A stretch of 32,800 bases of DNA. It comes from an uncultured Candidatus Saccharibacteria bacterium. Its GTDB lineage: Bacteria; Patescibacteriota; UBA1384; CAJBMM01. The stretch lies in contig CAZLPY010000002.1 of NCBI GenBank assembly GCA_964561525.1, positions 1 to 32,800 of the forward strand. The letters are read 5' to 3'. The position numbers and the translations under genes are program-made. A model generated the notes under the pieces. It was not told the origin of the DNA and did not search any database. It saw only the letters and a list, made by a program, of their open reading frames with translations. Below are positions 1 through 32,800 of this stretch, in pieces (positions within the stretch are counted from its first letter, which is position 1; the number at the start of each line of letters is the position of its first letter).

Positions 1-11
1 AACCTTTCGTT

Positions 12-91
12 AAATTCTAAATTCTAAGCACTAAATCCGAAACATTTTTGAATTTAAAGTTGTTCAGAATTTCGTGCTTGGTGCTTCGTAT
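12..91. repeat. Heptamer tandem array forming an imperfect inverted repeat
   Basis: AAATTCT AAATTCT AAGCACT AAATCCG AAACATT on the left; AGAATTT CGTGCTT GGTGCTT CGTATTT on the right, roughly the reverse complements; directly downstream of groES. Confidence 0.8.
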
Positions 92-376
92 TTATTCCAC
101 GATTCCCAAGATGTCGCTTTCACTCAATACAAACAGCTCTTCGCCGTCTACTTTGATCTCAGTCGGGCCGTACTTGGTAAACATCACCTTGTCGCCCACT
201 TTTACTTCTAGTGGCACCAGTTGCTCACCAATGTATTTACCGGTACCGATAGCAGTTACGACGCCTTCTTGTGGCTTTTCCTTTGCAGTATCAGGGAGAA
301 CAATGCCACCCTTGCTCATCTCTTCCTTGGCCAATGGCTTGACCAAAATGCGATCCCCTAATGGTTTGAACTTCAT
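92..376 (-). CDS. groES: Co-chaperonin GroES (Cpn10)
   Basis: KPLGDRILVK, mobile loop SKGGIVLPDTAKEKPQEG and C-terminal ESDILG; AAGGAG RBS upstream. Confidence 0.98.
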   Translation of the reverse strand: MKFKPLGDRILVKPLAKEEMSKGGIVLPDTAKEKPQEGVVTAIGTGKYIGEQLVPLEVKVGDKVMFTKYGPTEIKVDGEELFVLSESDILGIVE

Positions 377-407
377 GCAACACTCCTTTTTCTTGTTTTA
401 TAGTGCA

Positions 408-482
408 GTCATCTCGAATGAAATGAGAGATCCCGTAAGCATCAGGCGAGATTTCTCCACCGACGCAGTGATTCGAAATGAC
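408..482. repeat. REP-like palindromic element
   Basis: Outer arms GTCATCTCGAAT (408-419) / ATTCGAAATGAC (471-482); inner arms GAGAGATC (425-432) / GATTTCTC (450-457). Confidence 0.65.
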
Positions 483-513
483 AAATCATTTTTTCTAGTT
501 TTCGTTCACAATA

Positions 514-1404
514 CTAGCGTTTTGCAAGCACAATGTCAAGTATACTTTGCATTCGCTCTAAGTATTGTGGACGATTGTCGATTGAATGCAGCTTGAGACG
601 GTTGGGCGTGCAAACGAGCTCATCAGAGCGCCCCAGTTCCGGATCTCGGAGCACTTTAAATCGGTGAACCGGAAACAAAACCCGGTTGGCTAGTTTGGTT
701 ATCTTTTTGCTAAATTCCAAATTCCAAATTCTAGATTCTCGTTCTCTAAGATGTGCTACTTCGTGCGGAGTCCAGTTCGGCAAAAAGTTCCCTGCCCAGT
801 TATTAGCTTTGATCAATTGTTGGTAGCCCGCTATGCCAGCCAGTGGCACCATGGTAGCGACCCAGTAACTTGCTGTCCGCATTTCATGCTGGTAAAGCCG
901 TACATTCAAATCGTCTGAAGACAGCCAATAGCCTAGGCACGCTTTACCAGCCTGCTGCTTTGCTGATTTCATTAACCCGAGCCATTCTAACTGAGCGATC
1001 ACGAACGTCCGCGCAATATAGAGTGCGTTCGGCTCAGTAATAATCAAAAAATCAATATCACTGGCTTCGGTGAGTGTTTGCATGGCAGTTGAGTTCATTA
1101 AGATGACTGAGGCTACTCCTGGAGCGCGATAGATCACTTCAGCCATGCGCAATGCTTTGTGCCGTCGTTCCTCTAGGAGCTTTTGACGCTTTTTAGTCTC
1201 GGCTACAGTTTGATCACTGAGCCCAATGTAGACATCTTGATAAACAATGTTTTGCTGCACCAAGTTGTTTAGAGCCTTTTTGAACTGTTCGCCCGAAAAA
1301 GATTCTTTCCATACTAGCTGGTGCAATTCACCCGGCTTGAGTGCCCGCTTAAATTGTTCAAAATAAGCCAGGGTTTCTAGCAAAGCTCGTTGATCGGATT
1401 TCAT
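514..1404 (-). CDS. Nucleotidyltransferase-domain protein (Pol-beta-like) with N-terminal helical/wHTH-like region
   Basis: VILMNSTAMQTLTEASDIDFLII resembles the [G/N]S...DxD motif; 296 aa. Confidence 0.6.
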   Translation of the reverse strand: MKSDQRALLETLAYFEQFKRALKPGELHQLVWKESFSGEQFKKALNNLVQQNIVYQDVYIGLSDQTVAETKKRQKLLEERRHKALRMAEVIYRAPGVASVILMNSTAMQTLTEASDIDFLIITEPNALYIARTFVIAQLEWLGLMKSAKQQAGKACLGYWLSSDDLNVRLYQHEMRTASYWVATMVPLAGIAGYQQLIKANNWAGNFLPNWTPHEVAHLRERESRIWNLEFSKKITKLANRVLFPVHRFKVLRDPELGRSDELVCTPNRLKLHSIDNRPQYLERMQSILDIVLAKR

Positions 1405-1449
1405 GAGCAGATAATATCAAATAGGAGCAATAAGTCTAATTCGACTCAT

Positions 1450-1983
1450 TCACTTGCGCGAGCCAAACAGTTGAGAAAACAAGCCGCCTTTGGCGGATTT
1501 TTTATGATTAGATTCGGCTGGGGCTGAGAGTTGCTTGACTTGATCCTTTAGCGTCTCAACCTGATTTTGAAAATAACCCAATTGTCCGGCCATGTGAAAG
1601 TTTTTGTCGGTTAGTTCTTTACTTTCGCCGCGTAGTGTCTCTTTTTCCTTGCGCAGCTCATCTAGTTGTTTTTCCAGCAACTCGATCGCTCTGGCTACAT
1701 TGCCATCAGTTACGGTATGAGAAGGGGTAGCAGACACCGTATTTTCACTACCCTGTTTTGCAGGCCTATTTGACACACTGCCTTCACTCTGTCCTATAGT
1801 GTCTTTTAATGAGATTTTTAATTCCTCCAACTCCTCTTTATTCAAACGCATCTCTTGGCCATTGAAGCCATCCACGTACTGCTTGCTCAAGCGCCCTGAG
1901 CGAACATAGGAGCGTACAGTCGCTGGCTTTTTACCTAGTATCTCAGTAGCCTCACGTAAACTGACCACATACTGCTTTTCCAT
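1450..1983 (-). CDS. HTH plus coiled-coil DNA-binding protein with C-terminal amphipathic helix (RacA / pSK1 Par-like architecture)
   Basis: N-terminal SLREATEILGKKPATVRSYVRSGRL HTH; coiled coil LLEKQLDELRKEKETL; tail GGLFSQLFGSRK; AAGGAGG RBS. Confidence 0.7.
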   Translation of the reverse strand: MEKQYVVSLREATEILGKKPATVRSYVRSGRLSKQYVDGFNGQEMRLNKEELEELKISLKDTIGQSEGSVSNRPAKQGSENTVSATPSHTVTDGNVARAIELLEKQLDELRKEKETLRGESKELTDKNFHMAGQLGYFQNQVETLKDQVKQLSAPAESNHKKSAKGGLFSQLFGSRK

Positions 1984-2029
1984 TATAGCCTCCTTAAGAA
2001 GGGTATTTGTAACACTATTGATTACCCTG

Positions 2030-2058
2030 ATGGTATAGGGTCATTCGTAGACTGTCAA
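2030..2058 (-). promoter_or_regulatory. sigma70-type promoter for the HTH/coiled-coil gene
   Basis: TTGACA (2058-2053), 17 bp, TACCAT (2035-2030). Confidence 0.7.
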
Positions 2059-2067
2059 TAGAGGGTA

Positions 2068-2198
2068 AAAATTCGAAGCACCCGTCCTACGCTCCTCTGG
2101 AGCTACTGAGGGCAGGCGAAGCACTAAATCCGAAACGAATTCAAAATTATCAATTCAAAAAAACATTTTGGATTTCGATATTCGGATTTTGGATTTCT
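2068..2198. repeat. Heptamer array interrupted by a GC-rich hairpin
   Basis: AAATTCG AAGCAC [GC hairpin 2081-2117] G AAGCACT AAATCCG AAACGAA ... GGATTTC GATATTC GGATTTT GGATTTC. Confidence 0.75.
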
Positions 2199-2200
2199 CT

Positions 2201-4003
2201 CTATTGTACTGACTGGTCTGCCTTGGCCGTACCGACCAAGTACCTTGCCTGCCACGGCACATAGTGACTATTGAATATTTGCTTGTTACGCACCGAACCA
2301 TCTTTGTTCAGCACAGTGTAAGTGAACGAAGCATTGGCGCCATTATGGGCATGTTCTGTTTGTTTTGTGGTCCCCTCAGGCAACGTGTCAGTTTGAATAT
2401 ATTCCGGGTCAGGCGGTGGCACAATGTCAGTCACTACTGGATCGGTTTCAGTTTCACTTCGTCCATCCTTCGTACCGTAAAAATCAAACGTTATCTTAGT
2501 GCCATCAATATGCGATTGAATCAAAATATTTGACGGGGTGTCATTGATGAATTTAAAATCCGGGCTGCCTTCATAAATAGTTGCGTCTTTGCCCACTGGC
2601 GGCTCGTAGTACCCCACACGATAGCTGTGGTTGCGCCGTTCAGTAATCTTTAAGCCAGCGTTCATCGTTGCCCGAAACAAGGTGGTGGAAACCTGACACA
2701 AGCCGCCTCCAAACTCCGGCTCAGTTTTGTTTTCCTTGATCACCAGCTCGGGAAGGTACCCTGCTGCACCGTCAATATGCCCCAGATACTTTAATGTAGA
2801 AAACTCGTCGCCCGACTTAACCAAAATACCATTTAAGGCGGAAGCACCTACGGCAATGTTATGCTTACGATTCTCCGGGCTGGTAGCAAAACTGGTAGTT
2901 GCGGTGCCGATCAGGTCAGTGATACCAAGTGCACCAATTGATTGATCTGTTACTGCCGGCTTCGTGACCGCAAACGTGGCCGCAACGCTGATTTGTTTAT
3001 CGGTTTTACTGTGCTCAACGTAGTCACGCGCTGCAGATACTACCGCATGGGCCGTTTTATCACTATCCAACGTTTTACCATCCGAACCCGGGCTAAAAAT
3101 AGTCACTTTGCCATCCTGTATGCTTAGCTTTGCTTCAACTGGAGCGCTGTTGAATTGCCCAGACATCCCATCCAGCCAGGTCTTGACCTTATCATGAGCT
3201 AAGCTAAGCTGCAGATGGCCCGCAAAAAGTTCAGAAGTAATCCATGAATCGAGGACATCTTGCTTTACTGAAACTTGGGCATTATCGGTCGTCACCGTTA
3301 TTTTCACCGTACGAAACTGACTGGCCTGCTTTGCGACCTCTTTGGTATCACCGGTTGCAACGGCAGGCTGCACCACGACACGCGATAAGACGATATCGCC
3401 TGCTTGACCACTGGTCCAATGATCAATAATGGCTCTCGCTGCCTCTGCCTTAACGATACGCTTACCTGCCACACCTTGTGTCTCGGTCACCGTACCGTGG
3501 TCAATGATTACCCCAGCGTTCTGCTCTGGTTGATCCACCTCTGCTGCAAACTGATCCAGCTGCTTTTGCAATTTATCGGCGTCATAGGTGACTACAAACG
3601 GCACGTGACGTGGCTGCACCAAAGCACCTGCTAGATCGGTTGCGGTATCGATTAAGCTGGCCTCTCGGCCATACGAATAGGCGGCGGCTGCGGTTGCTTT
3701 GACGTCCACCACCAACCCAATATCAGCTGCATGAATGGTCATCTGCTTATCATCTACCCGCACTGCAACACCCCGAGTTGCAATTGCTTCACTCCACGAT
3801 TGTAGGGCGTCGACTGTGTCGGGCAGCGTTTTACCACTCACTTGAAGTCCAGCTGCAGAGACGTGTGGAAGAACACGGCTTGAGTAATAGATAGTATATG
3901 CAAGTAGTGCACCGACTAAACTTGCACATATGGCTACACCGCCCAGAATGTAGATTTTGGTGCGTTTTGTGGGATGATTTTTTTTTGTTTTTGTCTTAGC
4001 CAT
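2201..4003 (-). CDS. VanW-family protein with N-terminal TM anchor, putative peptidoglycan-binding repeats and C-terminal G5-like domain
   Basis: GGGLCQVSTTLFRA, ERRNHSYRVGYY, GKDATIY and DFKFINDT are typical VanW motifs. Confidence 0.88.
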   Translation of the reverse strand: MAKTKTKKNHPTKRTKIYILGGVAICASLVGALLAYTIYYSSRVLPHVSAAGLQVSGKTLPDTVDALQSWSEAIATRGVAVRVDDKQMTIHAADIGLVVDVKATAAAAYSYGREASLIDTATDLAGALVQPRHVPFVVTYDADKLQKQLDQFAAEVDQPEQNAGVIIDHGTVTETQGVAGKRIVKAEAARAIIDHWTSGQAGDIVLSRVVVQPAVATGDTKEVAKQASQFRTVKITVTTDNAQVSVKQDVLDSWITSELFAGHLQLSLAHDKVKTWLDGMSGQFNSAPVEAKLSIQDGKVTIFSPGSDGKTLDSDKTAHAVVSAARDYVEHSKTDKQISVAATFAVTKPAVTDQSIGALGITDLIGTATTSFATSPENRKHNIAVGASALNGILVKSGDEFSTLKYLGHIDGAAGYLPELVIKENKTEPEFGGGLCQVSTTLFRATMNAGLKITERRNHSYRVGYYEPPVGKDATIYEGSPDFKFINDTPSNILIQSHIDGTKITFDFYGTKDGRSETETDPVVTDIVPPPDPEYIQTDTLPEGTTKQTEHAHNGANASFTYTVLNKDGSVRNKQIFNSHYVPWQARYLVGTAKADQSVQ

Positions 4004-4034
4004 AACTAATCACGATTGATCCCATATCCATCTT

Positions 4035-4112
4035 AAAAATTCGAAAGCTGTAGCAGGCTGACGCATTACATCGTTCCTATGTTAGATTTCGGATGTGCAA
4101 TTTAGGATTTCT
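4035..4112. repeat. Degenerate heptamer-flanked intergenic element
   Basis: AAAATTCGAAAG ... TAGATTT CGGATGT GCAATTT AGGATTT. Confidence 0.45.
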
Positions 4113-4129
4113 GCTCCACCACACCATGC

Positions 4130-4381
4130 TTACACTTCTTTTAGCATCTCGTTCAAGATATCACGTGCACGAGCTGTTTTAATGGCTCGCGCTACCTCTG
4201 CTGACATGATATCTACTGACAATTCATCACCGGCGGCAACTTGTCCCTGCACTAGGTGTGCCGGAATATCAAATTGCTGCCCACGTCCATCATCGAGCTG
4301 AACCTTTTTTGGACCCACCTTCACCACTGTAGTTACTATAACGTCAGAGAAACCAAAATGATCAGTCGAGGAGTGTGCCAT
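4130..4381 (-). CDS. Small hypothetical protein (beta-rich N-terminus, C-terminal helix)
   Basis: 83 aa ORF co-oriented with neighbours; TAGAAT just upstream of the ATG. Confidence 0.7.
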   Translation of the reverse strand: MAHSSTDHFGFSDVIVTTVVKVGPKKVQLDDGRGQQFDIPAHLVQGQVAAGDELSVDIMSAEVARAIKTARARDILNEMLKEV

Positions 4382-4407
4382 TTTATTCTATACCAAAGTG
4401 CAGGCTA

Positions 4408-6534
4408 CTACACCACAGAGGCTTCCGCCTTATCACGACGGAACCACCACACAATTGCAATAACTACGAGCAAGACGCCTAGTGTAGCCCATTTTGCATT
4501 AGTATTTAGACCATGCTGTGTAATGAGAGTTACAATGAGCAGCGCTACAATGTTTACCACTTTAATCATCGGGTTAATGGCCGGTCCAGCTGTGTCTTTG
4601 TATGGATCTCCGACGGTGTCTCCAGTGACCGCTGCCTGATGAGCAAAACTGCCTTTTCCACCAAAGTGACCTTCTTCAATGTATTTTTTGGCGTTATCCC
4701 AGGCGCCACCACCACTGGTCATAGCAATGGCCACAAAAATGCCGGTCACAATTGATCCAACCAGCAGACCGCCCAGAGCCGCCGGCCCAAGCAGCAGGCC
4801 GACCAATAACGTAGCAACGATCGGGATCAAAGCTGGCAAAATCATTTCTTTAATCGCGGCGCGGGTCACAATGTCAACCGCAGCGCTATAATCTGGCTTT
4901 TCAGTTCCTTTCATAATGCCCTTATATTCACGGAATTGACGCCGTACTTCTTCCACAATCTGCGCTCCGGCTTTGCCAACTGCTTCCATGGCCAAGCTTG
5001 AAAAGTAAAACGGCAACAGCCCGCCGATAAATAATCCGGCCAGCACATTGGGATCGGATAAACTAAAGGTCACGGTTGTGCCCGCCGCTTTATTCAATTC
5101 CACTGCAAAGGACGAAAACAGTACCACAGCCGCAAGGCCAGCCGAGCCGATGGCGTAGCCCTTGGTCACCGCTTTGGTGGTGTTTCCCACCGCATCAAGC
5201 TGATCTGTGATCACTCGCACACTCTCCGGCAATCCAGCCATTTCGGCGATGCCACCAGCGTTATCGGTAATTGGCCCAAATGCATCAATTGCTACAATCA
5301 TGCCGGTCAGGGTAAGCATCGCTACTACCGCCACCGCAACGCCATAAATACCAGCCAGAGCGTACGATCCAAGCAGTGCGGCACAGATGACCAAAACAGG
5401 AGCTGCCGTAGCCCGCATCGAGACAGCCAGGCCAGTAATTACGTTGGTGCCGTGTCCGGTCTTCGAGGAAGCAGCGATCGAGCGCACCGGTGCATACTTA
5501 GTTGAAGTATAGTATTCAGTAATAACTACCAGGGCTGCCGTCACGCCTAAACCAATCAGCGAGCAATAAAACAGGTTGAGCGTGGTGTACATTGGGTCAA
5601 CACCTTCCAAACCAGTCATAAATTTATTGGTCACAAACCAAAATGCGATAGCTGATAACACCGCGGAGACCGCCAGACCGTTGTACAGCGCTGGCATAAT
5701 GCCCTGCTTGCCAAATTGACGCACAAACAGCATGCCGATTAAAGATGCCACAATTGATGCCCCACCTAACGCTAGCGGATAGAGCACCACATTTGCGTTA
5801 TCAGCAAACACAATTGAGCCAAGCAGCATCACTGCAATCATCGTGACAGAGTAGGTCTCAAACAGATCAGCAGCCATGCCGGCGCAGTCGCCCACGTTGT
5901 CACCCACATTATCTGCAATCACCGCTGGGTTACGCGGATCATCCTCAGGAATGCCGGCCTCCACTTTGCCGACTAAATCGGCCCCAACATCGGCCCCTTT
6001 GGTAAAAATCCCACCACCAAGACGGGCAAAAATGCTAATTAATGAGCCACCAAAGCCAAGACCAATCAATGCATTCAGATCATGAAATAGGCTGTAAAAA
6101 CCGGCAACTGCCAGCAGCCCCAAGCCAACCACCAGCATTCCGGTAACGCTACCGCCTCTGAAAGCGAGCGCCAAAGCTGGCGCCAAGCCCTGGTGAGCGG
6201 CCTCAGCGGTGCGCACGTTAGCTCGCACCGATACATTCATCCCAATGTAGCCGGCTAGGGCAGAGAACAAAGCGCCAACCAAAAATCCAACAGCGGTGCG
6301 CCAGTTGATGGCGTATAGTAAGATCACAAACAGTACTAATGCCACTAATGCGATAGTAGAGTACTGGCGGTTCAAATAAGCCTTCGCCCCCTGCTGGATG
6401 GCAAGAGCAATATCAGCCATCTTTTTGGTACCGACTGGCTGTTTCAAGATTGATAAACTAGCCATCAGCCCGTACAGAATAGCCAATGCAGCTCCGCCAT
6501 AGGCCAACACCGCGGCAATAGTAGTGGTATCCAT
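4408..6534 (-). CDS. hppA: Membrane-bound proton-translocating pyrophosphatase, predicted K+-independent
   Basis: [50 protein letters not shown] and [14 protein letters not shown]; many TM helices. Confidence 0.96.
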
Positions 6535-6604
6535 AATACCTACACCTTTCGTTTTATTATATCAATAACGTTAATGATGAATTTATGTGTGACTGATGTA
6601 TAAC

Positions 6605-6725
6605 CAAAATAACTAATTACTAATGTCTAATTTCTAAGTAAGCCCCAATGCATCAATGACTCATTGGTCATTCTGACATTAGTCATTCATTAGAAATTAG
6701 GAATTAATCATTCGTCATTTCCATT
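6605..6725. repeat. Heptamer array (TAATGAC/GTCATT type), imperfect inverted
   Basis: TAATTAC TAATGTC TAATTTC ... CAATGAC TCATTGG TCATTCT GACATTA GTCATTC ATTAGAA ATTAGGA. Confidence 0.75.
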
Positions 6726-6731
6726 AATAAT

Positions 6732-7877
6732 CTATTTATTAATCTGCGCCACTTCAGGCTTTTTCTCAAACGTTTGATACAAATCAAGCGTCTGCTCCGC
6801 CATCTTGTCCCAACTAAACGCTTTGGTACGTTTTAAGCCTTCGGCCACCAGTACCTTTCGCAAGTTGGCTCCGCTGACCACTCTATACATCTTATCAGCC
6901 ATATCTACGGTATTGCGAGGGTCAAAGTACAGTGCCCCGTCCCCTGCAATCTCGGGCAAGCAACTGGCGTTTGAACAGACCACTGGACACTCACAGGCCA
7001 TCGATTCCAGGGGCGGCAAGCCAAATCCTTCAATCAGTGAAGGAGTAACGCTCGCCATCGCACCGGAATACAGTGGTGGCAGATCCTCTTCCGGGGCAAA
7101 TCCGGTCATAATGACGGCGCCGCCAAGATGATGTTTGACAATAGCAGCCTGTACTTGCGGTAGATACCGTAGATCAGCTTTGCCAACCAGTACCAACTGT
7201 AGGCTGCGGTTCCGCGCCCGAACTGAGGCAAAGGCCTCAATCAGTCGCACAATATTTTTGTGTACTCGCAGTTGCCCGACGTAGATGATGTAGGGTCTTG
7301 CGATTGCATACTTCTTTTGCGTCGCTTCAAGAAGCCTTTGATTATCGCATTTTTTGTAGCGCTGGTCAACCGCTTCGTAGATCACCTGCATCTTATCCGG
7401 TGGGGTGTGGTAATGTTCGGATATCTCACGCTTGGTCGTCTCCGAAACCGCGATAATTTTATCCGCTTGACGGAGGGCGTGCCGAATCGTCACCTCATAT
7501 GCCAGTAATTTAATTCGATTCATCGCGACCCCCGGGTAGAACGTCAGGATTAAATCGTGAATCGTAAAAACGGTGCGACCACGATAGAGGAGAGGATGGT
7601 TAAAATGCAAGAAATGCACCAGGTCAAGGTGATGACTATCCAGTAATTTTTTGAACGTGGTTTGCTCGTCGAGCGAATAATTCTTGATCGCGGTAGTCAC
7701 GAATTTTGTATCTGGATGATGCGTCTGTGGTTTTGCCACCCCGGTGGGTAAAAACACCACAAATTGGTGTTTTTTTGCCTCAGCTAAATTGAGCAGGCGC
7801 GGCACCAACTCGGTGGCATAGCGGGCTAGTCCACTCGCTTCAGGATTATAAAACCGTGCATCAATTCCGATTCGCAT
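6732..7877 (-). CDS. Glycosyltransferase family 4 (GT-B)
   Basis: Start moved to MRIGIDARF (ATG 7877, GGAG upstream); HKNIVRLIEAF and [11 protein letters not shown]. Confidence 0.93.
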   Translation of the reverse strand: MRIGIDARFYNPEASGLARYATELVPRLLNLAEAKKHQFVVFLPTGVAKPQTHHPDTKFVTTAIKNYSLDEQTTFKKLLDSHHLDLVHFLHFNHPLLYRGRTVFTIHDLILTFYPGVAMNRIKLLAYEVTIRHALRQADKIIAVSETTKREISEHYHTPPDKMQVIYEAVDQRYKKCDNQRLLEATQKKYAIARPYIIYVGQLRVHKNIVRLIEAFASVRARNRSLQLVLVGKADLRYLPQVQAAIVKHHLGGAVIMTGFAPEEDLPPLYSGAMASVTPSLIEGFGLPPLESMACECPVVCSNASCLPEIAGDGALYFDPRNTVDMADKMYRVVSGANLRKVLVAEGLKRTKAFSWDKMAEQTLDLYQTFEKKPEVAQINK

Positions 7878-8052
7878 TTCAATGAAATCTCCAATTAAGT
7901 TTACTTCCAACCAGTGATTGGTAGGCAATCTTGTGGTCGTACGCGAACGCGAACGAGCAGACAACCATAGATCCTTCAAACTATGAGGTCATTTTTCTCT
8001 TACACCCTATCACAAATTAAACTCAGGAGGAATATCGGGGCGAGGAGAAAGT

Positions 8053-8081
8053 TTGATTGTGTGTCACCGATGCCGTACAAT
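8053..8081 (+). promoter_or_regulatory. sigma70 promoter, probably giving a leaderless mRNA
   Basis: TTGATT, 17 bp, TACAAT, then 6 nt to ATG 8088. Confidence 0.65.
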
Positions 8082-8087
8082 AAGGGT

Positions 8088-9146
8088 ATGAAATACGCAT
8101 GGCTGATTGTATTAATCATTATTGTCGGTGCTTGTACTGTCGGCCTGTACTATTTGAACCAGCACAAAACGAGCTCAACTACTTCCTCAACCTCTGATAC
8201 TGGCGCCGTTCTACCTGATACCACCATCCATTGGGGGGTAGCGATCCGTCCATACGGTTTGAAAGGCCCTGGTGCGGCTTACAAAACCAGTCAGCTCCAA
8301 ACTCAAGTCAGCTTAGCAAAGGAGCTGGGTGTGACCGATGTGCGCGCCAACGCCGAAAATGAGATGGCCACCAACGACGATTTTGTATCAATGGCTGAAC
8401 AAAACAAGATGGCTCCGACGATAGTGCTTGAACCGATTGACCCGCACTACTTGGATACCAATACCTATCAAAACGCCTACGATTACGCCTTCAAGCTAGC
8501 CAAGCGCTACGTTGGCCGCGTGCCTTACTATCAACTAGCTAACGAAGCCTCTGGGGTAGCGATCAAAACCGGAGCCGCAGGCGATAAAACGAGCGATTAC
8601 GACCCGACCAAGTACCTCAAATTACGAGACGAGATGCGCGGGCTGTCGGACGGTGTGCATGCGGGCGACGCAAGCGCACAGCGCATCATTAGCGCGAACT
8701 GGCTTGGGACAGGCGTGATTGATAAGCTAGTGGCTGACAACATTAATTTCGAAGTGATCGGCTGGAACTGGTACTCCGATATGGGGAATGATTTGATCAA
8801 AACACAGAGTGATGGCACTACCTTAAATATCCCGCAATACCTCAGTAAATATCACAAAAAGTTTTGGGTGGTAGAGTTGAACCGCCGTCAAGGCACCTTT
8901 GATAATAATGCCAAGGCCCAAAGTGACTTTTTGCAAACGTTCATTAGCAGCACACTGGCGCACAAAAACGTCACTGGGTACTTTGTGTACACCTTAACGG
9001 ATGAGTGCGGCGAGCTTAGCCAAGAACACGGTAACCTTGGACTAGTCAGTTTGACCAAAAATAGCGATGGTACCTGCTCAGTTAAAGCCAAAAAAACCGC
9101 CTTCACTACCGTTCAAAGCTTGATTAAAGCAAACCCTAAACCGTAG
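8088..9146 (+). CDS. Membrane-anchored clan GH-A glycoside hydrolase-like protein, paralog 1
   Basis: Start moved to MKYAWLIV; TM helix, Ser/Thr linker, YYQLANE (acid/base) and FWVVE (nucleophile). Confidence 0.7.
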   Translation: MKYAWLIVLIIIVGACTVGLYYLNQHKTSSTTSSTSDTGAVLPDTTIHWGVAIRPYGLKGPGAAYKTSQLQTQVSLAKELGVTDVRANAENEMATNDDFVSMAEQNKMAPTIVLEPIDPHYLDTNTYQNAYDYAFKLAKRYVGRVPYYQLANEASGVAIKTGAAGDKTSDYDPTKYLKLRDEMRGLSDGVHAGDASAQRIISANWLGTGVIDKLVADNINFEVIGWNWYSDMGNDLIKTQSDGTTLNIPQYLSKYHKKFWVVELNRRQGTFDNNAKAQSDFLQTFISSTLAHKNVTGYFVYTLTDECGELSQEHGNLGLVSLTKNSDGTCSVKAKKTAFTTVQSLIKANPKP

Positions 9147-9156
9147 GCGGAAGCAA

Positions 9157-9245
9157 GAATTTAGAAGTTAGAATTTAGAATCTAGCGTGCGACTACTAAG
9201 GACTGATTCGGCTTCTACCCTTAAATTCTATCTTCTAGATTCCAA
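9157..9245. repeat. Heptamer array, inverted
   Basis: AAGAATT TAGAAGT TAGAATT TAGAATC ... TAAATTC TATCTTC TAGATTC. Confidence 0.75.
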
Positions 9246-9256
9246 CCTCTATTCCC

Positions 9257-10456
9257 ATGCAAATACGTCAACTATTCATCGCTATTGTGCTGACAGGCCT
9301 GACCAACGGGGCCTTCTACGCTGCTCATCATATTAATGCTCATGCGGACATCGCTGTACCTGCCATAACGACCACCGCGTTTCAAATAAACCCCAACTTG
9401 CCGCTGCAGGCCAATCAAGTGTTTTTGCCCACTCCAAGCGCGGTGCAAACTGACAGTGCAGCATCGGACAGCAGACAGGCATCAGCGCAACCAACCATTG
9501 CAACTGCCGCAACCCTCACCCCTGCGACCGGAACAGTCAAAATGACCCACTTTGGCGTGCTAATTCGTCCGTACGGCTTAAAAAGCGGGCCCATAGCATA
9601 CTCAAAGGATCAATTAACCGCTCAGCTTGATGCGGCGGGGACACTTGGCGCAACCGACGTCCGCGCCAACGTGGAGCAGGAAGATGCAACCAATGATGAT
9701 GTGGTCAATGAATCACTGGCGCGCGGATTTAAAATCACCCTTATTCTAGAGCCACCGGCTGGCTATTTGGACAGTAACACCTACCAGCGTGCTTTCGACT
9801 ACGCTCACATTGTGGCTACCCGCTACCTTGGTAAAGTGAGCTACTATCAATTGCTCAACGAAGCCTCCGGAGCATCCATCCGCCCTGGGTTTCCAGGTAA
9901 TAAGACTTCCGATTATGACGCAGTGAAATACCAACAGACCAAGGACGCGATCCGGGGCTTGAGTGAGGGCGTGCGCAGCGTCGACAAATCCGCTGGTCGC
10001 ATTGTGAGCGCCAACTGGGTCGGTACCGGCATCATTGACAAGCTGGCGGCAGATCAGGTGCCGTTTGAGATCATCGGCTGGAACTGGTACTCCGACATGG
10101 GGGATGATTTGATCAAAAAAGTGGATACCCGCACCACCTTAAACATCCCGGAGTACCTTAAAAAGTACGGTAAGCCGTTTTGGGTGGTTGAGGCCAATCG
10201 CCGCCAAGGCAGCGCTGATTTGGATTATGCCGCCCAAAGTGCCTATCTGCAAACCCTATTTACTAACGTTGCTTCGCATCACAACGTGCAAGGGTTTTTC
10301 GTGTTTCAGCTAGCCGATGAATGCGGGGCACTGGATCAAGAGCACGGCCACCTAGGTTTGATCGGCGTAACCAAACAAGATTCCGGCAATTGCACCCTAT
10401 CCGACCCAAAACCTGCCTTCACCACCTTTAAGGATTTGATTAGGAAGAATAAATAG
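9257..10456 (+). CDS. Secreted clan GH-A glycoside hydrolase-like protein, paralog 2
   Basis: Signal peptide, Ala/Thr/Pro linker, YYQLLNE and FWVVE; shares IGWNWYSDMG and DECG with paralog 1. Confidence 0.7.
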   Translation: MQIRQLFIAIVLTGLTNGAFYAAHHINAHADIAVPAITTTAFQINPNLPLQANQVFLPTPSAVQTDSAASDSRQASAQPTIATAATLTPATGTVKMTHFGVLIRPYGLKSGPIAYSKDQLTAQLDAAGTLGATDVRANVEQEDATNDDVVNESLARGFKITLILEPPAGYLDSNTYQRAFDYAHIVATRYLGKVSYYQLLNEASGASIRPGFPGNKTSDYDAVKYQQTKDAIRGLSEGVRSVDKSAGRIVSANWVGTGIIDKLAADQVPFEIIGWNWYSDMGDDLIKKVDTRTTLNIPEYLKKYGKPFWVVEANRRQGSADLDYAAQSAYLQTLFTNVASHHNVQGFFVFQLADECGALDQEHGHLGLIGVTKQDSGNCTLSDPKPAFTTFKDLIRKNK

Positions 10457-10460
10457 TACG

Positions 10461-10838
10461 TTAGCGAATGAGCTTAATATCGAGTGCTAACCCAAGATCC
10501 TTCCAAACCTTATCAGCTGTGAGAACAGAACAATTCAACGTCATTGCAGTCCCTAAGCAAGCTCTATCAGCAAGTGAAATGGTAATATTTGATTGCCTGA
10601 GTGTTGCTGCTGCTCGTTCCGCAGATAGTTTATCGTATGGCACAACCCGTAGCCCAGTTACCAGCAGGAATGAGGTCAGTTGACGCATATCTGCCCCACG
10701 CTGCTCCATCTTTAGTAATGCTTCGGTATAATTAACCGCACTAACAACTAATTCTCGAGTGACCATTTGCCATACTATCTCACTACCCCGCTCCTCAAAT
10801 ATCACTGCTAGCACGGCAGAGGTATCAAGCAAAATCAT
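10461..10838 (-). CDS. vapC: VapC-family PIN-domain toxin
   Basis: ILLDTSAVLA, VNYTE, ISLADRACL and VLTAD give the PIN acidic residues. Confidence 0.9.
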   Translation of the reverse strand: MILLDTSAVLAVIFEERGSEIVWQMVTRELVVSAVNYTEALLKMEQRGADMRQLTSFLLVTGLRVVPYDKLSAERAAATLRQSNITISLADRACLGTAMTLNCSVLTADKVWKDLGLALDIKLIR

Positions 10839-11063
10839 TTAGTACCCTTCGCGCTTCGCCTCTGCTCGCCGTTCCTCTATGAGTTGTTCGGATAATGGTT
10901 TTTCACCGGGTTTTGGGCCAAACGGTTTCATATATTCTTGTAATGCTTTCCATGCCGCCCTTCGCCTTTGCACTTCCGCAGCCGGTAAAACATCCGTTTG
11001 CGCTCCTATTGTGCCACGCTTACGGCTAGTTGATCTAGTTTTTGGATAGTTAACTTTTGCCAT
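10839..11063 (-). CDS. Putative antitoxin for VapC
   Basis: 74 aa, abuts vapC; C-terminal LSEQLIEERRAEA resembles VapB tails; promoter TTGACA-17-TAGAGT 6 nt before the ATG. Confidence 0.7.
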   Translation of the reverse strand: MAKVNYPKTRSTSRKRGTIGAQTDVLPAAEVQRRRAAWKALQEYMKPFGPKPGEKPLSEQLIEERRAEAKREGY

Positions 11064-11101
11064 GGCTATACTCTATGACTGATCTTAGTTTCTGTCAATT
11101 T

Positions 11102-11134
11102 AAAAACCGGCAGAGGCATAGTGCCCCAGCCGGT
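11102..11134 (-). terminator. Intrinsic terminator of module A cargo
   Basis: Minus strand ACCGGC TGGGGCA CTA TGCCTCT GCCGGT followed by a T run. Confidence 0.75.
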
Positions 11135-11145
11135 CATGCCTCCCT

Positions 11146-11730
11146 TCAGAAGAACGTGTTGATTTGGAGTCGCAATCTCTCTGGTGCGGATCCGTTAAAC
11201 GAAAGTGGCTGCCAGTTCAGCCGGACGTTACTCGTGCCGATTTTCCAACGAATGGTCGGTCCAAGCCGAATTGGTGCTGCCCCCGAGTTCTCTCGCCAAA
11301 ATGAGACTACGATGCCCGCTTCACGATCATGACCTGCCTGCCAGCGAATCGATGATTCATTCGAAAAGAAGATCCTCGGCCCGCCATTCAGCGGCACATA
11401 TTGTGCCAGACTGATTGATACTTTGGCAGCACCGAGCGAATCGTTGTAATCAATCCATGGCTCAATGAACTGCTTGTTCTGTGTTGGCCATGTCACAGCA
11501 TAGGCACCGATTGAGAGGGTTTTGCTGACAGGCCACAGGCGGCCAATCTGCAAATCCTGAGCCTGTCGCGTGTTCCAACCAAATGCCCACAGCTCAATCT
11601 GCGGTGTCAGCACCCCGATGGTATCATACGGCTTCCCACCGCGCGTGGCATCGAAACGATTGATAAGGATGGTCTGAGCCTCTGTGGTTCCACACAACGC
11701 CAGACAAAATATCACTGCAATGAGTTTCAT
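11146..11730 (-). CDS. Secreted beta-strand protein, outer-membrane beta-barrel-like (cargo A3)
   Basis: Start moved to MKLIAVIF; signal peptide ending TEA-Q; alternating hydrophobic strands; ends RLQINTFF; paralog of 27334-27924. Confidence 0.7.
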   Translation of the reverse strand: MKLIAVIFCLALCGTTEAQTILINRFDATRGGKPYDTIGVLTPQIELWAFGWNTRQAQDLQIGRLWPVSKTLSIGAYAVTWPTQNKQFIEPWIDYNDSLGAAKVSISLAQYVPLNGGPRIFFSNESSIRWQAGHDREAGIVVSFWRENSGAAPIRLGPTIRWKIGTSNVRLNWQPLSFNGSAPERLRLQINTFF

Positions 11731-11734
11731 GATT

Positions 11735-11855
11735 GTTCCCCGACGTTTTGGGCAGTCGGCACCACTAGATTTGGTTGTTAAAGCGAGCATCTCTGCTCAA
11801 GAAAATGGGTTGCGGTTGTACACCACAACCCGACTTCACTTGAGAAGAATTACTC
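11735..11855 (-). promoter_or_regulatory. Intercistronic structured element 1: long hairpin, boxA-like motif, AATCTAGTGG, short stem-loop
   Basis: Hairpin 11785-11855; GCTTTAACAA; AATCTAGTGG (11771-11762); CCGAC-TGCCCAAAAC-GTCGG. Confidence 0.7.
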
Positions 11856-12188
11856 GTTGAGCTGAAGACCATGGAGACTCATGCTATGCAGCCCACGACG
11901 CAGGTAGATCGTTTTTTGATGAGGCCAGCACTCATGTACTTCATCGAGCCTCCAGAGGTCATTGGGTGACTCGACGCCGTTTCTTAAGAAGCGCTCACCG
12001 TCCCCACTGGGGTCATTGCGGAGGCTATCGCAGTCGATAGCGAAACCACTTAAAATGACTCCACCGGTGCCATTAACAACGGCATTGCCGACAACCTTCA
12101 TCTCCGCCACACAATGACCATCGTACGGTCGATAGGTACAAGACCTAACCATATAGGTACCCGGCTGAGGCATTTCCGATTTGGGCAT
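11850..12188 (-). CDS. Hypothetical protein (cargo A2)
   Basis: Start moved to MPKSE (ATG 12188, GGGGAG RBS); no recognised family. Confidence 0.65.
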   Translation of the reverse strand: MPKSEMPQPGTYMVRSCTYRPYDGHCVAEMKVVGNAVVNGTGGVILSGFAIDCDSLRNDPSGDGERFLRNGVESPNDLWRLDEVHECWPHQKTIYLRRGLHSMSLHGLQLNE

Positions 12189-12193
12189 CTTTT

Positions 12194-12321
12194 TCTCCCC
12201 ACCTGTTAGGGCCGGTGGCGCCACTAGATTTTAAGGTGATACGAGCTAGATTTCTCTGCTCAGGGAATCGGATGAATAAGCACTGCTTGCTCATCCGGTC
12301 CTTCTGAAAAGAGATTTACCT
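12194..12321 (-). promoter_or_regulatory. Intercistronic structured element 2, homologous to element 1
   Basis: Hairpin about 12248-12321 with the shared TGAGCAGAGA arm; TCACCTTAAAA; AATCTAGTGG (12230-12221); CCACC-GGCCCTAACA-GGTGG. Confidence 0.7.
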
Positions 12322-12579
12322 TTTTCTGAAGTAGGCAGTGTGGTTCCGTACTGTGAACAAGCCGTCACCGACGGAATTATCTCTTCTCTCGCAAATCAAC
12401 TGCACTTCATGCTTCGTTTCGATATAGTTGAGAAGCTCCAGGTAGGACATATATGTATGTTCGGCACCATCCTTGTGCTCCCCATCGTACTTGATCTTCT
12501 TGTCTCCCTCGGTATAAGTCGCGCTGAATTTACGACACCCGTGGTCGAACACATGCTCAACCTCCAGTTGGGTAATCAC
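12316..12579 (-). CDS. Hypothetical protein (cargo A1)
   Basis: 87 aa, GTG start with GAGGAG RBS. Confidence 0.7.
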   Translation of the reverse strand: MITQLEVEHVFDHGCRKFSATYTEGDKKIKYDGEHKDGAEHTYMSYLELLNYIETKHEVQLICERRDNSVGDGLFTVRNHTAYFRKR

Positions 12580-12610
12580 AAGCCGCTCCTCAATGAAAAT
12601 ATTGGTACTT

Positions 12611-12686
12611 CGCGCCTGAGAAAGAGTTTCAGCTCTAATTCCCTAGCGTGATGAATCAGTGTAGCATATTATTTACGTTTTGTCAA
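12611..12686 (-). promoter_or_regulatory. Module A cargo promoter and leader hairpin
   Basis: TTGACA (12686-12681), 17 bp, TACACT with extended TG; imperfect hairpin 12611-12650. Confidence 0.75.
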
Positions 12687-12765
12687 TAGTTTGGGATGAC
12701 AAATAATACATAGTATGATATATTGGTTGTGCTATGATAATTGAAAGCATCAAACGGAGGCTAAA

Positions 12766-13617
12766 TTGAGTCCAAAATCCAGTGGTAATGCATGGTTAGC
12801 TGGGATCGCGATTATAGCATTGGCGATTTCGTTAACAGCGTTGATGGGGACAAAAAAGAATAATAACGTAAGTCAGCGCGATAGCTTAGCTGAAATTCAA
12901 AAAACAAAAATAATGAATGTTTGCGTCGCCGAATGGCCACCATTCAGTATCAAAGATGCAAAAACGGGTAAATATTCTGGTGTAGATATAGATGCCCTAG
13001 AAGCAATTGCAAAATCTCTTGGCGCAAATGTTTCCTACCACGACACAACTTTTGGTAACTCACCTGCAGCCGTCCAATCAGGTACCTGCGATGTAGCCAC
13101 CTCACTTTACGTCACACCCAACCGAGCAGCAGCAGTCAATTTTACGCGTCCAATTCTTTTTGGCGGGGATACTGCATTAGTGAAAAAAGGTGATACACGG
13201 TTTAAAACCGTTGCCGATCTGGATCAATCAGGCATCAAAGTCGCAACTGCAACGGGTGAATCAGGCGATATTTATGCTAAAGCGAATTTCACAAAGGCTA
13301 CGATAGTGGCAATTGACGTAGACTCATCTGATCAAACAAGGTTCTTGCTCGAAGTGACATCGGGGAGGGCTGATGTAGGAATTGCCGACTACAATACGAT
13401 CGCTAATTTCGCAAAAGCACACCCAGAAACTGCGGTGCTGTTTCAAGATAAACCGTTTAATCTCAGCGCTGATGCATATGGTGTGCGATATGGTGATACT
13501 AATTTCTTAGATTTCTTGAACAGTTCATTATTAACTATGCAAACTAATGGAACGTGGGATCAGATCGAAAAAAAATATAGCGCCCAAGCATTTCATCAGC
13601 AACTCGACATTAGATAG
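12766..13617 (+). CDS. Polar amino-acid ABC transporter substrate-binding protein (SBP family 3)
   Basis: N-terminal anchor; EWPPFS, GVDID, TPNRAAAVNFTRP and GRADVGIAD; GGAGG RBS with TTG start. Confidence 0.92.
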   Translation: MSPKSSGNAWLAGIAIIALAISLTALMGTKKNNNVSQRDSLAEIQKTKIMNVCVAEWPPFSIKDAKTGKYSGVDIDALEAIAKSLGANVSYHDTTFGNSPAAVQSGTCDVATSLYVTPNRAAAVNFTRPILFGGDTALVKKGDTRFKTVADLDQSGIKVATATGESGDIYAKANFTKATIVAIDVDSSDQTRFLLEVTSGRADVGIADYNTIANFAKAHPETAVLFQDKPFNLSADAYGVRYGDTNFLDFLNSSLLTMQTNGTWDQIEKKYSAQAFHQQLDIR

Positions 13618-13625
13618 AGACAGAC

Positions 13626-14294
13626 ATGTATCAGTGGAATTGGAATATCGTTTTCCAATATCGATATGTTTTTATACAAGGAGCGGCAACTACCGTATGG
13701 TTGACGTTCCTTGTGGTAGTTCTTGGTACAGCTCTTGGGGTACTTATCGGACTCGCCCGTAGGAGTGAAGCACCATTTATCCCTACTTTAGCAAAGATAT
13801 ATATAGAACTTTTTAGGGCTCTGCCCATTTTGGTCCTCTTAATCTGGCTTTATTATGTTTCTCCTATAATACTGGGAATTCAGCTGTCACCATTTATTAC
13901 AGCATTGGTAGCTTTAGCAATTAATTTGTCAGCGTTCGTAGCTGAAACAGTACGGGCTGCTATAGAATCAATTCCTACTAATCAGTTTGAGTCGAGTATT
14001 ACATTGGGTTTAAGCTCAACACAAACAATGATTTATATTATTCTGCCGCAAGCGATAAAAAATATGTTACCTAACCTGATGGGTTTATATGTTAATCAGC
14101 TAAAGAACTCTTCATTGGCTTCAGTGATTGCAGTTAATGAGGTATTACATCGCTCGAACTCGATCATTAGTAACACATACCGCCCGCTTGAGGTCTATAC
14201 CACAGTAGCCATTGTTTACTTAATTCTGATTATTCCTTTCTCGCTATTAGCCAACTGGATCGAGAATAGAATCGACAAAACGAGAAAAATCTAA
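13626..14294 (+). CDS. Amino-acid ABC transporter permease (HisM/GlnP type)
   Basis: YIELFRALPILVLL, AFVAETVRAAIESIPTNQFE and LKNSSLASVI. Confidence 0.94.
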   Translation: MYQWNWNIVFQYRYVFIQGAATTVWLTFLVVVLGTALGVLIGLARRSEAPFIPTLAKIYIELFRALPILVLLIWLYYVSPIILGIQLSPFITALVALAINLSAFVAETVRAAIESIPTNQFESSITLGLSSTQTMIYIILPQAIKNMLPNLMGLYVNQLKNSSLASVIAVNEVLHRSNSIISNTYRPLEVYTTVAIVYLILIIPFSLLANWIENRIDKTRKI

Positions 14295-15484
14295 TGGTCA
14301 TACTTGAGGTCAAAAATTTATCTAAAACTTTTTATAGTAATAAGAAACAGGCTGCTCTATCAAATGTCTCGTTTACGGTTGATGAAGGAGAGATTGTTTG
14401 TTTGATCGGACCGAGTGGCTCAGGTAAAAGCACGCTACTTAGATGTCTTTCTGGACTCGAGGAAATTGATAAGGGTGAAATTATCTTGCTCTCCAGCAAT
14501 AAACTTCATCACTACAATCGAGCTGCGCTAGATGCTATTAAAGAAAACGTAAACATAGTTTTCCAAGATTATAATCTCTGGCCTCATAAAACAGTAATGG
14601 AAAATATTATTTTCGCACCCGTCACCAGAAAAAAAATGTCGATAGATAAAGCAACAAAAATGGCATCTGACTTACTAAAACGTTTTGATTTATATGATAA
14701 AAAAGATGCTCATCCAGACTTTTTATCAGGCGGTCAACAACAACGGGTGGCTATTATTCGCGCACTTACTCTTCAGCCAAAACTTTTGCTATTGGATGAA
14801 ATTACCTCAGCGCTAGATCCCGAACTTGTCTCAAGCGTCTTTAATCTTATCAAGGTATTAGCCAAAGAAGGCCAATCTATGATAATCGTGACTCACAATT
14901 TGAAATTTGCATCTGAAGTCGCTCATAAAATAATCTTCCTAGACGGTGGTCGCATAATTCAACAAGCTCCAGCCCGTGATTTTATTTACGCTCAAAGCAA
15001 CCCTCGAATCGCTGATTTTTTACAGACATTTTCTCTCAACAAGCATGAAATAAATGTATATGAAGGTTTCGATCAATTTCAAGCTTTTCAAATGGGTACT
15101 TTGAAACGATTTAAAAGAGGCTCAGCAAAACACGTAGTGGCATCTTCGGGCGATAGATGGTTTGAATCAATGGGTGCCTTTTATGAAGCATATGAAAGAG
15201 AACGGGTTGAAAAAGAAATTTCGTGGCGCATGGTTATGTATAAAGAGTCACCGCTTGATAGAGATATACGGCTACGGTATCCAAAATTAAATGAGTATAG
15301 GCTAATTCCAAAAAATATGGAGAATCCAGCAAATTATTACGTCATTGAAGATATCGTAGTGATCCAAATATTTGGCAAACTTGGTGATGAGCCATCAATC
15401 ATCGAGATTAAAAACAAAGATGTTGCTCAAAGCTATATGAATTATTTCAATCTGCTGTGGGAACAAGGCAGAAAGCTTAAATGA
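14294..15484 (+). CDS. Amino-acid ABC ATPase (GlnQ/HisP type) fused to a C-terminal TrmB-like effector domain
   Basis: GPSGSGKS, LSGGQQQRV, LLLDEITSALDPE; about 145 extra aa from INVYEGFD to YFNLLWEQG align with the C-terminal half of 15481-16203. Confidence 0.88.
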   Translation: MVILEVKNLSKTFYSNKKQAALSNVSFTVDEGEIVCLIGPSGSGKSTLLRCLSGLEEIDKGEIILLSSNKLHHYNRAALDAIKENVNIVFQDYNLWPHKTVMENIIFAPVTRKKMSIDKATKMASDLLKRFDLYDKKDAHPDFLSGGQQQRVAIIRALTLQPKLLLLDEITSALDPELVSSVFNLIKVLAKEGQSMIIVTHNLKFASEVAHKIIFLDGGRIIQQAPARDFIYAQSNPRIADFLQTFSLNKHEINVYEGFDQFQAFQMGTLKRFKRGSAKHVVASSGDRWFESMGAFYEAYERERVEKEISWRMVMYKESPLDRDIRLRYPKLNEYRLIPKNMENPANYYVIEDIVVIQIFGKLGDEPSIIEIKNKDVAQSYMNYFNLLWEQGRKLK

Positions 15485-16203
15485 TGGAAAAAGAGTTAGA
15501 AAAGCTAGGATTTTCAGTGCATCAGGCGGAGGTTTATTTGGCCTTAATCGACATTGGCCAAACTGGCGCGGGTGAGATAGTCAAGCAGACTGGCTTACAC
15601 CGCAACATTGTCTACGAAACGCTCGATAAACTAGTCGCCAAACACTTGGCCACCAAAGTCACCGAAAAGAACGTGGCGCAGTTTGTGGCTACTGACCCTA
15701 AGCGCATTCAAGAACACATTAAAGCAAACTTAGATCAAGCAGAGATGCTGGTGCCGCAATTAGTGGAACGGGCCAATATTCAGCAGGATATTGTAGTGTA
15801 CAACGGCATTGAAGGGTTTCGCACCTACAACATGGAGGCGCTTTCCAGAATACGGCGCGGCGGCTCGCAATACGTTTTGGGCTCAGTTGGCAACCTGTGG
15901 TACGAGCTGATGGGGGAACAATATCGAAAGTACGAAAAATTGCGATTAAAGAAGAAAATTTGGTGGAAGATGATCGCCTACGAGGAATCAGAGCGTGATC
16001 AAGCGTTGATTGACGAAAAAAAGCTTATTGAGGTACGCATTATCCCCCGCAAACTCTCTACCCCAGCCAACATGCACATTTGGGAAGGCACTGTAGCTCT
16101 GCAAATGGTAGTAGAGCCCTATACGGTAGTAGAGATTCGGAACAAGGCTCTGGCAGAGAGCTATTTGAACTACTTTAACTTGCTGTGGGAGCAGGGAAAG
16201 TAA
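15481..16203 (+). CDS. TrmB-like transcriptional regulator (module A)
   Basis: LEKLGFS...AEVYLALID...HRNIVYETLDKLV wHTH; VYNGIEG; YFNLLWEQG. Confidence 0.88.
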   Translation: MMEKELEKLGFSVHQAEVYLALIDIGQTGAGEIVKQTGLHRNIVYETLDKLVAKHLATKVTEKNVAQFVATDPKRIQEHIKANLDQAEMLVPQLVERANIQQDIVVYNGIEGFRTYNMEALSRIRRGGSQYVLGSVGNLWYELMGEQYRKYEKLRLKKKIWWKMIAYEESERDQALIDEKKLIEVRIIPRKLSTPANMHIWEGTVALQMVVEPYTVVEIRNKALAESYLNYFNLLWEQGK

Positions 16204-16205
16204 AG

Positions 16206-16233
16206 CCGGCTTGAGCGTGGTGACTCAAGCCGG
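16206..16233. terminator. Hairpin between convergent genes, likely bidirectional terminator
   Basis: CCGGCTTGAG-N8-CTCAAGCCGG, perfect 10 bp stem. Confidence 0.7.
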
Positions 16234-16236
16234 ATC

Positions 16237-16848
16237 TTAAAACTTATGGAACACCTCCGTTCTAATTTGGCAGGATCCAGTTAACGGACCGCTCAGGAAT
16301 TGGCCGAGGCGGGTACGTGAGCACCATTCTCCTCGCTTCCACTCTACAAGCGTGCCCAGTTGAAATGTTATCGGTTTGCCCGATCGGACGTTCAGTGCCC
16401 AGCCAAGACCGGCCGAAACCTCATGGCTTACTGGCCACACCAGGCGGCTGTTCGGCATATTGAGCTCCCATGGACTACCCGAAGGTTTAAACCCAAGATA
16501 ATGTGGTCCACTAAGCTTTCCGCCCAATACTGGCACAGAAAAGACAGAGTAGGCCCCGATTGATACGATGCGATCTTGCTCGATGAGCTGCTCAGCGTAG
16601 AGCCCGAGGCGGCCTTTGACAGTCCTCGCCTTCCACGAGCCTGTATAGGCGACGAGCTGTAACAACCTGCCCGGCACGTGTGGTGAGCCAATTTGTAACA
16701 ACTCACCCACTCTCGGCATGATCAATTGTTCAAAGAGAGTGGGGCTGCCTTTGCGGAGTGAGCTAAGGTAGCCTCCACCTGCTAGGTTCGACTGTGCCGT
16801 GGCATGCGTAGCCATAATACTCAAGGCTATGACTGTAAGCGTTTTCAC
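16237..16848 (-). CDS. Secreted beta-strand protein, beta-barrel-like (cargo B)
   Basis: GTG start with GGGGGA RBS; signal peptide ending ATA-Q; ends QIRTEVFHKF; shares WPVS and SIGAY with cargo A3. Confidence 0.65.
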   Translation of the reverse strand: MKTLTVIALSIMATHATAQSNLAGGGYLSSLRKGSPTLFEQLIMPRVGELLQIGSPHVPGRLLQLVAYTGSWKARTVKGRLGLYAEQLIEQDRIVSIGAYSVFSVPVLGGKLSGPHYLGFKPSGSPWELNMPNSRLVWPVSHEVSAGLGWALNVRSGKPITFQLGTLVEWKRGEWCSRTRLGQFLSGPLTGSCQIRTEVFHKF

Positions 16849-16861
16849 TAGTACGTCCCCC

Positions 16862-16929
16862 TTGTTTTAAGTGCTTCTTGCGATGTATGCAAGAATGATG
16901 TAGTGTATTATAAAGATTGCGAGTGGCAA
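16862..16929 (-). promoter_or_regulatory. Module B cargo promoter, leader hairpin and boxA-like motif
   Basis: TTGCCA, 16 bp, TACACT (overlapping TATAAT); TTCTTGC-N7-GCAAGAA; GCACTTAAAACAA. Confidence 0.65.
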
Positions 16930-16940
16930 ATATGACCCTA

Positions 16941-16958
16941 TGGTGATATCTATCACCA
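16941..16958. promoter_or_regulatory. Palindromic operator candidate
   Basis: TGGTGATA-TC-TATCACCA in the divergent intergenic region. Confidence 0.55.
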
Positions 16959-16974
16959 CTTATAACATTTGGGG

Positions 16975-17032
16975 CTCCTCACCCCTTCTCTCTCCTCCGA
17001 GAGGAGAGGGTGGTCGGAGACCGGGTGAGGAG
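16975..17032 (+). repeat. GC-rich three-stem palindromic element covering the TrmB RBS
   Basis: CTCCTCACCC/GGGTGAGGAG outer stem; CTCTCCTC-CGA-GAGGAGAG; GGTC-GGA-GACC. Confidence 0.65.
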
Positions 17033-17037
17033 TGATT

Positions 17038-17790
17038 ATGTATACAGAACTATTTCAGGAGCTTGGATTAGCTCAAAACGAGGCGCGGATTTACGAAACG
17101 TTGCTTCGAGAAGGAGAGTCGTCTGTCGGTCATATTTCTGCAGAAGCAAAAGTGCATCGGCGAAATGTGTATGACTCCCTCAACCGACTAATCGAAAAAG
17201 GATTAGTATTTGAGATCATGCAGCGCAATGAAAACCGCTATCAGCCAGTAGACCCACACAAACTAGCAGAAACAATTGACGAAAAACAACATGCGCTTTC
17301 AAAAGTAATGCCGGAATTAGAAAAGCTCTATCAAGGCAAACCTCATCACGACGAAGTGTATGTGTATCGTGGCCTCGAGGGCTGGAAAAACTACATGCGC
17401 GAGATATTGCGCGTCGGCGAGGACTGGTATTCGATTGGAGCGAAAGCTGCCTTAAACAGCCATAAGCTACCCGGTTTTTTTGAGATGTTTCGTACGGAGT
17501 TAGGAAAGAAGAACATCACTTCTTATAACCTCTATGATCCGAGTGTCAAAGGAACCGAATACGAAGGTCATTTGGGCTCGTCTTATCGCTTTTTGCCCAA
17601 AGAATATCACACTTCCTGCACGGTCATTATCCTGGCCGATCGGATCTTTTTGTTCTCCGGTATCACGCTCGGTGATTTCAACGAAGACTTTTCGTTCACC
17701 GTGATCGTGAACGCAGAGCTCGCCAAAGCTTATAAAATTTGGTGGCAATTTATGTGGGATATGTGCCCAGCGGTTAAAAAACCAAAATGA
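17038..17790 (+). CDS. TrmB-like transcriptional regulator (module B)
   Basis: FQELGLAQNEARIYETLL...HRRNVYDSLNRLIEKGLV; VYRGLEG; WQFMWD; ATG 17038 fits the GAGGAG spacing better than GTG 17032. Confidence 0.88.
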   Translation: MYTELFQELGLAQNEARIYETLLREGESSVGHISAEAKVHRRNVYDSLNRLIEKGLVFEIMQRNENRYQPVDPHKLAETIDEKQHALSKVMPELEKLYQGKPHHDEVYVYRGLEGWKNYMREILRVGEDWYSIGAKAALNSHKLPGFFEMFRTELGKKNITSYNLYDPSVKGTEYEGHLGSSYRFLPKEYHTSCTVIILADRIFLFSGITLGDFNEDFSFTVIVNAELAKAYKIWWQFMWDMCPAVKKPK

Positions 17791-17853
17791 ACTACTAACA
17801 AGTCCTAAATTTAGATTGGGAATTCGGCAGATTTTTTGTCGAGCAGGGATACT

Positions 17854-19095
17854 TTATGTCTGATTGTTAGGGGATGAGTGAAACGCCAACGTTAGAGCAG
17901 CGGCGAACCAGATGACGAGGTCGTTTTTCCATAACGAATTATCCACCATACCAAGTATCACAAACGCCATGAGCAATACCGCTCCTAGGGCCGCTGTAGC
18001 CGATTTTCGGCGGTAAGCTGACCGAACAGCTATACCAATGAGCCCTACCAGTCCTACAAGCCCCGCCAAGCCAAACAATAACCAAGTATAAAGAAAGATG
18101 TTATGCGGATGCACCGCGTAGGGCGTAATGAACTCATCAAAGTTTGGCTGATGCAAGGTAAACTGCTGGAACGTATCATGAAATGAAGTCAGGCCAATAC
18201 CGAATATTGGATGCGATGTAATGAGCCCCCAGCTTTTTTGCCAAATGTGTACTCGAATGTCCGCATTGTCAGGGTGGCGCAGCGCTACAAAAGTCAACAC
18301 GATAGGATTATACAGCAGTAAGGTTGTTGCAAAAACGCCGAGGCTGAGGCGCTTCTTGCCGGCAGACCACAGTAACCACAATACGGTAGCAAGGATCGCC
18401 GCTACCACGCCGCCTCGCGAACCAGTCGCAAGGATTGCAGCTCCGATCACCCCAACAACCCACAGATCACTGGCGCGTTTCAGCAACACCAAGCTTGCTA
18501 CCAAACTGAGTACCAGTACCATGGCAAGTGCATTGGGAGAGTTAAACAATCCGACAACTCGATGAACAGTCAGATATTGTGACGTCTCTGGAACGCCTAC
18601 GCTCCACCTAGTAGCAACCGCGGGGATAAGCTGCACTAGACCAAGGACGGCCAGCCCAATGCCTTGCGCTCGCATACCGCGGATCATCACGGTAACGGTA
18701 CCTTCGGTCAACGCTCGCGAAAACATCCAGTAGCTTAAGCACAGCGGCACCACCCAACCTTTGATGATGCCAAGGGCGGTGTGCTTATCTGGTGAGACGA
18801 CAAACCCAATGATCGCAACCATAGCTACGATGATCAAACTGATTATTTCGGCAGAGTGTAAAGTGCGCCATTTGGGGTAGGCTACCCAAGCCGCAATTGC
18901 AAAGGCATAGATCAGTATCTCGAGCACATTGGTTGGAATCCCAAAAAGCGAAAAATGAATAAGATAGAGGAACGATAATCCAGGAAGCAATAAAACTAAA
19001 TTCGAAATTCGTTCGCGAGGAACGAGGGTAGGCTCTGCCGCCATTTCGAAATTCGAAATTTTGCCTGAATTTATTTTACCCGCCTCCTGCTTCAT
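17854..19095 (-). CDS. O-antigen ligase/polymerase family membrane protein (WaaL/Wzy_C)
   Basis: RVVGLFNSPNALA, TGSRGG, RVHIW, HPIFGIG and HPHNIFL; start uncertain. Confidence 0.88.
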   Translation of the reverse strand: MKQEAGKINSGKISNFEMAAEPTLVPRERISNLVLLLPGLSFLYLIHFSLFGIPTNVLEILIYAFAIAAWVAYPKWRTLHSAEIISLIIVAMVAIIGFVVSPDKHTALGIIKGWVVPLCLSYWMFSRALTEGTVTVMIRGMRAQGIGLAVLGLVQLIPAVATRWSVGVPETSQYLTVHRVVGLFNSPNALAMVLVLSLVASLVLLKRASDLWVVGVIGAAILATGSRGGVVAAILATVLWLLWSAGKKRLSLGVFATTLLLYNPIVLTFVALRHPDNADIRVHIWQKSWGLITSHPIFGIGLTSFHDTFQQFTLHQPNFDEFITPYAVHPHNIFLYTWLLFGLAGLVGLVGLIGIAVRSAYRRKSATAALGAVLLMAFVILGMVDNSLWKNDLVIWFAAALTLAFHSSPNNQT

Positions 19096-19098
19096 ATT

Positions 19099-20526
19099 TT
19101 ATGCCTTACGTTTTGACTCGGCAAAAATAATATTCTGCACCGCAATCGCTAACCCAAACAGCACCCAAATGTGCATAATGTAAAAGGTAGAGAAAAACTG
19201 GTATTGCGCTAACACGCCAACGATCGCTGCGACCAACCCAAGCATGGTGGCGCGTAAAAACGGATCTTTTGCGGCAAACAAGGCCTGCATTGACCGTAAC
19301 AGCAGTAAATACAAAAATAGGATGCAAGCTACCGCCCCGACCATCCCGGTCTCAGCCAGTATTTCAAGTGGTCCGTTGTTCACAATGGCCCAGCCGTCTT
19401 TCGGCAGCTCAGTCGGATAGCCAGCCACCCAGGGCCCGAAGTTACCGATGCCAACACCGGTGTACGGTGATTGATTAAACGCTTCAATAGCTTGATCAAA
19501 GGTGCTCAAACGCTGCTCCGTGCTGGCATCTGCCTGAATCTGGGTAAAGTGTTTTTGCACTTCATCGATCGATTTTTGCCCCAGATTGGAAAAGTTCAAT
19601 AAAGCTGCCACGGCGATAATCACCAAAAAACTACCGAACAGCGTGCTTAGTATGACGGTAGGGCGCAGCACAAAAAATACGCTACCGAGCAGTATCACTA
19701 CCAAACTAGCGGCCATCCCCACGTAGCCGCCACGCGCCAAGGTTAAAATTAAGACCAAGCCTGGCACGGTGATCACTGCTGCCAAAAACCACCAAGCATA
19801 GTGGCTCACTCGACGGAGGCCGTACGTTAACGCCAACGACAATGGGATCATTAAAAAGTTCGCTAAATAAAGTGGTTCAAGCGCTGTAGCCTGGATGCGC
19901 GGGAATCCAAATACGGCCTTAGTGTAGAGCTCGCGCAGACCGGTTAGTGCGGTAGGTAGGCCAATAATATCGCCAACAAATTGATACAAACCAAACAGCG
20001 ATACCAGAAACGTAGTGATGAATAGCACCCGCACCACTCGATCAACGGCTGCTTTGTCCTGAACCAGCGCTGGGATGATCCAGATTGTGAGTGAAGTAAA
20101 GATCATAAAGACACACACTTCAAGGCCACGGGTAATAGCTTGCATGTGCCAAAACGAACTGAGAAGTGCGATCAAAAAAAGTAGATACGCCGGCGCATAC
20201 GGCGATAACGTCAGCCAAAAGGTGCGCCGCTGCAGGGCTCGTAGCATAAAACTAATGAGCAAACTGATCAAAATAACTTGGCTGATGCGAACCGTCACTC
20301 CGCCAACTTGGAGTGAGGGGATGCGCTCAAATGGTAAGGCGAAAATAAATACCATGAGGCCAATTTTGGCATCAATCAGTTCAAGGGTAACCAAGGTGAC
20401 CACAAGCAGCAACCCTAACAACATAGCGGGAACGGTCACTAAATTACGGGCGAAGCTCACCCCAATCAGTATCGCCAGCAAAAACATCAAAACAACATAT
20501 GTGGGTTGCAAGATACTACGACGCAT
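19099..20526 (-). CDS. O-antigen ligase family membrane protein
   Basis: Start moved to MRRSILQP; RIQATALEP, TLARGG, SPYTGVGIGNF and LAETGMVG. Confidence 0.85.
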   Translation of the reverse strand: MRRSILQPTYVVLMFLLAILIGVSFARNLVTVPAMLLGLLLVVTLVTLELIDAKIGLMVFIFALPFERIPSLQVGGVTVRISQVILISLLISFMLRALQRRTFWLTLSPYAPAYLLFLIALLSSFWHMQAITRGLEVCVFMIFTSLTIWIIPALVQDKAAVDRVVRVLFITTFLVSLFGLYQFVGDIIGLPTALTGLRELYTKAVFGFPRIQATALEPLYLANFLMIPLSLALTYGLRRVSHYAWWFLAAVITVPGLVLILTLARGGYVGMAASLVVILLGSVFFVLRPTVILSTLFGSFLVIIAVAALLNFSNLGQKSIDEVQKHFTQIQADASTEQRLSTFDQAIEAFNQSPYTGVGIGNFGPWVAGYPTELPKDGWAIVNNGPLEILAETGMVGAVACILFLYLLLLRSMQALFAAKDPFLRATMLGLVAAIVGVLAQYQFFSTFYIMHIWVLFGLAIAVQNIIFAESKRKA

Positions 20527-20554
20527 CGCTATGATACTTTCTTTGATATAAACG

Positions 20555-21382
20555 TTAGTTGTGCACGTGGGAAGCACGACGAGGGTGAGCCAGGTCAAGT
20601 AAACGGGTCGGCAAACCGCCACCACTCCGCCACGAATATCGAATGCGAAATGCCCATTTATCATACCACGTTCCGCGCTGCTCTACATAACGGCGTGCGT
20701 CACGAAACCAACCGCTCGGCACCACCAACATGTCATGAAAATCGCAGTACAATATACCACCATAGCGTACCCGTACCTGGTCTAACACGCGCGACACTAC
20801 ACCGTTATGCAGCAGATTCTCAGCCCACAGCAGTACGGCCAAGTCCTGCGATGCAGGCACGTGCATCCGTTTTATGGCGCTCGTGCGCACCAAGCACAAT
20901 GCCCCAGCAAAATGAGCTTGTGCATCAGTGTGCACCTCGTGCATTCCTCGGAGATGAAACGGCCATTTACCTGCTTGAGCTGCACCGTAATACACACCAC
21001 TGCCATCTTGACGCACTACCGCAGGAAGCAATAATCCTATTTCAGAATACCGATTAAAAGCATCCGCCAGTTGGTGAATAGTGCTCGGTTCAACGAGGGT
21101 TCCCGCCTCGATGATAATCAAGCCGAGAGCGCTGCTGTAGCGTGCTCGCTCAATGGCTTGCTCCAACAGCGTTGATTGTAGCGCGTGTGGAGACGATAAA
21201 ATGGGCAATCCGCGAAAATCTCGCGCTACCGCGGTTCTGATTGCATGCTCACCATACGGTATCAAAATCACTATTTCATGATTGCGGTATCTGCTAGCCA
21301 GTACCGAATGAATGGTGGTGTAGACCTGGGCTAAGTCGCCATGTGCCACGATCATCGTTAGAAACTTGGGTTGGACGTGCAT
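20555..21382 (-). CDS. Degenerate glycosyltransferase family 2-like protein
   Basis: TIHSVLASRYRNHEIVIL resembles a GT2 N-terminus; the expected Asp motifs are missing. Confidence 0.55.
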   Translation of the reverse strand: MHVQPKFLTMIVAHGDLAQVYTTIHSVLASRYRNHEIVILIPYGEHAIRTAVARDFRGLPILSSPHALQSTLLEQAIERARYSSALGLIIIEAGTLVEPSTIHQLADAFNRYSEIGLLLPAVVRQDGSGVYYGAAQAGKWPFHLRGMHEVHTDAQAHFAGALCLVRTSAIKRMHVPASQDLAVLLWAENLLHNGVVSRVLDQVRVRYGGILYCDFHDMLVVPSGWFRDARRYVEQRGTWYDKWAFRIRYSWRSGGGLPTRLLDLAHPRRASHVHN

Positions 21383-21493
21383 GATTTCTCCTCATAGCCG
21401 CCCCTCCATTAGCGAATAACACGATATTGTTGCACATTCGCGACATAGATGCAAGATTTCTATCGATTTACCACAAAAAATAGCGATAAATAA

Positions 21494-21563
21494 TCAATGA
21501 CAAATTTCTAATTACTAAATAATGACATAATGTCTAAATGCTCATTGGAGACTTGGGAATTAA
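21494..21563. repeat. Heptamer array (TAATGAC type)
   Basis: CAATGAC AAATTTC TAATTAC TAAATAA TGACA TAATGTC ... TCATTGG AGACTTG GGAATTA. Confidence 0.7.
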
Positions 21564-22808
21564 TTAGGCATTTTCTTGAGCCAGCTGTTCTTCGATACGC
21601 AGCAGTTCGTTGTATTTTGCCACACGCTCACCGCGAGCAGGAGCACCAAATTTTACATACGGTACACTCATCCCCACTGCAAGATGAGCCGCCAGTGTCC
21701 CTTCTGTATCACCGGAGCGGTGCGACAGTATCGGTGTGTATCCCAGTGTTTTCGCCTCCTCAATGGCCTCAATGGCACCGGTAAGCGTGCCAATTTGAGT
21801 CGGTTTAATCATAATGGCGTTAGCGATTTTATCGGCTGCCCCTTTCCGTAAGCGGATGGCGTTGGTCGAAAAAATGTCGTCACCGATAACCATCATCTTG
21901 CTCCCAAGACGCTCTGTGAGGGTGATCCAGTTCGCCCAATCCTGATCAGCCAAACCGTCTTCAATGCCGATGAACGGAAAAATAGCCTGCAATTTTTCGA
22001 ATTTATTGATTAAGTACTCTGCCGGTACATCACCTTGATGATGCGCCAAGTGATACAGTTGCGCATCGGTAAACAAATTGCTCGCTGCCTCGTCAAGCAT
22101 AATGCCGATACTATCTTTGGAGTAGCCTGCCGCTTCTGTGCCTTGAACAATCAAACTCATACCCTGATCGGTGGTAGCGCCCGGTACCGCATAGCCGCCT
22201 TCATCTCCGACTTTTTGATTGAAGCCGCGCTGCCGTAGTAGCGTTCCCACCGCGTGATAAATTTCAGTGCCAATGCGCAGCGCCTCATGGTAAGGCATCT
22301 CGCCCCGAATCACTATGTTAAATTCCTGGGTATCGGTCGAAAATGAGGCCAGCTTGCCGCCGTTAAAAATTGTCAAAATGGGTGCCGGCAACACGGTACC
22401 CGGACCAAAATAAGCATGGAGTGGCGTTCGATTACGATGCGCCATGGCCAGCGCGAAGGCCGAAGAGATCGCTAAAATGCCGTTGGCACCATATTTTTCT
22501 AAGCTGGGGGTGCCATCGAGGCCGACTAGATACTGATCGATCATTTTTTGCGAGGTCAATTCAACATCAATCAGGGAGGGTACTAGATATTGATTGATAT
22601 TTTCCACCGCACGCAACACCCCACGCCCACGCAGCCGCCCTAAATCACCGTCCCGCAGCTCATGCATTTCGTACGAGCCGATCGATGCTCCGCTGGAAAC
22701 TTGTCCTAAACCACGACCGCCGCCCTCCAATTCAAGCTCAACCTCGACGGTGGGATCTGCTCGGGAGTCAATAATCTCGCGGGCATGGATCGATTTGATT
22801 TTGGGCAT
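21564..22808 (-). CDS. eno: Enolase (phosphopyruvate hydratase), divergent
   Basis: AREIIDSR, SGASIG, GDEGG, IEDG, GDD, SHRSG and ERVAKYNELLRIEE. Confidence 0.92.
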   Translation of the reverse strand: MPKIKSIHAREIIDSRADPTVEVELELEGGGRGLGQVSSGASIGSYEMHELRDGDLGRLRGRGVLRAVENINQYLVPSLIDVELTSQKMIDQYLVGLDGTPSLEKYGANGILAISSAFALAMAHRNRTPLHAYFGPGTVLPAPILTIFNGGKLASFSTDTQEFNIVIRGEMPYHEALRIGTEIYHAVGTLLRQRGFNQKVGDEGGYAVPGATTDQGMSLIVQGTEAAGYSKDSIGIMLDEAASNLFTDAQLYHLAHHQGDVPAEYLINKFEKLQAIFPFIGIEDGLADQDWANWITLTERLGSKMMVIGDDIFSTNAIRLRKGAADKIANAIMIKPTQIGTLTGAIEAIEEAKTLGYTPILSHRSGDTEGTLAAHLAVGMSVPYVKFGAPARGERVAKYNELLRIEEQLAQENA

Positions 22809-22867
22809 ACAGTAATACTCCTACTGATAGTATGCCTCAACAAGGGACTGGGGGGCAATGGCGTGGG

Positions 22868-22976
22868 AACGACGAATGTCTAAAATTAGCACTGGGATTT
22901 ATTTAGTCATTCGACATTACCCATTCGGCTGCGCTCAGGGTAAGCTGAGCACTGTCGAAGCTTAGAAATTAGATAT
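22868..22976. repeat. Heptamer array with an embedded palindromic REP-like unit
   Basis: GTCATTC GACATTA [TTCGGCTGCGCTCAG GGTAAG CTGAGCACTGTCGAA] GCTTAGAAATTAGATATT. Confidence 0.7.
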
Positions 22977-24053
22977 TCACTTGTTCACGACTTGATGATA
23001 AACATCGAGCGTTTCCTTAGCACATCTCTCCCACGAAAAACGCTGTGCTTGTGTATGGCCTTTTGCAATCATCTGCGCACGAAAATCCGACTGCTGCAAC
23101 AGGCGAGCGATTCCCGAAACCCACGCACTCTGGTCATGAGGCGAGAGCGTGATGCCGCCATCGCCAACCACCTCAGGTAGTGATGAAGTATTGCTCGAAA
23201 TAACCGGGGTACCGCAGGTCATCGCCTCAAGCGGTGGCAGCCCAAATCCTTCGTAAATTGAGGGGAATAAAAAGATATCGGTGCCATGATACAGGGCCGG
23301 TTTATCAGCGTCCTGAACATAGCCAGTAAAGCGTACGTCATCCTCAAGCCCAAGTTTGGTCACCAAGCGGAAAAGCTGGTCGTAGTGCCAGCCTTTTTTG
23401 CCGGTGATGACCAGTGTATGGGGCAGATGATGCTCCTTTTTTGCTTGAAAAAACACCTTGACTAAAAATTCCAAATTCTTGCGCGGATTGATGGTGCCAA
23501 CGTTCAGCAGATATGGGCTGGTGATGCCGTACTTTTCACACACCGCATCAACCTGCTTTGGGCTGACAACTTGCCTAAATTCTTGTCCAGCCGCTAAATG
23601 AATCACTGATATGCGCTCTGCCTCTATCCCCAGTTTTTGCACAATATCGTCTTTAGAATGATTCGAAATGGTAATAAAATGATCGGCAAAGTGATACGAA
23701 TAGGGCATCCATTTGGAGTAAAATTGGCGGGAGAAAAAGGGAATGTTGGTGTGAAATAGGCTAATCACATCGTGAATGGTCACAATTTTTTTACCCGAGT
23801 ACAGGATTGGCACCGAAAACGCTGGCTGATGTAGTAAATCCACCCGGGCCGAGCGGGCAGCGAGCGGTAGCGTTACTTGATCCCACCACAGGCGCCCAGG
23901 AGTAGATAGATCGTCCTGCCGCTCGGGATAAAATAACTCAAACTGATCATCGCTCGACACTTCCTTGAGCGCCCGGGTTAAATTTTCCACATAAAACCCA
24001 AAGCCGGTCTTTTCCCCTAGAGTAGTCTGTGCATCTATACCAATTCGCAACAA
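22977..24053 (-). CDS. Glycosyltransferase family 4 (GT-B)
   Basis: [19 protein letters not shown] and [16 protein letters not shown]; TTG start with GGAGG RBS. Confidence 0.94.
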
Positions 24054-24173
24054 AACCTCCGGTTTCTAGTATGGATGATACCAAGTTTGGGCTGCTTCGT
24101 CGATCAAGATTTGCTAAAGTCGTAACTTGGGATAGACTAACAATGCAGACTCTTACAAGTGGAGGAGGTAGGA

Positions 24174-24455
24174 ATGGCCCAAGTAACGCTCGACAACTTA
24201 GCCGTTATGGTTCAACAAGGATTTACCGAGTTACGTGACGAATTAATTTCGCGTATGGATGCTCGATTTGATAAAATTGAGGACGAGCTGCGCTATATCC
24301 GCAATGATATTCGCTTGTTAAGCATGCGCCTGGACGCATTCGAGAAAAAGACTAACGAGGACTCCGATGTATACCGTCATGAGATTGTGGACCTGCGCCG
24401 CCACATCCAGTTGCTCGAAAAGCGCTTAGTCAAGCTCGAAAAAGCCCGAGGTTAA
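24174..24455 (+). CDS. Small coiled-coil hypothetical protein
   Basis: Start moved to MAQVTLDNL (GGAGGAGG RBS); heptad pattern throughout. Confidence 0.75.
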   Translation: MAQVTLDNLAVMVQQGFTELRDELISRMDARFDKIEDELRYIRNDIRLLSMRLDAFEKKTNEDSDVYRHEIVDLRRHIQLLEKRLVKLEKARG

Positions 24456-25177
24456 CCCTCCGCCGCTTGCCACATAAATTCAAAACAGGCCCGGAAGGTA
24501 TCTACAATTCCTGATCCTTCGATGACGATGGTGTGGATGTCCGTATCGTATGAAACTAAAGCTAATTTGTTTTCATAGAGAATAATATCAGTCGACAGTG
24601 GGTTTGCGCCCGGCCAATAGCGGATTTCCTGCTGCGGTTTTTTGAAAAAACGTTCGTATGCCACTGGTCCAGCTTGTGTGGCGATTAACTCTCGAACTCG
24701 CACGTTGTTCTGTGCGATGCGCTTGGCCAAATCTGGTGAATACTGCCCCCATATTTTGACCACAAACTCGGGCGAATAAATATTATCATAGGCCTTGATG
24801 GTCGTTAAATACTCATAAATTGCTCGCACCTCTTCTTTGCCCTCGTAAAACCGCACCTTTGGCTTATTGGGCGCTCTATTATAAACCGATCGCAGCTCCG
24901 GCATCAATTGATTCAAGCGCTCCCAGCGATTTTTTAGCGTGCGCGATAGCACTTGGGGATCCTCCGCTACGTATCGCCGGCGATTATTTTTTTCGAAATA
25001 ACTGACCAGCCCTTTTTTCATCAGCGTATCGAGCACTAAATAACAATTCGGCCGAATAATATCGGCTTTTTTAGCGATTGGCTGCACTGTCGAGTCACCT
25101 AATTCAAGCAGCGCCACGTACACCCGTGACTCTTTTTCATCTAGCCCTAATTCCTGCAAAACGTTTATATCATCCAT
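24452..25177 (-). CDS. TrmB-like transcriptional regulator (module C)
   Basis: LQELGLDEKESRVYVALLELG...RPNCY; KPKVRFYEG; FEFMWQAA. Confidence 0.9.
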   Translation of the reverse strand: MDDINVLQELGLDEKESRVYVALLELGDSTVQPIAKKADIIRPNCYLVLDTLMKKGLVSYFEKNNRRRYVAEDPQVLSRTLKNRWERLNQLMPELRSVYNRAPNKPKVRFYEGKEEVRAIYEYLTTIKAYDNIYSPEFVVKIWGQYSPDLAKRIAQNNVRVRELIATQAGPVAYERFFKKPQQEIRYWPGANPLSTDIILYENKLALVSYDTDIHTIVIEGSGIVDTFRACFEFMWQAAEG

Positions 25178-25182
25178 TCGTA

Positions 25183-25213
25183 TTATCGTATATTATTTAC
25201 TACGATAAATCAA
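25183..25213 (-). promoter_or_regulatory. trmB(C) promoter with overlapping palindromic operator
   Basis: TTGATT, 17 bp, TACGAT, 7 nt to ATG; palindrome TTATCGTA-N10-TACGATAA (25183-25208). Confidence 0.7.
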
Positions 25214-25270
25214 CATATTGAGCTTAGGTGGGAATAACAAGATTAGATTTTATGAATATTATGATCGATA

Positions 25271-25367
25271 ATCGTATATGATACTTGACATTATCCCAAT
25301 AACATGCTATGATGTCCTATCGCTTAGGAAATACATATTCACTTAAGCGAGAACCTAAACAAAGGAG
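25271..25367 (+). promoter_or_regulatory. Module C cargo promoter, leader hairpin and boxA-like motif
   Basis: TTGACA (25285), 17 bp, TATGAT with extended TG; TCGCTTA...TAAGCGA (25320-25350); GAACCTAAACAA; AGGAG. Confidence 0.75.
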
Positions 25368-25374
25368 CTTAGAT

Positions 25375-25890
25375 ATGGCCAGTATGTTTCCACCTGTGGG
25401 CATGTTGATCGTTGGTGCATTGTTTGTCGGCGCAGGCATCAGATTCTTCCGCGCGAGCGGAGATATTGGCCCGCATGCGCGTTATGAGAAGGGTTTCCTA
25501 CGAGACGTGTATCGCTTATGCGGAGTCGGAATGTTTATCTTCGCCTGTTTGAGCCTCGGTACGCGTTCTCCTCGACCTGAAGCCAATGAATGGGCCTACT
25601 ACACCAGCTACCGTAGCGAGAAGAAGCTGAGCTGGCTCAAGCCAGAGATTAGCACTTACTACGGACCATTCGACTCCTCCGCCAAGATAATCCAGGACGG
25701 TGAAGGGTATGCCATCGTCATTCCGGCTAAAAAGCTTCGAGTGACTGAATACCCGGTGATTAACGGTCGCTATGAGCACGTTCGTTACATCTGGCTGCAA
25801 AAGCCGGGTGGGCGTATGATCGGATGCTGGGATACTCTTTATGGCGACTGGTACAAGACAGACTATGGCAACTGGCATCCCCCGGGATAA
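25375..25890 (+). CDS. Hypothetical membrane protein with two TM helices (cargo C1)
   Basis: Start moved to MASMFPP because ATG 25309 lies inside the -10 box; two hydrophobic segments then an aromatic-rich domain. Confidence 0.7.
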   Translation: MASMFPPVGMLIVGALFVGAGIRFFRASGDIGPHARYEKGFLRDVYRLCGVGMFIFACLSLGTRSPRPEANEWAYYTSYRSEKKLSWLKPEISTYYGPFDSSAKIIQDGEGYAIVIPAKKLRVTEYPVINGRYEHVRYIWLQKPGGRMIGCWDTLYGDWYKTDYGNWHPPG

Positions 25891-25897
25891 GTACCTA

Positions 25898-25926
25898 CAG
25901 CCCCAACGCGAAACGCGTTGGGGCTG
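25898..25926 (+). promoter_or_regulatory. Intercistronic perfect hairpin
   Basis: CAGCCCCAACGCG-AAA-CGCGTTGGGGCTG with no U-tract, followed by GTAACCTTAA and ATCTAG. Confidence 0.7.
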
Positions 25927-25965
25927 GTAACCTTAATGGCACATCTAGCCGAGAGGAGAATCGAT

Positions 25966-26334
25966 ATGAGCACAGGAATGTACGTACTTTTTGCCGCAAT
26001 CACCTTTGCGAGTTTCTGCGGAGCAATGAGTGTAGCAACAAAAACACATGTGAGACGCTACGAGGTCATTTTTATTTTGTGCATCCTGATATGCTCTACA
26101 AGTGGAGCATGGCTCTTTGGCAATCTGTTAGTATTGTTTACCGGTAATCCGGAGCATCGCGAGCACAGAAAGGTCAGCTTCATCGTTTTGGAGAAGCGCA
26201 TTGAGGACCACCACGACAGGACTGGGCATATTGGTACACCTATGCTGCTTGACCAGGACAGACACAAGCACTATGTCGAGGAAAGCTTATTCAACCGTGC
26301 TCATGAAGGTCAGCCAATTACATTTGAGAAGTAG
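25966..26334 (+). CDS. Hypothetical membrane protein with two TM helices (cargo C2)
   Basis: Start moved to MSTGMY (GAGGAG RBS); C-terminal small beta domain ending FNRAHEGQPITF. Confidence 0.7.
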   Translation: MSTGMYVLFAAITFASFCGAMSVATKTHVRRYEVIFILCILICSTSGAWLFGNLLVLFTGNPEHREHRKVSFIVLEKRIEDHHDRTGHIGTPMLLDQDRHKHYVEESLFNRAHEGQPITFEK

Positions 26335-26348
26335 GGAATCGAACTATC

Positions 26349-26379
26349 CACCTCGCGTCGTCTCGACGTGGGGTGTTTT
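26349..26379 (+). terminator. Module C terminator
   Basis: CACCTCGCGTCG-TCT-CGACGTGGGGTG-TTTT. Confidence 0.8.
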
Positions 26380-27103
26380 ATGTCTTCGCAGCTTGCCACA
26401 TGTACTCAAACATTTCTCGATGCGTATCAACAATCCCTGATTCCTCAATCATCACCGCATGCGGATCGGCAGCGTACGAGACAATGGCTAGCTTATTTTC
26501 GTAAATGAGAATGTCGGAATAGATGTTAGTGGTGCTCGGCAAATAGCGCACCTGCTGCAGTGGCTTTTTCCAGCTTTGATGCTGGGGCAAATTGCGCTGA
26601 TCAGTAACGACAATTTCTCGGGCTTGAATGCCAGCTGCGGCCACTCGCTGCCCAAACTCGATCACGTAATCGCCGAAGATCGGCGTAACAGCATCGGTGC
26701 GATAGATATTGTCGTACGATTTTGCCAGTAATACCTGCTCGTAAATTTGTTTAATACCATCCTTGCCCTCGTAATAACGCACTTTAGGCTTGTGCGGCGC
26801 CCGGTTGTAGATCGATCGCAAATCGGGCAAGGCTGCGGCCACCATCTGGGCTCGTTCTTGGATTAGCTTACTTAAGACTTTTGGATCCTCGGCCACGTAG
26901 CGCCGCCATTTGTTACGTAAGTAGTAGCTAGCCAAGCCTTTTTGCACTAACTCTTCTAAGATGTCGTAGCAGTTGGGCCGTTGAAACCTTGCTTTTTCGG
27001 CAATGGCCGCTACTGGCGAATCTCCCAACTCCAATAAGGCCAGGTAGACCTTACTCTCGCGATCTGATAATCCTGCACTAACCAATAAATGTTCTAAATC
27101 CAT
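26378..27103 (-). CDS. TrmB-like transcriptional regulator (module D), close paralog of module C regulator
   Basis: Same length (241 aa); shares ALLELGDS, RPNCY, RRYVAEDP, YNRAP and YENKLA. Confidence 0.9.
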   Translation of the reverse strand: MDLEHLLVSAGLSDRESKVYLALLELGDSPVAAIAEKARFQRPNCYDILEELVQKGLASYYLRNKWRRYVAEDPKVLSKLIQERAQMVAAALPDLRSIYNRAPHKPKVRYYEGKDGIKQIYEQVLLAKSYDNIYRTDAVTPIFGDYVIEFGQRVAAAGIQAREIVVTDQRNLPQHQSWKKPLQQVRYLPSTTNIYSDILIYENKLAIVSYAADPHAVMIEESGIVDTHREMFEYMWQAAKT

Positions 27104-27112
27104 TATTCCTCA

Positions 27113-27140
27113 CTAGTTGTATAAAATATACTACAAATAG
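27113..27140. promoter_or_regulatory. Palindromic operator upstream of trmB(D)
   Basis: CTAGTTGTA-N10-TACAAATAG, positionally equivalent to the module C operator. Confidence 0.65.
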
Positions 27141-27207
27141 AATAACATCTTCTGTGTTATAGAGCAAATTAAGATCAATTTATGCCGCGAATAGTAAATA
27201 TCATTAT

Positions 27208-27330
27208 GTATAAAAATATTGACTTTTATATCTGAATGTGCTATTATAGTCTATTCGCTGCGGCATACCTGCTGCGGTGAAGTCATTAAACAATCCAGTG
27301 GCGGCGACTGCCCGAACAGTCGCTAAGGAG
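27208..27330 (+). promoter_or_regulatory. Module D cargo promoter, leader hairpin, boxA-like motif and AATCCAGTGG stem-loop
   Basis: TTGACT (27219), 17 bp, TATTAT with extended TG; 12 bp hairpin 27254-27281; GTCATTAAACAA; AATCCAGTGG; GCGACTG-CCCGAA-CAGTCGC; AAGGAG. Confidence 0.78.
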
Positions 27331-27333
27331 AAC

Positions 27334-27924
27334 ATGATGCGCTACCTTGGAATTTTCCTGCTGGTGCTTGCCGCACCAAGCATCGCTCAGACGACGTATG
27401 TGCACCGCATTGATGGTGGGCATGGCCTGGTGCCGAGTCACACCATCGGCGTGGTAACACCATACGGTGAAGGCTGGATCTTTACCTTTCCTGCTTTCCC
27501 AGATGTCGAGTTAGGCAAGCTATTTACCCTCTACAACAGAGGGCCTCACAGTTTGCTTGGTGGAGGCTACGCCGCAACTTGGACAAAGACCAGTCAGTAC
27601 TTTGCGTTGCCCTGGTTAACCTACAATGGCACCTTTGGGCGATGGAAAACTAACATCAACTTGGCCAGCTATCAGCCCCTAAATGGCGGGCCAACCATCT
27701 TTTTCTCAGATGAGAGTAGTGTGGTGCATGAGCTGAAATCTGGCCTTAGTCTGGGCATTGCAACCACTTACTGGTCACAAGCTGGTGCCACTACACCGTG
27801 GCGCTTTGGACCGATTCTGAAGGCCACTCTCAACAAATCCGTGGCCATTTCCGCCCGTTATTTGGGAGTTGGCTCATCCAAGCACGGCGATACCGCTCGG
27901 CTTGAGGTCTCGTTCAGCTTTTAG
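27334..27924 (+). CDS. Secreted beta-strand protein, outer-membrane beta-barrel-like (cargo D1)
   Basis: Start moved to MMRYLGIF; signal peptide ending SIA-Q; PLNGGP.IFFS.ESS shared with cargo A3; ends RLEVSFSF. Confidence 0.72.
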   Translation: MMRYLGIFLLVLAAPSIAQTTYVHRIDGGHGLVPSHTIGVVTPYGEGWIFTFPAFPDVELGKLFTLYNRGPHSLLGGGYAATWTKTSQYFALPWLTYNGTFGRWKTNINLASYQPLNGGPTIFFSDESSVVHELKSGLSLGIATTYWSQAGATTPWRFGPILKATLNKSVAISARYLGVGSSKHGDTARLEVSFSF

Positions 27925-27935
27925 GGAGGATACCG

Positions 27936-28604
27936 ATGAATGATTTTCATCACCTGAACCACCAAATCATGCTGCAAGGTGCGGCGCGAGGTCCGCACAG
28001 TGCAATGGTATGCGGCCTCGAATTCCACCTTGAGGCCCATGTGTTCAGCCCGCTCGACTTCGAGGATCCCGAATTCTTCGCTCGGGAAATTAAGGTAGAA
28101 CCCGGACAATCGTTTTTGGAGGTCGGGTGTGGCCACGGCGCCATCAGCGTCATAAAAGCGCTGCAAGGTGCTAATCCTGTAGTGGCAACTGACTTAAACC
28201 CTGCAGCAGTGTTAAGCACGGTTCGCAATGCAGTGCGGCACGGCGTGGGTGATGTAGTCAGAGTGACCACTGGTGACGTGTACAGTCCGCTAAAACCAGG
28301 AGAGCGATATGATGTGATCTTTGGTAACCTGCCCTACAATATCGTGCCGGATCACGCTGGCTTGGGCATGTACGAACGTGCCTTTTACAACGACGGCACC
28401 ACACTGCAGCATTTCATTGGCCAGTCCCCCGATCATCTTACTTCGGGCGGGCGGCTACTGATCGCCTGGTCGCCGGAGCTCGCAGACCCCTCCACACTCA
28501 ATGAACTGTGCTGGCAGGCTGGATACGAAAGTCGAGTGATCGCCACCATGCAAGCGGTCTCACAGCCCATCCATTTTTGGCTCGTTGAAGCCCGTGCCGA
28601 ATGA
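27936..28604 (+). CDS. Class I SAM-dependent methyltransferase, HemK/PrmC-like (cargo D2)
   Basis: FLEVGCGHG motif I, VATDLNP and YDVIFGNLPY (NPPY-like). Confidence 0.85.
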   Translation: MNDFHHLNHQIMLQGAARGPHSAMVCGLEFHLEAHVFSPLDFEDPEFFAREIKVEPGQSFLEVGCGHGAISVIKALQGANPVVATDLNPAAVLSTVRNAVRHGVGDVVRVTTGDVYSPLKPGERYDVIFGNLPYNIVPDHAGLGMYERAFYNDGTTLQHFIGQSPDHLTSGGRLLIAWSPELADPSTLNELCWQAGYESRVIATMQAVSQPIHFWLVEARAE

Positions 28605-28618
28605 ACAGGCAATCATCA

Positions 28619-28651
28619 ACCTCGCGTCATAACCGACGCGGGGTGTTTTTT
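28619..28651 (+). terminator. Module D terminator, homologous to module C terminator
   Basis: ACCTCGCGTC-ATAACC-GACGCGGGGT-GTTTTTT. Confidence 0.82.
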
Positions 28652-28667
28652 ATATTTGAGTATTCAA

Positions 28668-28883
28668 TTAAGCTGGTTCAAGTCGGTGGTCTTTGAGGTA
28701 GCGAAAGACCTTTTTTGGTAAAATGTCACGCGCGTTTAGAATTTCCACACCTACTGGCCGCCCTTCTTTGTCGTAATCAATAAAAATATCATCCGATAAC
28801 TCCGCAGTCTCAGTGATTGGTCCACGGCTAACGCTGAGATGTATGTACGCAGCATCTACTTTTGCATTATTAGCTGGTTTCAT
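28668..28883 (-). CDS. DUF2283-family protein
   Basis: VDAAYIHL...DIFIDYDKEGRPVGVEILNA. Confidence 0.85.
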   Translation of the reverse strand: MKPANNAKVDAAYIHLSVSRGPITETAELSDDIFIDYDKEGRPVGVEILNARDILPKKVFRYLKDHRLEPA

Positions 28884-28909
28884 GGCTCATCCTTCAGTTA
28901 AAATTGAGC

Positions 28910-29167
28910 TTACGGTCTATATGCATCCTTGCGGTGCCGGACCCGATAAATAATTACCATTTTTTCGTGATCATTAATTTCATAGAGTACTCTATGTTGA
29001 CCTACTCGAACCCGCCAGGCTGTCGACGTGCCCTGTAATTTCTGCGAGCTTGGTGGTCTTGGGTCACGCTCCAGCTGTAGAATTTTCTTCGTTATTAACC
29101 GAAACGTTTCAGGTTGCAATCGCTTAAGATCACGTTCTGCATGACGATCAATTAGGACTTGATACAT
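28910..29167 (-). CDS. relE: RelE/ParE-family type II toxin
   Basis: AERDLKRL, DPRPPSSQKLQG, WRVRVGQHRVLYEI and RVRHRKDAY. Confidence 0.9.
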   Translation of the reverse strand: MYQVLIDRHAERDLKRLQPETFRLITKKILQLERDPRPPSSQKLQGTSTAWRVRVGQHRVLYEINDHEKMVIIYRVRHRKDAYRP

Positions 29168-29366
29168 CGGAAGAATGCTCTTCCAAAAATTCCTCGAAAG
29201 AGCGGAGATGTAACGGCTGTTTTTTCAAGCGGTTCAATTCCTTAATATCACTTAGTTCCTCAGCACGTTCAAGCAAGCGACGATAGTCATCGATACTAAC
29301 GATAACAGACGTCGGCTTGTCGCCTTGATAGATTACATTTGGTTGCTTTAGCGTTCGGCTGCTCAT
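29148..29366 (-). CDS. Antitoxin (Phd/YefM-like)
   Basis: KPTSVIVSIDDYRRLLERAEELSDI; overlaps the toxin start; promoter TTGACA-17-CACAAT with palindrome TTGTGACAA. Confidence 0.8.
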   Translation of the reverse strand: MSSRTLKQPNVIYQGDKPTSVIVSIDDYRRLLERAEELSDIKELNRLKKQPLHLRSFEEFLEEHSSDVSSPN

Positions 29367-29421
29367 AATATGCTCATTGTGACAAATTCCCTTTCACTTG
29401 TCAAAGCACTTGTGATCTCGA

Positions 29422-30915
29422 TCATTCACTACGACGCAGGATTAGCTGCATAGTCTCTTTGGAGATGGCGCCGGTCAGCCAGGCCAGGCCGAGGTAGACG
29501 AGCGATCCGACTACCAGACCAATCAGCGCGTTCGCTTCGCGCAAGGGGATGAGCGCTAGTACCATGCCAAATACCGCCAACAGGGTACGCCACAGGGTGT
29601 CCCACGGCACACGCAGCCGGATAAATTTTGAAAGCAGATAAATCTGCAGCACCAGCACGATCGCTTCAGTAATAATGGTAGTTAAGGCGGCACCTGCGTA
29701 GGACCAGCGCGGAATGAGAATGATATTGGCCACTATGTTAAAGATTACCGCGATCACATTTGGCCACAGTAGCAGGTGCTGAGAGCCGAAAGCGATCACC
29801 GCTTTACCAAAGATGTTGCCAAAAAAATCAATCGTCACCGCAATCAGCAGCATCTGTAAAATAATAATGCCAGAGAAGGCGATAGAATGGCCAAAAATCG
29901 TGCCGGTAAAGGTGGAGACCGAGGCATACTGCGCGTCGGTGATGAATCGCATCAAGGTAGGAGCAAGTACAATGCCGCCACACAACACCGGGAAAGATAA
30001 GAACACCATCGCCTCAACCGCTCGGTGTACCAATGCTTCAGCCCGTTGCTTATCCTCACGCCAGCGATCAGTCAAAGCCACAAACACGATACCCATGAAT
30101 GCAGCCGGGAAAAAGTTTAGGATCTCAATAATTTTGTACGGTGCAGCGTAAATGCCAACCTCGGTACTGGTTTTAAGAATAGAGAGGATGACACTATCGA
30201 TCTTGAAGTAGACTAAAGCAAGCACCGAGACAACGCCAAGCACCGCACTTTGCCGAAATAGCTTATTCCAATAGGGAAAATCGAACTGCAGGCTAAAGGT
30301 GGAGTACGAACGGGCAAAGTACACATTGACTAAAAAGTTCACGATCGCCCCCCACACCAAAGCTGAGACCAACCAGGCCACGTTTAAGTGCCACAATAAG
30401 AAAGGTACTAAAACCACCAGCGAGACAACACGCCCAATCAGCTCCGCCACCACTGGGCGATCCATGCGATAGTGAGTTTGGAAAATGGCTACGTATGTCA
30501 TGTTGAGTGACTGCCAAAAAATGGCCAGTGCCACTACCAGTACACCTAGCTTGACGGTGGGGGTAAGGATCGGAATAAGGCCAGTTGGTACTAAATACAC
30601 TGCAACCACGGCGCAGGCGAGTACCATAAGTGCGAATACTGAACGGAGCGCCACCACATTGCCCATAGTGTGATTGGTTTTGGCGGTATCGTTTGGATGT
30701 GCAGCGAGCTCACGCACCAAAATCCAGTAAAATCCAAAATCAGCTAAGGTGCCAAAAAAGGCGATGTAGTTCAAAATAGCGGCGTATTCACCGTAGCCAG
30801 CTGGCCCAAGATGGGTCGTGAGCAGCTTGACCGTTACAAATGAAATGAGCGTACCAACCAGCCGCCCAATCATCTGTACACTCGAATTAAAAGCCACTTT
30901 CCGCGTTAAACTCAT
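29422..30915 (-). CDS. wzx: Wzx-type polysaccharide flippase (MOP superfamily)
   Basis: LGPAGYGEY, ADFG, YFKIDSVILS, EVGIYAAPYK and NIILIPRWSYAGAA; many TM helices. Confidence 0.92.
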   Translation of the reverse strand: MSLTRKVAFNSSVQMIGRLVGTLISFVTVKLLTTHLGPAGYGEYAAILNYIAFFGTLADFGFYWILVRELAAHPNDTAKTNHTMGNVVALRSVFALMVLACAVVAVYLVPTGLIPILTPTVKLGVLVVALAIFWQSLNMTYVAIFQTHYRMDRPVVAELIGRVVSLVVLVPFLLWHLNVAWLVSALVWGAIVNFLVNVYFARSYSTFSLQFDFPYWNKLFRQSAVLGVVSVLALVYFKIDSVILSILKTSTEVGIYAAPYKIIEILNFFPAAFMGIVFVALTDRWREDKQRAEALVHRAVEAMVFLSFPVLCGGIVLAPTLMRFITDAQYASVSTFTGTIFGHSIAFSGIIILQMLLIAVTIDFFGNIFGKAVIAFGSQHLLLWPNVIAVIFNIVANIILIPRWSYAGAALTTIITEAIVLVLQIYLLSKFIRLRVPWDTLWRTLLAVFGMVLALIPLREANALIGLVVGSLVYLGLAWLTGAISKETMQLILRRSE

Positions 30916-30944
30916 GGATGCATTGTAACAGAGATCAATGCGAT

Positions 30945-31035
30945 GCTAAATGACCAATTTCTAATTCCTAATTTCTAATTAGTCATTACTACATTGGGAT
31001 TTCTTTTGATATTCGATATTAGAAATTCGACATTT
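30945..31035. repeat. Heptamer array, inverted
   Basis: AAATGAC CAATTTC TAATTCC TAATTTC TAATTAG TCATTAC ... GATATTC GATATTA GAAATTC GACATTT. Confidence 0.78.
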
Positions 31036-31091
31036 AAGTTTGTCTCTCTTGCACAATGTGTTAAAATAGTACGACGAGTGGAGGGATAAGC

Positions 31092-32612
31092 GTGGCTAAG
31101 CGTGTAGTACGATTTTTGGTTCTCATTAGTGTCTTCTTGACACCAGTCATGCTGAACGTGGTTCAGCATCCTGCGTCACGAGCGCACGCGGCGTCGTACG
31201 ATGTTAATAACCTAATCAATGACCCGACGTTCATCGATATTAATTCAATGAGTGCCAGTGACATCCAGAGCTTTTTGAATTCGAAGGGTAGCTTCTTAAA
31301 GGACTTTAGCGAAGGAGGACGCAGTGCTGCTCAGATTATCTATGACGCTTCCCACGGCCACGGACAAGCGTCTGGCAGCGCCTTTGGCATTACCGTTGAC
31401 GCCAACACCGGCACAGTCAGTCCGCGCGTCATTTTAACCACCCTGCAAAAAGAGCAGGGCTTGCTCACTATGGTGACGCGTAACGATGGGAGCCTAAACG
31501 CAGCGATGGGCTACGGCTGCCCCGATTCAGGTGGATGCGACCCTAAGTACGCCGGCTTTACCAATCAAGTAGAGTGGGGAGCGTGGCAGCTGCGTTACAA
31601 TTACGAGGCCGGGTTTAAGGATGCAAGCTGGAGATCGACCAATTATGGTTCGGCTACGTTCCCAGCTAGCCCAGGCTATCCCGGACAAACCGTTACCATC
31701 GATAGCCAATCGGTCACCTTTGCCAACGCCGCCACCGCGGCTCTCTACCGCTACACGCCCCACATCAACTCGTTTTACACCCTGTTTACTACTTACTTTG
31801 TGCCCTACAGCTATCGCTGGATTGATCAAAACGCCTACGCTACCGTAGCTCCATCTGGTGCCTACGATTTTGTCTTAAGGGTGCGAAACACTGGTTCCTC
31901 GACCTGGCAAAAAGGCACCGTCAATTTAGCTACTGCAGCCGCTCACGACCGCATTCCGGTGTTTACGCGTGAAGGGCCGGCCGGAGCGGGGTATACGAGC
32001 GGCTGGATTTCGCCTAATCGCATTCAGTTTGAAGAATCATCAGTCGCTCCAAACGCCGTCGCTACGTATTCATTTTGGATGCGCAATGACAACGTCTCAC
32101 CGGGCAAGTATCGAGAATACTTTCAAGCGGTGAACGACGGACCAAATGGGCAATGGATGGAGGATTACGGTATTTATTGGGAAGTCACCGCAGTCACGAC
32201 GGCTGATGCTTATCACTATCAATGGCAGTCGCAAAATGCCCAACCTACCCAAACGATATCGAGTCTGACGCACGGACAAGCGTATCAATTTAGCGTTAAC
32301 CTTAAAAACACCGGCGGCTTAACCTGGCAAAAGGGGGTGGTGAACTTGGGCACCAGCCACAGCCGTGACCGCATCCCCGTATTTACCCGTGAAAGCAGCG
32401 ATGGCAGCCCCTCAGGCTGGATCTCACCTAACCGCATCACCATGCAACAGCAAAATGTGCCGCCCGGCGGAACTGCCACCTACACCTTTTGGATGCGCAA
32501 TGACAATGTGGCAGCAGGCCCTCATCGCGAGTATTTTCAACTAGTAAATGACGGCCCAGGCGGTGACTGGATGGAGGATTACGGTATTTATTGGGATGTA
32601 CCAACCAATTAG
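31092..32612 (+). CDS. Secreted surface protein: conserved N-terminal domain plus two tandem Ig-like (NBR1-like) repeats
   Basis: Signal peptide ending AHA-A; LQKEQGL, GYGCPD and ATAALYRYTPH; repeats at about 31806-32190 and 32211-32600 (NTG..TWQKG...FWMRNDNV...WMEDYGIYW). Confidence 0.75.
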   Translation: MAKRVVRFLVLISVFLTPVMLNVVQHPASRAHAASYDVNNLINDPTFIDINSMSASDIQSFLNSKGSFLKDFSEGGRSAAQIIYDASHGHGQASGSAFGITVDANTGTVSPRVILTTLQKEQGLLTMVTRNDGSLNAAMGYGCPDSGGCDPKYAGFTNQVEWGAWQLRYNYEAGFKDASWRSTNYGSATFPASPGYPGQTVTIDSQSVTFANAATAALYRYTPHINSFYTLFTTYFVPYSYRWIDQNAYATVAPSGAYDFVLRVRNTGSSTWQKGTVNLATAAAHDRIPVFTREGPAGAGYTSGWISPNRIQFEESSVAPNAVATYSFWMRNDNVSPGKYREYFQAVNDGPNGQWMEDYGIYWEVTAVTTADAYHYQWQSQNAQPTQTISSLTHGQAYQFSVNLKNTGGLTWQKGVVNLGTSHSRDRIPVFTRESSDGSPSGWISPNRITMQQQNVPPGGTATYTFWMRNDNVAAGPHREYFQLVNDGPGGDWMEDYGIYWDVPTN

Positions 32613-32624
32613 GCGTGGGATGGC

Positions 32625-32800
32625 ATGAAACCAAAATCGGCTGCACTACTGTTTAAAATTGGCACCGCCGTTTTGGTGTGGGCCGTCTTAGCCGGAAGCG
32701 CCGTTGGATTACTAAAGCATACAGAAACCGATCAAGCCCATCACCACGTGCCACAATATGCCCATCGCGTTTGCTTAACCAATGTAGATACCCTTCGACA
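32625..32800 (+). CDS. Partial CDS with N-terminal TM/signal segment, truncated by the window edge
   Basis: MKPKSAALLFKIGTAVLVWAVLAGSAVGLL..., open to the end of the window. Confidence 0.55.
   Translation, partial: MKPKSAALLFKIGTAVLVWAVLAGSAVGLLKHTETDQAHHHVPQYAHRVCLTNVDTLR

Follow-up and report, generated by a model that had tools for sequence, protein, structure and literature searches.

TrmB regulators adjoin and control transporter genes. The genes kdgM and nanC encode specific porins under the local repressors KdgR and NanR, and outer-membrane beta-barrels carry a C-terminal aromatic residue that serves as a beta-signal. In the MalK-MalT system, a regulatory C-terminal domain of an ABC ATPase talks to a transcription factor. 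To our knowledge, almost nothing is known about gene regulation in ultrasmall epibiotic bacteria, and a literature search that paired TrmB with Saccharibacteria, Patescibacteria or "candidate phyla radiation" yielded no paper. Here we describe a soil Saccharibacteria genome of 1.10 Mb (93.8% complete) with 12 PF01978 (TrmB) matches above the Pfam gathering cut-off of 25.6 bits. Four of these genes are clustered, and each diverges from a near-consensus sigma-70 promoter that is followed by a 5' hairpin and one to three genes without a Pfam family.

Results

In the window (the whole stretch of 32,800 nucleotides that was analysed), the four genes lie within positions 15481-27103 and score 42.4, 60.6, 59.6 and 48.3 bits; we call them TrmB A, B, C and D and list the features of their units in Table 1. 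A sequence-only reading of this DNA had proposed a repeated unit of a TrmB gene and a divergent orphan cargo, and this unit is real here and general in the class. The kinships that the same reading had drawn between units also hold: C and D share regulator and terminator, as the two TrmB proteins are 49% identical and the terminator hairpins have ACCTCGCGTC..GACG.GGGGTG in common, and A and D share a leader motif and a barrel-like cargo, with barrels that are homologous (E 6e-32). As had been stated, cargo A and trmB A are separated by an ABC operon. The units contain neither recombination sites nor genes of mobile elements. The genes that flank the units resemble toxin-antitoxin genes by eye.

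Table 1. Positions of the features of units A to D in the window
Feature	Position	Strand	Details
Cargo A3, barrel A	11149-11730	-	signal peptide, predicted 12-stranded beta-barrel; profile E 4.8e-75
Leader motif before barrel A	11728-11782	-	model R1, 65 bits; covarying stem
Terminator-like hairpin, orf124/barrel A leader interval	11807-11831	-	10 pairs, tail ATTTTCTT
Cargo A2, orf124, orphan	11850-12188	-	112 aa, should translation start at the ATG (12188) with which the leader motif ends
Leader motif before orf124	12186-12241	-	model R1, 68 bits; stem CCACC/GGTGG instead of CCGAC/GTCGG
Cargo A1, orf87, orphan	12316-12579	-	no family match
5' leader hairpin A	12610-12651	-	RNAfold -13.7 kcal/mol
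Cargo promoter A	12686-12658	-	TTGACA-17-TACACT, with TG
ABC-trmB A operon promoter	12696-12724	+	ATGACA-17-TATATT, with TG; back to back with cargo promoter A
Polar amino-acid ABC importer	12766-15484	+	SBP_bac_3, permease, ATPase
TrmB A	15481-16203	+	PF01978, 42 bits; start overlaps ATPase stop by 4 nt
Terminator after cargo B	16206-16233	-	11 pairs; also behind trmB A
Cargo B	16240-16848	-	signal peptide, C-terminal Phe; remote barrel-family member
5' leader hairpin B	16875-16895	-	TTCTTGC/GCAAGAA
Cargo promoter B	16929-16902	-	TTGCCA-16-TACACT, without TG
Candidate operator B	16941-16958	.	perfect inverted repeat TGGTGATA-2-TATCACCA, 12 nt upstream of -35; putative function
TrmB B	17032-17790	+	PF01978, 61 bits
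TrmB C	24452-25177	-	PF01978, 60 bits; 49% identity to TrmB D
Candidate operator C	25183-25208	.	inverted repeat TTATCGTA-10-TACGATAA at trmB C start; putative function
Candidate operator C, related word	25256-25277	.	ATCGATAATCGTAT, just upstream of cargo -35; putative function
Cargo promoter C	25285-25313	+	TTGACA-17-TATGAT, with TG
5' leader hairpin C	25320-25350	+	
Cargo C1	25375-25890	+	171 aa from ATG behind AAAGGAG; two hydrophobic segments by eye
Cargo C2, orphan	25918-26334	+	138 aa; hydrophobic segments by eye
Terminator C	26349-26375	+	similar to terminator D
TrmB D	26378-27103	-	PF01978, 48 bits; AF2 pLDDT 93; best fold match TrmBL2
Candidate operator D	27209-27230	.	inverted repeat TATAAAA-8-TTTTATA, spans cargo promoter -35; putative function
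Cargo promoter D	27219-27247	+	TTGACT-17-TATTAT, with TG
5' leader hairpin D	27254-27281	+	RNAfold -18.1 kcal/mol
Leader motif before barrel D	27281-27336	+	model R1, 69 bits
Cargo D1, barrel D	27337-27924	+	195 aa; AF2 pLDDT 91, pTM 0.81, 12 strands
Cargo D2	27936-28604	+	small-domain methyltransferase (MTS/HemK-like)
Terminator D	28619-28644	+	

The divergent pairing is not due to chance, and TrmB genes are enriched for divergent orphan cargo. In two other Saccharibacteria (G103 and G021), 18 of the 21 TrmB genes have a divergent upstream neighbor, against 378 of 1178 genes (32%) in the present genome, and nine of ten sampled TrmB partners have no Pfam family, against three of ten random genes, the background figures being rough because the gene calls were crude (longest open reading frames, greedy choice). 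TrmB copy number ranges from 0 to 19 per genome, and the genes are clustered within G103 and G021. The description of cargos as membrane or secreted proteins suits some entries of Table 1 and fails as a general rule, since a hydrophobic segment occurs in 6 of the 18 divergent partners of G103 and G021 versus a background of 35%.

None of the cargos matched a PADLOC or PHROGs family. By eye, orf87 and orf124 have neither a signal peptide nor a transmembrane segment; orf124 has no Pfam hit above cut-off and no match in NCBIfam, and cargo C1 likewise has no family match, NCBIfam included. An alternative start of the C1 frame at 25309 overlaps the -10 element and is unlikely to be used, and the true start of barrel A is the ATG at 11730. 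The methyltransferase gene of unit D also lies downstream of the barrel gene in the nearest relative.

One type of cargo recurs. Cargo B is remotely related to the barrels of A and D (hhalign probability 83.5%, E 8e-6; profile E 0.007), and the family is small, with 143 representatives among 1.84 billion proteins; it is found in 18 of 162 genomes of the class and spans its families. In other genomes the barrel gene has a divergent TrmB neighbor at 11 of 18 evaluable loci, as it does at two metagenome loci, and it has no adjacent TrmB gene at seven of the 18, which counts against the view that the two form a paired unit. Foldseek placed the 12-stranded model of barrel D nearest to NanC (E 5e-7) and KdgM porins, with TM-scores of 0.63-0.66 at 10-12% identity, and the matches that it listed are membrane beta-barrels, nearly all of them outer-membrane proteins and one a designed barrel. 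One face of the strands is hydrophobic, with an average Kyte-Doolittle value of +1.58 and 5% charged residues, and the other is polar, with -0.86 and 25%. The family alignment contains a Sec-type signal peptide, and Phe is the last residue in 12 of 15 sequences. Barrels A and D and cargo B belong to no Pfam porin family, and one of the 15 barrel members matches PF13557 (E 7.9e-6). Omp85/BamA (PF01103) was found neither in this genome nor in any of five barrel-carrying genomes, in a search whose control was positive in seven diderm genomes. A cultured relative is said, in an excerpt of a preprint (PMC13278184), to be without an outer membrane.

The model of TrmB D comprises a winged helix, a long helix and a PLD-like domain. 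Its Foldseek matches include TrmBL2 (E 4e-14) and TrmB (3qph, E 5e-10), and the C-terminal domain is matched by the PLD-fold proteins NucT, Zucchini and PLD3. The model ends after the PLD-like domain, and the sugar-binding subdomain of TrmB was not found in it; against the sugar-sensing TrmB and TrmBL1 equivalogs of NCBIfam, scores were 20-40 bits where the cut-offs are 500-650, with coverage of the N-terminus only. Judging from the model, the regulators have a TrmBL2-type architecture that lacks the sugar-binding subdomain. TrmBL2 is a chromatin protein according to the title of its PDB entry, not a specific regulator, and this counts against reading the TrmB proteins here as local regulators.

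All four intergenic regions contain an inverted repeat, which in B, C and D is located at the cargo promoter or next to it. We regard these repeats as candidate operators; the assignment is weakened because they vary from unit to unit and the one ortholog examined does not preserve them, and the repeat of unit A may simply mirror two back-to-back promoters.

The four cargo promoters are present exactly as the sequence-only reading had quoted them. Their grammar, which it listed in the shared plan of the units, is that of the ordinary promoter of this genome, where the same type occurs at 184 sites in 126 kb of intergenic DNA (62 with TG). A hairpin does begin where it was said to, about 6-7 nt past the -10, the first paired base being the seventh nucleotide after the -10 in all four leaders. 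The minimum free energies of the 45-nt leaders of B and C are -7.6 and -9.8 kcal/mol (RNAfold; A and D as in Table 1), and the leader hairpin of unit D falls in the lowest 0.5% of 182 candidate promoters of the genome, 28 of which have 5' hairpins. That a terminator closes each unit is true of B, C and D, and for A the scan gave an internal hairpin only. Among 945 genes, five have the boxA-like word TAAACAA upstream and five have TAAAACAA, and in A and D the word makes up the 5' portion of the leader motif; the 16S gene and rRNA operon are absent from the assembly, so there is no rRNA-leader boxA of its own for comparison.

This leader motif, 55 nt long, is a covarying stem-loop that adjoins the ribosome-binding site, 1-3 nt upstream of the Shine-Dalgarno sequence and at a fixed distance from the AUG. 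Pairing holds in 39 of 40 cells, three of five pairs have changes on both sides and none of 500 shuffles reached the covariation score, in an alignment that favors pairing because it was fitted to the model. There are eight strong matches, four of them seeds and four non-seed matches at E <= 1e-3, and all eight lie in TrmB-divergent units. The motif, which the earlier reading had seen as shared between units, precedes non-homologous cargos, namely barrels, orf124 and small open reading frames of ~75-165 aa, and is found only in TrmB-divergent units. No Rfam match was obtained at E <= 1 over positions 10800-28800. Its place at the ribosome-binding site suggests a second, post-transcriptional control step, in which the leader would presumably act as RNA.

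In the ABC operon, residues 250-396 of the ATPase (14294-15484) and the C-terminal domain of TrmB A are homologous (phmmer E 8.7e-35), and the fusion of an ATPase with a TrmB-type C-terminal domain is conserved in 61 proteins. Binding between the ATPase and the regulator is predicted. TrmB A, which is co-transcribed with the operon, may primarily serve it, and this counts against pairing TrmB A with cargo A.

Discussion

We think it probable, if not strongly so, that the units are local pairs of regulator and target which have been amplified and through which accessory envelope genes are controlled. A protein of TrmBL2 type, with winged helix, dimerisation helix and PLD-like domain, would most likely bind the inverted repeat at or beside the divergent promoter, and would most likely repress, rather than activate, its own gene together with a short operon of accessory, mostly envelope, genes. 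The regulator-target pair would have been amplified and have diverged in some Saccharibacteria lineages, and genomes would therefore carry numerous units that differ in cargo. Among the cargos that recur is a family of exported, porin-like beta-barrels with 12 predicted strands, restricted to CPR, and a subset of cargo genes would be subject to additional control through the 55-nt leader.

It has also been proposed that the units form a dedicated platform that recombines regulators, leaders and payloads, the payloads being host-interaction effectors switched on by ligand or host contact. The orphan nature of the cargos, the uneven copy number of TrmB, its clustering in G103 and G021, and one leader ahead of unrelated genes all fit this idea, and so does one clear discordant pair of loci (L075 and L079), whose barrels are 65% identical and whose TrmBs are 21% identical. 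However, across 16 pairs TrmB distances are correlated with those of the barrels (Mantel r 0.43, p 0.0014), which leaves the case for shuffling weak, and no recombination or mobile-element sequences accompany the units. Induction by ligand or contact finds no counterpart in regulators that fold like TrmBL2 and end before the sugar-binding subdomain, nor do the cargos support the term effector, as no enzyme, toxin, defence or phage family was matched and no effector-like domain was found. Because the promoter grammar is generic as well, and the leader was found in no more than 4 of the 151-162 genomes of the class that were searched, we consider such a platform rather unlikely.

As to the putative final location of the barrels, a decidedly unlikely extension is that they are Bam-independent exported porin-like proteins under TrmB and leader-RNA control, which would insert into a membrane other than the cytoplasmic membrane of the bacterium itself, for example an outer lipid layer of the host such as a mycomembrane, as a nutrient conduit; the expanded TrmB units would then be the regulatory layer of an epibiont's variable set of host-interaction genes.

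Alternatively, the TrmB proteins might bind DNA in an architectural or silencing role and, without responding to a signal, prevent the expression of orphan genes that are costly or were acquired recently. TrmBL2 is the best fold match and equals these proteins in length and domain layout, the partners are orphans, and the flanking genes have a toxin-antitoxin appearance. Such a role is nevertheless very unlikely given the one-to-one, divergent pairing of genes, a distinct inverted repeat in each unit and paralogs only ~20% identical to each other; 12 different chromatin proteins would be odd in a 1.1-Mb genome. Scarcely credible is a toxin-antitoxin-like or anti-phage module in which the regulator or antitoxin restrains a membrane-damaging small protein: the cargos do include small membrane proteins and pore-shaped barrels, the neighboring genes have the look just mentioned and the TrmB winged-helix regions weakly match CasR/Csa3-type helix-turn-helix and CARF3 models of PADLOC (best E 1.8e-7), but the cargos themselves have no match in PADLOC or PHROGs, the barrels, which have Sec-type signal peptides, show conservation that extends over families of the class, and G103 and G021 have many soluble partners.

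Read as amplified regulator-target pairs, the units offer a concrete and testable regulon design, in which one transcription-factor family is present in up to 19 copies per 1-Mb genome, each tied to an orphan operon. They also bring to light two elements that are new: a family of exported, porin-shaped barrels in bacteria in which no Omp85 was found and which are regarded as lacking an outer membrane, and a short structured leader found only in TrmB-divergent units.

The regulators resemble TrmB, TrmBL1 and TrmBL2 of Thermococcales (PDB 3qph, 2f5t, 5bpd) in their N-terminal PF01978 winged helix, long helix and PLD-like domain. Unlike these, they are bacterial (CPR) proteins of ~240-250 aa without the C-terminal sugar-binding subdomain, with at most 19 paralogs per 1-Mb genome and with orphan genes, rather than sugar-metabolism genes, as partners. 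The leader is short, covarying and beside the Shine-Dalgarno sequence, as are 5'-UTR stem-loop operators such as ribosomal-protein leaders and Rfam cis-regulators, yet it has no Rfam match, is tied to TrmB-divergent units and stands ahead of unrelated genes. The barrel, predicted to have 12 strands in ~175 residues, shares the signal peptide and C-terminal Phe of KdgM and NanC, and its gene lies beside a dedicated regulator, as with KdgR and NanR; it differs in falling outside the Pfam porin families and in belonging to an organism in which no Omp85 was found. Finally, as in MalK-MalT, the ATPase has an extra C-terminal domain, and here the next, overlapping gene encodes a regulator with the same domain; unlike that of MalK, this extra domain does not have a MalK-type fold and is paralogous to the PLD-like domain of the regulator itself.

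Recurrent pairing of TrmB genes with divergent orphan genes

Four genes between 11.1 and 28.7 kb of the window encode proteins whose N-termini score over the Pfam TrmB cut-off, and each is arranged divergently to a short operon whose genes have neither an above-cut-off Pfam match nor an NCBIfam match (Table). The arrangement of TrmB genes is strongly non-random. In two other genomes of the class, G103 (14 TrmB genes) and G021 (seven), the upstream neighbour is divergent for 18 out of 21 copies, against a background of 378 out of 1178 genes in the window's own genome; 9 out of 10 sampled divergent partners lack a Pfam family, against 3 out of 10 random own-genome genes of 100-250 aa. The enrichment for divergent orphan partners proposed in the sequence-only reading is thus borne out. 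That reading had also described the cargos as mostly orphan membrane or secreted genes. Because 9 of the 10 partners are without Pfam family and hydrophobic segments stay at background (6 out of 18 partners in G103 and G021; background ~35%), "orphan" generalises and "membrane or secreted" does not.

Copies of the TrmB family (PF01978) range from 0 to 19 per class genome, with at least one in 111 out of 162 genomes and 12 in the window's own, a soil assembly of 1.10 Mb in 105 contigs (47.8% G+C, 93.8% completeness). Three soil-metagenome DNA runs, all from a single study, contain the window stretch; no RNA run containing it was listed. Like the four genes of the window, TrmB genes are clustered in the single-contig genomes G103 (C1, 568-647 kb and 732-805 kb) and G021 (C1, 373-472 kb), which suggests TrmB-rich variable regions. 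The own genome also encodes a second A-type TrmB (G000:C76:1839-2555; 73% identity to TrmB A), which is without an ABC operon and divergent to a pair of orphan ORFs, 182 and 264 aa long.

Table. Positions, in the window, of the four TrmB units and of neighbouring features
Feature	Position	Strand	Genes or content	Inverted repeat
Unit A, cargo arm promoter	12686-12658	-	orf87, orf124, barrel A	32 nt, imperfect; may merely mirror two back-to-back promoters
Unit A, regulator arm promoter	12696-12724	+	solute-binding protein, permease, ATPase, TrmB A; divergent to cargo arm
ABC-trmB A operon	13001-16000		G+C 37-42% over this stretch, against 45-51% on either side
ATPase	14294-15484
trmB A	15481-16203		overlaps ATPase stop codon
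Unit B, cargo promoter	16929-16902	-	cargo B; divergent to TrmB B	TGGTGATA-2-TATCACCA, 12 nt upstream of -35
trmB B 5' leader	16990-17008		G+C-rich perfect inverted repeat within longer palindrome	CTCTCCTC-3-GAGGAGAG
TrmB B	17032	+
Stretch between units B and C	17854-24053	-	two Wzy_C proteins, GT4 glycosyltransferase, enolase, weak GT2 match
Coiled-coil ORF, 98 aa	24159-24455		4-nt overlap with trmB C 3' end
TrmB C	25177	-
Unit C, cargo promoter	25285-25313	+	C1, C2; divergent to TrmB C	TTATCGTA-10-TACGATAA; related word abuts -35
TrmB D	27103	-
Unit D, cargo promoter	27219-27247	+	barrel D, small methyltransferase; divergent to TrmB D	TATAAAA-8-TTTTATA, spans -35
Flanking small genes	10461-11063 and 28668-29366		toxin-antitoxin-like
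Flanking gene with own promoter	10839-11063		TTGACA-17-TAGAGT

Around the units, the ABC-trmB A operon, with its lower G+C, may have been inserted later, separating cargo A from unit B. The small genes flanking the four units resemble toxin-antitoxin pairs, appearing PIN-like and RelE/ParE-like when their translations are read by eye. The stretch between units B and C, with its two O-antigen ligase-like (Wzy_C) membrane proteins, glycosyltransferase, enolase (by eye) and weak GT2 match (E 0.0024, below cut-off), resembles a surface-glycan cluster containing a glycolytic gene. Two weak paralogs of the coiled-coil ORF lie elsewhere in the genome, at C25:10730-11035 and C2:35147-35521.

Regulators, promoters and candidate operators

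The predicted structure of TrmB D (pLDDT 93, pTM 0.58) matches TrmBL2 over its full length (E 4e-14) and then TrmB, and its C-terminal domain matches PLD-fold proteins. The window TrmBs, 240-252 aa long, terminate at the same point as TrmBL2, and the sugar-sensing TrmB equivalogs of NCBIfam match only their N-terminus, far under cut-offs. We therefore find no grounds to call them ligand-inducible, as had been proposed; the PLD-like domain might nevertheless be a binding domain of some kind. Each of the four intergenic regions contains an inverted repeat, a candidate operator; the repeats are unlike between units, which is expected because the paralogs share only ~20% identity.

The ATPase of unit A carries a paralog of the TrmB A C-terminal PLD-like domain at residues 250-396 (E 8.7e-35). 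The fused form is conserved across 61 CPR proteins, mostly ~397 aa, whose sources call them ABC ATP-binding proteins for amino acids, from Berkelbacteria or Patescibacteria. A complex of the two domains, modelled with our own alignments, is predicted with ipSAE 0.80 (runs 0.80, 0.80 and 0.82; best control 0.00), partner pLDDT of at least 89 and contact agreement of at least 88%, passing a mark that is passed by 58 out of 80 solved complexes and 2 out of 110 mismatched pairs. Because both domains are paralogs, this pass may copy each domain's homodimer, and what the model shows is a predicted dimerisation surface, not transporter-regulator binding.

For the promoters of the four units, the sequence-only reading had quoted hexamers, spacers and TG extensions exactly. 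As a distinctive mark of the units the promoter fails, since the pattern (TTGACA with at most one mismatch, 16-18 nt, TAnnnT) is widespread in the own genome, with 184 sites in 126 kb of intergenic DNA, 62 of them with a TG extension, against 235 in 974 kb of coding DNA. A looser scan of the region gave 31 sites against 28.0 +/- 4.3 in shuffles. All four leaders (4/4) have a hairpin starting at the seventh base past the -10, with energies of -13.7, -7.6, -9.8 and -18.1 kcal/mol in A, B, C and D, against a mean of -6.9 kcal/mol (sd 4.2, n = 182) for leaders of candidate promoters genome-wide. By our criterion, 28 out of 182 candidate promoters have a 5' hairpin, B, C and D among them; the hairpin is an enrichment and not a unique mark.

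A predicted beta-barrel family among the cargos

Barrels A and D, cargos of units A and D, are homologous (E 6e-32), and cargo B is a remote member of their family (hhalign 83.5%, E 8e-6; profile E 0.007). Only 143 representatives (E <= 1e-3), nearly all of 183-260 aa and named "hypothetical protein" at most, were found among 1.84 billion proteins, and the family occurs in 18 out of 162 class genomes. Barrel D alone found no loci in genome contigs, against three there and nine in metagenome contigs for a seven-row alignment, and a word-indexed protein search returned 4 proteins from a single barrel and 12 from an alignment.

The AlphaFold2 model of barrel D, from a 15-row alignment, has 12 strands (pLDDT 91, pTM 0.81). 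The Foldseek PDB matches listed are beta-barrels of membranes; nearly all of them are outer-membrane proteins, one is a designed barrel, and NanC, KdgM, FapF and OmpG stand at the top. Across the alignment the strands have one hydrophobic face (mean Kyte-Doolittle 1.58, 5% charged) and one polar face (-0.86, 25% charged), and 12 out of 15 sequences end in Phe. Omp85/BamA was not found in the own genome or in the five other barrel-carrying genomes searched. ESM Atlas returned just unnamed diderm-phylum clusters of ~200 aa (score 0.97), which we take as a lead only. A misbinned diderm contig was rejected as the source, since the barrel also occurs in other class genomes, some of them single-contig, and in a locus titled Candidatus Saccharibacteria. 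Our literature search on porins or beta-barrels in Saccharibacteria found nothing relevant.

In other genomes, a TrmB gene is divergent to the barrel gene, with 0-2 small genes intervening, at 11 out of 18 evaluable loci (L062, L063, L064, L066, L067, L071, L073, L074, L075, L077 and L079, against L065, L068, L069, L070, L072, L076 and L078; L080 and one L074 copy, at contig ends, were omitted), and the pairing is also found in two metagenome loci, L035 and L040. Because TrmB genes make up only ~1% of genes, this linkage is real. At L075 (G144:C4, 4080-6300) one TrmB lies between two barrel-family genes, one convergent (profile E 2e-46) and one divergent (E 9e-12).

A leader element ahead of unrelated genes

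A 55-nt leader directly upstream of the start codon is common to barrel A, orf124, barrel D and the barrel of the nearest relative. It has an AAUCYAGUGGYG word and a 5-bp stem closed by a GCCCNAA loop, immediately followed by the Shine-Dalgarno sequence; the "boxA-like word" reported earlier in A and D is its A-rich 5' edge. No 16S gene was found in the own assembly. An exact-pattern search found the three barrel copies only, the orf124 copy being found later by the covariance model. RNAalifold recovered the stem, with compensatory changes in 3 out of 5 pairs among the four copies.

A covariance model, R1, built from these copies and searched over 61, then 151 class genomes, gave four further copies at E <= 1e-3 (G000:C5:8995-9051, two in G021 and one in G103), each of them on the divergent side of a TrmB gene and before unrelated ORFs of ~75-165 aa. 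In the eight-copy alignment, whose fitting to R1 favours pairing, 39 out of 40 cells pair, both sides change in 10 cells and 0 out of 500 shuffles equal the covariation score; in slid controls the paired fraction drops to 27-67%. Weaker matches (L089-L095, per-genome E 0.002-0.1) were set aside as noise, having no TrmB within 1.5 kb and mostly no following ORF. By R1 the element is absent from units B and C, and Rfam gave no match to it. An integron-like cassette site was rejected, as the conserved element takes in the ribosome-binding site and start codon. Our interpretation is an operator that acts as RNA, located at the ribosome-binding site; a site in the DNA is possible.

Discussion

We consider it moderately probable, taking the proposal as a whole, that these genes are local TrmBL2-type regulators of divergent operons in amplified units, with the leader as a second control. 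Each TrmB would control its own strong divergent promoter, most likely by repression, and the unit would have been amplified through duplication and divergence in some Saccharibacteria. The cargos would be accessory genes, often of the envelope, with a porin-like barrel among them, and the leader would act on a subset of cargo genes.

The alternative set out in the sequence-only reading, an inducible platform of shuffled parts, appears unlikely. Its inducible side meets the TrmBL2-like ends of the regulators, and its shuffled side is weak. TrmB distances correlate with barrel distances (Mantel r 0.43, p 0.0014, 16 pairs), which argues against wholesale shuffling, and close orthologous pairs (own D/L062, L063/L077 and L073/L040) are concordant. 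However, some exchange of parts is plausible, because the pair L075/L079 is discordant, with barrels 65% but TrmBs 21% identical, and because the leader element precedes non-homologous genes. That the TrmBs are chromatin-like silencers of orphan genes we regard as improbable. In its favour, the partners are mostly orphans and TrmB D resembles TrmBL2; against it, the TrmB genes pair with individual divergent operons. Toxin- or defence-like modules are very improbable, the cargos having no match in PADLOC or PHROGs.

Our literature searches found no work on TrmB with Saccharibacteria, Patescibacteria or "candidate phyla radiation", and nothing relevant on divergent regulators. TrmB factors, and regulators paired with a divergent target, are already known kinds. 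What is new is a TrmBL2-type factor amplified in CPR genomes with every copy tied to orphan operons, a barrel family in Omp85-less bacteria, and the leader element.

Follow-up and report, generated by a model that had tools for sequence, protein, structure and literature searches.

Outer membranes, and the organelles that descend from them, are held to be the typical home of transmembrane β-barrels, whose assembly is regarded as dependent on BAM, which acts from the periplasmic side; an aromatic C-terminal residue within a β-signal that has Gly at one position is an outer-membrane barrel trait. Further traits of this fold class (Pfam clan MBB) are closure of the antiparallel barrel with an even strand number, alternation of hydrophobic lipid-facing and polar lumen-facing residues with aromatic girdles, and a cleavable Sec signal peptide. 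Small barrels of this kind include the KdgM/NanC-type specific porins, which are induced in Gram-negative bacteria, each paralog having its own regulator. KdgM/NanC proteins (PF06178; PDB 4pr7/4fqe, 2wjr and 8xua) are monomeric, 12-stranded and free of an N-terminal plug. The COG4313 barrels (Phenol_MetA_deg, PF13557; Pput2725, PDB 4rl8; TcpY and SphA) are likewise 12-stranded, and according to PMC4493636 they are 270-320 residues long when mature, with an N-terminal segment filling the lumen and a conserved cluster of Pro/Gly/Tyr/Asn-rich loops. Further barrels to be compared below are FapF, the autotransporter/intimin-type NalP, BrkA, AIDA-I and Hbp, and a de novo designed 12-stranded transmembrane barrel (PDB 9fdg). 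Here we analyse three small barrel genes in a soil bacterium (1.10 Mb genome, 93.8% complete), all of which lie in one 32,800-nucleotide stretch, hereafter the window.

Results and discussion

Sequence relationships

A first-pass annotation had proposed three exported proteins resembling outer-membrane barrels, and translation confirms that the corresponding frames are open at the coordinates it gave: A3 (11146..11730, minus strand, 194 residues), B (16237..16848, minus strand, 203 residues) and D1 (27334..27924, plus strand, 196 residues), the minus strand of A3 and B being an addition to that annotation. A3 starts with the ATG at 11730, inside a longer frame that begins at 11790, and B starts with GTG. 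To judge from sequence, all three N-termini are signal-peptide-like, with K/R, a hydrophobic run and a small-x-small motif followed by Q, and putative cleavage sites can be read by eye at ...TEA/QT, ...ATA/QS and ...SIA/QT. The C-terminal ends are, as had been noted, LQINTFF in A3, TEVFHKF in B and LEVSFSF in D1. A3 and D1 are indeed paralogs, 38% identical over 159 residues (E 4e-35) and sharing the motifs TIGV.TP, Y.PLNGGP.IFFS.ESS and P.R.GP, and B is, as suggested, more distant (BLASTP E 0.005 against A3, no match to D1). Its membership of the same superfamily, as a remote (B-type) branch, follows from hhalign, in which the B family (3 sequences) matches the D1/A3 family (96 sequences) end to end over 186 columns with a probability of 96.7% (E 3.9e-10); against the family profile B scores E 1.6e-6 and A3 226 bits. 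Two B homologs, 63-64% identical, were found elsewhere, and phmmer against all six-frame ORFs of the genome found no copy beyond those in the window.

The resemblance exceeds what chance would give: among 1.84 billion proteins the A3+D1 profile retrieves 104 cluster representatives at E<=1e-3, A3 itself being one, of which 84 reach E<=1e-10 and nearly all are 185-210 residues long. A3, B and D1 match nothing in Pfam (none at E<=1), NCBIfam or PHROG; PF06178 in particular matches none of the three at E<=1 and nothing in the genome at E<=0.1. Of the Pfam families PF13557 alone gives a signal at the sequence level; the three window proteins themselves do not match it, and it is seen at E<=1 in 5/96 members and is barely above its 22-bit cut-off in 2 of the 106 family proteins scanned (26.5 and 23.3 bits, C-terminal half only), the genome search with this model having matched none of the control genomes. 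The family evolves fast, with a mean column identity of 19%. A3, D1 and more distantly B constitute an undescribed family with a signal-peptide-like N-terminus and about 175 residues in the mature protein.

Predicted fold and membrane character

AF2 predicts D1 from a 96-row alignment as a closed 12-stranded barrel (pLDDT 94.3, pTM 0.84), and all five models are 12-stranded (pLDDT 93.7-94.3). A low-confidence helix at residues 4-12 precedes the barrel, and strand 1 begins at residue 21, only 1-2 residues past the predicted cleavage site, leaving about 175 mature residues in which the loops on both sides are very short (4-9 residues). In a VIA-align search of 48,161 chains the best match of the D1 model is FapF (Z 18.0, rmsd 2.4, 178 aligned), followed by KdgM (Z 17.9), VhGalP (Z 17.8), COG4313 (Z 16.6, rmsd 2.5, 178 residues) and NanC (Z 16.5). 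By title, 33 of the best 34 rows are outer-membrane, organelle-envelope or designed transmembrane barrels, and the first soluble barrel appears at rank 35 (Z 9.2). Foldseek places KdgM first (E 6e-6), and a protein language model finds its look-alikes in KdgM/NanC and other clusters of small outer-membrane barrels. The fold is thus predicted with high confidence to be the proposed outer-membrane-type transmembrane barrel rather than a β-sandwich or lipocalin.

The family alignment has the dyad pattern of hydrophobic and polar residues expected of a lipid-facing belt. Outward strand positions are 72% hydrophobic and 12% polar or charged, inward positions 34% and 32%, with sides assigned on the alignment by strand parity rather than from coordinates, a parity that fails in two strands. 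Conserved charged residues line the predicted polar lumen. Hydrophobic residues occupy positions 188/190/192/196 of the last strand, while R189 (88/95) and E/Q191 point inward. Phe is the terminal residue in 70/104 representatives, R, L and Q all occur at the position three residues ahead of it, and E/Q takes the place of the canonical Gly, so that the strand appears to match the canonical BAM β-signal only loosely.

Among the described barrels, KdgM/NanC supplies the Foldseek top match and most of the named language-model look-alikes and resembles the window family in outline: both are 12-stranded, monomeric, of similar size and without a plug, and both come as several paralogs each with a regulator. 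The window proteins, however, are about 40 residues shorter, their loops are far more compact, and genes for an outer membrane, BAM or LPS are absent from their organism. It shares with COG4313 a conserved loop cluster, here Y-x-P-L-N-G-G-P, but at about 175 mature residues has no lumen-occluding N-terminal segment. In contrast to FapF and the autotransporter/intimin-type barrels (Z 14-15 for the latter), neither a passenger nor a plug domain is present in A3, B or D1, and the genome lacks BAM and TAM. The designed barrel 9fdg (179 residues, Z 13.5) has equal strand number, similar length and minimal loops; the window family differs in being natural and conserved, and in its charged lumen and conserved loop motif.

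Organism type and distribution

Six markers of an outer membrane (Omp85/BamA, LptE, LpxC, TolC, secretin and Skp) were not found in the genome, in searches each of which matched in 3-7 of 14 control genomes, and Omp85 is above cut-off in 0/401 sampled genomes of the phylum, which measure 0.6-1.1 Mb. The check for bamA and lpx that had been proposed thus finds Omp85, LptE and LpxC absent, and does not point to a diderm with BamA, Omp85 being above cut-off neither in the genome nor in the sampled phylum genomes. Assembly by BamA/Omp85, by which outer-membrane barrels are recognised, accordingly has no counterpart here. Loss of uL30 marks CPR, and uL30 (PF00327) is absent from this genome although the operon uL6-uL18-uS5-next gene-SecY is assembled without a gap; together with the small genome and the absence of outer-membrane biogenesis genes this agrees with the CPR-like placement first proposed. 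A one-membrane (monoderm) envelope is a premise drawn from gene content.

Under that premise the barrel might not be bilayer-embedded in vivo; instead self-association or a wall or S-layer lattice would cover its hydrophobic exterior, or it would carry or anchor hydrophobic material at the cell surface. A single membrane, the lack of an insertase and the extremely short loops would all suit such a state, and there are precedents: COG4313 relatives handle hydrophobic molecules (PMC4493636), and a preprint (10.1101/2022.09.22.508938) describes the Thermotogae toga as two-dimensional arrays of β-barrel proteins. However, the lumen is polar and charged rather than lipid-binding, all strong structural matches are membrane barrels, and dedicated regulators and accessory status are ill-suited to an abundant lattice protein, leaving this reading rather improbable.

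The family is present in 22/162 genomes (14%) of the window's class and in 8/401 phylum-wide, and is enriched in that class; one carrier is a closed-looking single-contig genome with two copies. It is under purifying selection, as dN/dS is 0.12-0.26 in four of five ortholog pairs, the fifth being saturated. Together these data largely refute the view that the genes are non-functional relics, whether of a diderm ancestor or of a recent transfer, or that the contig is diderm contamination. Contamination of the bin is estimated at 3.81%, and a metagenome contig of 58% GC without a phylum label carries one member of the family, which gives this view some footing, but the frames are intact, the three copies share one contig (C2) that correlates best of all with the remaining bin in its tetranucleotides (0.979, rank 37 of 37), and regulator pairing is conserved; we regard it as highly improbable.

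Regulators, genomic context and location

Barrel genes typically come each with a TrmB-like winged-helix regulator that is transcribed divergently. In the window, one lies divergent from D1 (26378..27103, minus strand; PF01978 E 9.2e-13), one divergent from B (17032..17790, plus strand; E 1.3e-16) and one convergent with B (15481..16203, plus strand; E 6.3e-11), PF01978 being matched in all four TrmB-like copies of the window. The last of the three closes an ABC amino-acid uptake operon that adjoins B, with SBP_bac_3, BPD_transp_1 and ABC_tran upstream. Across the family, 17/36 barrel loci have a TrmB-like gene no more than 1.5 kb away, in divergent orientation at 16 of these 17; for a density of 12 TrmB-like genes in 1.1 Mb, simple arithmetic gives a chance expectation of about 5% of loci. 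This regulator is the only conserved neighbour, and no delivery system is found among conserved neighbours. The TrmB family combines an N-terminal winged helix with a C-terminal sugar-binding domain; NCBIfam TrmB equivalogs give the window regulators 20-40 bits against cut-offs of 500-650, over the N-terminus only. Likeness to true TrmB is therefore confined to the winged-helix domain, and a sugar signal is an analogy only.

The reading we tentatively prefer is that the barrels are inducible passive channels in the producer's own membrane or surface, to which the divergent TrmB-like regulators, the ABC operon beside B, the fused B-type proteins described below and the lack of a delivery-system neighbour incline us. 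The precursor would be exported by Sec and cleaved by signal peptidase, and its short-looped barrel would fold into a lipid bilayer without BAM, most likely the nearest one, i.e. the cell's own membrane or its surface at a partner-cell contact. There it would offer a path of about 1 nm to small solutes or amphiphilic molecules that the reduced organism must import, and the neighbouring regulator would, by analogy with KdgM/NanC, turn each paralog on by its own signal. Against an own-membrane channel, β-barrels are not known from cytoplasmic membranes, and through an open pore at that site the cell would lose its proton gradient, which this organism presumably maintains given the H+-pyrophosphatase gene inside the window. 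A patchy and fast-evolving family also resembles host-interaction factors and is unexpected for a general uptake channel.

The same distribution, accessory, multi-copy and fast-diverging like that of host-range factors, bears on a second destination, in which the proteins are exported effectors that end in a host-cell membrane (a diderm outer membrane or another bilayer) as a pore for nutrient tapping. The predicted fold and hydrophobic exterior would fit this equally well, the producer has no outer membrane to receive barrels, and the two relatives passing PF13557 and the diderm look-alike clusters are compatible with acquisition from diderm partners. It is nevertheless unlikely, if by no means negligible: the sole conserved neighbour is a transcription factor and no delivery system is encoded, the search for a Skp-like chaperone, which could take an unfolded barrel across the cell wall, found none, BAM, working from the periplasmic side, is unusable from outside, and the one-to-one regulator pairing and adjacent ABC uptake operon resemble an uptake system. 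Taken with the transporter context and the fused forms, the pairing with regulators favours a regulated own-envelope channel at least as much as host insertion.

The fused forms are four relatives, three of them sequenced and the fourth a long open frame, in which a protein of about 500-520 residues ends in a B-type barrel domain. Where autotransporters have a secreted passenger, these have an N-terminal polytopic helical membrane domain with 2-3 transmembrane helices, which may serve as a private platform for barrel assembly. An internal hydrophobic segment ends small-x-small (AFA, ASA, AYA), at which the barrel may be released by cleavage; if it is, the fusion reveals little of where the barrel finally resides.

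Implications

A barrel family that is conserved, under selection and regulated, in a presumably one-membrane phylum without Omp85, breaks the link between barrel, outer membrane and BAM. That these are BAM-independent channels of a one-membrane bacterium, either in its cytoplasmic membrane or delivered by contact into a partner's membrane for nutrient theft, we hold to be an evenly balanced proposition; a cytoplasmic-membrane site, if true, would be the first for any β-barrel. The family provides a handle on solute and lipid exchange between ultra-small, biosynthetically poor bacteria and their partners and on the question of BAM-free assembly of natural barrels, and it bears on phylum ancestry, i.e. 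an ancestral outer membrane versus genes taken from diderm neighbours. Small size (about 175 residues) and minimal loops should make the proteins easy to express, refold and record from, with possible use as compact pores.

Candidate regulatory elements

Two kinds of DNA element accompany the barrel genes. Between B and its divergent regulator lies a perfect 7+2+7 palindrome, GGTGATA-NN-TATCACC (16942..16957), a candidate operator with one match in the window where 0.01 are expected in shuffles. A 17-nt leader motif, AGTGGYGSCGACTGCCC, stands directly upstream of the D1 ribosome-binding site (27297..27313, plus strand) and again upstream of A3 (11750..11766, minus strand), these being its two matches in the window where 0 are expected. 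As the D1 and A3 long frames read the motif in different frames, its conservation is at the nucleotide level.

Three predicted barrel proteins and their family

The three open reading frames proposed by the first-pass annotation are present, A3 (11146-11730, minus strand, 194 residues), B (16237-16848, minus strand, 203 residues) and D1 (27334-27924, plus strand, 196 residues). Read from the sequence by eye, their N-termini are signal-peptide-like, with a small-x-small stretch followed by Gln, and all three close on the terminal Phe that the annotation had pointed out (A3 ...QINTFF, B ...EVFHKF, D1 ...EVSFSF). The paralogy claimed for A3 and D1 holds, at 38% identity (E 4e-35) and with the shared motifs, TIGV.TP and P.R.GP among them, in place. 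B, taken to be a more distant relative, is indeed so, matching A3 pairwise at E 0.005 and D1 not at all. A phmmer search over all six-frame open reading frames found no further copy in the genome.

A profile built from A3 and D1 retrieved 104 proteins at E<=1e-3 from 1.84 billion cluster representatives, 84 of them at <=1e-10 and 21 at <=1e-30; A3 itself is one of the 104, and almost all are 185-210 residues long. D1, A3 and 94 of the matches make up a family alignment of 96 rows. Ten matches were left out: P0012, whose sequence is that of A3, two fragments (P0090 and P0094), and P0109-P0115, each of them weak, a fragment or giant. B and its two homologs (63-64% identity) align with these 96 rows end to end in a profile-profile comparison (probability 96.7%, E 3.9e-10, 186 columns), and the family profile recovers B from its own genome at E 1.6e-6. 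This places B in the family by sequence profile, and it is through this alignment to the D1 family that a barrel fold is predicted for it.

The family is nearly nameless in the databases. A3, B and D1 have no match in Pfam, NCBIfam or PHROGs, and a cluster look-up of 10 of the 106 retrieved homologs (nine of the 104 profile matches and one B homolog) gave nine singletons and one two-member cluster, with one 'hypothetical protein' as the sole name. A word-index homolog search returned D1 itself only, the two homologs of B, and one fragment for an alignment of the long, fused forms described below. Viral contigs held no family relative, nor did genome-contig scans with D1 alone and with the B alignment; metagenome contigs yielded one family locus, L014.

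Predicted fold

The modelling shows an undescribed family of predicted outer-membrane-type, 12-stranded barrels. With the 96-row alignment, AlphaFold2 modelled D1 at a mean pLDDT of 94.3 and a pTM of 0.84 (93.7-94.3 across five models) as 12 β-strands joined by loops of just 4-9 residues and preceded by a short helix at the N-terminus, the putative signal peptide; a model from a two-row alignment of A3 and D1 (pLDDT 41) was discarded. A structure scan independent of Foldseek, over 48,161 representative PDB chains, matched the D1 model to FapF (5o65, Z 18.0, rmsd 2.4 Å over 178 aligned residues), KdgM (4pr7, Z 17.9), VhGalP (8xua, Z 17.8), a COG4313 channel (4rl8, Z 16.6), 5g26 (Z 16.5), NanC (2wjr, Z 16.5), several autotransporter barrels (Z 14-15) and a designed 12-stranded transmembrane barrel (9fdg, Z 13.5). 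By title 33 of the top 34 matches are membrane barrels, the exception being 5g26, whose title is uninformative, and a soluble barrel is first met at rank 35 (Rv2717c, Z 9.2). Foldseek likewise matched the model to KdgM (4fqe, E 6e-6, TM 0.64/0.72), and look-alikes found with a protein language model are unnamed 200-residue clusters of diderm phyla, the named ones being mostly KdgM/NanC. A soluble β-sandwich or lipocalin, named beforehand as the outcome that would count against a membrane barrel, is not what emerged; the scan, Foldseek and the language-model look-alikes all point to membrane barrels. At the sequence level the family profile has no match at E<=10 among solved structures.

Strand character and relation to COG4313 channels

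When facing is assigned on the alignment by strand parity, and not on coordinates, hydrophobic and polar columns alternate along the strands of the family: hydrophobic residues average 72% and polar or charged ones 12% at the outward positions (n=63), against 34% and 32% at the inward positions (n=65). Parity fails in two strands, which probably contain bulges. Alternation is clearest in the last strand, in which positions 188, 190, 192 and 196 are hydrophobic and R189 (88/95) and E/Q191 lie on the opposite side; the other conserved inward charges are R25 (81/96), D27 (81), E46 (71), E59 (76) and R175 (66). Near-invariant positions are G61, P93, Y113, P115, G141, G159 and R189, and the loop between strands 7 and 8 carries the motif Y-x-P-L-N-G-G-P. 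Phe is the terminal residue in 70 of the 104 representatives; apart from it, the resemblance to the canonical BAM β-signal is loose.

The only recurrent Pfam match of family members is PF13557 (Phenol_MetA_deg), the family of the COG4313 outer-membrane channels, found in 5 of 96 at E<=1, and its 22-bit cut-off is passed by two of the 106 proteins scanned, P0022 (26.5 bits) and P0025 (23.3 bits), in both over the C-terminal half of the model. Across 401 genomes of the phylum PF13557 gave no match, but the control genomes gave none either. COG4313 proteins are 12-stranded and 270-320 residues long when mature, with an N-terminus that plugs the lumen; they are thought to import hydrophobic molecules, and the channel without its plug would be 10-12 Å wide (PMC4493636). 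The present family, in contrast, is about 100 residues shorter and has no plug. It looks like a stripped-down COG4313 relative, with A3, B and D1 themselves giving no PF13557 match.

A lineage without BAM

The assembly that holds the window comprises 1.10 Mb in 105 contigs (93.8% complete, 3.8% contamination). The annotation had called for a check of this genome for bamA and lpx genes, and both Omp85/BamA and LpxC are absent from it, as are LptE, TolC/OEP, secretin and Skp/OmpH, in searches that each matched 3-7 of 14 control genomes. Ribosomal protein uL30 is absent too, although the stretch in question is assembled (C23:8690-11878) and runs uL6, uL18, uS5, a 159-residue gene overlapping the uS5 stop, and SecY, with overlapping stop and start codons; the 159-residue gene is uL15 by position and has no Pfam match at E<=1e-3. 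Loss of uL30 characterizes the Candidate Phyla Radiation. Of 401 evenly sampled phylum genomes, 0.6-1.1 Mb in size, none has Omp85 above cut-off, the sole signal being a sub-threshold one (18 bits, E 4e-4) in a 1555-residue frame of another genome (L013, G050:C2:159686-162967). Members of the Candidate Phyla Radiation are treated as monoderm in the literature (10.1101/2021.05.31.446380, PMC8871954).

Barrel genes in such a genome might be relics, or have entered the bin as contaminants. The window's contig has a tetranucleotide profile that correlates with the rest of the bin at r 0.979, the best fit of all (rank 37/37 among contigs of at least 10 kb), and is not a contaminant. Among ortholog pairs of the family, dN/dS is 0.26 (dS 0.54), 0.25 (dS 1.32), 0.22 (dS 1.36) and 0.12 (dS 2.44, saturated), a fifth pair being saturated and giving no estimate, which indicates that the genes are maintained and are not relics. 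Against dN/dS values of 0.12-0.26 and this compositional fit, we give an origin as relic or contaminant almost no credence.

The family profile occurs in 8 of the 401 phylum genomes, three of them, our own included, in the window's class, and in the full class it is found in 22 of 162 genomes and 19 of 126 genera, often in two copies; one of the class genomes bearing it, assembled as one contig of about 0.8 Mb, has two copies. The family is shown to be native to, and selected in, a BAM-less lineage of small genomes. The L014 member (1194-2042, plus strand), in which an Ala/Pro-rich stretch of about 45 residues links a signal peptide to the barrel, lies on a metagenome contig of 58% GC; its neighbours there are a LuxR-type response regulator and an ABC system of the sugar/nucleoside type. 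The ATPase of this system has no ortholog in the 162 class genomes, which give just generic ABC matches, the best at most 34-37% identical over about half of the protein; L014 thus does not come from a close relative, and the family extends past the window's class.

Full-text literature searches on the Candidate Phyla Radiation with barrel terms, outside subscription journals, turned up no account of outer-membrane-type barrels in its members. The fold itself is already known; new are the family, its size class and its pairing with a regulator and, above all, the presence of barrels without BAM in a presumed one-membrane organism.

Regulators and gene neighbourhood

The family is usually paired with a dedicated regulator. 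When neighbouring reading frames were clustered in 36 barrel loci (three from the window and 33 from relatives, with 1.5 kb of flank each), the only conserved neighbour was a TrmB-like winged-helix regulator (about 250 residues). It occurs in 17 loci and lies upstream on the opposite strand in 16 of these. Our own genome has 12 TrmB-like genes in 1.1 Mb, which by our arithmetic sets the chance of meeting one in a 3.6-kb locus at about 5%. D1 is divergent from a regulator at 26378-27103, and B is divergent from one at 17032-17790 and convergent with another at 15481-16203, the last gene of an ABC amino-acid uptake operon; no regulator adjoins A3. The window's regulators have the DNA-binding domain alone in common with true TrmB.

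A perfect palindrome, GGTGATA-TC-TATCACC (16942-16957), lies in the 183 bp that separate B from its divergent TrmB-like gene; it is unique in the window and a candidate operator. The leaders of D1 and A3 share a 17-nt motif, AGTGGYGSCGACTGCCC (27297-27313, plus strand, and 11750-11766, minus strand), directly upstream of the ribosome-binding sites; it was not seen ahead of family genes in the other aligned genomes. The small hairpin that the motif forms does not exceed shuffled sequences in stability (z -0.45 and -0.66). A scan of four intergenic regions for inverted repeats of at least 12 nt gave one weak palindrome only, near 25256-25277.

Several further features surround the barrel genes. 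With a regulator at 24452-25177 there are four TrmB-like paralogs within 12 kb; this fourth one is divergent from the genes of two small membrane proteins that belong to no known family (25309-25890 and 25918-26334), and the layout of a regulator with a small surface gene may be a module used more generally in this genome. The ABC amino-acid uptake operon (12766-15484; binding protein, permease and ATPase) has a GC content of 0.40-0.435 against 0.48 for the genome and may have been horizontally acquired. A class-I SAM methyltransferase lies 3' of the barrel gene in three loci (27936-28604 in the window, L003:806-1498 and L008:2207-2917). Because these enzymes are not orthologs of one another, the adjacency is probably coincidence, and the methyltransferase was discarded as a partner. 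The window also carries what looks like a gene cluster for a surface glycopolymer (17854-20664, 6732-7979, 22977-24053 and 29422-30915), with a tandem pair of Wzy_C (O-antigen-ligase-like) genes, two GT4 glycosyltransferases and one polysaccharide flippase-type gene; the genome itself has neither LpxC nor LptE.

Fused forms and the receiving membrane

Three class relatives encode long forms of 509-524 residues (L030, 469-2043, plus strand; L038, 1489-3057, minus strand; L032, 1492-3021, minus strand), and a further long open frame makes four; the C-terminal 190 or so residues are a B-type barrel. The N-terminal domain of about 320 residues, marked by a conserved IWG..SW motif and by 2-3 predicted transmembrane helices, has no Pfam match and no homolog in the window's genome. 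The hydrophobic segment that aligns to the putative signal peptide of B has AFA, ASA or AYA as its last residues, where signal peptidase could cut. In the long forms the barrel is tied to a protein of its producer's membrane, during biogenesis if not later.

We suggest that the barrels would act as inducible passive channels and would fold into a bilayer without BAM. The first-pass annotation had proposed that they could be effectors placed in the outer membrane of a diderm host, and the patchy distribution of the family, its fast evolution and its accessory character favour a host membrane, as does the fact that, to our knowledge, no β-barrel occurs in any cytoplasmic membrane. We nevertheless lean, tentatively, towards the producer's own envelope as the receiving bilayer, because regulators are paired one-to-one with barrels, an uptake operon adjoins, the barrel is fused to a membrane domain in the long forms, and there is no delivery or chaperone gene; insertion into a host membrane seems to us rather unlikely, and a role for the barrel outside any bilayer distinctly improbable.

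One giant database protein, P0110 (2786 residues), combines nine He_PIG domains and five Big_9 Ig-like repeats with a β-helix. It matches the barrel profile weakly, has an equally tentative OmpA-like membrane-domain match at its C-terminus, and could be an adhesin anchored by a barrel.

Follow-up and report, generated by a model that had tools for sequence, protein, structure and literature searches.

In the window (the whole 32,800-nt stretch of DNA analysed here), the word AATCYAGTGG and a short hairpin recur directly before three genes. What structure does this motif form, and what could it do there? The first-pass annotation had placed the copies ahead of start codons at 11730, 12188 and 27334, and both the positions (Table 1) and the layout are confirmed, with the 10-mer followed by 2 nt, a paired 5-bp stem with a 10-nt loop GCCC-N-AA, the 3′ arm, a Shine–Dalgarno sequence and the ATG. 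Exactly four sites in the window carry the word, at 11771-11762 (−), 12230-12221 (−), 27292-27301 (+) and 12776-12785 (+); the last, at the beginning of an ORF for a solute-binding protein, lacks the hairpin and was read as chance. The 1.10-Mb genome holds ten exact 10-mers, with the hairpin on only the three window copies. As a chance control, a wide reference-genome scan with the 24-nt primary-sequence pattern returned chance matches only (118 in unrelated genomes, with a 5/5 stem in none and a 4/5 stem in nine). The description of the downstream genes as unrelated was wrong in part, since the proteins after the copies at 11730 and 27334 are paralogues (38% identity, E 3e-35), both porin-like barrels.

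Table 1. Features of the motif copies and their surroundings in the window
Feature	Position	Strand	Details
c1 pseudoknot core	11740..11763	−	sequence, model R3 50.4 bits, pair counts
c1 parts	S1a 11763-11761, L1 11760, S2a 11759-11755, L2 11754, S1b 11753-11751, L3 11750-11745, S2b 11744-11740	−	A/U-rich 5′ tail 11776-11764
c1 Shine–Dalgarno and ATG	11728..11741	−	GGGGAA-type run overlapping the last two S2b bases
Porin-like gene P0001	11730-11146	−	ATG at 11730, 9 nt from c1 S2b
c2 pseudoknot core	12199..12222	−	model R3 67.4 bits, pair counts
c2 parts	S1a 12222-12220, L1 12219, S2a 12218-12214, L2 12213, S1b 12212-12210, L3 12209-12204, S2b 12203-12199	−	5′ tail 12235-12223
c2 Shine–Dalgarno and ATG	12186..12198	−	GGAG directly 3′ of S2b; ATG at 12188
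Gene P0002	12188-11850	−	112 aa, without Pfam family
c3 pseudoknot core	27300..27323	+	model R3 56.0 bits, pair counts
c3 parts	S1a 27300-27302, L1 27303, S2a 27304-27308, L2 27309, S1b 27310-27312, L3 27313-27318, S2b 27319-27323	+	5′ tail 27287-27299
c3 Shine–Dalgarno and ATG	27324..27336	+	AGGAG begins 2 nt past S2b; ATG at 27334
Porin-like gene P0003	27334-27924	+	
c3 promoter	27219..27247	+	sigma-70-like, TTGACT-17-TATTAT
TrmB-family regulator gene, divergent from the c3 gene	26378..27103	−	Pfam PF01978, E 9.2e-13
Operon promoter	12658..12686	−	sigma-70-like, TTGACA-17-TACACT
Junction element upstream of c2	12252..12318	−	stop codon, pyrimidine-rich arm, variable GC hairpin, then TTCCCTGAGCAGAGA
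Second junction element, upstream of c1	11790..11852	−	terminator-like hairpin 11831-11807, complementary arms flanking, end TTGAGCAGAGA

The pattern of covariation identifies the motif as a conserved and self-contained sense-strand H-type RNA pseudoknot of about 28 nt in the mRNA leader, with the two interleaved helices of that fold each supported by covariation. The covarying 5-bp hairpin proposed at first stands, whereas a plain stem-loop with a conserved flank does not, since the flank GGY (the last GG of the 10-mer and the next base) pairs with RYC of the loop. This helix, S1, of 3–4 bp, is followed by one linker G, the 5-bp hairpin S2, one junction base and an A-containing third loop; L1 and L2 are single-base linkers, and the junction base pairs with the C of the loop AAC. 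In the 14 cellular copies described below, S2 is paired in 69 of 70 cells with compensatory change in three of its five pairs, a level of covariation reached by none of 500 shuffles, and S1 is paired in 40 of 42 cells. S1 was absent from the model that built the alignment, and Y16 and R24 were unconstrained in the viral patterns. Pair 16-24 is CG in seven cellular copies, UA in six and UG in one; among 24 distinct cellular and viral copies the counts are 13, 10 and 1 with no mismatch, and 0 of 10,000 permutations did as well. When all column pairs were scanned without bias for mutual information, 16-24 came right behind the hairpin pairs, and pair 23-32 was also picked out (GC 11, UA 1, AU 1 and one mismatch, UC 1). 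The copy sample is small and many copies are kin, so that few independent changes lie behind the covariation, which fits S1 and S2 formed in alternation as well as together.

Outside the helices, three elements are near-invariant though unpaired, namely G17, the loop-3 AAC and the G that follows it, and they are constant across phages and distant bacteria. Between AAC and S2b lie 1–4 further bases, and on its 5′ side the knot has a conserved A/U-rich tail that is single-stranded. Two alternative pairings, of the 5′ tail with loop CUA and of loop CC with the Shine–Dalgarno GG, were inconsistent across copies and were rejected. Nested folding of the copies gave no conserved anti-Shine–Dalgarno helix; the hairpin probability ranged from 0.00 to 1.00 depending on the flanks, and the partners of the Shine–Dalgarno sequence varied from copy to copy.

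Covariance-model searches yielded 14 credible copies, spread over eight small genomes that belong to a single class. This is a rare and patchy occurrence, as the class sample comprised 151 genomes, and in the phylum sample it occurred in G000 itself and in no other genome. The knot-bearing bacteria are consistent with the candidate phyla radiation. Several matches were dropped before counting: G039 L167 (25.1 bits) lies inside a long ORF without a start codon, G117 L168, G012 L166 and G023 L169 showed only the flank or had no hairpin, a second L175 match was weak (11.5 bits), and G003 L001, with one mismatch, is coding and has no hairpin. The first-pass annotation had proposed a motif that should recur, covary in a larger alignment and match no existing Rfam family; more copies were indeed found in genomes and viral contigs, the covariation holds in the larger alignment, and Rfam 15 contains no match. 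Over the window, Rfam 15 gave 0 matches at gathering score; around the three copies, searches with E up to 10 gave only noise of snoRNA type (13.6–20 bits), and with E up to 1 there was nothing relevant at 10 other cellular and eight viral loci. A literature search found no description of the motif, and its core strings occurred in no paper. We regard it as a candidate new gene-control element, outside all catalogued RNA families.

All 14 cellular copies lie in sense orientation, with a Shine–Dalgarno sequence beginning 0–2 nt past S2b and a start codon 8–14 nt past it (for g91, the nearer ATG was counted). Since the knot ends 0–2 nt before the Shine–Dalgarno sequence, it lies on the 5′ margin of the ribosome-binding site. 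A near-consensus promoter ending 39–66 nt upstream was found for eight of the 14, and the c3 promoter places its knot within a 5′ UTR of about 80 nt. Five copies (c1, c2, c4, g21c and g21a) are operon-internal; the first four each lie past a terminator-like hairpin, and g21a begins at the stop codon of the upstream gene. The window operon runs from its promoter through P0004 to c2–P0002 and then c1–P0001. We tentatively read the knot before the Shine–Dalgarno sequence as a riboswitch-like translational gate with an effector-fixed fold, a reading that we hold to be somewhat short of probable. Its function would most likely be control of translation initiation, possibly in response to a ligand: the knot would set 30S subunit loading on that cistron, a bound effector would fix its folded state, and each knot-bearing cistron would be tuned separately within operons under TrmB-type transcriptional control. 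As a precedent, a compact preQ1-I pseudoknot attenuates translation even with the Shine–Dalgarno sequence outside it by up to 10 nt (PMC10018353).

Pattern scans of IMG/VR viral contigs gave at least 29 promoter-proximal knot copies, and loop 3, left unconstrained in the search, reads NNAACGN in 29 of 29. The phage knot forms the 5′ end of the operon transcript, 4–9 nt past the −10 box and 20–50 nt ahead of an ATG, and neither the knot nor that ATG has a Shine–Dalgarno sequence beside it; simple steric blocking of the Shine–Dalgarno sequence is therefore not the sole mode of action. The operon with the knot at its very 5′ end is MoxR-VWA, and the phage contigs encode a small MarR/IclR-like regulator two genes upstream. 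A Shine–Dalgarno-like word precedes 6 of 38 phage ORFs, and the hosts of these phages seem to be organisms of another kind than the knot-bearing bacteria. Viral scans with 10- or 11-nt loops, with an adjacent Shine–Dalgarno sequence or for the porin family each gave 0 matches; blastn of the viral leader against known phages gave none, and the first phage gene belongs to no PHROGs family. A similarity of 22 nt to cluster-M mycobacteriophages proved to be a plain terminator palindrome. Viral matches read as chance comprised, in one set, 12 with at most 3/5 of the stem, together with L201 and L213 at 4/5, and in the set with a free loop 3, 10 of 39, which were without AAC. All were GC-rich and had no promoter, and at pair 16-24 they showed C-A in 5 of 12 in the one set and four U-G and one C-A among 10 in the other.

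The 5′-terminal phage position is what would be expected of a constitutive leader module that protects mRNA or promotes translation, either as a tough block to 5′-to-3′ or 5′-end-dependent RNases or as a ribosome-docking structure. Phage transcripts would begin with the knot itself; bacterial mRNAs would be cut in the conserved single-stranded A/U-rich tail, so that every cistron would acquire a new 5′ end at its knot, and the hairpins before c1, c2, c4 and g21c could protect the upstream fragment, with g21a placed at a stop codon. Diverse downstream genes would also suit a generic expression module. A generic stabiliser, however, needs a stable fold and not a near-invariant unpaired G17, AAC and G, and the handful of knot genes per genome are not the highly expressed ones expected, which leaves this explanation rather unlikely. 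Under the riboswitch-like reading, a nearly identical core in contexts as distant as bacterial 5′ UTRs and phage leaders is the pattern expected of an aptamer for something universal.

The promoter-proximal phage location and the terminator-like hairpins between bacterial cistrons could also point to put-type processive antitermination, in which RNA polymerase, bound by the knot as it emerges, would read through the intergenic hairpins or phage terminators. We consider this very unlikely, as the fixed Shine–Dalgarno spacing in all bacterial copies would have no role there, four of the five operon-internal copies lie between a hairpin and the gene that directly follows, and Rfam shows no likeness to the put or EAR families.

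Of the 14 copies, four precede genes for small membrane proteins, three for porin-like barrels, two for P0002-like proteins and one for a B12/radical-SAM enzyme, and the other four lead into unknowns. The membrane proteins among them fall into no Pfam family and show no link to SugE/EmrE. The gene products do not belong to any one recognisable pathway, and they suggest no ligand. In a metagenome scan for the porin-like family with a six-protein alignment, five distant loci had no motif (best score 8 bits), so that the family does not carry the motif in general; the first two family alignments had contained no stretch conserved enough for scanning, and a word-indexed protein search returned the query protein as its sole match. 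The 14 copies fall into nine operons, eight of which, as counted, adjoin a divergent TrmB-type gene, although none was seen at the g91 and g40 loci (g40 is cut by a contig end) and the operon with c1 and c2 adjoins a transporter gene. Such neighbours raise the alternative that a trans-acting protein binds the knot and so represses or activates translation; this could be a regulator common to the bacteria and phage hosts, the adjacent winged-helix regulator working on RNA, or a ribosomal protein. The MarR/IclR-like regulator of the phage contigs and the word AAUCUR, repeated by eye one to three times in some leaders, would fit such a site. Each operon has its own TrmB paralogue, however, while the knot is the same throughout; only 8 of 33 TrmB-domain matches in five genomes (one of the 33 a 53-residue fragment) adjoin a knot, no protein family is common to all knot loci, and the phage hosts seem to be different organisms. 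We accordingly judge a protein site to be distinctly unlikely.

If the TrmB-type regulators instead bound the motif as DNA, the hairpin arms would be the inverted repeats of an operator, in keeping with the adjoining TrmB genes and with the overlap of the phage motif and the transcription start. The compensatory changes, G-U pairs (6 of 112 helix cells), constant orientation and constant distance to the Shine–Dalgarno sequence speak for the structured sense-strand cis RNA first suggested. G-U cells become mismatches on the opposite strand, all 14 copies are in sense orientation, the two inverted repeats interleave and the conserved loop is asymmetric, bacterial copies lie 39–66 nt or more past the −10 box or inside operons, and arms that differ within one genome keep their complementarity. 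A TrmB-type operator should be a symmetric double-stranded site at the promoter that works in either orientation, and the bacterial copies do not answer to this; an operator is highly improbable.

Several known RNAs resemble the knot in part. Guanidine-III (ykkC-III) and SAM-II/SAM-V are small pseudoknot riboswitches beside the ribosome-binding site, with small membrane proteins among the controlled genes, and the motif resembles them in topology class, size range, adjacency to the ribosome-binding site and small membrane protein genes, but it has no Rfam match, its L1 and L2 are one base each and its conserved bases differ. The leader pseudoknots of E. coli rpsO/S15 and phage T4 gene 32 likewise lie at or near the ribosome-binding site and control translation, being autoregulatory and bound by their own product, whereas the genes downstream of the motif vary from copy to copy. 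Luteovirus-type frameshifting pseudoknots and flavivirus exonuclease-resistant RNAs are compact, with short crossing loops and minor-groove adenines, and resist unwinding from the 5′ side; they occur in coding regions or 3′ UTRs of eukaryotic viruses. Such resistance would fit the 5′-terminal phage copies, but the motif has no slippery site or overlapping frame.

For preQ1-I (RF00522), PMC11625349 describes a hairpin, P1, a second helix formed with the 3′ tail, an A-rich 3′ loop in the P1 groove, and UC or AC directly before the P1 3′ strand with a free specificity cytosine. Both preQ1-I and the motif are very small H-type pseudoknots whose 5-bp hairpin closes a loop of roughly 10 nt with UAAC-like bases close to the 3′ arm; both have an adenine-bearing loop able to lie in a helix groove, and both lie at or beside the Shine–Dalgarno sequence, where preQ1-I controls translation. 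They differ in that the knot partner of the motif is the 5′ flank and not the 3′ tail, so that its hairpin is the second helix, not the first; its AAC lies 1–4 nt from the 3′ arm, and the AAC cytosine covaries with base 23 and so is not left free for a ligand. No queuosine genes follow the motif, and the covariance model gave no match even at E up to 10.

The translational gate could represent a riboswitch class of its own, in which an aptamer of about 28 nt, a pseudoknot of minimal size, would bind a putative ligand; bacteria would use it to gate translation of porin-like and small membrane proteins, and one phage lineage at the 5′ end of a MoxR-VWA operon transcript. We consider this possible but doubtful; on an equal footing, it may be a bacterial and phage counterpart of exonuclease-resistant RNAs. 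No known RNA sensors are simpler than very small pseudoknot regulators such as preQ1-I, SAM-II and guanidine-III, and with every further class of this kind unknown physiology has come to light. The motif is short, strongly constrained and absent from Rfam, and it occurs in poorly understood tiny-genome bacteria and in phage leaders. Its S1 and S2 pairs are ready compensatory mutants that make function directly testable, and a ligand or partner, once found, would give function to orphan genes and TrmB-type regulons.

Finally, the idea of a cassette junction fits not the motif but a neighbouring long composite hairpin that ends in TGAGCAGAGA between small genes. An integron attC site or cassette junction would have imperfect inverted repeats, with conserved core sites where each cassette ends on its 3′ side, and an integrase close by. 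By eye, the knot marks the 5′ ends of genes and this separate TGAGCAGAGA hairpin element their 3′ ends. The element upstream of c2 shares 98.5% identity over 65 nt with a copy on contig C5.

An exact-word count finds AATCYAGTGG exactly four times in the window. Three occurrences continue into 2 nt, a perfect 5-bp stem whose 10-nt loop carries GCCC-N-AA, the 3′ arm, a Shine–Dalgarno sequence and an ATG; these are copies c1, c2 and c3, preceding genes P0001, P0002 and P0003. The fourth, at 12776-12785 (+), lies without the hairpin at the start of a solute-binding-protein ORF and was taken as a chance occurrence. The entire 1.10-Mb genome (G000) holds ten exact 10-mers, with the hairpin present in only the three window ones, and in a chance control on unrelated genomes the full stem was found in 0 of 118 matches to the primary-sequence pattern. 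The repeated motif with a paired stem before three ATGs, as described in the first-pass annotation, is confirmed at exactly these positions and extends to further copies. The same annotation considered the genes behind it unrelated, but the products of the genes starting at 11730 and 27334 are paralogues (38% identity, E 3e-35).

Coordinates of the elements and genes discussed (window positions unless another contig or locus is named)
Feature	Position	Strand	Remark
Motif copy c1	11771-11762	-	10-mer, hairpin, Shine–Dalgarno, ATG 11730
Motif copy c2	12230-12221	-	10-mer, hairpin, Shine–Dalgarno, ATG 12188
Motif copy c3	27292-27301	+	10-mer, hairpin, Shine–Dalgarno, ATG 27334
Secreted porin-like protein P0003	27334-27924	+	~195 aa, ends in F; paralogue of P0001
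Secreted porin-like protein P0001	11146-11730	-	~195 aa, ends in F; paralogue of P0003
TrmB-family regulators	15481-16203, 17032-17790, 24452-25177, 26378-27103		four of the genome's 12 matches
PIN-domain (VapC-like) gene	10461-11063	-	small upstream partner
Intercistronic element	12252-12318, 11790-11852	-
Intercistronic element	contig C5 near 8652, 8029, 6983
GTCACGATRAG leader	locus L155, ~5590-5560	-	TrmB-divergent
GTCACGATRAG leaders	locus L157, ~838-880; loci L174, L175		TrmB-divergent
AAUCUR/ACUCUR leader, copy c2	12262-12221
AAUCUR/ACUCUR leaders, copies c5, c4, g21b	loci L155, L157, L170
Phage contigs with the shared gene order	L193 (record G308), L194 (record G307)		IMG/VR, unclassified; promoter plus knot after dCTP deaminase

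A first covariance model, built from the three window copies and one exact pattern match from the same-family genome G002, detected a fifth copy, located on contig C5 of G000 (32.9 bits, E about 1e-5; E-values of these searches are those of briefly calibrated models). Two rebuilding rounds gave models R2 and R3, which were searched against a 151-genome class sample and against three orders, that of the window (5 genomes) and two more (12 and 44). Covariance-model searching, which the annotation had proposed, thereby extended the motif to 14 credible cellular copies in 8 genomes (four in G000, three in G021, two in G053, and one each in G002, G091, G143, G040 and G069); pattern scans extended it to viral contigs. 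Five weaker model or pattern matches, inside ORFs or without the hairpin, were discarded. In a phylum sample of 151 genomes (those listed being 0.7-1.2 Mb) only G000 itself matched at E up to 0.01; the big searches used strict filters, and absence means not found in those searched. Distribution among cellular genomes is patchy. Their small sizes agree with membership of the class in the candidate phyla radiation, the sole point in agreement.

In the alignment of the 14 cellular copies (A9), 69 of the 70 cells of hairpin S2 (columns 18-22 with 37-41) are standard pairs. Both partners vary at three of the five positions, none of 500 shuffles reaches the observed covariation, and shifting the partner columns abolishes pairing, so the covariation claimed for the stem holds in this larger alignment. 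Column 16, which precedes the linker G and is C or U, tracks column 24, the second loop base, which is G or A, and a second helix, S1, pairs columns 14-16 with 24-26 in 40 of 42 cells: 16-24 is CG in 7, UA in 6 and UG in 1; 15-25 is GC in 11 and GU in 3; and 14-26 is GC in 12 with two mismatches, in copies that both have a G one base further upstream. A mutual-information scan of all column pairs ranks 16-24 directly below the hairpin pairs among those at least 90% canonical, and also yields 23-32, which links the junction base to the C of AAC (GC 11, UA 1, AU 1, UC 1). The second helix is not a fitting artefact, because the model behind A9 held the hairpin alone. The order is S1a (GGY), one G, S2a (5 nt), one junction base, S1b (RYC), loop 3 (C-N-(N)-A-A-C-N(1-4)) and S2b. 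The element (hereafter the knot) is thus predicted to be a classical H-type pseudoknot of ~28 nt, for which covariation does not separate S1 and S2 forming together from the two alternating. In such geometry the deep groove of a 5-6 bp stack can be crossed by one base, and the shallow groove of a short S1 is well matched by a strand of four to nine bases that includes adenines. The unpaired bases are nearly invariant, and all 14 cellular copies are in sense orientation. The covariation supports an RNA fold, on the sense strand, in which two helices cross; that the knot is instead a DNA operator is the least probable of the readings considered.

Among IMG/VR viral contigs, a pattern with a 12-nt loop matched 10, and one with S2 left free gave 26 stretches, 12 of them credible; the latter pattern also returned a new compensated stem (ACGCC with GGCGT) at locus L206. 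With the helices fixed and loop 3 free, 39 stretches were obtained, 29 of which sit 4-9 nt past a TTGACA- or TTTACA-type promoter, with loop 3 reading NNAACGN in all 29. The remaining 10, GC-rich coding sequence without promoter or AAC, were rejected as chance. Pair 16-24 is C-G in 24 and U-A in 5 of the 29 credible viral copies, and U-G in 4, C-A in 1 and C-G in 5 of the chance matches. Over 24 distinct cellular and viral sequences it is CG in 13, UA in 10 and UG in 1, which none of 10,000 permutations reaches; only pairs 16-24 and 15-25 are independent evidence in this count, because the S2 arms of most viral copies are fixed by the pattern and the S2b register is chosen as the best complement.

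The phage contigs diverge everywhere beyond a 27-nt core, and the core of the knot is kept across very different contexts. The phage knot heads an operon for a ~150-aa and a ~400-aa protein, both unknown, a MoxR-type ATPase and a VWA protein, with a small winged-helix regulator and dCTP deaminase upstream. Put-like antitermination is a very improbable role for the knot in general. Each of five viral records checked has one copy, and G308 also has a second weak match (15.9 bits, E 0.16). The ATG lies 20-50 nt beyond the knot without a Shine–Dalgarno sequence, and a Shine–Dalgarno-like word precedes 6 of 38 ORFs on two phage contigs. Since these ORFs mostly lack one, the phage hosts probably differ from the knot-bearing bacteria. 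The closest named phage protein is from an Aphanizomenon phage (30% identical), as a pointer to the host only a hint. The first phage gene has no PHROG family, and these contigs have no DNA match to named phages.

In the bacteria, the knot keeps a constant place at the 5′ border of the ribosome-binding site: the Shine–Dalgarno sequence begins 0-2 nt, and the start codon 8-14 nt, past S2b in the 14 copies (with the nearer ATG used for copy g91). In eight copies a promoter matching TTGACA-17-TATAAT at 10-12 of 12 positions ends 39-66 nt before the modelled region. Five copies are operon-internal; c1, c2, c4 and g21c are positioned after terminator-like hairpins, and g21a begins at the preceding gene's stop codon. 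Both the position after such hairpins and the 5′-terminal one in phages are accounted for by our main rival reading, a constitutive leader module that would block 5′-end-dependent decay or dock ribosomes. It leaves the frozen loop bases unexplained, and we consider it rather unlikely.

Nine operons hold all 14 copies. A divergent TrmB-family regulator gene lies beside eight; none was seen at the g91 and g40 loci, the latter cut at a contig end. The operon with c1 and c2 adjoins a transporter gene. TrmB-family regulators are abundant across the knot-bearing genomes and strongly expanded in G000, with 12 domain matches in 1.1 Mb, including one 53-residue fragment; in the five genomes counted, 8 of 33 matches adjoin a knot-bearing operon. 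Each TrmB gene examined is oriented divergently to a short operon made up of small hypothetical genes. The genes following the knot are diverse. Three encode porin-like barrels, four encode small membrane proteins and one encodes a B12-binding radical-SAM enzyme; P0002 and its counterpart in G021 are small proteins with a weak relationship (31% identity over 54 residues, E 9e-5), and the other four products belong to no family.

Rfam 15 gave no match in the window at gathering score, and nothing relevant around the window copies at E up to 10; ten further cellular loci and eight viral ones, searched at E up to 1, also yielded nothing relevant. The proposed comparison, over window and further loci, thus matched no family. 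The closest known RNA is the preQ1-I riboswitch, which shares size class and topology with the knot, as well as a 5-bp hairpin, a loop of roughly 10 nt with UAAC-like bases in it, and a site next to the Shine–Dalgarno sequence. Against the features described in PMC11625349, the knot differs in that its partner strand is 5′ rather than 3′, it lacks a free specificity cytosine immediately ahead of the 3′ arm, and no queuosine genes follow it. The preQ1-I model also gives no match, and membership was rejected on these four counts. No description of such a motif was found in the literature searched, and the core strings occur in no paper searched. Sequence comparison indicates that the knot represents a well-supported new family of RNA pseudoknots, belonging to a general kind already known, that of small cis-regulatory pseudoknots.

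We tentatively favour a reading in which the knot would act as a riboswitch-like gate, controlling how each cistron bearing it is translated and layered over transcriptional control by TrmB-type regulators. The gate is favoured because variable compensated helices with frozen unpaired bases form the pattern of a small aptamer, and because a compact pseudoknot just upstream of a Shine–Dalgarno sequence is described in PMC10018353 as attenuating initiation without sequestering it. Against it count the absence downstream of a coherent gene set pointing to a ligand, the patchy distribution, the phage copies without an adjacent Shine–Dalgarno sequence, and the fact that a conserved alternative helix was looked for and not found. 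A trans-acting protein is less likely than either this gate or the leader module, and is doubtful.

The high-confidence P0003 model (pLDDT 94.4) is a 12-strand beta-barrel whose best Foldseek matches are the outer-membrane porins KdgM, FapF and NanC (E near 6e-6). A library of 1.84 billion proteins contains 107 representatives of its family at E up to 1e-3, and no knot was found upstream of its distant metagenome homologues. Such a barrel is unexpected in this tiny-genome lineage, of a kind usually thought to lack an outer membrane.

The first-pass annotation had also suggested a cassette junction, a look that belongs to a separate intercistronic hairpin element rather than to the knot. This second repeated element lies between small genes. 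In order, it has a stop codon, an arm rich in pyrimidines, a GC hairpin that varies and TTCCCTGAGCAGAGA; its two arms pair with each other and so enclose the hairpin. Five of the six genomic occurrences of its own 10-mer box fall between small genes, and G021 has a diverged form. Contigs C2 and C5 share one junction at 98.5% identity over 65 nt despite different flanking genes. The element may be an RNA processing or 3′-end element, or a recombination site.

Several TrmB-divergent leaders share the start GTCACGATRAG, followed by GGCYTAAAACC-like bases. This start lies directly past the -10 box of several promoters of different families, including that of an operon whose first gene lacks the knot; it may serve as an operator for the regulator or constitute another RNA element. 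By eye, the word AAUCUR or ACUCUR appears to recur in several leaders, one to three times in the 60 nt that precede the knot. The PIN-domain gene is directly downstream of a knot-bearing operon, and other knot loci adjoin HEPN/nucleotidyltransferase pairs and 23S-rRNA-IVP-family genes, neighbours that suggest accessory islands.
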